Part shown: positions 1 through 64,000 of the stretch, one piece after another
Layout: every line of letters begins with the position of its first letter
Numbering within the stretch: the stretch's first letter is position 1
Source: Phoronis australis
Taxonomy: Eukaryota; Animalia; Phoronida
Direction of reading: 5' to 3'
Length of the DNA: 64,000 nucleotides
Assembly (NCBI GenBank): GCA_002633005.1
Contig: NMRA01001046.1
Location: forward strand, 1-64,000
The notes under the pieces: generated by a model
Database searches by the model: none
What the model was told of the DNA's origin: nothing
The model's input: the letters and a program-made list of their open reading frames with translations, nothing else
Position numbers and translations under genes: made by a program

Positions 1-1873
1 TTCAGGACTATGAACTTCCCAAGTCGTTGATTTAGGTTAGACATATCGTACCGCAATGTTGAAAAACGTCAATCGCGTGTTTGTTGCCGATCATTACTAG
101 AGGTACGGTACACCACAGGGCAGTTTACGCGACTTGCGATATCGACGTTACATCGCAACGTATATGTAGAAATGTTATATGCGTTCAGCGTGGGCATCGC
201 CATTCGCTGATATCAAGTTTGTGCATTTGTTCAACCATTTCCATGCACCAAATGAAAGTGAGGAAATTCAGTCGAGTACATGGACTGTAGAGCTATTAGT
301 AGTCATCCGTAAATTTGGCAAATCAAATGCAATCTTGGTGGAGAACGGCACAAAATAAAGCTATTATTTCCAACAGCGAGCCGGGTAACTAGAGACGCTG
401 CAACAGTTGAATTCATTTAATTATGACCGACAGTCAGGCTCACTTTATTAGAAATGCGTATGCCGCGATGATTCTTCTGCTAGTTTGAGAACTGGACACA
501 GGAAATGAATCATTTTGCCGGAAGAAGGATTTTTGATAGGGTAGTTAACCTCGGGCTTGAACGCGTTTCGTCTCATCCCTAATATTTACTTCACCAACAC
601 CACCTCCGCCAGACCTCTACTGTAGAAGTCTACACCTCACGAGCATTGGAACACTCACATTTCACCTGGCAGAGGAAGGTTACCGGCCCATGGCAAATAC
701 ATGCCCGCACCCACCAGGTGCAACGTGTGCGAATGTATGCTCTTTGTCTACTTTTCGTTGTCAACTAGTGGAAAAACGAAGATTTTAGTATTGTCAGCAG
801 CTTTGTGGTCAGGTCAAATTACACACGGCAACCGCGTGCGATGGGAGGGCCTCATTTCTCTGGGCACGTGCCCTAAATGAACCCTAATATCGATATTATT
901 ACCAAATTTTGTTCGATTTAAATGTAAAGAAAAAACATTCATTTTTGTTGTATCCATATTTTGATTCATGAAAACACAAAAATTCGTACTTCTTGATAGC
1001 TATTCACAGAAAAGTGGAAAATTTTGAATACAACTCCTACTAGGATATTGGAGAACAGTACTCAAAACATGTTTATGGAAGTTTCAAATGATAATGAATC
1101 CGATCCGTCATTGCCGTCATTAGCTATCTCAGCTTCACATTATAGACACAAAAGTTGACGTCATTTTCTTTCAATTTCCTTAGCTTTTGTCTTGGTATGA
1201 TCCTGCAGAATACCTGAGAACGCGAGTTCAATTAACGAAGTTTCCGGTAATGGGTTACTCGACTGCCAATTTCGTCAACACACATTTCATGTATTTTTAT
1301 ACCTTTAGGAGCAGTGTCTCAGTTAAAATGAGAGTCGAGAAGTCAGGCTCTAATAATCAACCTTGAACACTGTCAATATCCATTTCCACGAAAATTTTTT
1401 TTTTTTCTTTTTCGTTAATGTCGAGTGAAATAAAAATAAATCGTAACGTCGAATGAAGTATAGAGTTCTTTATCTGACGACGATTGCGTCGTCAAATCCT
1501 GCAGTCCCAGTTTGGTCCGGTTACTTCACCCCCCAATTACATGCCGGGTTAGGGTATGAAATACCAATCTTAGGGCCAACCACGACTTACCTTTGGGACC
1601 TCAAGACTCCCGAGATGTCCGGAATACTCATGAGATAACAAAAGTATAATTTCAACCAATCACGTGCCACCGGTTATGATTTTTACCGATGAGTACCATA
1701 CTCGTGGGCCTCCAAACTAAGCATAACGTTCCCCGAAGCACAGCGACCACTAGGCCTATCGTGTTTTGTCACCATGGCACAATCAAGGGTCAATCGCACT
1801 GGAACCACACAATGCAACCCCCTAGACTTTCCCCCCAAAAAACACTTAACAATGCCAGCATTGCAATTCATAA

Positions 1874-1879
1874 TTTATT
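1874..1879 (-). terminator. Candidate polyadenylation signal (AATAAA) of the FAM174-like gene
   Basis: tttatt on + = AATAAA on -, followed on the minus strand by a G/T-rich tract (gtgttttttgggggg). It ends a ~4 kb non-coding stretch that is T/G-rich on the minus strand. Other AATAAA copies exist (e.g. 2378-2383). Confidence 0.3.
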
Positions 1880-4800
1880 TTTAACAACAATCCCAGTTTG
1901 GTTTTCATTTAGTTCATACATGTAAGCGGCTTTTTCAAAATATAGAAAAAACGGAGCCGGTCGAAGTCATCTAGCTAGGCAAAGCTTTAAGTTTGCATCG
2001 GTTTCAAAATCAAGCACAGTAAATAAAATCAGAATTCTAAACAACAACAAAATACTAAAATATAAAACAACAATGAAATTCATCAAACACAAAATCTACG
2101 GGAATGCATAATTGACAAGATGCCCTTGCAAAGACTGTACGTTCGACACTGTTGGAATCATTACCCTTTGTTTGAATTGAAATTCGTTACTATACATCGC
2201 CTGGAATACTATCTCATGGCAGTGACACTGAACTTGCTGGTTTGAAGTACGACTGACAGTCCTCAGCCTACGGATCATTTCTAAATACATGTACGAGTAT
2301 AGAACAAGTTGAGACCAATTTTACAACTTTACAGTAAGTGCCCTAAATCAGACGTTGGCCTTTGACCACAGAATGGTTTTATTGAATTTAAAAACGGCAG
2401 ACAACATCACTCAATGGTGACTAACACCTGGAACCACTGGCACTTTCAGTTGTGTGGCCGACCACAGGATTGAGAACGAGGTTTTCAATTATTGTCTGAC
2501 GTGGGCTGCTGGAAACTAGATGTGCAGAAAATGATCGACCACTGTAAAAATGGGATACTGGTAACAGACCTTGGCGTGTGGGACCATGCCACTGGTAAAA
2601 TATAGTGGCGTAGGGGACATTTTTCAAAGATTGTAGCAAACGGCGACTTTCAAATATCGAGGAATAACACGTCTTCCCGCGCGTCTCATTACACATGCTC
2701 CACCTGAGTAAGTGTTCCCCGTGACAGAACAGCAACCAAGATATGCTTTTGTAGACCATAGGTTACTAGTCTCTTCACAACCCCATGTCTGAACCCACAA
2801 TAAAACAGCTAGGTGTACTTCATGCACAAGACTGCCAGTTTCAGGTGGCACGATACTGTTCCTCTGTCAAGTCTACCATTCTGGGCTTTGCTATTCAAAA
2901 CCAACAAGGGGTAATAAAACAATAAGCCAGGGTCATAAACCATTTGTTAAACTGTGTTTACTTATATGGACCATTTGGGACAATTGTGTGATTAAGAGCA
3001 GGGCTAACACAGAAACCTCATCACTGACCTTGCATGACAACATCAAAAGGCCTATTGTGCATGAGCAACACCCAGGATTTACAACCATGTGCAAACTTTT
3101 AAGCCATCACCTCGACTAGTTACCCCTCCAAGACCAAAATGTACAAACTGATATAAACCTTATCCTACGAAGGCTACTGAACTTGAACAAAAAGGTTCTA
3201 ATCCTTGGTAAAAAATGCACGGTTGTCCAATCAGGCGCATTCAATTTCATTTAAATACATGTACTATACTAACAACACATCAGAAGCAACCTGGTAAATC
3301 CTACCAATGGCAAGTTATGCTAATTGTTCTTTAACCCAATTGTTCCTTTCTACATATCATGTTGCACTCCATAGAAAACAACCTCTCCTACTATGTACAG
3401 GTTCAAGTTTCAAAGCTATGCAATGGAATATTTATACATACAAAATCCTCAAACCCTCGCCTACACCAACAACAACTAGAACAAGATTTACTTAGGTTCC
3501 TGAAATTTTCCAACAATTCAAGTTCAAAATAATTTACTACTAACACTGAAGTTCCATTCAATTTCTATAAAATATTCACACGATAATGCATCATGCATGC
3601 CAAAAATGAATGCCGCTTTTGTTTATAAATGTATTCAATCTCACATCCTGTACACCAAGAATGAAAGAGGGCATTTCTAGGTCTGGACAAGGAAAATAAT
3701 TTGCACAAACATTTATGTCAGTGAACACGAATTACTTAACATTTTTAATTGGGAGCCTCGGTAATTTTGGTCACCTATGCATACCTGTACAAAACAAAAG
3801 TATTAAAAGTAATAACACAAAATACCATTTCCGGGCACGACAGGAAATGGTAAAAAGGAGCTGTTAATTACTACTATGGGTTTCATAACCTTGCTAAATT
3901 TGCTGAAAATTTTTCTCCAGTTTCAGCTGTGAGGGTAGGCAACTCAGACAATGAATTCACTTCTGCCCAGCCTTCACCATGGGGAAATTCCGTGTCATTT
4001 TGTCTGAAAACCTTTGACCTGTATTGCACATTTAACTCCCATCACCCACACACTTAGACAGCACTAGTTATAAATGTAATCTATTCTAACACTTGACACA
4101 AGTAAATCAGTGTTTAATGTGACGTTATGGCAGCTACCCAGAAATTGGTAATTTGTAAATGGACTGGCAAGAGTAATTTTCGTAATTTCGAAAAAATCTG
4201 CAGAGCCACAACTATCGAAATTTTGTTGAGAACTTGTCAAAAGGCAAAGAATAGTCACTGTTTTGTGCGCCAAAACTGTGTTATTGCGTCACTGTCCAGT
4301 TTATTTTGAAACCCCCTGCAGGACTAAGAACACTTCGAGACAAGTTCTGCTGTAAACTTGCCTTTTGTAGAAAAATTGGTACAGACAAGGTACCATTATA
4401 CACTTAGACTCAGACTGGTCCTGGGCACAAGATTTGGCTGATGACCAGTGCTTGAGACAACATGTTGGCTTGAACTGGCAGCTCAGTCTATGTGTGAAGC
4501 AAAGCCTCTAACAATAACAACAAATCCCTCTCTCTTAGTCCATAAACCACAGTAAACTATCTAAACTGTAATTTGGGACCACAACACTTTTGAAGTCATG
4601 ATGACAACAACTCATCCAGTCACACTAAACTCTTACATACTAGTACTTAGAATTTTAAATTATTTCAACAAAGGTGCCCATAAATGGTCTTTTCAATACT
4701 TAATTAATTTCACAAGAACAGCTTTAGAATCAACATTCTAAGCTTACAGTCATTTCACATCCACATATGGCACTATACTTCCACACTGAGATGCTCAGTT

Positions 4801-5740
4801 CATTTATATTGAAATAAGTGCACCCTCCGAAAAACAGCCCCCTTGGGGATCAGCTTAGCGTAAAATTACGCGGGTAAAAAATGCCCTCCTCTGCTTTAAG
4901 TAAACAGGGTCTTCTGGTTGTGAACCTTGAATTTTTCTTTTGCCAATTTCCAAATTTGTAAGACACAGGACAAAAGGAATTGTAAAAAACAGTGTTTCCT
5001 CATCGAGACCAGGTAATGACAGTGATGACAGGTCATTCTAGTTGATGAGGAGTTCTGCTGGCATCCAGAAATGCTGACGGGGAATCCCGCTGGCACTCCG
5101 CCACCATGATGAGTAATTCTGGGTAATTTTGTCCGATTATTTTAGAGTGCACGATAAGAAGCCAAGGTAGGACATTTACAACAAATAGCAGTTCACCTTT
5201 AGCACCACCAAAAGTCAACAGTTCATAAGCGGGAATGTACTGGAATTCGCAAGAAGTTCCCGCAAGCAAAAAATGTGCAACTCGTCACGATTGACGGATA
5301 AGATGCATGTGCTTCTTCTTAGGATGACAATGTAAAAACTCGGATAAACGCAATAGGAACGGAAAGTGTGACGTCAGCTTACAAGGGTAGTCTAGAAGAT
5401 TCCACTTTAGTTGTAACCCTTGGCATTTCTCTACAGGAATGCATAATAGGTCAAACGTTTAACTGGAAAATCACCAGTTCAACTCTGTTTTAGAACATAC
5501 GTGGTCAATATGTGAATTTGAGTGCTTCACAGGTCCATGAGCTTCAGATTCTAAAACGTTAAATTTATCAAATTTGTCAGTTTGAACAATTAGCGCATGG
5601 GAATAAGTCACCATCATGTTGTTTGCCATCAAAAGGAGGAGTTGCTGAGGGCATAACATAATCACTTTCCATCTCTAGTGGTGAATCCGCTTGCAAACAA
5701 GCTTCTGTAGTTAAGAGGAAAAGTATTCAGGCACTTTCAC

Positions 5741-5792
5741 TTAAGTTCGGTAAAGAAGTCTCAGTTCAGAGTCAGTATAGACTTCGAGTTGC
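5741..5792 (-). CDS. FAM174: Candidate terminal coding exon (variant b) of FAM174-like gene, (R)QLEVYTDSELRLLYRT*
   Basis: Strong acceptor gtatattgttttctacag|G on the minus strand; in frame with the phase-2 donor at 7492; ends TAA. May be a UTR exon only. Confidence 0.4.
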
Positions 5793-5950
5793 CTGTAGAA
5801 AACAATATACACAGTTCCAAAGTAGCAGCAACTACGAAGAAATAGACCTCCTCTGTTGTGAATTGAGAAAAATAAATGAGACATTGTAGCAATGTACTTG
5901 AATGGGATTTCACAATGTCTTCATCTAGTCCACTCATAGTCCTCTTTTGA

Positions 5951-5963
5951 TCATCTCCCTATC
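5951..5963 (-). CDS. FAM174: Candidate terminal coding exon (variant a) of FAM174-like gene, (R)IGR*
   Basis: Acceptor tcgttgctcactttcag|G ATA GGG AGA TGA; in frame with the phase-2 donor at 7492. Confidence 0.35.
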
Positions 5964-6134
5964 CTGAAAGTGAGCAACGACACAGTGAATCAACACGAAA
6001 AAGTCTTATGCTACTTTGGACAGTGAAACAAACAGGTTACTCAATTCAGAGGAGATAAAAGTTTTAAAATCATTAAATTTCAATAGGTTTTCTCGAGAAA
6101 GATGAATACTCAATTTTTGGCAATGGTCAGATGT

Positions 6135-6209
6135 AACACGCCAATATTTTGAGAACCAGTCAAATGCCCGTTATTCAGTGGAGAAAACTGGTTTCCAAAA
6201 CGTGGGCAT
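6135..6209. mobile_element. ~85-bp fold-back mini-MITE, copy 1 of 3
   Basis: ttttgagaaccag...ttattcagtggagaaaactggtttccaaaa; the same core occurs at 8837-8923 and 10660-10755. Confidence 0.6.
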
Positions 6210-6411
6210 CCCAAAAGAGATTGACTTCTTGACTACCAAATATGTTCCCATTTCATTTGTACATGGATCTTGTCATACAATGCAAAGGTTCAATAGACAT
6301 AGCACAAGGCTATGTTATTTTTCATCAGGCTTTGTTAGTGATGGGGTACACTGTAGAAAATCTCATCAGTGCAAACAAAATGCAGTCCACAATACATCAG
6401 AAATGCAATCT

Positions 6412-6849
6412 ACCCACAAACAGATCACAGGTCAGACCTCCCTCTAACTAGGAAAAGACCACAGGTCTGACCTCCCTCTAACCACAAACAGATCACAGGT
6501 ATGACCTCCCTCTAACCACAAACAGACCACAGGTCTGACCTCCCTATAACCACAAACCCATCAAAAGTCTGACCTCCCTCTAACCACAAACAAACCACAG
6601 GTCTGACCTCCTCTAACCACAAACAAATCACTAGTCTGACCTCCCTCTAACCACACACAGATCAAAAGTCTGCCCTTCGCTAACCACAAACAAATCACTG
6701 GTCTGACCTCCCTCTAACCACAAAAAGATTAAAATTCTGACCTCCCTCTAACCACAAACAAATCACTAGTCTGACCTCCCTCTACCCACAAACAAATAAC
6801 TGGTCTAACCTCCCTTTAACCACAAACAGATCACAGTCTGACCTTCCTC
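6412..6849. repeat. 34-bp minisatellite, about 13 copies
   Basis: Consensus aaccacaaacagatcacaggtctgacctccctct repeated head to tail; one more unit at 7409-7444 beyond an insertion. Confidence 0.95.
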
Positions 6850-7408
6850 TCTCACTGGTTCCATGCACGCCGCTAGGTGGTCAGTAACCAACATGCAGGT
6901 ATCAGTTAATTTTCCTCGGAAAATCCTTTTACACTGGCATTTCTGATTGGCTGGTCGAATTCTCAACAGGCAGCGCTTTACGCAAACAAACTGGCATGAC
7001 TGATGGACTGCAGTGTAAATGTGGTCTGTTGTACATGTTCAGGATATGTGAATCCTAGGAATTGAGGTTGCGCCTTTAAGGTGTGCATCTTTTTACTGTC
7101 AATGACTTTTGTTTACGATACTGTTCTGAATTCATACAGTATGAATGCCACAGGTTAAATCAGCCACTGTGTTTACTGTATGTATGTGTTTCAAGCACGC
7201 CCCTATTACACAACAGTGCAGAAACGAAATAGTTGCCGCCACGCAAGTTGCATGACAAGGCTAAGAATCGTTCGCAGTCCGCCATTTTTTCACCGTGTTG
7301 AAAAGCTAACCAATGACTGCTGAGGTTACATCGACCAATGCTAATGCGTATACCACTGCGTGATACCTGCGTACTGGCTCAGGCTAGGCATGTAGGGAAC
7401 CAGCGACA
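6850..7408. mobile_element. Non-autonomous DNA transposon (MITE) with 8-bp TSD (hAT- or P-like), inserted in the minisatellite
   Basis: Imperfect TIRs tctcactggttccatgcacgcc...gcaggtatca / tgatacctgc...ggcatgtagggaaccagcgaca; flanks ccttcctc (6842-6849) and cctccctc (7409-7416). Confidence 0.75.
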
Positions 7409-7478
7409 CCTCCCTCAAACCACAAACGGACCACAGGTCTGACCAAAAATCACTTACTATGTATTGTACATTCAGACG

Positions 7479-7617
7479 CTATTTAAGTAACCTAGCCCGG
7501 CCGTTGGTTTCAAACACCGTCATGTCGTCATCTTCGTCATCGAGGTCAAGGGGTTGAAGTTCAAGATTATCTGCTGAGCTCACGATCCCGTATTTCTTTG
7601 TCTTGCGGCGTCTCATC
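7479..7617 (-). CDS. FAM174: FAM174-like protein, coding exon 2 (cytoplasmic tail)
   Basis: Acceptor tttgtttttacag|G continues exon 1 in phase 2. Encodes RMRRRKTKKYGIVSSADNLELQPLDLDDEDDDMTVFETNGRAR(LLK*), matching the FAM174 tail pattern (RRRKTRKYG...ELxPL..DDEDDD.T.F). Ends at stop 7481-7479 or splices at AG|GTTACT (7492). Confidence 0.9.
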
Positions 7618-7639
7618 CTGTAAAAACAAAAAACAACCA

Positions 7640-8583
7640 ATTCTCANTATATAGATATAGCCATGAGCGCAAAAAAAAACAAAACTGCCACTAGGAGACA
7701 CCACAGTAGTCAAACTGGTTGGAAATTCAATGTCAGTTGTTCACTTTATAGTAAAAACATACATGCTCATTTTTACAACTATCCTGAAAGCGGTTTGGTT
7801 GATAGACGAGTGAATGCCAAAAAACAGACTCGAAAACAGTAAAAATGGCCACTAGGGGGGGCAAACTAGGTTGTATCCACCTAAACACAGAGAGGTAGAA
7901 TGACTTCATTAGGATAAGCCAAATTTTATGAAAATATGTTGAGGACCTTTGAATATACAGAGGTAAATGTAAAAAATAAAATTGCCACTAGGTGGCACAA
8001 CAGTAGTCAGGTCTGTCAGAAAGTCATCATCTTCCTTTGCTAACATCATATAAATATACTTACTAAATTTAGTAAAGATCCTGCAAACGGTTTAGGAGAT
8101 ACAGCCATAGGTGTAAAAAATCATAACTGCCACTAGGAAGCGCCACAGTGGTCAAAGTCGTCGGAAAATCATCGTCAGCCGTCCACTTCATAACAAGAAC
8201 ACACATGCCAATTTTTACAATCATCCTTTGAGCAGTTTGGTTGACTCAAAACCAGTAAAAATGGCCATAAGTGGCGCAAACTAGGTCAAATTCGTCCAAA
8301 AACGGAAGGATCGCGTCACTTTACTAACAGGTGCCTATATACCAAATTTTATGAGAATCCGTTCACGACTTTCGAAGATACAGAGGTAAACGTAAAAAAC
8401 TACAATTGCCACTAGGGTGCACACCGGTAGTCGGATCCGTCCAAACGTTCGCTCATGCCCTCCCATCCACATGTATGAAATTTCATGAACATACGCCGAG
8501 GCGTTTTGGAGACAGAGCAGCCGACGCCAGTCGGAGATGACAGCATAATGTGTCCACATATAAATATGTGGGCGCATAAAAAG
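7640..8583 (-). mobile_element. Helentron-associated (HINE/DINE-like) non-autonomous element with ~145-bp internal tandem repeats
   Basis: Terminal hairpin atgtgtccacatat-aa-atatgtgggcgcat (8548-8577) next to an A-run; six diverged units starting aaa(a/c)tg(g)ccactagg at ~7681, 7843, 7978, 8125, 8259 and 8405, arranged ABC-ABC. Confidence 0.7.
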
Positions 8584-8836
8584 CAATATTTCATTTCTTC
8601 CTAGAACCAATATAAAGTCTTTACGACTTTTACGTATACAACACAAGCTACCAACTCACAAAGTTTCAGATAAGAATAAGTACTTGCAACAGTGCTTGAA
8701 GCCCTTTGAAAAATGTAAGAGATTTAATTCCCCAATAATTCATGTCTGAAATTGACAACATTTTAAACTAATTGCAGCATTTCCTTATTTTCACACCTGC
8801 ATGCTGGCACATGCCAAGAACCATAGACAACAATCT

Positions 8837-8923
8837 GATATAATATGCCCCTATTTTGAGAACCAGTTGATCTCCATTATTCAGTGGAGAAAACTGGTTC
8901 ACAATACATGGACATGTAATATC
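8837..8923. mobile_element. ~85-bp fold-back mini-MITE, copy 2
   Basis: gatataatatgccc-ctattttgagaaccag...tctcca-ttattcag-tggaga...ctggttcacaata-catggacatgtaatatc. Confidence 0.65.
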
Positions 8924-10659
8924 CAACTATTACTGAACCTTATGCACATCTGAAACAACAGCAACAGGTGATGTCCTAGATCAGAATTTGCTCAACTGTA
9001 GCTGAAGTGTTTCACAACTGAACAAATAAGGCTTTGCAGAAAATTAGAATCAGGACGTGAATTAGCAAGTTTAGTGGGGAAACACCTCACCAACATGAAT
9101 TTAGGACGCAATTGAGTGAAATTTTATATTTTAATTAAAAAAAAAAAGATTATGAGAAACAGCTCTAATAACTTGCTTTATCAGTTTTAGAGATCTATAC
9201 CAAACAACATCTTGCAATGATACTGAGAAATTGTGGGAAAACACCACTATTGGCAATTATTGTTGTCTGAAATCACACAATTTTACTGTAATAGGACTGC
9301 TTTGTTGTTCTTTAGCCATATATGCAGATCTAATTCCAAGTTTGTCAGATAATGGCAAAATGATGAAAGAGCTGAATGCAATCATAATCAGTAATTTATT
9401 TCATTGGTGTCATATTACTTTTTCCACATTATATTATCCAGTCATGACCGATTACATGCAACGGAAAACACACCAGTTTGACGAAAAATAATGAAAAATA
9501 TGAGGATGATTTTTCATTTTTCAAAGACTGTTTGCATTTTTATAAATGGCTGCCAAACCTTTGACTGATGGCAGCTGAAAATTGAAACCACAGCGTCATG
9601 TGATCCTACCATTTGTCAATCAAGCAAGTTGTCCTGTGACCATGCCATGCTATCAACCACATCAAAAACCACAAAGTAAACACCCACTGATTTGGAATCT
9701 TAAGAGCAGCAAAACACAACTTCCACTGAGCCTTACTAGTAATTTGTTCACTGAGGACAAATATATGCATATATCGCGCCAAGCGCTATCTTCACTGTGA
9801 AACCCATTTCTTGCTCAGAGTTACTGTTGTTGAGATGAATGTTCTTTTATCAACATGTTCCTTGAATGTGCTGAATTCTGTTGAATTGTGCTACAAATAG
9901 CATTTTTTTGTATGATCAACATGACATTTACAACGTTTATTTCGCCAATAGTTCAAAAACTAAATAGCTTTGGGGCTCAATCAGATACAAGATGGCGCTG
10001 TGGTGATCGTTTTTCAAATGATTTTTGCAAAGCTCAAGCTCTCTGGAGTGATTTTTGGACACAACCTTGTAAAATTTGGAACGGTAAAAGACCCCTTTGA
10101 GTGCTCTTTGCAGTGCCTTATTGTTTTTTCATTACGTCTTATACAGTTCTTGAATTATTTACGAATTACTATCTTCTAATTTGACAAATGCTCTCTTATT
10201 GTGTAATTTTAATGATTATCATGATCTATTGGTGTACCAGGCTCGTGGTCATTTGCGTTGTTGGTTTCGTCGACCTGTTACGTTTTTATAATTTCCACGA
10301 TTCATGTTAGAAAAATGCAGTTATGGGTCAATTGACCAACAGAGCCCCAAATTTATGGGTCAGTCTTGAAGACCTAAGCCATTCGATCATGAATCCGCAG
10401 GTTATTCTTGCATTATTTACATGCTTTAGCGTGTGTTTAACCCTCCTCCAATAGATGTACCTATAGCATCATGGCCCCTACATTCAGCTTCTTATAGAAA
10501 CCTTATCACAGGCAAGATTATTTCTAGGCCTTTCTTGCACTGCCATGGTGAATTTATGTTTGAAATGCATTTGCATGAGAAGGAACACTAACTGTGTTGG
10601 TTTTTACTAATAAATAGTGAGTTTATTACCTACACCGATGCAAAGCTGGGCAACAGTCT

Positions 10660-10755
10660 TGATATAATGTGTCCGTAGTTACTAGTAGGGAATCAGTTGA
10701 TGCTCGTTATTCAACTGGAGAAAGCTGGTTCTCAAAATGCAAGCACGTTATATTA
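10660..10755. mobile_element. ~85-bp fold-back mini-MITE, copy 3
   Basis: gatataatgtgtcc...ttattcaactggagaaagctggttctcaaaatgcaagcacgttatat. Confidence 0.6.
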
Positions 10756-11767
10756 GAATATTACCGGAAAGCTGGTGAACCCATTCAATAACAATGTGGA
10801 GTCAGGAATGGGTGACCTTATCAAGACCACAAGCCTCCTCAGCATCTGATCGTCCCCAAGACACTACTACACTTGGTATGACACTCGAGACTAGAAATTC
10901 CACAGGTGCTTTACTTCAGCAGTCCACATCAAACACAAAACTTAATAGATTTATGCAAAATAAGGGCTCGACAAACCATGAGCAGTTGTTCTTCCTTCTA
11001 ATGCCATTTACGGTGTCCTGTCCCAGCGAGTTCGCAACAAATCTGTGGTCAAAGCACAAAAATCTTCCCAAAAAGCAACATTACTCCAGGGGCATGCTGA
11101 TTGGGGGGCTTTCCAATTTGTTTCCATTTGTCCAATCATCATGAATGTGAATTAATTATTGTATTTGGTTATTGTATTGAGTTTGAGGGTAAACGTAAAC
11201 ACTGCAGTGTGAACTGCTTCATCAGTTTACTCTGCCTCTACTTTTGCTGTTATTAGTTGATGTAAGCATTCTGAAGATGTTGCGAGGGGCCTTATGAGCA
11301 TGGGCATTAGATGATGCCGAATGGGCCGGTTTATGCTTTTCGCTTTGCCGTGAATGTTAGCAATTGAACTAGGAAAATCTGCTGGTGTTGTTTTTATTTG
11401 CTTCGATGTCAACAAATGGAAGCGGTGAACGTGTTGCTGTCACATATAAAATGTTTGAGTTAATTTACTCTCAGATTTGACAGGCTTGGAGTTATTCCGG
11501 ATGTGACTGCCAGACGGCCATATTTAATAGCAGTTGTGTACCCCTCTCTATACAGTCGAGGGATAGTTAAAGGTGCCTGTAGTTGAACCTGTTTTGTATA
11601 AATTAATCAATTGAGTTTCAAATGCGTTTCATATGGACAGCTGAAGTGAAGCACCTGTGCATGGAATTTCATTCCCATGTACCTCTGTTGTAGTATATTG
11701 TTGAAGATGTGCTTCCAGTGAAACATATGAGCCTCTGTTAGCTACTCGCTAACGGGAAATTGACTAT

Positions 11768-11935
11768 AAACTGAATGGTTAGCACGGTTGCTAGTTTTAT
11801 GGGGGTCACTGGTTCCATTCCCGGGTCGGGTAAACTCGGCTATTACTAGAATATTGTGAGCTGGGGACAATGAGAAACTGAGGATGGCTGTGATCAAGAC
11901 AAATAAAATCTATGAGTAAGCCTAGGTTGTTGTGG
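11768..11935 (+). mobile_element. Degenerate tRNA-derived SINE remnant
   Basis: A-box-like gaatggttagcacggttg and B-box-like ggttccattccc followed by gggtcggg-taaactcggc; boundaries approximate. Confidence 0.4.
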
Positions 11936-11950
11936 GTAAAAGTGACTTAC

Positions 11951-12348
11951 CGCCAATACTTCACTCCAAAATATATCACAACAATGCCTGTGACTCCCAT
12001 TAACACGTACAGTGTTCGTTTTATCATTTCGAAATTTTCGTGCCAGAACTTGTCGATCTCGCCCATTATTCCATGGTAGTCGACGGCACAGTCCGTAGAG
12101 TTTGAATTTGTGCAGTTCTGATTTCCAGGCACGGTGGAATTGTTTTTGGGAATCTGTTGATTATCCGTGGTTTGTGCTGTAGCAGCTGCAGTCCGCTTTG
12201 ACGACGTCATTGTCGTGGAGTCCACGTCAGCGCTTGTTGTTTTAGTCGCTGCCTCGACTCTGACAGATCCATGTGCGACAGCACACGCCAAAATAACGAA
12301 CGATACAAGAACAGACGTGCAACAAAGTGTTCTAACCATTGTGTCCAT
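11951..12348 (-). CDS. FAM174: FAM174-like (FAM174A/B-type) type I membrane protein, coding exon 1
   Basis: ATG at 12348; signal peptide (TLCCTSVLVSFVILACAVA), Thr/Asn-rich lumenal region, then MIKRTLYVLMGVTGIVVIYFGVKYWR transmembrane segment typical of FAM174; donor CG|GTAAGT. With exon 2 it gives ~178 aa. Confidence 0.92.
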
Positions 12349-12403
12349 CGTTTTACAAAGAATATGCTAGCGCAACAAACAACAACAACTACATGATCTA
12401 AAA

Positions 12404-12418
12404 CCGGAAGTCACATGA
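12404..12418. promoter_or_regulatory. Proximal promoter of FAM174-like gene: ETS site (CCGGAAGT) overlapping an E-box/M-box (GTCACATGA)
   Basis: ccggaagtcacatga lies 56-70 bp upstream of the start codon. Confidence 0.5.
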
Positions 12419-13839
12419 ATACGGTTATAAACTTGCAACGAATATAACTGTACAAGACTTCAAAGTTTTTAAAGTGTACTTTGTACTTTTCAAGCCTCCC
12501 AATAGCTATCTGACGCCCAGAAAATTCTAAATAATCACAATTTTTAAGTAAGTAATTCGAAGTGCCGAATGGAGTAGCGACATCTATAGAATGAAACTGT
12601 AAACGATGGCAAAGCGAATGATGCATGATATCAAAGCCACTGGGGGAAATTCAAGCCAGGCAGATTAAGGGGGACGTGTGAAGGTAGCCGACCACTCGGT
12701 TCACTCTTGACTCTATAGTTGCGACGGCCGGCATGATACTTAGTGAATCTATGGCCGAAGTTATGTCATGGGTTAACAAGAACCTTCAGCGACGGCGCCT
12801 GCGATCACTGAGTTGCGGGCGACGGCGCCTGCACTAATCACTGAGTTAGACCGTTGACATTTTGCTACGATTTTGTTGTGTTAACACCCAAGTGTTTGCA
12901 TTATTGCTTAAGAGATCTTATTGCATGCTCGTAGGCCTACTGCCAGAGCCGACCTGCCCATGACTGTATGCGCGCGGGGGGGCGGTGTCCCGAAGGGCCC
13001 GGCGGGCGGGCGGCGGCCGGTGCCGCTGCCGCGGCGGGAGCCCGCCGGAGTAGGCAAAGGCCGGGTCTGCCGAATTTATTCAGATTACCCTGCCGTACTT
13101 AGTCAATTACCTACACGTAATGCTCTTTTACTTAAAATATTTTTCGCTGAAAATGAAAGATTCACTTGTCAGCTACCTGCGGCACCATAGGCTATATGTA
13201 GCACTAGAAAAAGCTAGGTACCCGGTAGGCCTACGGCACCGGTAACAAGTCTTACTGTTTATAGTATCGAGTGTTTAGTTTTTTTAAACCATCTCGTTCC
13301 TCGTAATATGCTTAATAACACCAGAACCATTCAATATTACCTATATTTACGTTTGGCCACATACGTTTTGATAAAGTCGTGCGGCACTAACCGTGCCACG
13401 TGTCCGTGCAATAATCAATTTAAAGGGTTCATACGGTCAAGTGGCCGTAACAACCATCGTCGAGTGACCAAAACAGAATTAGGCCTACTTTTTCGGCTGG
13501 AATTCCAAAGTTTCAACACGATCAACCACGATTTAAGCTGGGTAAGTTATGTACGTGAAATTACCTTTTCAAAGGATAATTTCATTGAATTAAAATTACT
13601 ATTTCAAAAAACTAAATAAACGTAATACACTGGAGAGCATCATTTTGGTAATTAACATCGTTCTCCTCATAATAAACGAACATTTTTTGCCACTCGGCTT
13701 TTGTTGTCACTCCTTCCTCAAATTTGCCCGTTCACGACAGTTCGTAAACAATGCCTTATGAATCAATTATTTTAATAACAGTGGTAACTGCGGTAGAGTT
13801 CTGTTTTCACTATTGTTTGGTGTAAAACTAACATAACCT

Positions 13840-14025
13840 TACCGGGAATTTCCGTAAATAAGCCCATGGGCGTGTATTCGGAAAATTCATAAATATACCC
13901 CCAACTGTCTAGACACTTGACACCCGCAAGTTGTAACACCAAATAAACATCCAATTGTCATAATTTTCCGAATAAACGCCCATGGGTGTTTCATCGGGTG
14001 GGCTTACCTACGGAAAACCCCGGTA
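13840..14025. mobile_element. Tc1/mariner(pogo)-like MITE flanked by TA
   Basis: ta-ccgggaatttccgtaaataagcccatgggcgtgtattcggaaaatt ... aattttccgaataaacgcccatggg...gggcttacctacggaaaaccccgg-ta. Confidence 0.75.
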
Positions 14026-15864
14026 GAAAAACACGTGCACGTAGTTCAACATAATTACCTGTTGACAATTTTTAACAAATAAATGCAAAAAAGCAGTTAA
14101 GTACTTGAAGCTGATTTAACTCAAACTTTGAAGCTACTGACAGAGCGTCTCAGAAAATTTGTCCGGGTCTATTGGTCGATTCCCAGGATGACAGCCTGTT
14201 TTAAAGGTCGGGGTTCCAGTTTATCGGACTTGTTAGCTGTTGTGAATTTGCGTTAGTCTGTTTTCGACTCCGGGATATCTGTTTTGCACCTGGATTTCAA
14301 TTTTGATGGAACACCTTGTCTATGGCGCGCGTACTTCTGATTGATTCCGATGACACGGCCCGGCGTCTCTGGCATTTGTGGACAGGCTACTTCTCGTTTG
14401 CACGTACGGAACAAAACTATTATACATGTATGTACATGTAGTTTACTCAACCCGCGCGTACAAGCTAGGGCCGGGTCAAGCAATAATTGGTCGGACATCA
14501 AAACCACTTGCTCGGATTTCAAAATCAGCTGTAAGCCTATAGTGGCTGGACTGCAATCCCCAATGTTAGTTTTGGGTGCAGCCAAATTGTTTTCGGAGTA
14601 AGACACGCGTTTTGAAGTCTGGACAACACGTTTGATCACCGGTCATTTCAAATGATTTTGCAAACCAGACAAATGGTTTTGAAGTCCGGGTGAAGAGTGT
14701 CTTTGAAGTCCGACCACTTGTTGACCGCCAACCCCTCTCTTTCGAGAAGTGTGTTACCAATTTTCTTCCAGTAACCAGCTTAATTTCCAGGATGGTGTCT
14801 TTGGTAATCTAGGAATTTCAGCTTTTGACACAAATGTACTCCTCGATCCGACCTTTCCCCCAGTCGGCACTATGTGGGTCTACAATCGTGCTTTGCGCGA
14901 TTGTTTAGGAGACAAAATGTTGCACCACCCGCCTCATGATATCCTAGATCCACCACTGTACTACACGTAACTTTGAGAAGTTTTTTTTTAGTTAGGCCTA
15001 ACAGTTTGTTTTCTCAAACTATATTTACTGCAAAAATTACACGTGTATTTCTGAACTTTCCACTGTCTCCCAAAATTAGCTTGAATCCGCTACCATTCAC
15101 TGAAACTCGGACGAGACGATTAGCCCACACTCGGCTAGAAAAAAAAAACGATTTGTTACGATGCAACACACCTGTAGGTCTTTGATTTGATTTGGTCGCG
15201 TTGTTTTTATTTTCTATTTTTGTCTTTCAAACTTGCTAAATCGCTTCTCGTAATTGCATATACATGTAACAGAGAAGATCCAACCGAGCTCACGACCAGA
15301 CTCGTTGGTCTTGCAAGTCCGCACTCTTAATGTATGTTCAGATCTAGTCGAGCTGTGGGTCGAGGGGGTCGTGGATCGAGGGGATCTTGGTGTGTGGGGT
15401 CGAGAGGGTTTTAGAACAATGCCTAACAGTTTGCTAGCAGTGATTTGGAAGTGGACTCAACGTTTGTTATTTGCTAAGAGCGCGATCTGTCATTTTTCTG
15501 CTAACTCAGAAACCACGTCTCGTCTGCGCACAGTGAAGACGTTGAGGCCAATTTTATAGTGATTCACGGTCGTAACCCAAAAGCTTGCTTCTTAAGCGGA
15601 ACGTCGGTTTATGGCAGCATTAAACTTGTTAGTCAGGGATGGGAGTTGAGGACAGCCAAGTGCGCGGGATAAATGGTGCTCAGAAATGAGATCAAAATGA
15701 CACCTGTGTCATCCAAAACGTAGGGGAGGATAAATTAGAAACAGTTCTGTAATAAGGGTCACTTTTTTCGCTCGCGTCTAGTGTCAAGCGTGCACTTAGA
15801 GTGCATGCCTGCCACTGCTATTAATGTACATTGTTTGGTAAAAACCCAGTTCAATGAGTGGATT

Positions 15865-16357
15865 CATAGACTAGTAAGTGGACAGCCAACTCCGTAGATT
15901 TTTAATGGACAAAGTACACCTGTATGTGATCTTACACATAAGCCGTCACGTCATTATTCACTAGTGACACCTGGCAAAAATAGCAAGCAAGACTTCCGTC
16001 AAGTACGTCGTCTGCTAACCGTGGTTGGCTGTTGTGTGGTCGTTTTTTTTTCGGCCACACAAGCCAAATGTAAGTTTCTAAACACTGAAGTTTGAATTTT
16101 GCAATTACATGACCAGTAGCATTGCCAAAGGTACTCACGATACCAAAAGTTCTACTATTGGAACACTTTGAACAGCGTTTCAATGTCCAAATTAATTTTT
16201 TCGTTGTAGGCATACTTGACAGTAAAATAGATGCGAGAATTTCCCATCGCGATATTCTAACCGGGAACTGAAATTAGTAATCTAGGAGGGTAGCACCTCC
16301 TCTACGAAAATACGCAAGAAACTTTCGGAGTTGCGAATCCATTGTCAAAAATCTATG
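15865..16357 (+). mobile_element. P-superfamily-like MITE (CATAGA termini, 7-bp TSD), copy 1
   Basis: Starts catagac, ends atctatg; perfect direct repeat gtggatt at 15858-15864 and 16358-16364; internal homology to 23242-23657 and 62580-62777. Confidence 0.85.
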
Positions 16358-18349
16358 GTGGATTTCAGTGTTTTTGTCAAAGCACAAAGTATAGAACTAA
16401 TGCACGTGGGACTTAAAACAGACAGGACGCGAGACTAAGTAAAATTGCCCGTAGGATTATATTAAAACATGTCATGCTAAACAAGCACGTGAGTTGACCT
16501 CTATATCCCACGTGAATTGTTACAGATTCAAGCCAATTTATTTTTTTTAGTGCGCGATATGCTAACGTCAATGTATACTTAACGAAAGAAGTTTATGATC
16601 TATCAGTAAGTTCATTTGATGTATGTTGCGCTTGCTGGGTGCTATCAAAACCAGTGTTCGGCAATCGCCAACTCAACTGTCAAGCTCAAGTTGTCTCATT
16701 TATTCGTTTTGATTGAGTGCATGCATGTACACACGGGACACACTCGATATTCTGTGTTAGCGTATGCTTTGAAATGGTTTTAAGGCTAGATATTTCAATA
16801 TTTTTTAAATTCACATCTTATGATTGCCCTCAAATCTTTATATCAACACTAATTGTTTTTCGACAAGTAATGCTGAAAAAAAGAACTTCCTGATACTTGA
16901 TGCACAAGCACCGTGCACAAATTAAACAAACGATTTGAAACTCACTTGTGAAGCATCGAGAGAAAGAAAATGACGTTTCCGTGTACATGTCCTATGAAGC
17001 TTTAGTGCACAGCTGTTCAGTCAATGCAGTGATATCAAAAATAAACAAGAAGTTCCTCGTACACAATACACACGCAGTTTTAAGCTTCACCTAATGTTTG
17101 GCGAGATGACACAAGGCGTAATTTTGGTGTTGGAGTAGCCGGCCAGCTAGCTGTATGAAGACTATCGACCACCCTGAGCGAGTTTTTATTTTCATAAAAA
17201 CAGCTGATGGAAATAATGGCGTTCTTTACGATATGCATACATTAAGTTCACACAAAAACTGCAATTGACTAATCAAATATATTTTTGAACCAACGTAGCA
17301 TCTTTATCGTCGCAAATGCAAAAGTTCAACTTATTGGTGAGAAGTGCACGATTGAGTTTAAAGCATGTTTTTCTTAAACGATGTGCCACTAAAAGTTTTC
17401 TTAAATCCGGTTCATGTAAATTTCTCTTTTTAAGTAGGTACTCGTTTGGGGACGTTTTTTGGGGTATAATGTTTATAAATATCCAATAGATGTCAACATA
17501 AGCCTAGGGTTTACTATTAAAAATCAAACGTAAGTTTTTAATTTGGATGTAAACTAGTATGCAAGCACATTCATTCACGCGTAGAGCAGGCCTAGCCGCA
17601 TTTAACGAGCCACATATTGTACCAGTGCGTATGATTTATTTATGGGGTGCGGGAGGAGTTTCAATCTCAAGCGTGGTTTTCCTCACTTTGTTAGCGTACA
17701 TGTATAAGCGAAAGCGCCTGATTCCGTATATAGGCGTAGCTTCGAATGTAAGCTCATGAGCCTCTAGAAATCACTCGCGTATACGGTAAAAACTTGATAC
17801 TTTTCTGCAACTGAATTTCGTATGAAAAGTTGACACTTAAAAAATACTAGTAACTTTCGCAGAAACTTCAATTCTGACACATGTATGAATGTTCAGATTG
17901 ATTTGCAATGCAAACATACACGTAGAATATTTAACAACGAGGCACAGCAAATCGATCATCACTTGACGTCCCACTCGGCTCGGTCGGAAGAGATTTAGAG
18001 GTCTAAAGCTTCGAAAATTTGGACACAAACATTACTGTACGCGTTTCTATACATCTGCAAATGACGAGTGGTGATGTCATAATGTAGGAATTACCGTAAC
18101 AGTGTTTAGGCCCTAGAGACGTCGTTTGATGATTGTTATATTAAAATGCTGCGTGCGCGAAAACCCCCACACTCTGAAAATGATGCCACTCGGCAATTAG
18201 AATTTTTGAAAAATAGAAAAGGGTAAGATGCATAGATGACTCGTTTAAAGAAGCATCATCGATCAACGAATTTTTCTGATTAGCTGTGCAGCATATGTTT
18301 AGACAACTTAGGCCTACATTAATCAGGTACTGAGCAGTTACTTAAACTG

Positions 18350-18598
18350 GCTACATTTGACCGTCTACTACCATTTTATTAAGTGTATTAATTAAAAGTA
18401 CACATGACCGTCGACCATTTTGTTAATGATATTAAGTTCACTACACGCGACCATCCACCAGTTTGTTAAATGTAGTAAATTGACTACATGCATTTGTCTA
18501 CCATTTTGTTAATTTTATTTAGCTGACTACATTAGACCGTCCAGCATTTTGTTAAGTATAGTAATCTGGCTACACGTGACCGTCTACCATTTTGTTAC
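18350..18598. repeat. ~43-bp minisatellite, 6 diverged copies plus one more near 18974-19000
   Basis: Consensus actacacgtgaccgtctaccattttgttaa(N13) repeated. Confidence 0.85.
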
Positions 18599-18604
18599 AA
18601 GATT

Positions 18605-18960
18605 ACAAAACCCGGCCTTGGCCTATGTTCTCAAAACGACGCTCCCATACAGTTCTCTGAAACAAAGTAATGCTCTCTAACCCTCGACAAACTTCAAATG
18701 TTTGGGGGAAATTTTGAAAACTCCTTTCAAAGTCTACTAAACGGGCAAGCGTGACATATGCTTTTAGCGAATTACACGGCAACTGTGGAAAAGGCCTCCC
18801 TGCACCCCCGACAACAATATCCAATCTGTGAGATTTTAGTTGATTCCTGTCTTTAAGTTGGAAGATTGATGCCAATAATGCATGTGCAGGTGGCAGAACG
18901 AGGTTTGGTGGTAATCATCAAAGCTAGGTTTAAACTTTAGTATCCTTTCTACATACTGTA
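18605..18960 (+). repeat. Old dispersed repeat family (unclassified), copy 1 of 3
   Basis: Shared blocks aaacccgg / aattttgaaaactcctttcaa / ttagcgaattacac / tccaat.t.tgaga / ttgattcc, also seen at ~33915-34260 and ~63700-64000. Confidence 0.7.
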
Positions 18961-21020
18961 CAGTAATTAACCGACTACATGTGACTGCCCACCATTTCAT
19001 TAGAGGAGCATGCCACCCCAAAAACAACCTAATTTGTATCAATTTAGATCGAGTGGTTCTACTCCACAAGGACATGTACGGTTGCGTTACCTGACACCTG
19101 ACGGCAGGCGGAGGTGTTGAAATTATCCAATGACGTCATCGGTTTCACACGCAGTCTGTTCAGCAGTTCACAACACGGGATACTGGTGTCAGCTTATCGT
19201 TTGAAGTCATCATTTAACAACAATAAATCATCAAACTACGATGTAAAACCTTTAAAAATACACCGAATTCTTATAAAAACGTGTTTTTTTTATTTCTCTC
19301 TTATGGATTTATTGGTATTTGGATACCGTAGCCTACCGAAGTTTGGCAGGCCAATAAGGTCCGTAGCAGGAGTTTGGGGTCTGTTCGGAGATAATTTCGA
19401 AGGATTTTTCCGTGAGATACTTACAGGAGAACATAGATCTGTGTTGTTTAGACTTCTGATTTTTTGAGTTCTAAACACAAAACGCTTGTCATCCTGGCCA
19501 GTGGCTCGGAGCCCGATCAGGCCCTTCGCGGCCGCCGCCGGGGCCGGATTGACTGTCCCGGCCAGTGGCTTGGAAACTGTGATCAGACATCGCGAATATA
19601 AACCAGCCAAAGTTCAGTGGAAACTAAACTTCTAGTCAAGAAAATACTATACTAGTGAGCCAAAGTAATTTGCACGTGATTATGTTGGTGAATTAGCCAC
19701 AAAACTGCAAATCTACTTAATCGTCGGGGGCCGCGAATTCAGATTCCGTTTTGGCCACAGCACCGTCAGGGCAGAAGTTGTACATTGACAATGATTATTT
19801 GAGTAATGTAAATGTAAATAAAGATTTGACCTTAACACCTGGCCGTGGCATGGAAATGGAGTTGTTTTACAACAGTTTCTGCCAGCAAACACTAAATCAG
19901 CATGAGCTCACACGGCCTCGGTGTCCCGTCAATTAGTTTTATTGCAGCTAAAGCCGGTAACGCAGTGATTTATTCATTGCTAGATTCTCAAATCATTTGC
20001 ACTCACGAACACTCAAAAGGCATTACAAATTGCATCTAATGAGCCAGACTTTCTCTCATTTTTATATAATATTGGTTAAGGTGAGAATAATTCATTTTGA
20101 AACAGAACGCTCAGTAATAAACGCCAACATGGTAACCGTCGCAATCCTGACTTAGGACGAGCTAGAGCTCACCAGTCCCGACTTCGCAGGTGGATCGAAC
20201 AGGAATACAGTGATGAAGAAATACTACAGAGGCGCCGTGAACAAGCTCAGACAACGGAACGTATGAAGTTATTTGGTAAGCCGGCATTGATCGTCAGACA
20301 CTGTCGACGTCTGCAGGCCACAGTCACGGAGATATTTCATGGCCTCATACTTGCAATTTACAGCGTACATTTAATTCTTCACTACCATGAACCACTTTCT
20401 AAGCATTTCGGACTCTTGAGGAAGTAAAAAAAAAACGATATACCCGCTTTCCTCGCAGTTGCTAAGTTCGGACAAGCGGGAACGATGCACCGCAACATAG
20501 CGGCATTCACTCTGCATATGAACCATTAACGTCGCTAGCGTCTTTTCTCACCTTCCTCACAGGTTAGCGCTACACCTCTTGGCAAGGTAAGGTCGACCGT
20601 ATGCGAGGCGATGTGGATATAGACCGATTAAGACCGCAAAAAAAGACTAATTAAATCGGATGGCATTCTCTTTTAAGTATGCAAAATGTAGTAAGCACTA
20701 TGACAATAGTTCAAAAAAAAAACTTGCTCCTCTGTTTTACTAAAATTTCCACATATATATAATATGGCACATCAATGTCATGGTCTGTTCGATGCATTTT
20801 GTACATTTGTCCCTTGCCTTCTATGCGCAGGTTGTGGGTGACCTTCGCATAAGACAACAGAAAATGCTGTCGATATGTCATTTATTAAGGCTACGTGGAC
20901 ATATTTTCTTCGAAAATAACGACCAGCTACCTTCGTCAGACTAGATCCGCCAGGGATATGATTGAGCGTGCGTGCACACACAGTCAAGCATCTAAACGAA
21001 GACCGAAGTTTTTATTTGAA

Positions 21021-21084
21021 ATGTGACTGTCGGCAACATTTTTGATATTTTGGGGCATGGCCGTCCTTTGTGCTAACAGTATGG
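21021..21084 (+). pseudogene. Candidate signal-peptide exon of the giant Ig gene, with in-frame TGA at codon 2
   Basis: gaaATG TGA CTG TCG GCA ACA TTT TTG ATA TTT TGG GGC ATG GCC GTC CTT TGT GCT AAC AGT ATG G|gtaaag = M*LSATFLIFWGMAVLCANSM; the phase-1 donor matches the next exon. Confidence 0.45.
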
Positions 21085-22030
21085 GTAAAGACTGATATGA
21101 ATGTTCAATGAAACGTTAAAAGAGAAAAAATCCTCTTAACTCGATGCATACTTATTTCCAGTGACACTCAGGGCCACGCTGGTTCATGAAGCCGTCTTTA
21201 TAGCAACCGCTATTGTGGGGATTGGTATGTGCCCAAATTTGAGGCGAAATCATTAACATTATCTGTCAATTGTACCTTAGAGTTTGATGCGCATTCTAAA
21301 GGCCATTTGTTGTACATGCATAATGTCATCAAATTGTATGCACAGTTTTGTAAAACTAGTGATAAACTGAATTTGCAATTTGCCATGTTAAGCTGCCTAA
21401 ATAAAATCGAATTTGTCCCTTACTCTCTGAAATCTGTGTCACAACATTTCGTAGCGTGATATAATTCCCTCCCCCTAACCAAATCAAGTCACAAGAATGC
21501 GAACGTGCAACAATTGCAAATTCGCAATTTTAGGTTTGGGCAAACTTGACATTAACATTTTAAGCATTCTTTGAGACGTTGCTGGTTTTTGATGCTCTTG
21601 GGATGGGAATAGAATCCCGTTATGGTCAGGAATATCTTGACACCTATTGTATGAAAGTAAAAACCGATCCTCGTATTTATCCAGCTAATTAGGGTGAAAC
21701 CTTGCTTGAAATAGTTCTTTCGAACGGCGTTGAAACTAATATTTGATGACGCGGAACTACATGTAGCAATCTGACGCATTTTGTTCCGAAAGTCAAAGTT
21801 TTCGTTGCTTTCCAAATCAACTACTGTTCCAGTTGGCTTACAAATTACTTTACACAAAGCGAAATCTCAAAACTAAAAAATAACGTAATGAGGAATCTTT
21901 AGGACATGTACAAAGATTCTGCAATTGCTACCGCAAGCATTATATTTGCCATCGGCATTATCGTTTTGATTCGCAGTAGCTTAGTGTCAGAAGAAGTGGA
22001 GAATAGGTTCGTCATTGGTCTCTAGGTGGC

Positions 22031-22231
22031 ATTGAAGTATAAGATGATCACAAACTTAGAGACGTGGTGGGTTGTTTTCAGATGTTTCGACCTGGTCCGT
22101 CACGTCTTTGTCATTGAATGAGCGAAAGGCGGGAAATCCCTTATTCATTGATAAAGACCTGTTGGACCACGTCGAAACGTCTACAAACAACCTACCACGT
22201 CTCTAAGGAAGTGAACACCTTATACTACAAT
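22031..22231. mobile_element. ~200-bp palindrome derived from Penelope-like terminal repeats, with hammerhead-like cores on both arms
   Basis: Arms of ~92 bp (attgaagtataagatgatcac...cttagagacgtggt / accacgtctctaag...gtgaacaccttatactacaat). Cores: TGATAAAGAC-n12-GTCGAAACGTC (+) and TGACAAAGAC-n12-GTCGAAACATC (-). Confidence 0.65.
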
Positions 22232-22281
22232 CTTTGAATCGTTTGGAGATGCACATTATTTTGTTTGGCATTTTATAACAG

Positions 22282-22389
22282 CGAATGTTACGACTGTGTC
22301 CATCGCAAGCATACCAACAGCAACGAATCCACCGACACAGACAAGTGCAGTCACCTCACCAATCATTACGAGCACAACACAACCTTCAA
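22282..22389 (+). CDS. Giant IgSF gene: Ser/Thr/Pro-rich (mucin-like) exon
   Basis: ttttataacag|...|gtaagt, 108 nt, phase 1-1, encodes NVTTVSIASIPTATNPPTQTSAVTSPIITSTTQPS. Confidence 0.8.
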
Positions 22390-23241
22390 GTAAGTGTGAC
22401 TACAAACTGTGTTCAAAAAGCCTGTGACAAGAACACTGACGTTCACCGCGATCAATCGGTGGATTTTGTTGAACGAGAATGACCGAGGCGTTTTATGTGG
22501 TAATATAAGTAGGTTTTTATTGAGAATCAAAGCCAACATCAAAATGAAAAGTCGTTCTGTTGGTGAAATGTTCTTACGTTATAGAAAGAAAGGGTGTATT
22601 TCATGGAGATAAAATGTTAATAATGCAACTTTACACAACAGTTCATTTATTAACAGAGAGAGCAACTTTGTATAAGGTATCTTACAATTAGTAACCAAAA
22701 TTTGAGACGTACATGTATGTATGTATGTAACGGGTGCATGTGAGTATTTTCAGTAACCTAAATATAAGACGGATATAACGGCTACACGTGAATATTTTCA
22801 CAAAGCTTGGCGTCATTTGGTATACTTAACAGATCATTATGTGCAGTTTTCTTCTGAAAAGTTTAATTTATGTTAAAAACACTAGATTTTGTTTACCAAC
22901 ACTTCAGCACATTGCAGAATCAGATAAGGCTAAACCTATACATGTATTAACGTTGGCGATCTTGCATTTAAAAATGACTACCTACACATCTTTTGATAAA
23001 ACATGTTCGGACTCAGTGCTTGACATTTAGGTTGATGTCAAGTCGCATTTGGGGACCTGACAATAATCCCAGATCGCCAAAACGAGGGTGGCAAACGAAA
23101 TCGGTGGTGGCCAAAACTGACGTCGGAACCGTTGGCTAAAATGGGGAGGGGGTTGCCGCACTCCAATCTGAGAAAGTTCCGACGCATACATATACCTAAT
23201 CAATTTCTTCCCTTTAGCTTATGTAACATTCCTCTTGACAC

Positions 23242-23657
23242 CTTAGACTACATGTATACCCTGTAGTACATGGACCACCAACTCCGTGTATTTTCATTGG
23301 GCGAAACTCGTGATACTACGTGGCGTCACTATTCATTAGCGACACCTGTCAGGCATAACACGTTTTACTTCCGACAAGTACGTCGTCTGCCAATCATTTC
23401 GCAATTACATGAATACTAGCACTGCCACAAATACTCACGATACCAAGAGTTGTACGACTGGAAGACCTTGAACAGTGTTTCCATGCCGAAATTATTTATT
23501 TTTTTTCGTTGTACTGAACACTAAAATAGATGCAAGAATTTCCATGCCACAATACAGTAACGGGATGCTGAGTTTGCTATGTTTAGAGGGTGGCGGCTCC
23601 TCTAGGATATTACGCAAGAACATGTTGGAGTTGCGAATCTGTTGTCTATAATCTATG
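23242..23657 (+). mobile_element. P-like MITE, copy 2
   Basis: cttagac...atctatg, flanked by ttgacac (23235-23241) / ctgacac (23658-23664); homologous to 15865-16357. Confidence 0.8.
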
Positions 23658-23664
23658 CTGACAC

Positions 23665-23763
23665 CATAGACTATAGACAACAGATTCGCAACTCCGATAT
23701 ATTCTTGCGTAGTATCCTAGAGAAGGCGCCACTCTCCTAATTTACCAACTTCAGTTTCCGGTT
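23665..23763 (-). mobile_element. P-like MITE, truncated inverted copy abutting the TSD of copy 2
   Basis: catagactatagacaacagattcgcaactcc... is the reverse complement of the 3' end of copy 2, forming a ~200-bp palindrome. Confidence 0.8.
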
Positions 23764-23899
23764 TGTGTCTGCTGCTACACGTAGCTTTACTTTCAAATGA
23801 AATGTCAAGAGTAATTATGAACAGGGACTGATTTTAATTGAATATAGCTTTCAAAATCAACACGGTTACCTCAACACTGTTACAACGCATTTCTTTCAG

Positions 23900-24271
23900 T
23901 TGCTGGGTTTCGCATCACACTGACTGGTAATGTCACGTCCGCAGCCATATCACCGAATTCCTCGTACCCGCTAACCTATGGAGCCAATTACTACGTAGCT
24001 TGTGAAACAAACTTCATTCAAGTAGGCGCCACATTTGAGTTCGGTTTTGTGATCACACAAGGAGGCAATTGGTCTATTACCAATCACTCAGAGATGTCTA
24101 GGTTTGGCGCTGGAGCTTTGACAGCACCTCCATATCCGCCGAACAACCTCGCGAATTACTCGGCATCCATAACGTTCACTGCCAACGAAAGCATACACCA
24201 CCGGGAAATAGCTTGCAGAATTAGCGGTGTTTCTGGTACTTTGATGAGAGCCTTTAAGGTGCATTTGAGTG
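23900..24271 (+). CDS. Giant IgSF gene: Ig exon 1 (type A)
   Basis: ttctttcag|...G|gtgagt, 372 nt; YYVAC...FEFGF...SEMSRFGAGAL...ITFTANESIHHREIAC. Confidence 0.88.
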
Positions 24272-25296
24272 GTGAGTTTTTGTGCGATGTGGTTCCTTTC
24301 TCACCTCAGTAAGGCTAGATTGATTCTTACATATCTATGTATCTACGTGTGCTTAACGTGAAAACTGTTAAATTCAAACTGTAGTAACGCACGATGGTGA
24401 ACATTGAGACGTGTACAAAAAACGGACTACTGTATTCCAAAATGAGGCACCAAATTTGTGGACGGAGTATTCAAAATATCCCTGAAGGACAATCTTTGCA
24501 AACCATTCGAGTAGTTTATTTACAGAAAAATCAAGTGTTCCTGCCTGCGAGACTGAGTGTATCGGTGAAAAAGTTGTGGCTATCTACGTATAGTCCCTCA
24601 ATTAGGCGCATGTACTGTTATGCTGGACATTTGAGTTGAACGTGCGTTGATTTTGGTGCTTCGGATATAGTTGCACCTCCCTAGTTTGCACAGACAGAAA
24701 GTCAGACACGATCGTTTCGGATTAGACATGAAAGCCTTCATGTATGCAACGGTAGCAGACAGTCAGGTTGAACAATCGCGACTCGATTGCTACTAAAACG
24801 TTGTGGCAGTTAAGTATATTTTTCAGATGAGATGAACCAAGCGATATTTTATGCATGAGTCGTTCTTGAAAATGAAGCTTGTAATGCGTTTTAAAACTGT
24901 GTATCCTTAAACTTTAACTGATCCTGTACCAACCCAGAGTGTCACTAACTCACACACCCTGTGAGAAATAAAATGCATTTAGTGTATTTTTAAAAAATCA
25001 TTCGAGGTTTGCCTATAACCGGATCATCACCTGCTCATAATTGTGGAACATACATGTACATGTACATGTAGGTGCATGCGACTGTATGTGGGACATTTGA
25101 GCAACAAAATCTTTCTAAAACAAAAAAACGGATTGATCCGCATATTGGCGCATGCGAGTAATTGCGGGGCTGTACGGTTTTAATTCCTTAAAGGTGAAAT
25201 ACTGTCACGTAGAGTTATGTGGTCGATTTCAACGCCCTCTAGTTATCGCTTCGCCGCATACTGCATGATTTGAAACTTAATTTACGCATTTTACAG

Positions 25297-25638
25297 TCCA
25301 AACGCCCACGTTGGTTTTGGTAATTAAAGACGATAACGACACCGTGGTAATTGGGTCTTCAAGCAGAAGTGAGGGCGTCCTTGTGTGGGGCAGAAATTAC
25401 ACCGCACAGTGTCATGTCAATACTGCTTTTGAAACTGATGTGCAATTCTCTTGGGAGCCAACTCAATTCCCAAGGAAAACTCCTCGCTTAAGTTCTTCCA
25501 GTGGATCCTATACGTATACATCTCGCTCGGTATTCACTGCGTCAAGATTCAACCACACCAAAACCGTGAAATGCACCTTGTGGCATGACACCATACATGA
25601 ACTGAATGCGTCACAAACACTACTGATGAAAGTGTTCT
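25297..25638 (+). CDS. Giant IgSF gene: Ig exon 2 (type B)
   Basis: ttttacag|...T|gtaagt, 342 nt; NYTAQC...VQFSW...FTASRFNHTKTVKCTLWH. Confidence 0.88.
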
Positions 25639-26892
25639 GTAAGTAGAAAGAAGTGACAGATTTTCTTTCGGTAGGATCACGTGGCAGCTAAAGGTTTAGG
25701 GCGGACAACTCACGCTCATGCTATACAATGTTTGTCATTTCGTCTCATCATTACATGGAAGACCAGCGTGCGCAACAAATTGCCCTCGCAAATTATATTT
25801 TAGTACGCTAAACGTTTTTTAGGCATTCCTGTGAGGTTTCAAGAAACTGTGCATACATGTACTTATTGACGTCATAGCTGTGGTTCATGTACCATTTCTT
25901 GTTTATTTCATTTAAAAACGTCTTAAATCACCGCCTTGCTAACATTTTATAACCTCTCTAGCTATACCCATAAGAGAAATTAGGCTTCACAGCTCCTTTT
26001 CTGTGCCAAGTTTTTGAAATCCGTTTAATTAATATGTTATGCGGAACGTGATCTTTACAGGTTGTCTCTAATTTTTTTCGAAATGCATGTTTGAAAGAGT
26101 ACTGAAGTCCAGTTTCAAATGCGGACAATTATTATTTTTATAAAACGCGCGTGATTGGGTTATATCTGTATGCAATTGAGTTTGCTGTCCCGTTGAAGCA
26201 ACCGTATACACAATATTCCTGAATGGCCCAATAACCTGATGGAGGATGGGTACATGCCAAATGCTTAATGGTGTTGTGATATTCTTCATTTTATATCAAC
26301 ACTTATTATTCGATATACGTTATGATTCGGCAACCGGGGTTACTAGGGAATGGTTACCGTATATTTGGCATAACACAGACTGTGAATTAACTGATCAGAC
26401 GGCTATGCGCATCATATTTCATTTCCCTTTGTTGCCTTCCAATGTCTGTGTGGTACGAAACCTATAATCTGTTTATCCACACAGGCTGGCACGACTAGCC
26501 TACATGTACATGTACATGAATACACATGCCGTGATGCGAAGTATACTTTTGTACATGTGCTACTGCCGCCACTTCCCACTTCGTGCTTGACGTAATCTGC
26601 ATCTCTCCATAACAAACCATTTACACTTAGCTATCATTAGATTCTTTAAGGTCAACCAGTTTCTAACTTTTCCCAAGTTGGGCTCGTCTACTAGCCTTCC
26701 ACCGTCGACTTTGGAGTGGTACATATTTCGGAATTGCCTCCAGTATCTTCTTCTTTATAACCGGGTGCTGCTTTTAGACCTCAATATAATCCTTGAGGTC
26801 TTAGAGATGACACAATAGGGCTTTCCAAACAAAATTCTGGGCACTGGTTCTCCCACCATTTCGCAGGCTATTCCTGGAAATCTGTTTTGTAG

Positions 26893-27276
26893 ATGGACCA
26901 CTAGACACAGAAATACGAGGTAATTACAGTAGTGACAATACCACAGACCAGGACACATATCTTCCTCTGCTGCGTGGACAAACCTACCAGGTCACGTGCT
27001 CAAGTAAACTTTATTCCGCCGCTGAGGTGATCTTTGGGTTTCTTGCGTCGCACTTGCAAGACGTGTCCACAGTCAAGACTACAGACCTTACCAACATAAG
27101 AACTACCATTATCCGGCGAACAAACACTACATCTGGTGGGCTGGGCGATGAATTTGTCGCCAGTTTAATGTTCACTGCCGACGAAATTGTTCACTACAGG
27201 ACGATTGCCTGCGTAATCAAAAATTCAAACGTAACAACATTTGTCGATGCCCAACGTATTCGATTTTACTTGAAAG
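26893..27276 (+). CDS. Giant IgSF gene: Ig exon 3 (type A)
   Basis: tgttttgtag|...G|gtaagc, 384 nt; GPLDTEIRGN...TYQVTC...VIFGF...FTADEIVHYRTIAC. Confidence 0.88.
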
Positions 27277-27976
27277 GTAAGCTCAGTGCAAACCTACTGT
27301 CCCACCAGGCACCATATTTCTTTAGAGCACAGGCGCGCAGGAGGGTATTTCTTCAAATGCGAGTGCTCCGCCGGAATTGGACTCGTCTCTCTGCCAAAAT
27401 GTAATACCCTGTTTCACGATGCAAGTAGTGATTCCCAGGGCTTTGGATGCAACTCGTGTCAGTCCTAGCAGTATGTCCCCATCTATGTCTTGGAATATTG
27501 AGCAAACGCAATGAACGGCAAGCTATTGATCCTCTGTCTGTACCGGACAATTCAACGAAATTTTGACGCAACAAAACGCGATTTAACACCCGTTTATTCT
27601 ACAACAATGAAAATATCTCTTGTGATATGATATGCAGGCAGGGATTTCAGAATGCGGACATTAATCTAGTCTATTATTTTCCAAAATATATTGGTCTATC
27701 CACAACACATTTCAGCCATGTCATTTTTATCACCCTCGCACCAGAGAGTGGACTTTTGCCGAATGAGAAGACTAATGCCAATGCACACAGAAACCGTTCT
27801 GTTGAGGCACTGCTTTTGTTGGAAACACTACCACGGGTTAGATTTTATGAACCCAAGTTGATTACGTCCTGTTTTCTTTTATCTTGGGGTAACTTGAAAT
27901 GGGGAGTGCAGTTTGTTAAAACTGACAGGTTTTAGGTAGAATTGTATGAATGCATAATGAAATCATTTGTTTTCAG

Positions 27977-28303
27977 ATCTGAGTGTTCAACTTGACGTGA
28001 CGATAAACATTACAGACAGCAACAACAACAGCGTGAATGAAGGGTACTTGAAGGCAGGTTATAATTACACTGCCGTGTGTGGCTTGCGTAGTATCCTGTC
28101 CAGTGGCATTTCTATGGAATGGCGACGACCAAGTGCATCAGCCAACTTGAAAACCAGAATGCTGTCGTACACCGACTACATGTACTCTATCGAGGTCCCG
28201 TTGGAATGGCCTAAGGGGCAAACTGAAATCACGCTAGAATGCTTTGCATCACACAATATGTCTGGACTTAATTGGACACACACAGATGTGTTTAACATTT
28301 TCT
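27977..28303 (+). CDS. Giant IgSF gene: Ig exon 4 (type B)
   Basis: ttgttttcag|...T|gttagt, 327 nt; NYTAVC...ISMEW...ITLECFASH. Confidence 0.88.
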
Positions 28304-29103
28304 GTTAGTATACTGTTTTTCGTTTTTAGTGTTATGCGAAAGAGGTGCACGAGTTGGGACTGATTATCATCTGTGTGAATGTAATGAATTACCACTCATA
28401 TTTTCACTCCTCAAACGTGATATCCCTTTCTTTGAATTAAATGTTGTTGCATTCCAAAGCTTAAACCTATTTCAACCAACGTCCTTTCCTTAAGTTTATT
28501 GGCACCAAATTCATTTGTTAAGAAAGTTATAAACCATAACAAGCGAATCTGTAGTCCACTAAAACAAACTCAAGCTTCGTGGTATTTTATTACGTTTGGA
28601 CCGTGGAAGGAGGCTCCGTTTAAATAACTACAAGTTTTGTTTGTTGATGGCTTAACTTGAAATGATACTCCCCACACGTGCACTGAATAAAATCATCATT
28701 TTTTACTGTAGTTCACAAATTAAAATTTTCCACTGAGTAGCAAAATATGGTGCAAGTGGGTACACACAAATGCACCTCTTCTTACTCTTCTTCCGATACG
28801 TCCAACTTCCTCTGGTTGAAGACATTGACGGAAAATGTTTGGTCACTTCCAGAAGACAAAATGCTGTTATTAATAGCAAAATGTGATACACATCGCAAGA
28901 TAAAACAATTGAACAAGGTAATTTGATGGCATTTGGAACAATCTGTTCCGGAATGCCTCCACAGATGGTGCTGACTGCAGAATAGTGGTGGGGAAGAAGC
29001 TTTGCAACTGACCTCCCGTAGTTCACGTAACTTGTTGACGCACCAGGTCGCGGCTCACCTCAAAAAGTGGCATACTTTAGTGACACCACGACATACTGTC
29101 ATG

Positions 29104-29250
29104 CAGGGGCGGATCCAGGATTTTGAGTTAGGAGGGCTGGGCACAGTACTAGCCATGACTGTGCCAGTCAGACATTCGAACCCCGAACTGCCAAATAGAA
29201 TCTGGTAGAATTTTAGGGGGGCATGGTCCCCTTGCCCCCATTTCAGCACT
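29104..29250. mobile_element. Short CAG(G/T)GGCGGATC-type MITE remnant (hAT-like)
   Basis: caggggcggatccaggattttg...ggggggcatggtccccttgccccc; the same terminus occurs at 49917-50240 and, inverted, near 14940-14958. Confidence 0.5.
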
Positions 29251-29977
29251 GCAGCAAAATGCCCTTTACGTGGCTGTAAGAGATAGTGGTTGAATTCGCT
29301 TACGCATGTACTCTTTCGGGACTCATGCGGTGGTGGCCTATGCAGAGCAAAACTTACCATGTAGCTTCAAAACCAAAATGATCGCTGGAGTTAGAACGCG
29401 ATAGGAGCGTTTTCACCCCTCTGGCTTGACCATCATGTCGACGTCTTTAACAAGGAAGTCGACGTACAGTTGGTGGGCATAAAGTCGACTTATTGTTGGC
29501 TGCAAGGACATGGTCAAACACCACGTTGTTGATGTCATTTCTGTCAACATGCTGGGACTAAAAATGGCTACTCTTGATTGACGTATCCTGTACCGACGAA
29601 TCAACCGGCTAAGATATTCTCTACGATGAGTTCCAGCTAGGAACCATACTGGAACTCATCGTAGAGAACCAGTATGGTTCCTAGGTTCCAGCATACAAAT
29701 GAATCAGATATCGTTACCGGTTGACCCGACGGAATCGACGAAGTCAATCGAACGGCTTATTCGGACAACAAACAATGACGTTTTATGTCACCGTTATGGA
29801 AATACACCTCAGTCGTGTTTGTCGGTCTTGTTAAAATCCGCTTTTCTCTATACCTATGCAAGAAGCTAAGAATCTCTGTTTATTATCACGTGTTATTTGC
29901 GCTTTTCTTGTAGCGGAAATGTACGGAAAACATCCACATGGTTCTTGAAATATGCCAACTACCTTTACTTATTCCAG

Positions 29978-30358
29978 TCGGACCGACCGAGTTGGCTCTC
30001 ACTGGCAACCTTACAGACGTCCACTCAAGGGGGGAAATGTATACACTTAAGCACGGCCAAATATACTCTCTGTCCTGCTCAAGTGATGTACTAAATCCAT
30101 CAGGATCCGTTGAGCTCGGATTTGTCACTTGCTTGCAGTTAGATCAGTGCATCGCCAATGCCACTGAGGCAGGCAGTTACGGATCAGGTGAGCTGACACT
30201 CGAACAGAGCCCAACGGGAGCCAATGGCGTGAACTATACAGCCACTTTAACGCTCACTGCTGACGCGAGCATTCATCAAAAGGAGATTGCCTGTTACGTC
30301 CGGAACACAGACGTAAGGGAATTCGCAGTGACCACAAATGTGTCGGTTTGTTTAGACA
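29978..30358 (+). CDS. Giant IgSF gene: Ig exon 5 (type A, extra cysteines)
   Basis: ttattccag|...A|gtaagt, 381 nt; GPTELALTGN...YSLSC...VELGFVTCLQLDQC...SYGSGEL...LTADASIHQKEIAC. Confidence 0.88.
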
Positions 30359-30886
30359 GTAAGTACTGCATAAAGAACTTCCTCGTGTTCTTCATTCTCA
30401 TTAGCGAACAGAAAAAACAGATTCGACTATGGTAGGTCTTGTTTTCAACTGATATTATCTGTGCCATACCCCACTGTATCAGTAGCACCGAATAAAGTTT
30501 GTACGATACACTTAATTTGAGACTGAAGTCATTTTAGCTTGCTTGTACTACATGTACGTCACGAACTAGAGCCTGTATCGTTCGAGGTCTTTTGTCTTTC
30601 CGTTATCTCTGTTAACAACGATCGTCGATTAAGCAGACTCTCTTATTAGGAAGATTCTATTCAAACTAACTAAGGTTGATAATGGTTGATTTATGTTATA
30701 CGACCTGGGCGCAAGAAGTTAACAGTCACTTACACTATACAGGGGTCCCATCCTCAACTGGGTAACGGACATGAAACTGGTCTGTTCCCAAAAAATACGG
30801 GGTCCTTAAAACTGTCAATTGCCGAAGAAAATAACACCCGGTGACAGTACTAAGCTGAGGTGAACAAATTAACCTTTGAAGAAAGC

Positions 30887-31313
30887 TGTGCCCAGTTGCA
30901 TGAAACAGTCCCAAACACGGACTCCACTAAGTTCCCTAAATCTGCTGAGTACTTCTTGACTTGTTAAGACATCGATTGATCTTCCTTGTATTGCGTTAGT
31001 TTCATTACTAAGTCGACATATGACATTGATACACATCTAGAGTGAACTCAACGTTGAAATTCCAATATTATCTAAAATACACTGGGATCTTTTCATGCAA
31101 AACCCCCAATTTAAGGACTGAGTCGCTACCTATTTTCAATAAATTCTGGACTCAGTTTTTAGTTATGATATTAAAAAATATTAATCGACGAAAACTTCAT
31201 AATGAAGATGGAATGCTAGAATGTTGCATATTGCATCTTTGAGTCCATAAAGAGACAAATACGCCAAAAGAATTAGGGTCCCTATTTGGGACTGTTACAT
31301 GCAACCGACCACA
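30887..31313. mobile_element. MITE with ~40-bp TIRs (PIF/Harbinger-like termini)
   Basis: tgtgcccagttgcatgaaacagtcccaaacacggactcc versus the reverse complement of gggtccctatttgggactgttacatgcaaccgaccaca. Confidence 0.7.
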
Positions 31314-31454
31314 TATGCCCAATATGCGATCATAAGCAGAGACGACCAGCCTGGAATGATGTGGTCAGACTGGTTAGTGCCCAGCGATTGGTGTTGACCA
31401 CTATCGAGACATTAAAATCACTCATGTGCAAATAAACTGTAAATTCACTTTCAG

Positions 31455-31809
31455 TCGGTGATCCAAAATTGATGATAACCCTCGAGGATGCGAAAGCTAC
31501 CATTTTTAGCGCCGAAGCCAACAACAAGACAGCAGAAAAAGTTCATGTGGTTGAGGGTCAAACATATACAATCAAGTGCCTGCTTACAACTGTAATTCGT
31601 AATGGTGTGGAAATCACATGGAATTCGACTTTGGTCAACCTACNCGAATGTATCCAGTACAACACTCAACAGAGGCGGTATTTTACACCTGAACTGGTTT
31701 TCTTTCAAGGCATCTCGTGACAATCCCACTAGTCTCTCGAGATGTAACACGGGACACAGGTTCTTGCACGCACTGAACATGTCCATAAACGTAACCATGG
31801 ACGTTTTCT
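31455..31809 (+). CDS. Giant IgSF gene: Ig exon 6 (type B; frame restored by removing the N at 31644)
   Basis: cactttcag|...T|gtaagt, 355 nt = 354 + one N; TYTIKC...VEITW..LPNVSS...FSFKASRDNPTSLSRCNTGH. Confidence 0.85.
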
Positions 31810-33271
31810 GTAAGTTAGTGGTATACTGCCTAATTTTATTAAGAAGTTGTTTTTCCTTGAGTTTCATTTTTCAAATACTTAATGAAACATGGAATTCAAA
31901 AACTCGTAAAGGAAATTAATATTTTAAACAGATCGTGACAAGTCTGGTTCTTGGGGATTCTATCGTGAGAGTTATTCACAGTGAATCTTTGAAAGAGTTT
32001 TTTGAAAAGTCTTCCGATTCAATTTTTTGAAATACGATTTTCAAATTTCTCGCCCCTGATAACACATTTGCGCACATGGGCTCAAAGTAGTCCGACTGGC
32101 TGTTGCTCGAAAACCGTTTTTTTGTTTTTATCAAAAGTCAAAGGTCACATCTTACCATAACTAATAAGGAGACGTGCTCTGTCGTGTAGGAGGAAAATGA
32201 GGATGTGACGAGCACTTGAGTGATCGCTTTTTAGTTGAAATTTGAAAAGCCATGACATCAAAAGAAATTCAAAATCTTTATGAAAAGGCCGTAAAAAATC
32301 CCTTGTGAAAAGATCAACCTCTGTTTCAGTGGCTGACAGCAAATTTGAACGTTTTTTTTTAACATTCTATATCACTATCAGACTTGGCAATACTCAGACA
32401 GTATAGCTAAATTCTTCATACTGGTTTGTACAGGTCTAGGACAACAGTTATTTCAAGTGCACTTACACACACTTCGGGGTAGAACAAAAGGCTTTTAGCA
32501 TGTGCATCTTACATAGTTAGTTTTCTCAATGATTCAATTAAATCTCAACATGGAAACCTGTTGGGATTCTATGATCAGTGAATATGGTACAGGAACATCT
32601 CCACGAGCTTTATAAATGATCCACTTTAGTTGCAGTCTGGAAGTTTGTCTTCTGGCAGCCCAGGAAAAATAAGATCTATTTCTAATTTGCGTGGAAAAAA
32701 TCCAGCAGGGTGGCTAGTGGGTACAGATTAATGCTGCGAAGTAGACCACTGCGCTGTCCACTGCCTAATCCGGACATCTATTGTAATTGCATGCAATGTC
32801 ATTTTGGCGAACGATAAGTGGCAAACCGCGTTGTCAGCGACTTTTGATTAGACGGTCGTGGTTTCGAAATTTACTTTGCACAAACAATTCACCGTCGTTG
32901 TTCGTGTGAATTTCCGTTCAGTCTGATTACTGCGTATGGAAATCTATCAACATTAATATCGGGTTTCTAAAAATAATGCATCATTGGGTTTTATTGACTG
33001 GTTTAGTTATAGGTATGACAGAAATATGAATACATGTGTGCCCCTGATATTTGACTTGACCGAAACAATTTCGTCAGAATCAATGGTCAGTTGTGTATAA
33101 ATGATTTGATTAGCGAGAGTGGCTTCCAAACTTTTGCATATGACCTTAGATTGCATGCGTGCTAATGTCTGAAAATACAAATAGCCAGGTGCCTACATGT
33201 ATATCTTGGGCCACGTGTATTTCAGCAAACATGAAGGGCGTATTTTAACCCAGAACTCCATGTTATTCCAG

Positions 33272-33604
33272 ATGGGCCGGTAAACTTGTTCTTGTTTGTC
33301 AATAACGCAACGCATCACCGCCGTTCTATCAATATGGAGATCAACGCCACAATGTCATTGGGTTGCAAGACCGACAGTGTTCGTCGCAACGCGTCTGTGA
33401 CATGGATCTCACCCTCAAATGTTTTCGTGCCTACCAACGAGATCATGAGTTTCTCGCGTGGCAACGGCACCGATGATACAGTCGTCCATTCACGCAACAC
33501 ATACACAATCAGCCGTCTCCATCATACGCACAATATAACATGTACTGTAAAGAACGTTGACTCCAACGTAACCGCTGCAAAGACGTTAATTCTGAATGTA
33601 ATAC
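33272..33604 (+). CDS. Giant IgSF gene: Ig exon 7 (type C)
   Basis: ttattccag|...C|gtaagt, 333 nt; GPVNL...MSLGCKTD...VTW...HHTHNITC. Confidence 0.88.
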
Positions 33605-33914
33605 GTAAGTAAGCGGTGTGGTCAAAACAAACCACGTTCACATTGCTTTCTATGAAATGTCCGACCGTTTGACATTTTGATGTTACTTTTGGTCCGTATT
33701 ATTTGTTTTATTTCGTAAATCATATTTTGTAAAATTTCTTTGCTCAAGCTTCTTCTTCAAAGATTTTTGTATATCTACTGGTTCATTGATCAAAGCAATT
33801 GTTGATTCCTCTCTCTGTCTCACTCAAATGGTGATATCTCGTGGTTATCCGACAAATCAGGTACACACGTCATTTGCGTCAATAAAATTTAAACCATTTG
33901 CCGCTAAAAGGATA

Positions 33915-34260
33915 CCAAACCCGGTTTGGAACTGTTAACATATACTGGAAACGACTTCCCATCCTGTTCTCTTGATCAATTTGCTTTGTAACCCCCAACA
34001 ACTCTCAAGTTTGGAGGAAATAAAACACCTTTCAACATTTGTCAATCGGGGGGAGCGAGTTTAGCGAATTACATGACAACAGTCGGAATCAACCCCCCAT
34101 CACAGACCAGGATGTCCAATTTATAAGAGCGGCGAGTTTAGTAAATTCCTGCTTTCATCTTTCACCTGTGGCGCCGATGAGGCATATTAGCAGGTGATAG
34201 ACTCAGGATTGGTTTATATCATCAATATAGGATTTAGTGTCCTTTCAATTTACTTGTGTT
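33915..34260 (+). repeat. Old dispersed repeat family, copy 2
   Basis: Homologous blocks to 18605-18960 (aaacccgg, cctttcaa, tttagcgaattacatgacaac, gtccaattt, gcaggtg). Confidence 0.6.
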
Positions 34261-34501
34261 GTTCTTTAATCGGGTTAGACGTTATATCTGACCTTGTGAA
34301 TAAATAGGAGATTTGGTACTAATTTAGCTTGACCCAACAGTTCTGAGCTCTATAACCGGAAGTAGTCTAAATCAAAATACATATGCATCTTTTTTCATGG
34401 ATGCGGAATCTTGACGGATTTCGTGATGTGGGAATTTCGATAATTAGTTCTCCAAGGTCGGTGAGATTCAGATGAAATCATGTCCTTCTTTGATATTACA
34501 G

Positions 34502-34885
34502 AGGGGCCGTCGCGGCTCCAAGTCGAAGGCAGCATTAGTAACACGACCGTTCAGTCGAACGTTAGCTACGCCATCAGGTACGGAGAGCGTCATTCCCTCC
34601 GGTGTACGACTGACAATACCTTTCCAGGTGCCCAGGTTGAGTTTGGGTTTTACACAGGACCAGGGGCCAACCGCCGCATAGCTAACGCAAGCGACATGCA
34701 GCACTTCGGAGGCGGGAGCTTGAAGATAATGAACGAAACAGACCCGGGGACAGGTTTCGTGAATTACACCGCTAACGTCTCCTTTGTAGCAGATTTAAGT
34801 ATTCACAACACGACTATATCTTGCAGAGCAGTCAATGTTGAGAATCAGGAGACATTAGCTGTCGATTTTTCGGTGTACATTTCAG
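34502..34885 (+). CDS. Giant IgSF gene: Ig exon 8 (type A)
   Basis: tgatattacag|...G|gtaagt, 384 nt; GPSRL...HSLRC...VEFGF...SDMQHFGGGSL...FVADLSIHNTTISC. Confidence 0.9.
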
Positions 34886-36165
34886 GTAAGTCTTGTGCAA
34901 ACTGACGACTTCCGTTTAGCATCGCCAACATCTCTCGGAGTAGCGCTTTGTATGACGAAACCATTTTCTAACTACCCAACTTTGGCAAGGAGGAATGAAA
35001 CGTGATGTCAATGATTTCGCGATCTACGGATTGGAAAACACTGAACACAGCACGGTGAACACATAAAGTGTCAAGGCAGGCATTCTTACACATCTGAGGC
35101 TTTTACGTATCTCAAGCTCTTATAAAAATGACTTTTTCCGATTTTTTTATATTTTCTCTGAATTACTTTTTGATGAGGTTCGCACACTCGTGCAGCGACG
35201 TTGAGGTGCTCAGTTGCACATCCGGGTCACTTAAAGTGGATACGCATGAGGTGAGAGACTTGGAGATTTGAAGCACGTCTTTCGTGAGTTTCCAACTTAT
35301 CTGTCGTTTGCCTTTTGAAGTGGATAAGATGCGGTTTACCCGATATTTCAAGCAATCGAAAACCCTAGTGTAGTTTATGTGAATGCCAGTATTATCTTTT
35401 GCTTGCCCACTAAGTTGTTAGATAATTTTCCCCGAGTCTTTAAACACAGAACTCACTTATACAGCTTAGGCGTCCCAAGCGATAGCTTAGCATTTTTCCC
35501 AAGCAAAATGCAAATGCACGTATTCAGTTCCCGTGATTGAGGCACTGTCGTGCGAGCAACTCTGGTGCACGTGACCTCACGGCGCGTCGGTGCGTTTTTG
35601 CAAAATGAATCCACGTGTGAAGGTGAAGTAACATTTGAGCAAAGGAGAAGTTCACATGGAATTGCTGTGATATAAAGATACATTCCAAGCATACATGTAA
35701 TTAGCTGTCACCATGTTTAAATCTCGACTGAATGACTTCTATTTCAAACACATTGCCACGTTTTTCCAAACTTGAAATACTATGGCACACGTCGGCAATT
35801 CAAATCGCATGCGGTGCGTAAACGCGTCATTTTCGACTTTTGAAATGTGTAATCTCAATAAGTTCTTAAGCGTTTTCTTCAACCGATGATGGTTGCAATG
35901 TGCTTGATTTTTTGAGAAATATAGAATACTAGCACGGCGAAAACTGATACGAGACCAATTTTATTTGAGTAGAAAATGTATGCCGACGTTTGTCCTATAG
36001 CAAGCTTTACAGGGCTTGGTGCATCTTTAACATCTTTGCTCAAATGAGCTTCTTGGTTACTTTGATATTTGAAGATTGTCTGCTGAGCGAGTCATGTGCT
36101 GGTCATGGAAAATTGGTTGGAGAACCTTAATCAGTAGTTTAATAAATATTTACATTTATTTGCAG

Positions 36166-36519
36166 CGGAAAACGTTGAAATCACCATCAGCATAACAAAT
36201 GAGAACGGTCTAGACAACTACAAAGAACCCAATCCAGTGGGCAGCGTCGCTACCCCATTGATAGCTGGTAAAAATTACACTGCGAAATGTAGCTTCACAA
36301 GCGAGGTGGCGTTGGGAGTCATCATTTCCTGGGATCACTCTCCAAACCCTCCACCTCCGGTGAAAAAGAATGTGCTTTCGTCAGGAAATTACAAATACTT
36401 GTCGGAGACTGCCTTTACGGCGTCAAAGATGTTCGACGGGACTACTTTTAGGTGCAAGGCGTCGCACGGGAAGATTCGTGACTTTGACGCTGAGCAGTCA
36501 GTCACAGTCTATGTATACT
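36166..36519 (+). CDS. Giant IgSF gene: Ig exon 9 (type B)
   Basis: ttatttgcag|...T|gtaagt, 354 nt; NYTAKC...IISW...FTASKMFDGTTFRCKASH. Confidence 0.9.
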
Positions 36520-39500
36520 GTAAGTGTCATAAACTACCGACTCCTGCGCTTGGAAAGTTGGCAACGTGTATGCAGCATTACTACATCTGATAATAAAAGA
36601 AAATTCAACGTAAAATAACTTATTCGCACATCAATTCACGAATATGATGTTTCAACTTAAACGTCTCCGCCCTTAACGCAAATTCAACTAGGTTGTTGAG
36701 TTAATAGGAAGTTGTCTTCGATACCCAATCGGATGCCCTAGCCGGTTGACCCGGAAGAACGGATAAGTCAGTCAAGTTTAACCATCACGGCGTAGCGTGT
36801 TTCCCTTCTTTATAATCGCAGGCTGATTGCCTACATGTAAGTAACTTCTGTTTTAGTAAACTTAGTAAAGCAACTTTCTTATATGAGGATCTTTAGTACA
36901 GGATGTATACGATATATGTAAAATTCAAGAAGGATGTGACTCATTCTGTTGGTTAAATACTTATACTTGAACGAGTGTACATGATTGCCGAATGTTTTTC
37001 CGCCGACAGAAGGCATTGTCTACCACACCACAGCTGTAGATACACTGTATGGAGATTGGCTATCACGTGTTAAAGTGAAACGTGGCGGCCATTTTTGTAA
37101 TTTTTTGTGTTATGGACCGCTTAAGCCGATGGCATAAAAGGCTCTAACTTTGAAACTGTGCCTTCTACATGTATGTTGATGAAATAGGTACCGCAGTGGT
37201 GGCATATTCAAACTCATTCTAGCGATCTCTCTTTTCAGATTTTTTGAAATTAAAATGTAAATACTCAGTTTAAATGAAAAACCTGAGTTTAATTAACCTG
37301 TTAATAATAATCGGTCGGCTTTTGTTTCGTTTTATTTGTTCCTTTAGTCAGTATTTTGCATTTAATACTGTTTGTATACCAAGATCCTTTATCAGCCTAG
37401 AGGGCCACGTCGAAATGTTTACAGCGACCTGCGAGCAAACAATATAGCACTGCCTGAGGTGACATTCATAGTAAAACGCCAGATCTCGCTCTCGTCATAC
37501 CTACAGTATATTTCATTATAAATAAACCTAAACATTCCTGTCCAAAATTCACAAATGCAACAGTTGGAGACTTTACAAATGGTCAGGAATGAATTCTTCA
37601 TTACAAATGTCTCTATAGTTTACAGATTCACTGGTCCGGAGAGTGTCTCATTTGTGCAATTTTAGGCAACACTGGCTGATGAACTTGACATGTACTGGTT
37701 TAGTGATTATGACAGACGGCTTAATTGGCCAATCAGAACAAAGCATTCTTGGCACACCTTTGTCTGCGTTTCCAAGCCGCCTTTATACCCGACAAACCAC
37801 ACGTAGTCGAGTAAAACTTACTTTGGTCTATAGCTCAAGAAATTGTCCGCCAAGAATGGGGAAACGGTGTTGATATGGCGTGTGTAGCACCGAAAGCCGT
37901 TATGCTGCTCCAGAATAATATCTCGTCATTTTTTGGCATGTCGTAAGACGAAAAATGATGTTGAAAAGTGTAAACTATGGATCAAACTGTACGGCCACAC
38001 GAGCAGCTGAACTTAGCGATGTTGCTTGATAACTCGAAGGCTATAATGAACACAAATATATTAGTTCCAAGATACGCACTTTTCGGCTTGGTGGCTATGG
38101 TGAAGGGCTATCTCAGGCTCCCGAGTTTCCTACGTGTGGCCGCCTTTTTCATCGTCACCTTACAAATTCCCATATCATGAACGTACGATTCTTTGTTGAA
38201 AAGCATCGCCTCTTGTCTCTGTCGGAGCGTTTTCACATAGTGCAAAAACACTCATTGATTCCACCAGGAACGTCGTTTAGCGACAGTGTATTTGCCTCTG
38301 GCATCTCGTTCGAATGTCGGGTATCACGTGACTTTTCGCATAGGGGCGGAGCTTGCGATAGGTCAATTTATCGGAACGTCGCAATTACCGGCAGGTTCAG
38401 GGCTGCGTTTCGTAGGCACAGGGCACTCAAGAGAAAAGCAAGTGTTATCACAAGGCGATAACTCGCGAAGTCCCCAGTTGCATGAATGACTGATTTATAT
38501 CATTTTAAGAAAAAAATGAGCACTTAAGAGTTCGTTTATGGAATCAAATGCCTCTCGTCTTTGTTACAGCACACAGCAGTTAAATTAGGACTTGTGATTT
38601 GGGGTGGAAAGAAGATTCTCGGTGGTTTTGTACCGATAAAGGCGCCGGTATTTTCCCCAAGAATACCATTTCTTTTTAAGATCTTTGCGGATAGGCAGAC
38701 TGTATGAAGGTTCTTAGCCGTCTAAATCTGTTAAGGAGTAACCAGGTTTTAAGAGAATGCTGATTATTATTCCATCCCTACAGCTATACTCGTGTTCATT
38801 CGCATAGATTCATTTTAGATGTCCAAAGACACTTCAAAACAAGTACTCCAAGTCCCCAAAGCACTTTGTCAACCGTCTTCTGAGCTGCGATACAATGAGG
38901 TTTGTTCACAGCTTAGTTGTGTCTATGATGACCTCTTGATGCTGTTTGGTCGAGAAAAAAATCTGGGGCGCCAAAAAGCCACGGAATATAGGGTAGGGGT
39001 AAAAGACGCTGCACTTAATTAATGGCCGTGGAGAATTAAGTACAGTAGCCATTCGCTTTTCAAAAGTCCATGTACACTCTGTATGTCAAATGTCAAATTG
39101 GCACTTTTTCCATTTTACGACGGATTTAAAGCGACTTGTCATTAGCTGGCTCTAAACGAAAATTAAATTAGACAATTTGCTCTCCTAAAACAAGGTACGT
39201 AGAAGTCCTTAGGGCGGTACAGTTCTATTCCAATTTCCTTTTTCATTTGTTCTATATCAAGAACCTCGATACATCGCCGATTCAGAAAAAAAACTTCACG
39301 TCAATTTTATGGGGGTTTAGTGTGAATTCGAAATTGGGACATTCATGCAGTAATAGGAATTCGAGTTGCCGGCTTATCGGGAAAGAATTAAAGATTGGGA
39401 TGACGGGGTGAGGTTTTTAATCTGCAAAGCAACTTGGTTTGGAATCTTATATTGAGAGCTGAACTGTGACAAAACTCAGCTGTGAGGTCTTTTTCAACAA

Positions 39501-39889
39501 TGAACGACGCGAGTCGTCTGCCGATTTTAATTGGACATTCTGATTTATTGGTGGATAATCGCGACTAGACTTTCAGTTATCCCAAAAAATCGCAAGTTAC
39601 AAGCTCAATAATTGGACAGTGAATGATGAAGCCAGTTTGTTGAGCCCCCGCCTGTGAACATGTGCCTTCTGAAATGAATCATCTTAGCGGGGGCTTACAT
39701 TTAGGTTGAAGCAAACAATGAACTATGGTTTTATTGTTTACTTACTAATGCATGGCCCCCTTGCCCCCTCCCCCCGGGCATTGAATACACTAAAACGTTA
39801 AACGGGTAAAGCAATGGCGCTGGACGAAGTGTTAAATTTCACTGAGTTAAGTTTATTTTCAAGTCTGAGTAATCTGTAACTCATTTTAG

Positions 39890-40222
39890 ATGGTCCGACA
39901 GCGATGTCGCTGTACGTAAACAATACGTTATTCCACGCCGGATGGATCGACGTAACTGCCGGGACTCCTTTAGACATCAGGTGTCTGACAGATGACGTCA
40001 AGCCAGACGGTGGAGCCGAATGGTCTTCGTTGTATGGTGCCACCTTTTCACCTGTGGTGCAGAAATTGTCTGGCAACATCACGGGAACTAAAGTCATCGA
40101 TACATCTGTTGTGATAATCTCCTCCGTGAAATCGCATGCAGATGTGTATTCTTGCGAAGCACACAACCTAGCTGAAAAAAACATTCTGTTTTTTACAAGA
40201 AGCCTCAGGGTGAATGTTAAAT
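39890..40222 (+). CDS. Giant IgSF gene: Ig exon 10 (type C)
   Basis: tcattttag|...T|gtaagt, 333 nt; GPTAM...LDIRCLTD...AEW...HADVYSCEAHN. Confidence 0.88.
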
Positions 40223-40616
40223 GTAAGTAGGTGAGTTTACTTTCAGTGCACGAATCTTTCTCCATGTAGATAGTAATTACTCATCAGAAACAACCCAGGT
40301 ATTTCTGTAGCCTAAACATTTCGTCTGAGGTATGTCAGCAAGTTTGAAAAAAATCTCATCACTTCATTGGATTAGAATTATTTCTGGAGTTGAGAACAAC
40401 TGATTGGTCCAGATTGGTTGACTTTGAAGGTTCCTTCTGGTCAGCGTGCTAAGATAGGGTCGTAAGCAGAAGTCGTCATCAATAACAGATCAACTGTTTT
40501 TAGGCGGAAAAATCGATAAAATAGATGTACAATGTACACCCAATGCTTCGACTCCAGACCATTAAATTGCTTGTCACGGCGGGTTCATGTCAGGTAGCCA
40601 AGGTAGTATGTCCCTT

Positions 40617-41704
40617 CCAAGCGATTTACTTCTGATTAAAAACTTTTCTAAAATAATGTATTGTTTTTGTTGCTAAGACGGGCTCACACGAGATTGCTGT
40701 TTTTTCTGTTCTAAACGAAATTGAATCATGTTCTGTCACTTTTCTGTTAGTTTCATTAGCTAAATATTATATTGACTGCAACCCCTTAGTAACTACAACG
40801 TTACATAAAGTTAGTTAATTATTTTCTGCAAATGTTACAAATTCAATACACAATTGCCGTTGCTTTTATCTCAGCTATCTCTTTCCAAGTAATAAATAGT
40901 TACAAATAAAACTATTTCTTTTACCATAGAAAAAATGTAATATAACGCGCAAGTACATACACATACATGTAGGATGTGATACGCCACATTAACAGTCTGT
41001 GTGATGTATTTAAAAATTTTGGCAAAAAAATGAAAGAAACTTAAGAATTCGAAACGAACGGGGCAAATTCAGTCTCGATCGTTACGCGGAATATTGTCTC
41101 ATGGCATATTACTTCATCCACGCCACTCCCGATACGTTTGTGTATATATTTCCATTTCTNCCAAGCGATTTACTTCTGATTAAAAACTTTTCTAAAATAA
41201 TGTAGTGTTTTTGTTGCTAAGACGGGCTCACACGAGATTGCTGTTTTTTTCTGTTCTAAACGAAATTGAATCATGTTCTGTCACTTTTCTGTTAGTTTCA
41301 TTAGCTAAATATTATATCGACTGCAACTCCTTAGTAACTACAACGTTACATAAAGTTAGTTAATTATTTTCTGCAAATGTTACAAATTCAATACACAATT
41401 GCCGTTGCTTTTATCTCAGTTATCTCTTTCCAAGTAATAAATAGTTGCAAATAAAACTATTTCTTTTACCATAGAAAAAATGTAATATAACGCGCAAGTA
41501 CATACACATACATGTAGGATGTGATACGCCACATTAACAGTCTGTGTGATGTATTTAAAAATTTTGGCAAAAAAATGAAAGAAACTTAAGAATTCGAAAC
41601 GAACGGGGCAAATTCAGTCTCGATCGTTACGCGGAATAATGTCTCATGGCATATTACTTCATCCACGCCACTCCCGATACGTTTGTGTATATATTTCCAT
41701 TTCT
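40617..41704. repeat. Near-identical ~543-bp direct tandem duplication joined by a single N (probable haplotype/assembly artefact)
   Basis: 40617-41159 versus 41161-41704 differ by about 6 substitutions and one T-run indel; N at 41160. Confidence 0.9.
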
Positions 41705-42925
41705 AAGTATGATATGGGCTTTGACACACGCAAAGAGAGAACTCTATTTTTAATTGTCACTGTCAATGGAATTCAGTAAGGACCTTTTTATTCACTGCTC
41801 CTCGTTTAAGGACTAAATCAAAATTTATTTTCATTGAAATTAGGGTCCAGTCTTCAACTGCAGAGAAGGATTTTAAGCAAAGTAAGGCGCAAACACGCAA
41901 AAGATTTTGGGAACTTAGTTGAGCCCCTCTTCGGTATATTGTATTATTCCGTGCAAAAGAACAAAGGTATACTTTTATTTTGAAGATAAAAATACTGTCA
42001 AAAACATGAAGAGTTGTTTTTCAAGGAAAGGCCGTTCAGAAGAAGTTTTTAGACCTCGTTTTGATCAAATTAAATAAAAAACAGACCTGGGCTGCTTTCA
42101 CGTTTTTGGCCTTATCGTAATTACAATATTCACAAACTTCCGGTAAGCGTTTTCCAATTTGCGTGGCATGAGACTAACTTTTGTCATGCCCAAAATAAAT
42201 CACCTGTCGATACACCTAAATGTATGCATAGACCAACCAGCTCGTATACTGAGTTTTTTAGTCAATTGGATGATGTTTATTTTCTTGAAAATTCACTATG
42301 GCCTCGCTGAAGTCCCTAAAAGTTGTAACGCGACTTGAAGACGATTTCCATGTTGCAGTAGATTTGAAACCGGATGTCTCACAAGCCCGGTAAGCCAGCC
42401 AGCACCCTCTGACACGGCGTCAGATATACTGAAAAGCGGCCTTGTGGAAACATGATGGAAGACACACGGAATTCCGTGTGTGGGCATCAATGCACATGCC
42501 TTGGTCGGAAGTACACCGATTACAGTACCACCACTTGCACACGCCTTTTTGCGCTGTATTTATTTGGGTTGAAGCCACTGGAACGGGGCTCCCTTGATTT
42601 TGTTTACTTTGATCACAGCCCGTTTTAGTAAAAACTCAAGTATTCAAGTCAAAAGTGGACGTCATACTTGGTAACTGTAAACTGAAAGGGGTTTCTCAAA
42701 TTTCAACCAATGGAAATGACTGGATGTTTTGGCGTCGTTTTCATTACTCTAAAAATGAGAAGCCATGTTAACCAACATTCGACACTGGTACATGTACCTT
42801 TCGTAACACTGTGAACGAGTGTAACCCAGCCACGTGACTGGTTGTGCAACCCATGGTGACTATGCATTCCAGCTTTAAGATTACGCTTTGCACACATTTT
42901 GTGGACCGATAGCCCTTTGTTACAG

Positions 42926-43246
42926 TTGGACCCTCGCACATGAATGTTACCATAAACGGAAATGAAGTAACCGACTCCGCATACAACTTCACTCACAACC
43001 GTTTCGTCTTAGTCGAGTTTGTGACGGATGAGGCCTACCCGAATGTCACCATGGAAACGCAGTCACCTGGATTAACGGCAAATATCTCGTTTAGAGAGAG
43101 AGAAGGCAGGAGATCGAAATATTTTGTTGCCAGCTTCGGTTTTGTTCCCCAACCGTCTCACAATACCCACTCACTGATTTGTAACGCCTCCAATGTTGAG
43201 ACGCCAACGGTGGTATTCGTGAAAAGTATTACAATGAACGTCATAG
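42926..43246 (+). CDS. Giant IgSF gene: Ig exon 11 (type C-like, first Cys replaced by Phe)
   Basis: tttgttacag|...G|gtaagt, 321 nt; GPSHM...VLVEFVTDEAYP...FGFVPQPSHNTHSLICNASN. Confidence 0.85.
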
Positions 43247-43348
43247 GTAAGTGTGTGGATATGTATATGTAGAGCACTTGAATAATGTATACACTGTATT
43301 TCTTTCGAACAACCTTTTGGAAACAAAATCATTTACGAATGATTTAAT

Positions 43349-44400
43349 TACTCTGCACGCGTAAGCGCAGAGTACTGTTGTTCCTGGGTTTTCTTCAATT
43401 TTATTCTTCTTATTCTTATTCTTCTTCCGACCAAATTTAAGGTTTAATAACTCCAAATTGGGTGCAGGTACGGTCTTTGAATTCAGCATATGACTTTTGA
43501 CATTATATAAATTTTGATTGGTTATTTAATCATATTCCACAATGCACCGGAAGAGGTCGTTTGGTGCAAAGATCATATAATTTTCAAAATGCTACTCCTC
43601 ATTCAGTTTTAAAGCTATCTTTTTCAAATTCGGTGCACAGGTATAAGTCAACATGACAATTTTAAGTAATCAGGTCATCCAATCACGTGAAATAGGTCAA
43701 AGGTCATTAGGTGCAAAAGAGAATTTTGAGCTAGACACTTTAAAGTGACAGGTCTGATTGCCACAGGTAAATCAAATCGGAATCCAAAGTTTCAGGTCAT
43801 TTAGTGTAAACATGGGGTCATTAGATGCATTTTTCTTCTGAAAATTTGACCTTTTCAATCAGCAAGTATTCTAATGTGTCAACCGTTAGACAACTGTGAT
43901 TCTCAGAGTTAAACACATTTTCCATGGGCTTTGCAATAATTCTCCTAAAGATGCTTAAAATGCACTGGATAAGGTCAATTAGTGCAAATGTCATGTAACG
44001 TTCAAAATGTTATATCTCTTACGTTTTTCAAGGAATTCTTTTCGATTTCAGCACACTGGTGTAAGTCAACATGCCAAGTGAATTCCCTACTTTACTTCGC
44101 AATAGGCCTAACCAATCAGAAAAATAGGTCAAAGGTCATTGAGTGCAAAATAAATGTTCAGAATTACGTATCTGTTTACTAAGTGCGATTGAGTTTGAAT
44201 TCTAAATTTTCAGGTCATTTGGTGCACCCATGGGGTCATTAGGTGCATTTTTCTTCTGAAAGTTTGACCACTTCATTCATCTTGTATTCTAAAGTGCTTA
44301 AAGTAAAACATCTGTGATTATTAGCATTCACCACACTTTTAATCGAGTTAACAATTACTCCCTCATCGGGGCTCATAACATTAGTGGAAATGTAATCAAA
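43349..44400 (+). mobile_element. HINE/Helentron-like non-autonomous element
   Basis: 5' hairpin tactctgc...gcagagta, (TTC/TTA)n microsatellite, then two ~420-bp internal repeats containing aggtcaaaggtca; the 3' boundary is approximate. Confidence 0.7.
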
Positions 44401-46457
44401 AAATTAATATGTAATTTCTCCTACAATTTTAAAGAATCCCTTTTCATATTGGTAAACGGGTTGCGGTCAGTAACTTCCCATAATAATTCCAGTAATACGC
44501 ACGCGCAGAGTCCGTTATTGTCACGCCGTAACAATAATCTTTCTAGTTTAATATTGCTAGACTCTTGCATTAAGGCAAGATAACAAGGGTTGCGCAATAT
44601 AGCTATAAATGTATTCTGGTCGACACATGTCGTGGTTTTCTCTTGGACAGCTGTGCGCTTCGTGGTGTTATTAACGATTCCATCATGGCTTCCTCTGAAT
44701 GACAGTTATTTTAAATGTTTGCACCGAGTGTTCATCTCTGCTTGGACTGTTTTTGTATTGTGTAATACATATTTCACAACATCTTGATTAGCCCTCACAG
44801 GTACGCCAAACGTGATATGTGTTCTGTGCGATGTTAACCAATGTATGTGACTAAAAATCTTATAGTACTCATGGGCATTTTTACTCAGCCCGCGGGGAAC
44901 TAGGTCGCAATCTCGTCGCATAGATATCGATAGATAGGCCTATCCAGTGTTCACTTTGCATTGTTGTCTTATGATAAAGACATTGACAAGCAATTATCCC
45001 TAACGAGCTGTTGTTTGTCTAAGATACAATGTCCATGAGACATGTATTGGTATGTCCAAGAAAGACCCAACGAAGAAAAAGAATTCAAGTGTCTTATCGG
45101 CGATAACATTGAGACGCTTTTTCGCCCGTCGCATGGATGTCGCCAATTAAACAATACCCTGCAACTTCCATACCACGTCATTTGGCATGGGCTTCATTTT
45201 AATAGCATAAATAAAAGCAACACGATTTTTCAAATTTCCTTCAATGTCTCAGACATCATCATCACTACAAGCAACCAAAGCCATCTTACGATCTTTATCC
45301 ACGCAGTGCGCAGTAGAGCTACATTTTGCATCACCAGACATAATAGCAAGAAAACGTCTAAACCAGTGGCAGCGTGCTGTGAGCTAGTTGCTCATTCAAT
45401 TCAGGCTTGAACCAGCTGAAGTAAATTGACTCACGTATTTTGAGTTACCTCGTCTCATCCTGATCCAGAATATTAAACCCTTTGCTGAAAGCGCATTCAG
45501 CATTACGGACACTGGATGTTTGCAAGTGGTCCTGAGCGTGATAACTTAATTGTCAGTACCTAAATGTTGTTTAGCCCCGGTTTTAAGGAGGCGAGCAGTT
45601 TCAAAAATGTAGCTGGAACTATAACCAACACAAACAAATGTACATTGTATACTCTGTCCCTCTACTCCTCAAATATAATGCTTCAAAAGTTTGTTAAATT
45701 TTCACTGTGCAACCTTGGAAAAGGAGTGAACAAAGAGAGTTTGAAATATTTACAGTTGTCCATCGGGAAATACTATCAGGTTTAAGTAACCTCTCTCTCG
45801 CAGTAGCTTGTTTATCAAATACATGGATAACCGTTTTTTTTTCAAATTGATCCACACCAAGTGTTGTTATATTTGACAACACAGACCTCATACAAATAGG
45901 GTATAAAATTATTTTATCATGTATACAAACCAATGAAAGTTTTCTTATGAAACACCGATGTAACTACAGTGGACCCTGCAAAGTTATCTGTTAACTCTAG
46001 AGAGAACGTTTGATGTTCAGCCTCAAGCTTAAGGTTGTGTGCTACATCTACTCAATATTCACCATAAAACAAGATTGGCGTCCATAGGCTAGGTCGTAGG
46101 ATACTGCTGACGAATTGCAAATGAATTTGGGGTCATTGGCGGCTCCTGAAGGCCTGGTGACACCACAAATAACCTGGTGAGATGCTCAACGTTTGTCGGT
46201 CAGATACCAATACTTTGGGAACTGCTCAGCACTTATTAGTCGTCGCTAATTATGCGATCGAAATCAGTAAGCACGGACACGACTGTAAAGGCTGAAATAC
46301 ATGTACAATAACACCAGTGCAAGTAACGGGAGCTGAAACCAAAGAGAGATATAAGCACCCCGCTTAAGATACGTTCTTAACGTAGTCCAGCCCTTGCACT
46401 ATATGGTGTATCCTCGACAGTTAAATTCTAATTCCGCAATATGCATGTACCTTTCAG

Positions 46458-46808
46458 CTGGTCCATCGACTCTCACAATCCGGAGTACGGGCGGAATTGT
46501 AAATGGCTCGAGTACATTCTTGGTCGAATTTCAAAGAATATATGAGGTCACTTGCGAAAGTGACAGTGTGAACCCATACCCAGAGATGACGTTTACACTT
46601 CAGAGAAAGCGTATGCGTAACGTTACCAAGAATAGCCACGCATACAACTATCGGTTGTCTACAGACCCGTTATTGATGCAGCGATACGCGGTGAATATGA
46701 CGTTTACGGCTACAACCAACGTCCATGGGATGCCATTGAGCTGCAATGCAAGAAACATCCAAAGCGAAGAACTTTCAGCATACACGTCTGTGGAAGTTAC
46801 ATTAGCAG
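46458..46808 (+). CDS. Giant IgSF gene: Ig exon 12 (type A, short)
   Basis: acctttcag|...G|gtaagt, 351 nt; GPSTL...YEVTCESD...MTFTL...FTATTNVHGMPLSCNARN. Confidence 0.88.
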
Positions 46809-47773
46809 GTAAGTATTAACAACATTGTTCAAGGTGGCTGTGGTCATAATTCCAACTTTTCGCCCTTACTGACACTGATTCGCGGAAACCACGATATGTA
46901 AGCGACGCTATAACTAATTTTGTAAACTGTAATGGCGGTTTTGGCATTACAGTTCAATAGCGATCAATATACACTGAACAGAATCGGAGATCGATTAATT
47001 TTTGGCGCACTCAGTATTCACTTCGTTCAAACTAAAATCTGTTTCAAATCCAATGAATTATCGACACAATCCTGCATCCAACAATATACCATAACCAAGA
47101 CAAAATAAATGTCCTCGTGGCTAGATAGAATGAGAGAGTGTAGAGATAGTACGACTTTATTACTAGCATAGCAATTGCTAAAGTACAATACATAAGCTGG
47201 ATATCATCAAATGTAAACGCTATCCCAGCGAGGATCAGCGTACAACACGATACAACGCAATGTTGGAAAGCATCATCGGTTAATGTTGTTTACTTTTTTC
47301 TCTCTTAACAATTTATTAACAGATACTCCAGCACGATAAAACTCAGCCCGGAAACCGCAGTTAGCATTTTGTTCGGGCTTTAGACAATAAACAAGAACAT
47401 TAAACTGCTTTCCTTATACAATTTCATTATTTTCTCTTCATACATTTTATGCACCATTGAAGGAAAGGTACATGGAATCAATGGGTACTTGAACAATTTT
47501 TAGTGTGCCTTTGTTTTAAAATATGAACATGCTTTTTAATGGTTTGTTGTATCTCCAAGTAGGCAACCCCATCTATTACCCATTTTGCCCATGGTCTAAA
47601 GGGGCAGTAATCACGTAATAGATTAGAGTCAATCAATGGGAGTCAAACGCACAGGCAACATTTGCAATTACCATACAACTAAGAACTTTTATCCAGAATT
47701 GGATATATTTCAGCGTAAATTGATTTAAGGTGTTTGACACGTGTTTTTCATGAATGCTTCGGCTGTTTTTCAG

Positions 47774-48124
47774 TGAGCAAAGTCAACATCACGGTGACCA
47801 TTTACAACGCAACGAACGGCAGTGAAGTGTACAAGTACATCAACGACACCATTGTTGCACAGCGTGATCTTTTTAGCAATGAAGAATACAAGTTTGAATG
47901 CAGCGCCCCTAGCATCTTTCCCAACGTGTCAGTCATCTGGACGCCCAGTAATATTACCAGCTTACCAGTTACGACATCAACTGGAAGCAACCCGACCATA
48001 TTTGCGTCCAACTTCACGCTAAATGTCTCCTCTGTACACAACAAAGCAATGGTGAATTGTACGGTCCAACACGGTGATATACCAGAGTTCCAAAGTATTC
48101 ACTCTATTCTTTTGAATGTCCTCT
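47774..48124 (+). CDS. Giant IgSF gene: Ig exon 13 (type B)
   Basis: tgtttttcag|...T|gtaagt, 351 nt; EYKFEC...VSVIW...VHNKAMVNCTVQH. Confidence 0.9.
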
Positions 48125-48793
48125 GTAAGTTGATACGTAGGTAACGCTGATACACACAGTTGGTTTTTGTGTCCAATATCAGAGTGATGGTTAAATGGGG
48201 TTTTAATGTTGTCGCACCAAAACAATGCCTCAAATGTGATAAAAACAACATTCACACAAAGCAATGTCTTATCTTGTAACAACACTAAACTAGCGATTTG
48301 TGTTCGGCAACATTTGCCTACAGCACCTACAAGTAGCTGCCTAAAGCATTAGCCACGTTTCCTGATTAATAACAAGGCCGCCAAAAATGATAACCTATAA
48401 AAATACATCCATTTCTAAATGAGCAATGTGAAAGAATTATCGACAGTTCCTTTCTTCCGCTGGCAGAAGATTTCCCATTATAGCTGCGATAACCTAATGG
48501 CCTGTGTGCTCAGACACCCATACTGTACAGTACATCCACCTGAAGATCTAGAAAAATCTCAAGAACTTGTATTTTTATTTATTTTTTTCAAAAATATATT
48601 AGAAGGGCGGTCTTACTAAGGACATGGGCCGTATACAGTAAGCCACTACCACTAATGTTGTTATTGAATAAGTTTTAACAAGGTTTTAAAGTATTTTACC
48701 AGCTTCTAATGCACGTGTACCATGTCTGACATCAGGCAAAATGTCGAGCCCTGGCTCACGTTTAAGAATAATACTTTTAATGGTGTATTTTAG

Positions 48794-49177
48794 TTGGACC
48801 TACGACTTTAACCATTGAGAGCAACGTTGATGGCGTTGTCCCTGAGGATCAGTCATCATACTTTGTAAAATTTGGTAAGATGTACAACCTCACGTGCTCA
48901 ACAGACACGGTTTACAAGAACGCCTCTCTAAAATTCGCGTTCGAGATCACCGTTGGAGGAATTTCAGCAGTTGCAACCAAAGCCCAGATGTCACAGTTCG
49001 GTCAAGGAGTGCTTCGTGAAGCAGAACTCGCGTCAAACCCTCCCGACTTGTCGTATAAGGCCGGTATGGGATTCACTGCCGACTTTACAACACACAGAAT
49101 GGTTGCCATATGCTTGGCGGTCAATGATGACTTGCCTAGATTCAAAGTTAAACGATCTGTTTCCATTTTACTTGATG
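48794..49177 (+). CDS. Giant IgSF gene: Ig exon 14 (type A)
   Basis: gtattttag|...G|gtaagt, 384 nt; GPTTL...YNLTC...LKFAF...AQMSQFGQGVL...FTADFTTHRMVAIC. Confidence 0.9.
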
Positions 49178-49916
49178 GTAAGTCATGTTGAGATTGAAAA
49201 CGCGCTACTGCAGGATTAAGTCGCTGTGATACAGAACTCCCCGCCATATGTTTTAGCTGTTTGTTACAGTACGTCGGGAAAAAGATGATATGCCATCCAT
49301 AAAATAGCTTATTTACGTGCTCAAATTTACTCTGAGAAAGTACATGGAGGGCTGAGGTGTGAACGCGACAAATACAAATCTCTAAAATCTTCCTTTCTTC
49401 GGAAGTTAATCCATCCAAATAACTTGAATCAGGGATCATTCCGGCCATTTTTTGTGACCGTCTGTAGAATTACAAGTAATGTGATCACTAGAAAACAGGG
49501 CCAATTATATCATGCACTTTGAGGCAAGTAACATATTGACACAGTTGTGGCAGGGTGATTCAAAAGTACGCAAATAAAATTTACATGTACACGTGCTAAC
49601 TCGTGTGCATTCCAGAAGAGGTCTTTTCATCTTCTGCTATAAACAATACATGTGCAGCACAACAAAAACAGTATACATGAATGTAAGGATGACTTAATGA
49701 ACAGCATGCATGCACCTGCCTTTATGCCAAGTCCGTCCACCATAGTTGGGAATGATTTGTATCTACGATCTTTGGCAGCATACATAGCCAAAAACTGAAA
49801 TGTCACCTTTGTGATTATATGTAGGTACGCGTCGACCATGACAATACATGTAGAGGCCTCAACTAGAAGCTCTCGTACACCCATTGATATTATTCTATAC
49901 CTGTTAGATATAAAGG

Positions 49917-50240
49917 CAGTGGCGGATTTAGGGGAGGGAGGTAAGGGGGTCATGGTTCATCCGTAAAATTCTCCCAGATACCATTTGGAAGTGCGGGGTG
50001 CGAATTGTTGACTACCACATGTGCGCACCCAAGGGGGCTGGGGGGGGGGGGGNGGGCAGTGCATAATTCATAAGCCTTGGACAAACCCCGTTTACCGTTT
50101 TTCTTTTTAGTAATATGGCCAACAAACCCAAAAATTCGAGGCTCCCGAATCCCTTACATTTTAGGAAGGGCGCACACATGTGGCGAAATTATGGCTATTG
50201 TTGTGCCCTGCCCCCCTAACTTAAAATCCTGGATCCGCCT
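49917..50240. mobile_element. hAT-like MITE (CAGTGGCGGAT... / ...GGATCCGCCTG)
   Basis: cagtggcggattta...aaatcctggatccgcctg, with G-rich and C-rich subterminal tracts. Confidence 0.6.
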
Positions 50241-50549
50241 GTTTAAGGGGAGCTTTGAACTAGTTCTAATTGTTAGTTTATGCGTTAAGGTGTGGCCATG
50301 TCTTTTGACGGCCAACTGCTTAAAATCAAGAAGCATCGTTAAAGAAGTGTCTAACATTCCGTCAAAGTCACGGATGTAAGTCATAGCTGGACTGGTACGA
50401 CCTTTGGACATTTTTGCATTGTGGTTTTTTTTCATTACCGTTATCTATGGCGTGCTGTAAATGAATAAGTTTAAAGATTCATTGTCTTTAGTAAATTACA
50501 TATGTTCTTGCTTTCGGATAAGGTAGTGTTGTTTTCGTTTTTGTCCTAG

Positions 50550-50900
50550 TTCAACGAGCAGACATCGTTGTCACTATCGTGGACACAGACGGCACTGCAA
50601 TCTACAACATTTCGAACCAGCAAAGTATGAAGAGCGCTCTGGTGACCGGGAAGAGATACAATGTTCAGTGTGAAGTCATCAGCGTTCTTCCAAGTGGTGT
50701 TGACATCGCATGGAATCCGATAAGTCAATCTCAACTGAACACAACACAGTCTGCTCTTCCCGGTGGTGCATATAGTTATTATTCTAACTTCAGCTTCACC
50801 GCTTCCAAAGATCACCACAAACGACAGTACACTTGCTCAGTCGCCCACAGCGTTGTGAGCGAGATTAATTCAACAAGACAATTTGAACTAGATGTTCACT
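50550..50900 (+). CDS. Giant IgSF gene: Ig exon 15 (type B)
   Basis: ttttgtcctag|...T|gtgagt, 351 nt; RYNVQC...VDIAW...FSFTASKDHHKRQYTCSVAH. Confidence 0.9.
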
Positions 50901-52900
50901 GTGAGTACAACACGCAATTTCTTTACCCTTAGACAGATACGGAAAATTACGCATTTTGGTGAATTACCACATTGTTTTGTTGGAAAAACAGCATTTTTTC
51001 CAAGACAAATTTACCTATTAAAGCGGCTATGACTGGGCGTCCTTTGGTATCTGAGAAACGGACTATAGTTACATGTAGGTGTAACGCTGACTAGGCTCCC
51101 ATTATCGCGCATCATGAATCGTTGTGGTCGGAAAATTCATGTTTTTATCGCCATTAACACAATGCGCACGAATGCTGACTGAGTTAATTGCAATTTTTAG
51201 TGAGCCTCTAAGTGCCCGTGCGCGGCTGACATATTTAACGGATTCTGCGGTGAAAGTCGGTCGTAGCACCATCCTTTACTACGAGAGCGTTTGGTCGCCC
51301 GAGGTAACTATCGAAGTTTCCTGTGAACTTCCTTCGTGCACCACCCTCTGGATAGAAACTTTTTTTCTTTCGAAATTTCATTCAGAAAGTCGGGAACTTG
51401 ATATATCTGACGTGTAATCATCGAAAACGCTCACAAAAACATAATTTAACGTTATTGAACACCTTTTTAGTTGAAAAATCTCTTAGCAATTTCAACTACC
51501 TTCATTTCCTTTGCCAAGCACTCGTATGTAGTGTATGCGTGCGTGCCTGCCTGCGTGCGTGTGTGCGTGTGAGTTTACATTTTTATGAGGAACAATGAGT
51601 GAACAGTGAAGAACACTACCCGGTGACCACAGAAATATTTACGTCTAGAACTCCACGTACAATAAATCAACAGGCCTGTTGTTCAGTAAATCTTCATGTT
51701 AGCCTGTCACCTTACCTTCAAGAAAACGAATACACTTTTCAATTTTTGCCATACACTGCATGTTGTAGGCATGGAATGATGCTATCTTTTAAAATGCAAA
51801 CATCTCAACCATGAATACTGCCACAAAACTGACTGGTCACTTACAGCTTCCTACCCTTTTCCAGTTTAGAGCCGTCAGTGTAACAAAGCAGATACTTATG
51901 CTTATTATTTCTGCTATTGGCCATTGTATGAGCCGCGGAATGGGCAAAGAACAGTTAAAAGCAAATTTAAACCTCATTCGAAAAATATGAGCCTCGGGAA
52001 TGGCAGAACATAGTTAATGGCTTGATTTTTACGAATTAGGATGTTATTTTTAAGATTTAGGTTTGATTTAATGTTAACTGATTAATGGCCTTTCCGCGCA
52101 CTTAGGTAGTTCCTGTTTCCACCGACATGTTTGATTGTTTGATATTCCGAACTCTAAAGATTTGATTTTTACGTGTTGGATTTGATTTTCCAAAACACGT
52201 TCGATTTTTAAGATTTAGGTNNNNNNNNNNNNNNNNNNCCCCCCCCCCCCCCATCCCCCCATACTTCCGTCAGCAATAACCGTAAATAAATCGTATGTAT
52301 GTTTAAAAAATGTGATCTGGTCATCACAAAGGGTGCTCGACAGTTGCCCAAGTTTGTCGTTTAGCTTATTACTCACGTTCCTGTGACTTCTGCGAGCAGC
52401 AAAATGAGGGATGAGAGTTTTCACCCACTTACGATTATATCTGAGACAAAGCGCTGGACAAGTGGCCCCGTGCGCTCTCAAGGTACATGTACACTAGTTG
52501 TAGACCATTTAGCATTTCTAGAGCTGCAGAAGGCCTTCTAAAAAGCAGAGGTGATGCACAAGCAGGCTAGACGTTGCAGCTGCTTATATGTGTTGGTAAC
52601 TGAACCCTTTGAGGGCAATAACTTAACGATAATAATTTGACCTCCAAAGATTTTCGCTATCATGTATGCATCACCAAAAATCCACGCCCAGTCCGTAGCC
52701 TCGCCTGGTGAATCTGCTTTAAACATTGACCAGTACATTTGTACATGTATGTGCGTACTAGGCCTATGCGCGTTTACTCGAAATAAGTTTTTATCAAAGA
52801 ACATTTTAGCACACATATGTACCATATACTGTAGGCTCAGACTGCGACCAAATCTTAAACTGGGTAATTACTTGTCCAGTATGTTGGTCTGACAGCAACT

Positions 52901-54381
52901 TTTTTACTTGGCGAAATAAATTTCGCCAAGTATGTTGCTCTTCCACTAAGTTTGTTTTTTTTTGTTTGTTCGCACGATACAGGTCGCAATTTTCGTCCGA
53001 TCATCACGAAATTCACACATAACACGTACTTCCGGAAGTACTGGAAGCCTATTGTTTTTCGTTAAAATCGGATCCAAGATGGCGGCTGTGGCGGCCATTT
53101 TTTTCCATTTAAAGGTTCAAATGCTTCTGGAGGCTACAATTTTTTACGTCAACGGCTAAGAATCGGCACAGTAAATGGACCGGAAGTTTGCTACAAGTAT
53201 GCCGGAAATTGTTTACTTCCGGTTAAAGATGGCGGAAATATTGGCGATCGCGCATGCGCACCTCGATTTTGGCCTAAAACGTTTTCTCCTGTAGAGGGCG
53301 CATTATCAGACCAATTCCTTCGAATTTTTACAGGTATTGGTTTCTTAGCAAAAGGTACCCGCTCATCCAAAACCTTTACGGCAAACAGATGGCGCTTCTC
53401 ATCATTTTATCGCTCAAGACTACCAGAGAATCTTAACCAAGCACCTTGACCTACATTCTGCTTTTACTGACTGTAGCCATCAGGTCACGAGAGTTCATGA
53501 ACCAGACAGTGTATGTCCTGATGAGTGGCGAATTTGTGTGGAAAAGAAATCTTTGTGTCCGACATTCCATGTTTAAAACCTCATTTGTAATAACTATTTA
53601 TAACATATAATTAAGATGAAAGTGTTAATAATCTACGCTGTTGTGGTTGCTCGGCCTAAACGCTGGGGTAAAATATATATTCAATGAACGTGACCATGGT
53701 GAGGCTACTAAACCGGGCCCGGCCACTTTTCCGCCTGGCGAGATTTTGGCAACTCAACAACCATAATTTTAATTAGGTTGAAATATAACCACTATATTTT
53801 TTAAATAATGCTTGAATTATACATGGTGATATGCATGTTAGGTTTTATTCTCTTGCGATATTTTCTTTTTCGTTCAGTGTCTCGTTATTCAACAACAGCC
53901 CAGCAGACCGGACTGGCCGTGGCACGGCACGGCAGCTGATGGTTCACCAAGTAGAAACGTCTGTAATATTTTATGTTCTATCAACACTAAGGCAAAAGAG
54001 AGTGGTTTCAACTGATATAGTATCGATTTAACGAACTGAACCATGCACTATGAACATGTTGGTGGCCATGATTAATAACAGCTGACAGTATAAACAAAGA
54101 GTGAAGCACTGAGCTCATCATGTCACGTTGTCACAACGGCGATGTGACGTCAGCAGCTGTAGAATGTAGGTCAAGGTGCTGGGTCAAGATTCAGTNTGAC
54201 CCAGCCAGCACTGTCCTACTGTAGACTGGACCGTCATGTTGCGCCATCTATTGTTCTTTCTTGTTATTGTAGTTGATTGTATGCTCTCTATTTGATTTCT
54301 TCGCTAGTCACATGAATGATATCGTGTTCGTCGTCTTTTCGATTAATCCCGCCAAGTGTCGCTCCTCCGAGCGCTCTCGTT
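52901..54381 (+). mobile_element. HINE/Helentron-like non-autonomous element
   Basis: 5' T-run and hairpin tacttggcgaaat-aa-atttcgccaagta, then a GTTT microsatellite; 3' subterminal repeat cgccaagt followed by stem-loop cgctc-ctcc-gagcg. Confidence 0.75.
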
Positions 54382-56441
54382 TGTGTTATTGTTTATTTCT
54401 CTTTTACTGTATGAGTAAATAGTAGTTTGACTACACGTCAACTACATGCGTATCACTCTGTCCGTAAGCCATTTGGCGTGCAATAACTTCACGTTTTCAA
54501 AAAATGACGTGAAATATTTGCTGTAGCAAATACACACTTATTAAAGGTAGAATCAATAACTTCACTTCTTAGATGTCCGTTCAGGTTTGCTTACGATGAA
54601 TACATGTATAACGCAGTAGGCTATACCCGCTCTTCGCTCCATGTGGGTCTCCTTCCGAATGGTGTCCAATGATGGACCAAAGGATTAGCCTTAAGTTATG
54701 AGTGATTGTTATCATTTATTACTTTTTGTCGGCAAAAAGGCTCCATCATAAATCATATTAACAGCGTGTCCCTACCGTAACAATGACAGGACCTGATTCC
54801 TGGGTGATAAAATTGATCGCTGTTAGAAACCAAACGTATGTTAGCCGGGTATCGAACCACCGATTCTTTCCAAGGCGAGATATGACCTTAAAATTACCTA
54901 CGGAGCACTTTATCAACACATCCCAGAATGTATGCGGTCTAAATTAAAAGTTAGACTTGTGAGGCATATCGCTTCAGAGATAGTGTACACAAATATTTTT
55001 GTAAATTTCTTATCGCGTATGTTGTATTTATTATAGTATTTATTATTATATTTGTGTATATTATGATAGTGAATTAATAATAAAAGCATTTCCGCTATAT
55101 TTTAATTTAAACGGATACTAACACAAGATTGTTCATTCGAAACGTAAACCCAAATAGTGAGCCTTCAGCGCAATAACAAATAGCTTCAAGCTTAAAAAAT
55201 GATACTAATTTTGTAGCTTATTTTTATTTTTGTTGCTGCAAAACTACCCAAAACGGCCGTCGTAGGGAATAACAGCTAATCCGTGCATTCTTGGTCCGCA
55301 CTCAACAACCGCCACTTGCGATGGGTTTCCGCGGAAAGCACTCCCACTAAAAAATAGTGTACAAATTAAAAGAAAAATAAAGCAAAAACTAACATGACTG
55401 AAAAATAACGTATGGTTATATTTTAGTGATATCCTTCCACTTACAAAACTTACATGTATGTTGTTTCCAATATTGTGAAAAAGTATCATTAAGTGTCACG
55501 TTTTACCGCCTAGATGCGTGGTTGAGTTGTCAATGGCTTCCAGTGCGATAATAGACTAAAGACTGGCCCTACATGTAATTCCTCACGTTATTACTCTTAA
55601 CCTTTTGTTCACGCGTGTACTCAGACAAAAGTTTCAACGTTATCTCTAGCCAGTGCTTCGAAGACTCGGCGTGAGATGAGACACTCGTCCACCGACTGTT
55701 GCACTTGTTGATCCAATAACCTTCTGTCTCGGTGAGAAAATGTTCAGCATGACGTCATTTTGACGTCATTTTGACGTTTTGGACCAGTGTGACGACATGT
55801 TTTTTTATTTCCGGGTCCAAACTGTGTCATCTACTGCCATGACACGTCATCCGTGAACACCCGAATAGCTGGTTCTCTGTCGATTAATACTGTAATTCTG
55901 TGACAGCAACTCAGCTGTAACTGTGTCTGTATTTCAAGGCCTAATTCTAAATCTACAGACTGTCCCTAACCCGTATTTACATTCTAGAACTTTTCACCTA
56001 TTCAAGTATATTCTAGAACATTCTAGAATATGCCCAGTCATTCTATCAACATTAAGTGGGCTCAAACTGTTCCATAATACAGTTCTACATTAACCTCCAA
56101 TATATTGGATTCTCCTTGAATTAACATTCTCTGGTAATCCATTGTAATCACCACTGTTCAGATCTAATGGGTCATGCCAATCAAGTGCTACATATACATG
56201 TACTGGTGTAGTAAGCTAATAGAACAGTCTTTTAAATGTGATTTGAATAAACCCATTGCGTGGTACCCCTGACATTAATTAATACATGGATGGACACGTC
56301 GTAGAAAATCTTGAATATACACTGTGTACATGTAGTTTATTCAAGCAATGCAAACAGTTCTATTAAATTGTAATGTAGCTTTGTAGTTGTGTGAGAATCT
56401 AAACAAAAAAAAAAACGCTGACGACAACTTATTTCTTTCAG

Positions 56442-56777
56442 ACGGTCCGGATAGCTTAAATATCAGTGTGAGCAACGGAACTCTTGACTGGTCAAATAAT
56501 CAGCTGTCTGTGCGCTACATGAAGAACTATACAATCTTCTGTCAGACCGAACTCTATCCATCCGCGAGTGTGTTGCTGAGAATTATTTTAAGTGACCTTA
56601 CAGAAATTGAGACAGATGATGCAGTCGTCTTGACTTCGTCAAGTTATGGAAAAATCATCGTTGCCAATGTCACATTTCAAGCCACTTTTGCATCTCACAA
56701 TAGTAAAGTTACCTGTACAATAACGAATCGTGCCACCAGAGCGTCCAGTTCGCAAGAAATCAAGATATTGATGTCTG
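56442..56777 (+). CDS. Giant IgSF gene: Ig exon 16 (type A, short; GC donor)
   Basis: tttctttcag|...G|gcaagt, 336 nt; GPDSL...NYTIFCQTELYP...FQATFASHNSKVTC. Confidence 0.85.
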
Positions 56778-57659
56778 GCAAGTACATGTAGATCATGGGT
56801 GTGCTTCATCGCTTTCACTGAACACTCTACATGTTTAAAGAAGTTATTCAAGTAGTGGTGAGACTATGAGTACCTAGCCCTTCTGCGTCACGAGGCTCAA
56901 TGTACGACGTTTATTTCACTGTTTCCTAAATAGTAGCTTACTGTAAAAGCGTGTTCACTTGTTCAGCAGCTGATGTGAAACTTCATCAACTTCACATACA
57001 TTTGCACAACACTTCAACATGCTGCCTTTATCCAGTTACCAAGGTACAGTAGAACCCCAGAAAAAATTCCTAAAATTGACGAAATTTGGAGCATCTGAAA
57101 ACGACTGGCTTTATTCAGATGAAACGTTTGGATATCATACTTTATCCCTGTCTTATTGTGGTTACATGTACGTCAGACACATGACCAAATACTAAGTCTT
57201 TTAGTTATGTAACGGACTGACAGATCGATTCACTGGGAAATTGGAAACTTGGCTTGCGAGAGATTTGAACTTGAGTCTCAGAACTTGCAAGCGCACTAAG
57301 ACTAGGCAGGCGCACTACAAGCAGAATTGATAAAAGTGTATATAATCAAGATTTGCCCAAGAATACTCAATGTCTGAGACATACTACTTTAATATAATAT
57401 TATCAACGTAAAAAGAAAACTTTCAAAGCTTTATTTATCGATGTAGGCGAAATAATTAAACTTAAAGAACAGTACGCATCGAAGCTGAATAACTAAAAAG
57501 TTACATGTAACGAATGCCAAACACAAAATTATGGAAAACATTATAAGTTTGACAGAGCAAATGACAAAAAATCTTATACTTTTGTTGTCGTCAGTGTTGA
57601 CCTGATGACCTATGACGCCTTCGAAGTAGTTTCAAAAGCATCGACATGGAGGAACTGAA

Positions 57660-57722
57660 AGTTTTTAACAGACTGGAGGTTTTTAACAGACTAAGGGTTT
57701 CTAACAGACGGAAGGTTTTATA
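57660..57722. repeat. 18-bp mini tandem repeat, ~3.5 copies
   Basis: ggtttttaacagact(gga/aag) units. Confidence 0.7.
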
Positions 57723-59083
57723 TAAATGACAGAAAAGTGAGGAGTAAGTAGGTTATTCAATGGTTCCCGGGTTATTAAACGTATTATGAGGAAGAGAGTG
57801 TTTTTTTAAAAAATATAATTTGAGGGTTAAGCCCTTAATTGATATTTAAAAAAAATTCTTCGAGATACGTTGAATAACGCCACAGCCATCCCAAAAGCTA
57901 TATTTATGCACTATTTCCAATATAGAAATTTTGTAATTTCAGTGAAGACAATCAAAATATAAGTTTAACAAAAATGGAAATGGCAATATAAAACGCTGCA
58001 ACATCATTTTTGATAATTCTGAGCATTTATAAAAAACGAAATTGACAATGTTATAGAAGCCACGTTATTGCTATTAATGTAACTTTCTGCTAACTTTAAT
58101 TACATATACATGGATGCGTCGTCATGTGACCTGTTTTGATTCTAAGGGATATCTGACTATTTTTGAAAATATACTCATTTACTGAGTTGAAAGTGAATGC
58201 TTTTGTGGATATTTGGCTAAGTTCACAAACTACAGGTTCTATATAACCTTAATATTGTCACGGCGTGTGATAGTTTAGACTAATGTTGCATCTTGCAGTC
58301 GTCTAAATATCTTCCGGAACCCATCAGGGCATGCGCAAATATAAATTCGATATTCTGCTGTTGGTACTAATGTGTTCTGAACATCCGAATAGGCTGAAGG
58401 AAGAAAGTCGCTTTGTGTGACCCGAACTCAGTAATTTCTACGAAAATGTATGTTGTGGCAGGAATTGTCGTATACGACACATGTTGTCACCGATAATACA
58501 TACATGTAACCCAATAAGACAAACGTGCTTCACTTACGAATTGTAGTGACATTCAAGACCCTTAATGATGTTGGCGTTTTTGTAACTTGCATAACGCTAA
58601 ATCGTCGTGAGAGACCGTCCGGAGTTGGTATATGGTGCAACTCCGGACGGCCTGGGGTGAACAGAAAACCACAGTTCAACTGTGAGTCTACACCAATGTG
58701 ACAAATGAGAGTAGTTCTACTTGCTACGTAAGCTGCGGGTATGCTTATCTCTTTTATGACACACAATGTGTGACTGGGCAAACGTTTTCAAAATAAAGTG
58801 GATAAATCAGCGGAGTGTGAGACCCATGAAGTCCCTGTCAAGTCCTCACATCAATTCTACGTTGTGTGTGTCATGGAAGTCTCTGAGTACCGCCTGGGTA
58901 ACGTATGTATTGATGCATCCCAGCTACGTTGTTTTTAAGCATCCTTGTATCTTTCCATCGTCTAACCATGTAAACGGCATCTTGCGAAGGTGAAGTTCAT
59001 CTACGTTAATTAACATTTCATTATATATCAGAACCGGGTGGGTTGAAACGGAATTTTTTAAGCTATCGCTATTTTAATTGCAG

Positions 59084-59437
59084 AAAAAATGCCGGATTTA
59101 AGTGTAATCGTCCAGTCCGTCGCGACAGGAATCATTCACTATAACCATTCTTCGGAGACCTTGAAACACTATGAAGACCTAACGGAAGGCGTGTCATATT
59201 ATGTCGAATGCAAGACCGTCGGGACATTGCCAAATATTCAATTAAAGTGGACCAGACCGACATTTAGCAATCAAGAGGTCAGCAACGATACGCGTTCAGG
59301 TCAAATGTACACCAGCATTCGTTCGTTCACGTTCATTGCCAAAGACATTCACCACCAACAATTTATTGGATGTCAAACAAAACAGATGAACTTGGAATAC
59401 CTGCAACAGGAGGCTGTCTTTAAAATTCATGCCCTGT
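59084..59437 (+). CDS. Giant IgSF gene: Ig exon 17 (type B)
   Basis: ttaattgcag|...T|gtaagt, 354 nt; SYYVEC...IQLKW...FTFIAKDIHHQQFIGC. Confidence 0.9.
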
Positions 59438-59793
59438 GTAAGTATCACACTACATGCACCAACGTACACAATATTTTGAGCAGTTGGAGGCGAAGCCACC
59501 TACTTGAAATCTAATTTGCAAAGTCTGCTTCTATACCATGAAGGAAACTTGTGATTGTGTGAGAAATGTGTGATGGCTGTCGCCGTTGACGGATTAGATG
59601 AAAATAGAGGGAGGGAAGAGCGTAGAATTTTGAAGAAAAAAATACTCAAACGTACACTTCCGTAACTCACACACTTAATGCTACAACAATAATAATATAA
59701 ATATATAATGATATAAGTCGGCGTGTTATAAACACGATATAGTTATTGATTCTGTCACATGGTTTAACCTGAACAAGGCTGCCAAGCCCGGTG

Positions 59794-59866
59794 GTCCCGA
59801 TAGCTTAAAGGTTCAAAGCTCCAGCACAGTTAACAGAAGTTCCGGCATTGGGCCCTGGTCGGGACA
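59794..59866 (+). pseudogene. Degenerate tRNA-like sequence (tRNA pseudogene or SINE head), 73 nt
   Basis: Perfect 7-bp acceptor stem gtcccga/tcgggac plus discriminator a, and D-stem gctt/aagc; the anticodon arm and T-loop (no GTTC) are decayed. Confidence 0.5.
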
Positions 59867-60625
59867 GAGACTTTTTCAGACTGACCTGTAGGTCAACACT
59901 GTTTAGTTTGTAAGAACACGAGGAATTCTTGCCTGCGCCATTTCAAAACGCTATTTTATAACAGTGCAGTTGCAGGTTTCATTTTAGAAACGCGTGGGTA
60001 TTGGTGTATTGACCCAAACCGCCTCAACTATATGGACCGATCTGGAGAACCTACGGATGTATGGGTCATTTTTTCCCTTTCGCCTCCAATTTTAAAGGGC
60101 TTTTTGGCACAATTTACACGTAAGCTAGCACAGTGCGTCAACGATATTCCGTGTGTGATAAACGTGTATATGCACTCACAAGTTATGGTAAGATGTTTCT
60201 TGTTAAGTTTGGCTGGGCTTGTGTCAGTTGTACAAACATATCCCCATCGACCTTCAGTGACACTGTTCACAAACTCGTTCAGAGCAAAAGTTTTACAAAA
60301 ACAATCGACGCGTTATTTGGAATGTCCACGAGTCTCGTGGAATCCTATCGAATCCATATCTGAATAGTCCCTTTCACTTAAAAAACTGTATTAAAACGAA
60401 TGTATGGTTTCAATTGCAACTTACGCGGCTGCTTCAATAATGTTTAATGATTTGTGAAAAGCTGGAAAATCATATTTTTTGCACTAAGAAAATGTCTACA
60501 AATACGCCAATTGACTTTGACAGTTCTTTATAGGCACTTGTTCATTGTCACAAATAGCGACACACAGTCATCGCAAGACTCGCTGACGCCGTCGATATGT
60601 GTCTTCGATTCACATGTTTTAACAT

Positions 60626-60685
60626 GACTTAATCATACTAAGAGATGGCGTCTTAAAAGACGCCATCTCTTAGTATGATAAAGTC
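60626..60685. repeat. Near-perfect inverted repeat (23-bp perfect stem, 2-nt loop)
   Basis: atcatactaagagatggcgtctt-aa-aagacgccatctcttagtatgat, extended by gactt/aagtc. Confidence 0.9.
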
Positions 60686-61404
60686 AGTGGAGATATAGAA
60701 CACGAAGTGGTATAAGTTCAAACAGAAAACGGTAAAAAAACGAAATCAATTCTGGCAAAACATACCCTTAAAAATTCAACGTTTAGGTTATTGTTGCTCA
60801 AAAAAACGACGTGGAATGGAGGTGAAGTAGGAAAAAACAGGAGACAATTGTGCCAAGAGTTTGGGAACGTAAATGTAGTGCGTTCACTATCGAATTTGTT
60901 TTGTGAACCTATCAGTAGCGGCCTAAGCTACTATTTTGAATGACATTGACAAGGTGCGTTTTGTGTTTGAATTTCTAAGAATACCCTGATACTTGGGATT
61001 TAGGCTGTCGGCTAGTCCCGCCTTTGTCTTAAGAGCGCTTAACCTAAAATGCACACCCAGGGGGCGAAGCTCAGGGAGCTCGAATAAGCCCCCCATGTGG
61101 CGAAGCGGGCAAGAAGGTTCGCCCCTTAGAGACAAAATGTCCGAGAAAATGGGACAAATGTCTACTTAATGAGCACAAACGCGCAATCCACGGTGGTGCT
61201 CCAGTTTTTGTTTTGTTTTTTTTTTTAGTCCGCATGCTCCATTAACCTGAGAAATACGAGCCCCCCTAAATTGGAGGCTTGGGTGCGCGCATGCATTTTT
61301 AGCGAAATCCAAATCTGTTGAAAATAGAGATAAGTGTAAGACAATACAAGCACCTCTATTTGTTCTTTTGAACTGTCACATGACTTCACTTTGGTTTGCC
61401 ACAG

Positions 61405-61776
61405 ATGGACCTTCAACAACTGAAATACGTGTGAACTCAACGACAGGGACCAGCCTTGGCTACGGCCTGGAGTACGGGCGAGTGTATGTAGCGAGTTGCA
61501 AGAGCTCGAGCGTCAGTCGAACAGCAAACGTTTCCTTTGGATTCGAAACTGCCCCATCAAAAATAGCTACTGATGCATCAGAGTTGGCAGTTTTCGGTGA
61601 AGCAGCTCTTCTGCTACAGACTAATGAGTCTGGAACCAACAACGGATTGAAGTTTTTATCAAAGATAACGTTTACTGCGGACGCCAGCGTCCATAAGCGA
61701 ACGCTTCGATGTTTTGCCGAGAATAACATTATATCTCGTTTCAACGCGTCTTCAAGCGTCGTGGTTTATATTGACA
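61405..61776 (+). CDS. Giant IgSF gene: Ig exon 18 (type A)
   Basis: tttgccacag|...A|gtaggt, 372 nt; GPSTT...YVASC...VSFGF...SELAVFGEAAL...FTADASVHKRTLRC. Confidence 0.88.
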
Positions 61777-62579
61777 GTAGGTGACCCAATGTTTTGTTTC
61801 CAACCTTATCGTTGTCTTATATCACTAAACAACGTTTTGTTGAGATCCCGATCAAAGTTATTGAAATTTGAATCTCATGGTACATGTACGTAGGATCGGT
61901 TACATGTCCTTAAGACCTCGGGCCGGTGTTGGATGCATTACTCAATTTCTCGTTAAAGTGAGTCTAAACCTACCATTTATTACAGTGTACATGTTTTATT
62001 GTCTAGGTAATTCAGAGTGATGATATCGACCTCAATTTGTTGTTTGATAAAAATCCACGTGGTTCCGGGGATTACAAACGGCTTAGAGTTCGCTTCTGCA
62101 TGAGATTTACTGTACCTCTTCACGTTGACTTGCTGTGGAGCGTTACTTTAAACTCCTATCTTGTCTTCAAGCCAGTTCTATGCAAGACTAAAACCCTTTC
62201 TCATATTAATAAGGGAAACGTTGAGACCAATTTAATTGCGCTAACTGGCATTACTCAAATCTAAACATTCTACGGAACGTGGGTTTAAAATTCTACGTCT
62301 CATCATAGAATAAACACAGCAGATTGGCTTCTAGTTTTCTGTCCAGTATAACAAAAAATATAATTTCGGCATTAGCCTTTGGTATTTCCATAGATAATGA
62401 ATCTAGAAATTTTTAGCAGCGCCGGCGTGCATTCAAGCTTGAATGAAACGCTCTGTGTACTACGTAAACTGTTCTTGGAGAGCAAGATAGATTCTGAGTA
62501 GCCCTGGTGGTAATTTCTGGAGTATTAATTTGACCTTTTTTAAGACATTAACGTTTTACGAGCGTGCAATTTATTTAAA

Positions 62580-62777
62580 CACGGATGTGACTTCCGCAAA
62601 ATCGCCAATCTAACTTCCGACAAAAATGACCATGATTAGCAGACGACGTACTAACCGGAAATAAAACGTGCTATGTCTGCCAGGTGTCGCTAGTGAACCG
62701 TGACGTCACAGCTTAGGCCTACAAATTTCGTCCATTGAAAATTTACGCAGTTGGCGGTCCATGTACTATAGTCTATT
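62580..62777 (-). mobile_element. P-like MITE, partial copy in reverse orientation
   Basis: gcagacgacgtact...caggtgtcgctagtgaa...cagttggcggtccatgtactatagtcta is the reverse complement of the 5' part of the 15865 and 23242 copies. Confidence 0.7.
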
Positions 62778-63279
62778 CTCTCGTTAAAACCGTCAGTGAT
62801 TACTGAAACTTGTAGCAAGCGCCACCTTGTGACTTCCTGGCGAACTCTGTGTACAGGTACATGTATAACCAGTATTAGAAAAAAAATGTAACTAAATCGC
62901 TGTTTAAAGAAAACACCTCCACTGATATACATGTACAGAAAAAAGAAGTGTGATCGTATAGAAAACCCTAGTAATTCCAAATATTACACAATCATTATTA
63001 ATAGTCAAATGCACTACATGCAGTAATAAAAACAGTGCCTTGTTTCATAAGGGTAACAATGACAAATTACCATAATCAGTCACATAAGAATAGTCTCGCA
63101 AAACGTGACTTCTGCGATATTGTGAAGGCAATTGGTTCTCGGAAGACCCTGGGTTATTTGTAAACTATACCTTCTTTTGCATATTCACAATTTAATGATG
63201 TATAGCATCTTTAAAAACGCTTTACCCACCTCTGTAACACAAATGCAAACCTCATCCGATCTTGTAATTATATCCTCAG

Positions 63280-63606
63280 CAAAGGAAACCGACTTGCTCA
63301 TTTCCGTCTTTGAAATTGGAAGCAAATCGCCAACACCGCCAGACCAGCGCAGTAAAATAGTTCTTGTTGATGGGTGGAGCTACACAGCAGTATGTCAAAC
63401 CGACAATGTGATACCTAACATTACAATACACTGGGTGACGTCACCTGGGATGAAAGTCACCCCAGTTAACGGGACGAATCGCTATCAAGCAACAGTCAAT
63501 GTCACTGCCAATTCTTCGCTTAAGGACACTGCAATGGAATGCTCTGCGAATCACAGTGTCATTTTGACGCTAGCATCTTCAAAGACCATAGGACTGGACG
63601 TTTACT
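63280..63606 (+). CDS. Giant IgSF gene: Ig exon 19 (type B); the gene continues beyond the window
   Basis: atatcctcag|...T|gtaaga, 327 nt; SYTAVC...ITIHW...DTAMECSANH. Confidence 0.88.
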
Positions 63607-63699
63607 GTAAGAAAGCTTTTAAATATACCATTTATTTGCAATTTAAAATGATAGCACACCCCATTCTGGTTTATTCAGGTAAATGTATACTAACAACAG

Positions 63700-64000
63700 G
63701 TTTTCCATCCACTACCTTGTAACGAAATAATACTCTGTTACCCGGGACCTTCCTCAAAATTCGAAGGAATTTTGAAAACTCCTTTCAAGGTCGGCGAAAC
63801 TGGTAAGCACGACCAACGCTTCTAGCGACTTACACGCCATCTTTCGAGTAAGAACACCGAGCATGGACCATAATGTCCGATTTATGAGATGGTGTTTTTG
63901 AGTTTTTAATTGATTCCCGCTATATCTTACACGTGTTACGCCAACGATACATTTGCATGTAAAAGAACGGGATTAATCGAAATCAACAAACCAGGATTAT
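63700..64000 (+). repeat. Old dispersed repeat family, copy 3 (runs off the window)
   Basis: ggaattttgaaaactcctttcaag...ctagcgacttacacg...gtccgatttatgaga...ttgattcc, homologous to 18605-18960. Confidence 0.65.

What the first reader, a model, noticed from the sequence alone, without database searches (positions are those of the whole stretch)
21021..63606. Hidden giant Ig-superfamily gene: at least 19 highly diverged Ig-like domains, one per exon, over more than 42 kb
Seen: 19 exons of 321-384 nt, each with a pyrimidine-rich AG acceptor and a GT (once GC) donor, each encoding one beta-rich domain with a B-strand Cys (Y-x-x-x-C) and an F-strand Cys. A mucin-like exon precedes them. Every junction codon is sense (I,V,Y,D,F,I,Y,Q,A,Y,F,A,V,F,V,Y,E,Y,T), giving 6,711 + 108 nt, about 2,270 aa, still open at the window edge. 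Established: the F-T-A-x-x-x-x-H-x5-C-x-x-x-N/H pattern, without the I/V-set DxGxYxC motif, resembles C2-set_2 (CD80-like) domains of nephrin/Kirre/Sidestep-type proteins, which have only about 5-10 domains. Inference: I do not recognise a named gene with this number of domains and this layout. It may be a lineage-specific giant surface or secreted glycoprotein (candidate immune, self-recognition or adhesion receptor), or the ectodomain of an adhesion GPCR, RPTP or RTK whose C-terminus lies downstream.
Basis: partly seen in the sequence, partly recalled or inferred. Interest (0 to 1): 0.85.

Follow-up and report, generated by a model that had tools for sequence, protein, structure and literature searches.

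The report
Giant paired-Ig invertebrate surface glycoprotein
An invertebrate gene that is transcribed and spliced strings together at least 19 heavily sugar-tagged antibody-like folds, mostly in a repeating two-domain unit, and likely makes a long cell-surface spacer or adhesion rod; no counterpart was found in databases, though similar giant proteins occur in sea stars and bivalves.

Summary
The gene is real. Stranded RNA reads join E12 to E18 exactly as modelled, 6 of the 7 junctions laid. The apparent frameshift in E6 is a spurious assembly N. Two folded exons are Ig sandwiches closest to domain 2 of SYG-2/nephrin. New here: the domains fall into three subtypes, ordered AB-AB-AB-C-AB-C-C-AB-AB-AB-AB (p about 1e-5), so a two-exon unit was duplicated long ago. 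Type A lacks the core tryptophan and carries an insertion. No ortholog was found among 1.84 billion representatives. It is not nephrin or hemicentin. Giant tandem-Ig membrane proteins are common in invertebrate gene models, and a sea-star protein has the same kind of dyad array, so the layout is not unique. Corrections: the start at 21021 is followed by a stop codon; the leader exon is 21162-21224; E11 lacks one cysteine. Polymorphism is low, which argues against an allorecognition role. The C-terminus lies outside the window, so membrane anchor versus kinase or GPCR is untested.

The parts
21162..21224 (+). Leader (signal-peptide-like) exon, 63 nt, phase 1-1; the start codon lies in or across the junction with an unidentified upstream exon
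   Evidence: AG/GT sites and hydrophobic run; 12-13 (X5) and 9 (X6) sense-strand reads at 21176/21192. Upstream partner not seen.
22282..22389 (+). Mucin-like exon, 35 codons, 46% Ser/Thr
   Evidence: its splicing was not displayed
23900..24271 (+). E1, Ig domain type A
   Evidence: RNA depth
25297..25638 (+). E2, type B (Pfam C1-set 24.8 bits, above cut-off 21)
26893..27276 (+). E3, type A
27977..28303 (+). E4, type B
29978..30358 (+). E5, type A (three extra Cys)
31455..31809 (+). E6, type B; the N at 31644 is an assembly artefact
33272..33604 (+). E7, type C
34502..34885 (+). E8, type A; folded, pLDDT 93
36166..36519 (+). E9, type B
39890..40222 (+). E10, type C
42926..43246 (+). E11, type C; lacks the B-strand Cys
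   Evidence: no reads were laid on this exon
46458..46808 (+). E12, type A (divergent)
   Evidence: joint to E13 in 3+1 reads
47774..48124 (+). E13, type B (Pfam C2-set_2 25 bits, above cut-off 21)
   Evidence: joint to E14 in 6+5 reads
48794..49177 (+). E14, type A
   Evidence: joint to E15 in 13+3 reads
50550..50900 (+). E15, type B (Pfam C1-set 29.8 bits); folded, pLDDT 90
   Evidence: joint to E16 in 12+3 reads
56442..56777 (+). E16, type A (divergent), GC donor
   Evidence: joint to E17 in 0+6 reads
59084..59437 (+). E17, type B
   Evidence: joint to E18 in 3+4 reads
61405..61776 (+). E18, type A
63280..63606 (+). E19, type B; ends in a phase-1 GT donor, so the gene probably continues past the window
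   Evidence: sense-strand depth, but the E18-E19 joint was not listed

Best explanation
This is a transcribed, spliced invertebrate gene for a protein of at least 2,290 residues with a leader, a short mucin-like tip and at least 19 constant-type (nephrin-like) Ig domains, which likely forms a long, glycan-coated rod anchored in the cell membrane and likely works as a long-reach adhesion or spacing molecule. Shown: exon structure, open frame, splicing of E12 to E18, expression in two of three RNA samples, predicted Ig fold of two domains, 83 N-glycosylation sequons, no membrane helix after the leader in the part seen, and a strict A-B domain pairing. Inferred: the array grew by old tandem duplication of a two-exon A-B unit; the rod would be about 75-85 nm long (about 4-4.5 nm per domain, own knowledge); it would end downstream in a few more Ig domains, an FN3 domain, one membrane helix and a short tail, as in the nearest sea-star proteins.
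For: Open frame of 2,295 codons, 83 sequons, hydrophobicity only at the N-terminus. Splice joints at 6 of 7 junctions laid, all sense strand; about 3 RPKM in X5 and X6; next to no depth in X7 over unique exon bins. E8 and E15 fold at pLDDT 93 and 90, best match SYG-2 residues 125-229: Z 14.1, rmsd 2.0, 105 aligned, and Z 10.9, rmsd 2.8, 102 aligned. The Atlas puts both next to C2-set_2 clusters at 0.96. All 16 A and B domains score best against their own type when left out; the chance of 8 unbroken dyads is 1.3e-5. 14 of the 21 long hits have a C-terminal membrane helix; Patiria P0003 has 10 C2-type domains in dyads, 4 more Ig, FN3, a membrane helix and a tail of about 20 aa. The projecting-stalk principle is described for Siglec-1 (PMC8778849, passage).
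Against: No membrane helix, tail or ligand is in view: the C-terminus lies beyond base 64,000 and no genome is held. The nearest proteins are only 18-28% identical in patches, so their C-termini are an analogy, not orthology. One of the best single-domain matches (Asterias P0043) is a receptor tyrosine kinase. Nephrin-family adhesion works through the first Ig domain (PMC10084454, passage); here a mucin-like stretch precedes domain 1 and no V- or I-set tip domain is present. 7 of the 21 long hits lack a C-terminal membrane helix. 12 of the 18 Ig-Ig junctions were not seen in reads.
Confidence: 0.55

Rival explanations
1. It is the giant ectodomain of a signalling receptor (tyrosine kinase, phosphatase or adhesion GPCR) whose catalytic or 7TM part lies downstream.
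For: Asterias P0043, fourth best by single-domain score (38.7 bits), joins the same C2-set_2 domain type to FN3 and a tyrosine kinase. The frame is still open at the window edge.
Against: None of the 16 top long hits scanned has a kinase, phosphatase or GAIN family listed; 1 of 6 further hits has a kinase.
Confidence: 0.15
2. It is a secreted or shed matrix, mucus or coat glycoprotein with no membrane anchor.
For: Very dense glycosylation (83 sequons) and a mucin-like tip. A ctenophore protein of 2,018 aa with 20 constant-type domains has no membrane helix (P0011). In X5 sense reads run on into the intron behind the GC donor of E16, which would stop translation 4 codons later.
Against: Most long relatives end in a membrane helix (14 of 21). 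The intron read-through rests on few molecules (6 reads from 2 starts at 57357) and E17-E18 is still spliced in X5.
Confidence: 0.2
3. It is a polymorphic immune or self-recognition receptor under diversifying selection.
For: Extreme divergence between its own domains (medians 24-28% identity) and from everything else; three domains pass or approach the C1-set profile; a cluster of 5 changes in 34 nt of E5.
Against: The X1 contigs differ from the window by 0-14 letters per 0.8-5.3 kb. Listed exonic variants are 8 non-synonymous codons against 7 synonymous, with a site ratio of 3.36, so pN/pS is about 0.4 (the list shows only 40 of 480 rows and drops reads under 97% likeness). No near-identical paralog: X1 depth over unique exon bins equals that of intron bins.
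Confidence: 0.1

Closest known systems
Uncharacterised sea-star C2-set_2 array receptors (Patiria miniata XP_038064817 'hemicentin-2-like', 1,721 aa; Acanthaster planci XP_022104107 'syg-2-like')
   Same: Tandem CD80-like C2-set_2 domains without the I/V-set motif, arranged in two-domain repeats.
   Different: 10 and about 7 such domains against at least 19; their repeats are 36-58% identical against 12-35% within type here; only about 19% identity to this protein; types A and B do not map onto their X and Y types.
Nephrin / SYG-2 / Sns, Kirrel and Sidestep families
   Same: Domain fold: best structural match of both folded exons is SYG-2 residues 125-229; SYG-2 is third in the PDB sequence search.
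   Different: Nephrins have nine Ig domains and an FN3, Kirrels five, Sides five and an FN3, with invariant architecture (PMC10084454, passages); here at least 19 domains, a mucin-like tip and no I/V-set first domain.
Bivalve and hemichordate giant 'hemicentin-like' type I membrane proteins (e.g. XP_069133957, XP_071159627, XP_077985349)
   Same: 18 to about 58 tandem Ig domains, then a membrane helix.
   Different: Mostly I-set domains with the D-x-G-x-Y-x-C motif (7-38 copies); this gene has none.
Siglec-1 (sialoadhesin)
   Same: Functional analogue: 16 C2-set domains project a tip beyond the glycocalyx (PMC8778849, passage).
   Different: Vertebrate, with an N-terminal V-set lectin domain; no V-set domain here and no sign of orthology.
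Hydractinia Alr allorecognition proteins
   Same: One Ig-like domain per exon; many domains lack canonical core residues (PMC9546547, passages).
   Different: Alr proteins have 1-3 V/I-set domains and form a gene cluster; this is one giant gene of constant-type domains with low polymorphism.

Membership tests
Immunoglobulin superfamily | Two-sheet beta-sandwich with B-F disulphide | tested here: met
   2 of 19 domains folded, both match Ig chains; both Cys in 18 of 19.
CD80-like C2-set_2 (PF08205) / C1-set (PF07654) domain class | Score above the Pfam cut-off | tested here: inconclusive
   Above cut-off in 3 of 19 (E13 C2-set_2; E2, E15 C1-set); PF08205 listed at E<=0.1 for 9 of 19. Atlas and fold searches point to the same class.
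I-set / V-set Ig domains | D-x-G-x-Y-x-C motif before the F-strand Cys (motif recalled) | tested here: not met
   0 of 19 domains.
Nephrin / Kirrel / Sidestep | Invariant architecture of nine (Nephrin) or five (Kirrel, Side) Ig domains | tested here: not met
   At least 19 domains against PMC10084454 passages.
Nephrin / Kirrel / Sidestep | Collinear similarity to family members | tested here: not met
   Best local match 55 bits, 22% over 339 aa; the 19 domains form their own group (support 0.96) against 30 outside domains (long branches may contribute).
Nephrin / Kirrel / Sidestep | FN3, membrane helix and PDZ-binding tail | not testable with these tools
   C-terminus beyond the window; no genome held.
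Hemicentin | N-terminal VWA domain followed by an I-set array (recalled) | tested here: not met
   Leader and mucin-like exon precede E1; no I-set motif; no Pfam family at E<=0.001 in 63 other open frames of 80 codons or more.
Siglec | N-terminal V-set sialic-acid-binding domain | tested here: not met
   E1 has no V-set match, no core Trp and no V/I motif.
Allorecognition receptors (Alr type) | Extreme allelic polymorphism (recalled) and a paralog cluster | tested here: not met
   Low divergence between alleles and single-copy depth; few individuals were seen.
RTK / RPTP / adhesion GPCR | Kinase, phosphatase or GAIN-7TM module downstream | not testable with these tools

The most novel reading that the evidence does not exclude
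A founding member of an undescribed invertebrate receptor class built only from paired constant-type Ig domains, in which a new tryptophan-less Ig subtype (type A, with a conserved helical insertion) is obligately paired with a C1-like domain, ending in a signalling module and switchable to a secreted 16-domain form by retention of its GC-AG intron.
Probability: 0.12. Interest if true: 0.72.

Novelty: new variant of a known kind. Interest (0 to 1): 0.42.

Why it matters
C1-like constant Ig domains were long taken as a vertebrate hallmark and have only lately been shown in a sponge (PMC11926128, passages). A long invertebrate array of such domains, in a strict two-domain unit and diverged beyond ordinary detection (3 of 19 above a Pfam cut-off), shows how Ig arrays grow by exon-pair duplication and how much of the invertebrate cell-surface repertoire annotation misses. 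It gives a concrete, expressed, sample-specific target. Its importance depends on the unseen C-terminus and on where it is expressed; as it stands it is an orphan member of a known structural class.

Tried and rejected
Whole-genome continuation: no genome held. Word-based homolog search with the 18-domain alignment: 0 of 7,985 candidates, limited to 224-2,000 aa, weak evidence. Placing the animal group through the neighbouring FAM174-like gene: no hits; the group stays unknown (6 of the 10 best single-domain matches are echinoderm or hemichordate, but by a few bits only). Locus search in metagenomes: alignment too diverged, not run. Hidden extra Ig exons: none on either strand, and E15 joins E16 directly across three assembly gaps' region. 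Start at 21021: rejected (in-frame stop, weak donor; the depth of bin 21067-21733 is accounted for by exon 21162-21224 alone). Correspondence of types A/B to sea-star X/Y: first try had mispaired domains, the corrected one shows none. E1 homodimer prediction: no verdict, score 0.00, no evidence either way. Run list: no RNA holder listed by the index; raw-read runs were laid instead. Splice joints of E1-E10 not displayed because repeats filled the table (15 of 106 rows shown). Rfam: 0 matches. Earlier findings: none relevant. The SYG-1/SYG-2 structure paper is not held, so its domain-set assignment was not read. Eight paper searches listed no paper on such a gene; this covers only the held library.
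Full report
Observation. Six-frame translation and splice-site listing recover 19 exons between 23900 and 63606 on the + strand, 321-384 nt long, all phase 1-1, with AG acceptors and GT donors except a GC donor at E16. They sum to 6,712 nt with an N at 31644. With the leader and the mucin-like exon the model has 2,295 codons and no stop (its first codon rests on an unproven upstream exon). A blind scan for such segments finds 17 of the 19 exons, two variants of them and nothing else on +, and 0 on -. Each domain is recognised by a profile of the other 18 (11.6-74.8 bits; shuffles at most 10.4) and no further copy hides in the introns. E11 lacks the B-strand Cys.

5' end. The ATG at 21021 is followed by TGA, and the donor at 21084 scores 0.3 bits against at least 7.2 for the 20 model donors. 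A 63-nt exon at 21162-21224 encodes a hydrophobic leader-like run and is covered by 9-13 sense-strand reads. The start codon is not established.

Expression and splicing. The index listed no RNA holder, but three raw RNA runs of the same species label were offered. In X5 and X6 the exon bins carry reads of one strand, the gene's sense strand, while three unique intron bins have none; X7 has next to none over unique exon bins. Between E12 and E19, 6 of 7 junctions are seen exactly at the modelled sites: E12-13 (3+1 reads), E13-14 (6+5), E14-15 (13+3), E15-16 (12+3), E16-17 (0+6) and E17-18 (3+4); E18-19 was not listed. The level is about 3 RPKM.

Domain class. Pfam passes 3 of 19 domains (C1-set for E2 and E15, C2-set_2 for E13) and lists PF08205 weakly for 9. 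A profile of 18 domains finds antibody heavy-chain constant domains and SYG-2 first in the PDB. AlphaFold models of E8 and E15 are confident Ig sandwiches (pLDDT 93.4 and 89.7). Both match SYG-2 residues 125-229 best (Z 14.1, rmsd 2.0, 105 aligned; Z 10.9, rmsd 2.8, 102 aligned), followed by other constant-type domains. The Atlas agrees. No domain has the I/V-set motif.

The domains fall into type A (E1, 3, 5, 8, 12, 14, 16, 18), type B (E2, 4, 6, 9, 13, 15, 17, 19) and type C (E7, 10, 11). Left out in turn, all 16 A and B domains score best with their own type. Type A has no Trp after the first Cys, has invariant Ala and His before the second Cys, and in six of eight copies an insertion that widens the Cys spacing to 71-73 and includes a short helix in the E8 model; type B keeps the Trp and a spacing of 49-55. 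Every A is followed by a B: AB AB AB C AB C C AB AB AB AB, chance 1.3e-5. Identity within a type is only 12-35% and the exons show no DNA-level repeats, so the duplications are old. I infer that the two-exon pair was the unit of duplication and may be a structural unit.

Relatives. A profile search of 1.84 billion representatives gave 1,616 hits at E<=0.001 but no ortholog. The best single outside domain scores 40.7 bits against a profile of all 19, and the best local alignment of the model is 55 bits at 22%. The 19 domains group together against the 30 best outside domains (support 0.96; long branches are a caveat). The top hits are giant multi-Ig gene models of bivalves, a hemichordate, sea stars and a ctenophore. 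Of the 21 hits of 1,700 aa or more, 14 have a membrane helix near the C-terminus. The closest layout is Patiria P0003: ten C2-type domains in X-Y dyads, four more Ig domains, FN3, membrane helix, short tail; A/B do not correspond to X/Y. Asterias P0043 joins such domains to a tyrosine kinase. The organism's group is unknown; the CpG pattern (0.5 over the neighbouring gene, about 1 over this one) fits an invertebrate with gene-body methylation (own knowledge).

Variation. X1 contigs differ by 0-14 letters per 0.8-5.3 kb and have the same depth over unique exon and intron bins, so there is no near-identical paralog. Listed variants in Ig exons are 8 non-synonymous and 7 synonymous codons, pN/pS about 0.4, from an incomplete list and few individuals. 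This fits a constrained but tolerant protein, not a hypervariable recognition locus.

Mechanism. The product is at least 250 kDa with 83 N-glycan sequons and no membrane helix after the leader in the part seen. The most likely reading (0.55) is a type I membrane rod of about 75-85 nm (own estimate) that holds a mucin-like tip and distal domains beyond the glycocalyx for adhesion or spacing, as the C2 stalk does in Siglec-1 (PMC8778849, passage). Anchor, ligand and tissue are inferred, not shown. Rivals: secreted coat protein (0.2), signalling receptor ectodomain (0.15), polymorphic immune receptor (0.1).

Comparison with the literature. Nephrins have nine Ig domains and an FN3, Kirrels five, with invariant architecture and binding through domain 1 (PMC10084454, passages); this gene fails that test. 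Alr genes share the one-domain-per-exon layout but have 1-3 domains (PMC9546547, passages). C1-set domains outside vertebrates were reported as new for a sponge in 2025 (PMC11926128, passages). PMC8628261, PMC13262535 and PMC11999971 were searched for passages and added nothing. Eight searches listed no paper on such a gene. No supplements were read.

Verdict. A real, expressed, orphan giant Ig-superfamily gene with a distinctive paired-domain design; a new variant of a known kind rather than a new kind. Interest 0.42, pending the C-terminus.

Noticed in passing
window 12366-11950 and 7617-7482, - strand: A two-exon FAM174-like membrane protein gene (PF06679 on both exons), head to head with the Ig gene; CpG is depleted over its body (2-12 kb, o/e about 0.5) but not over the Ig gene.
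   Followed up: partly
window 56778-58583: In X5 sense-strand reads continue into the intron behind the GC donor of E16 (depth 1.9, 1.2, 0.5) and no E16-E17 joint is listed, whereas X6 has 6 joints; possible sample-specific intron retention giving a stop 4 codons on. Few molecules.
   Followed up: partly
window 40614-41704: A 547-nt direct duplication (98.5%) flanks the single N at 41160; looks like an overlap artefact at a scaffold join.
   Followed up: no
window 21021-21084: ATG, TGA, then a hydrophobic run and a weak donor: it resembles a dead leader exon just upstream of the transcribed one; its status is unknown.
   Followed up: partly
window 29978-30358 (E5): Three extra cysteines, two of them six residues apart in the type A insertion, and a cluster of 5 allelic changes in 34 nt.
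   Followed up: no
window 20400-20680, 22031-22231, 23261-23763, 29100-29220, 37700-38400, 52900-54400: High-copy repeats, several with inverted ends (MITE-like), with reads on both strands; no coding family found.
   Followed up: no
window 6409-6850: 34-bp minisatellite, 13 copies, downstream of the FAM174-like stop codon.
   Followed up: no
P0043 (Asterias amurensis) and P0107 (Amphiura filiformis): Uncharacterised echinoderm models: C2-set_2 array plus FN3 plus tyrosine kinase, and C2-set_2 array plus SEA domain plus membrane helix.
   Followed up: no
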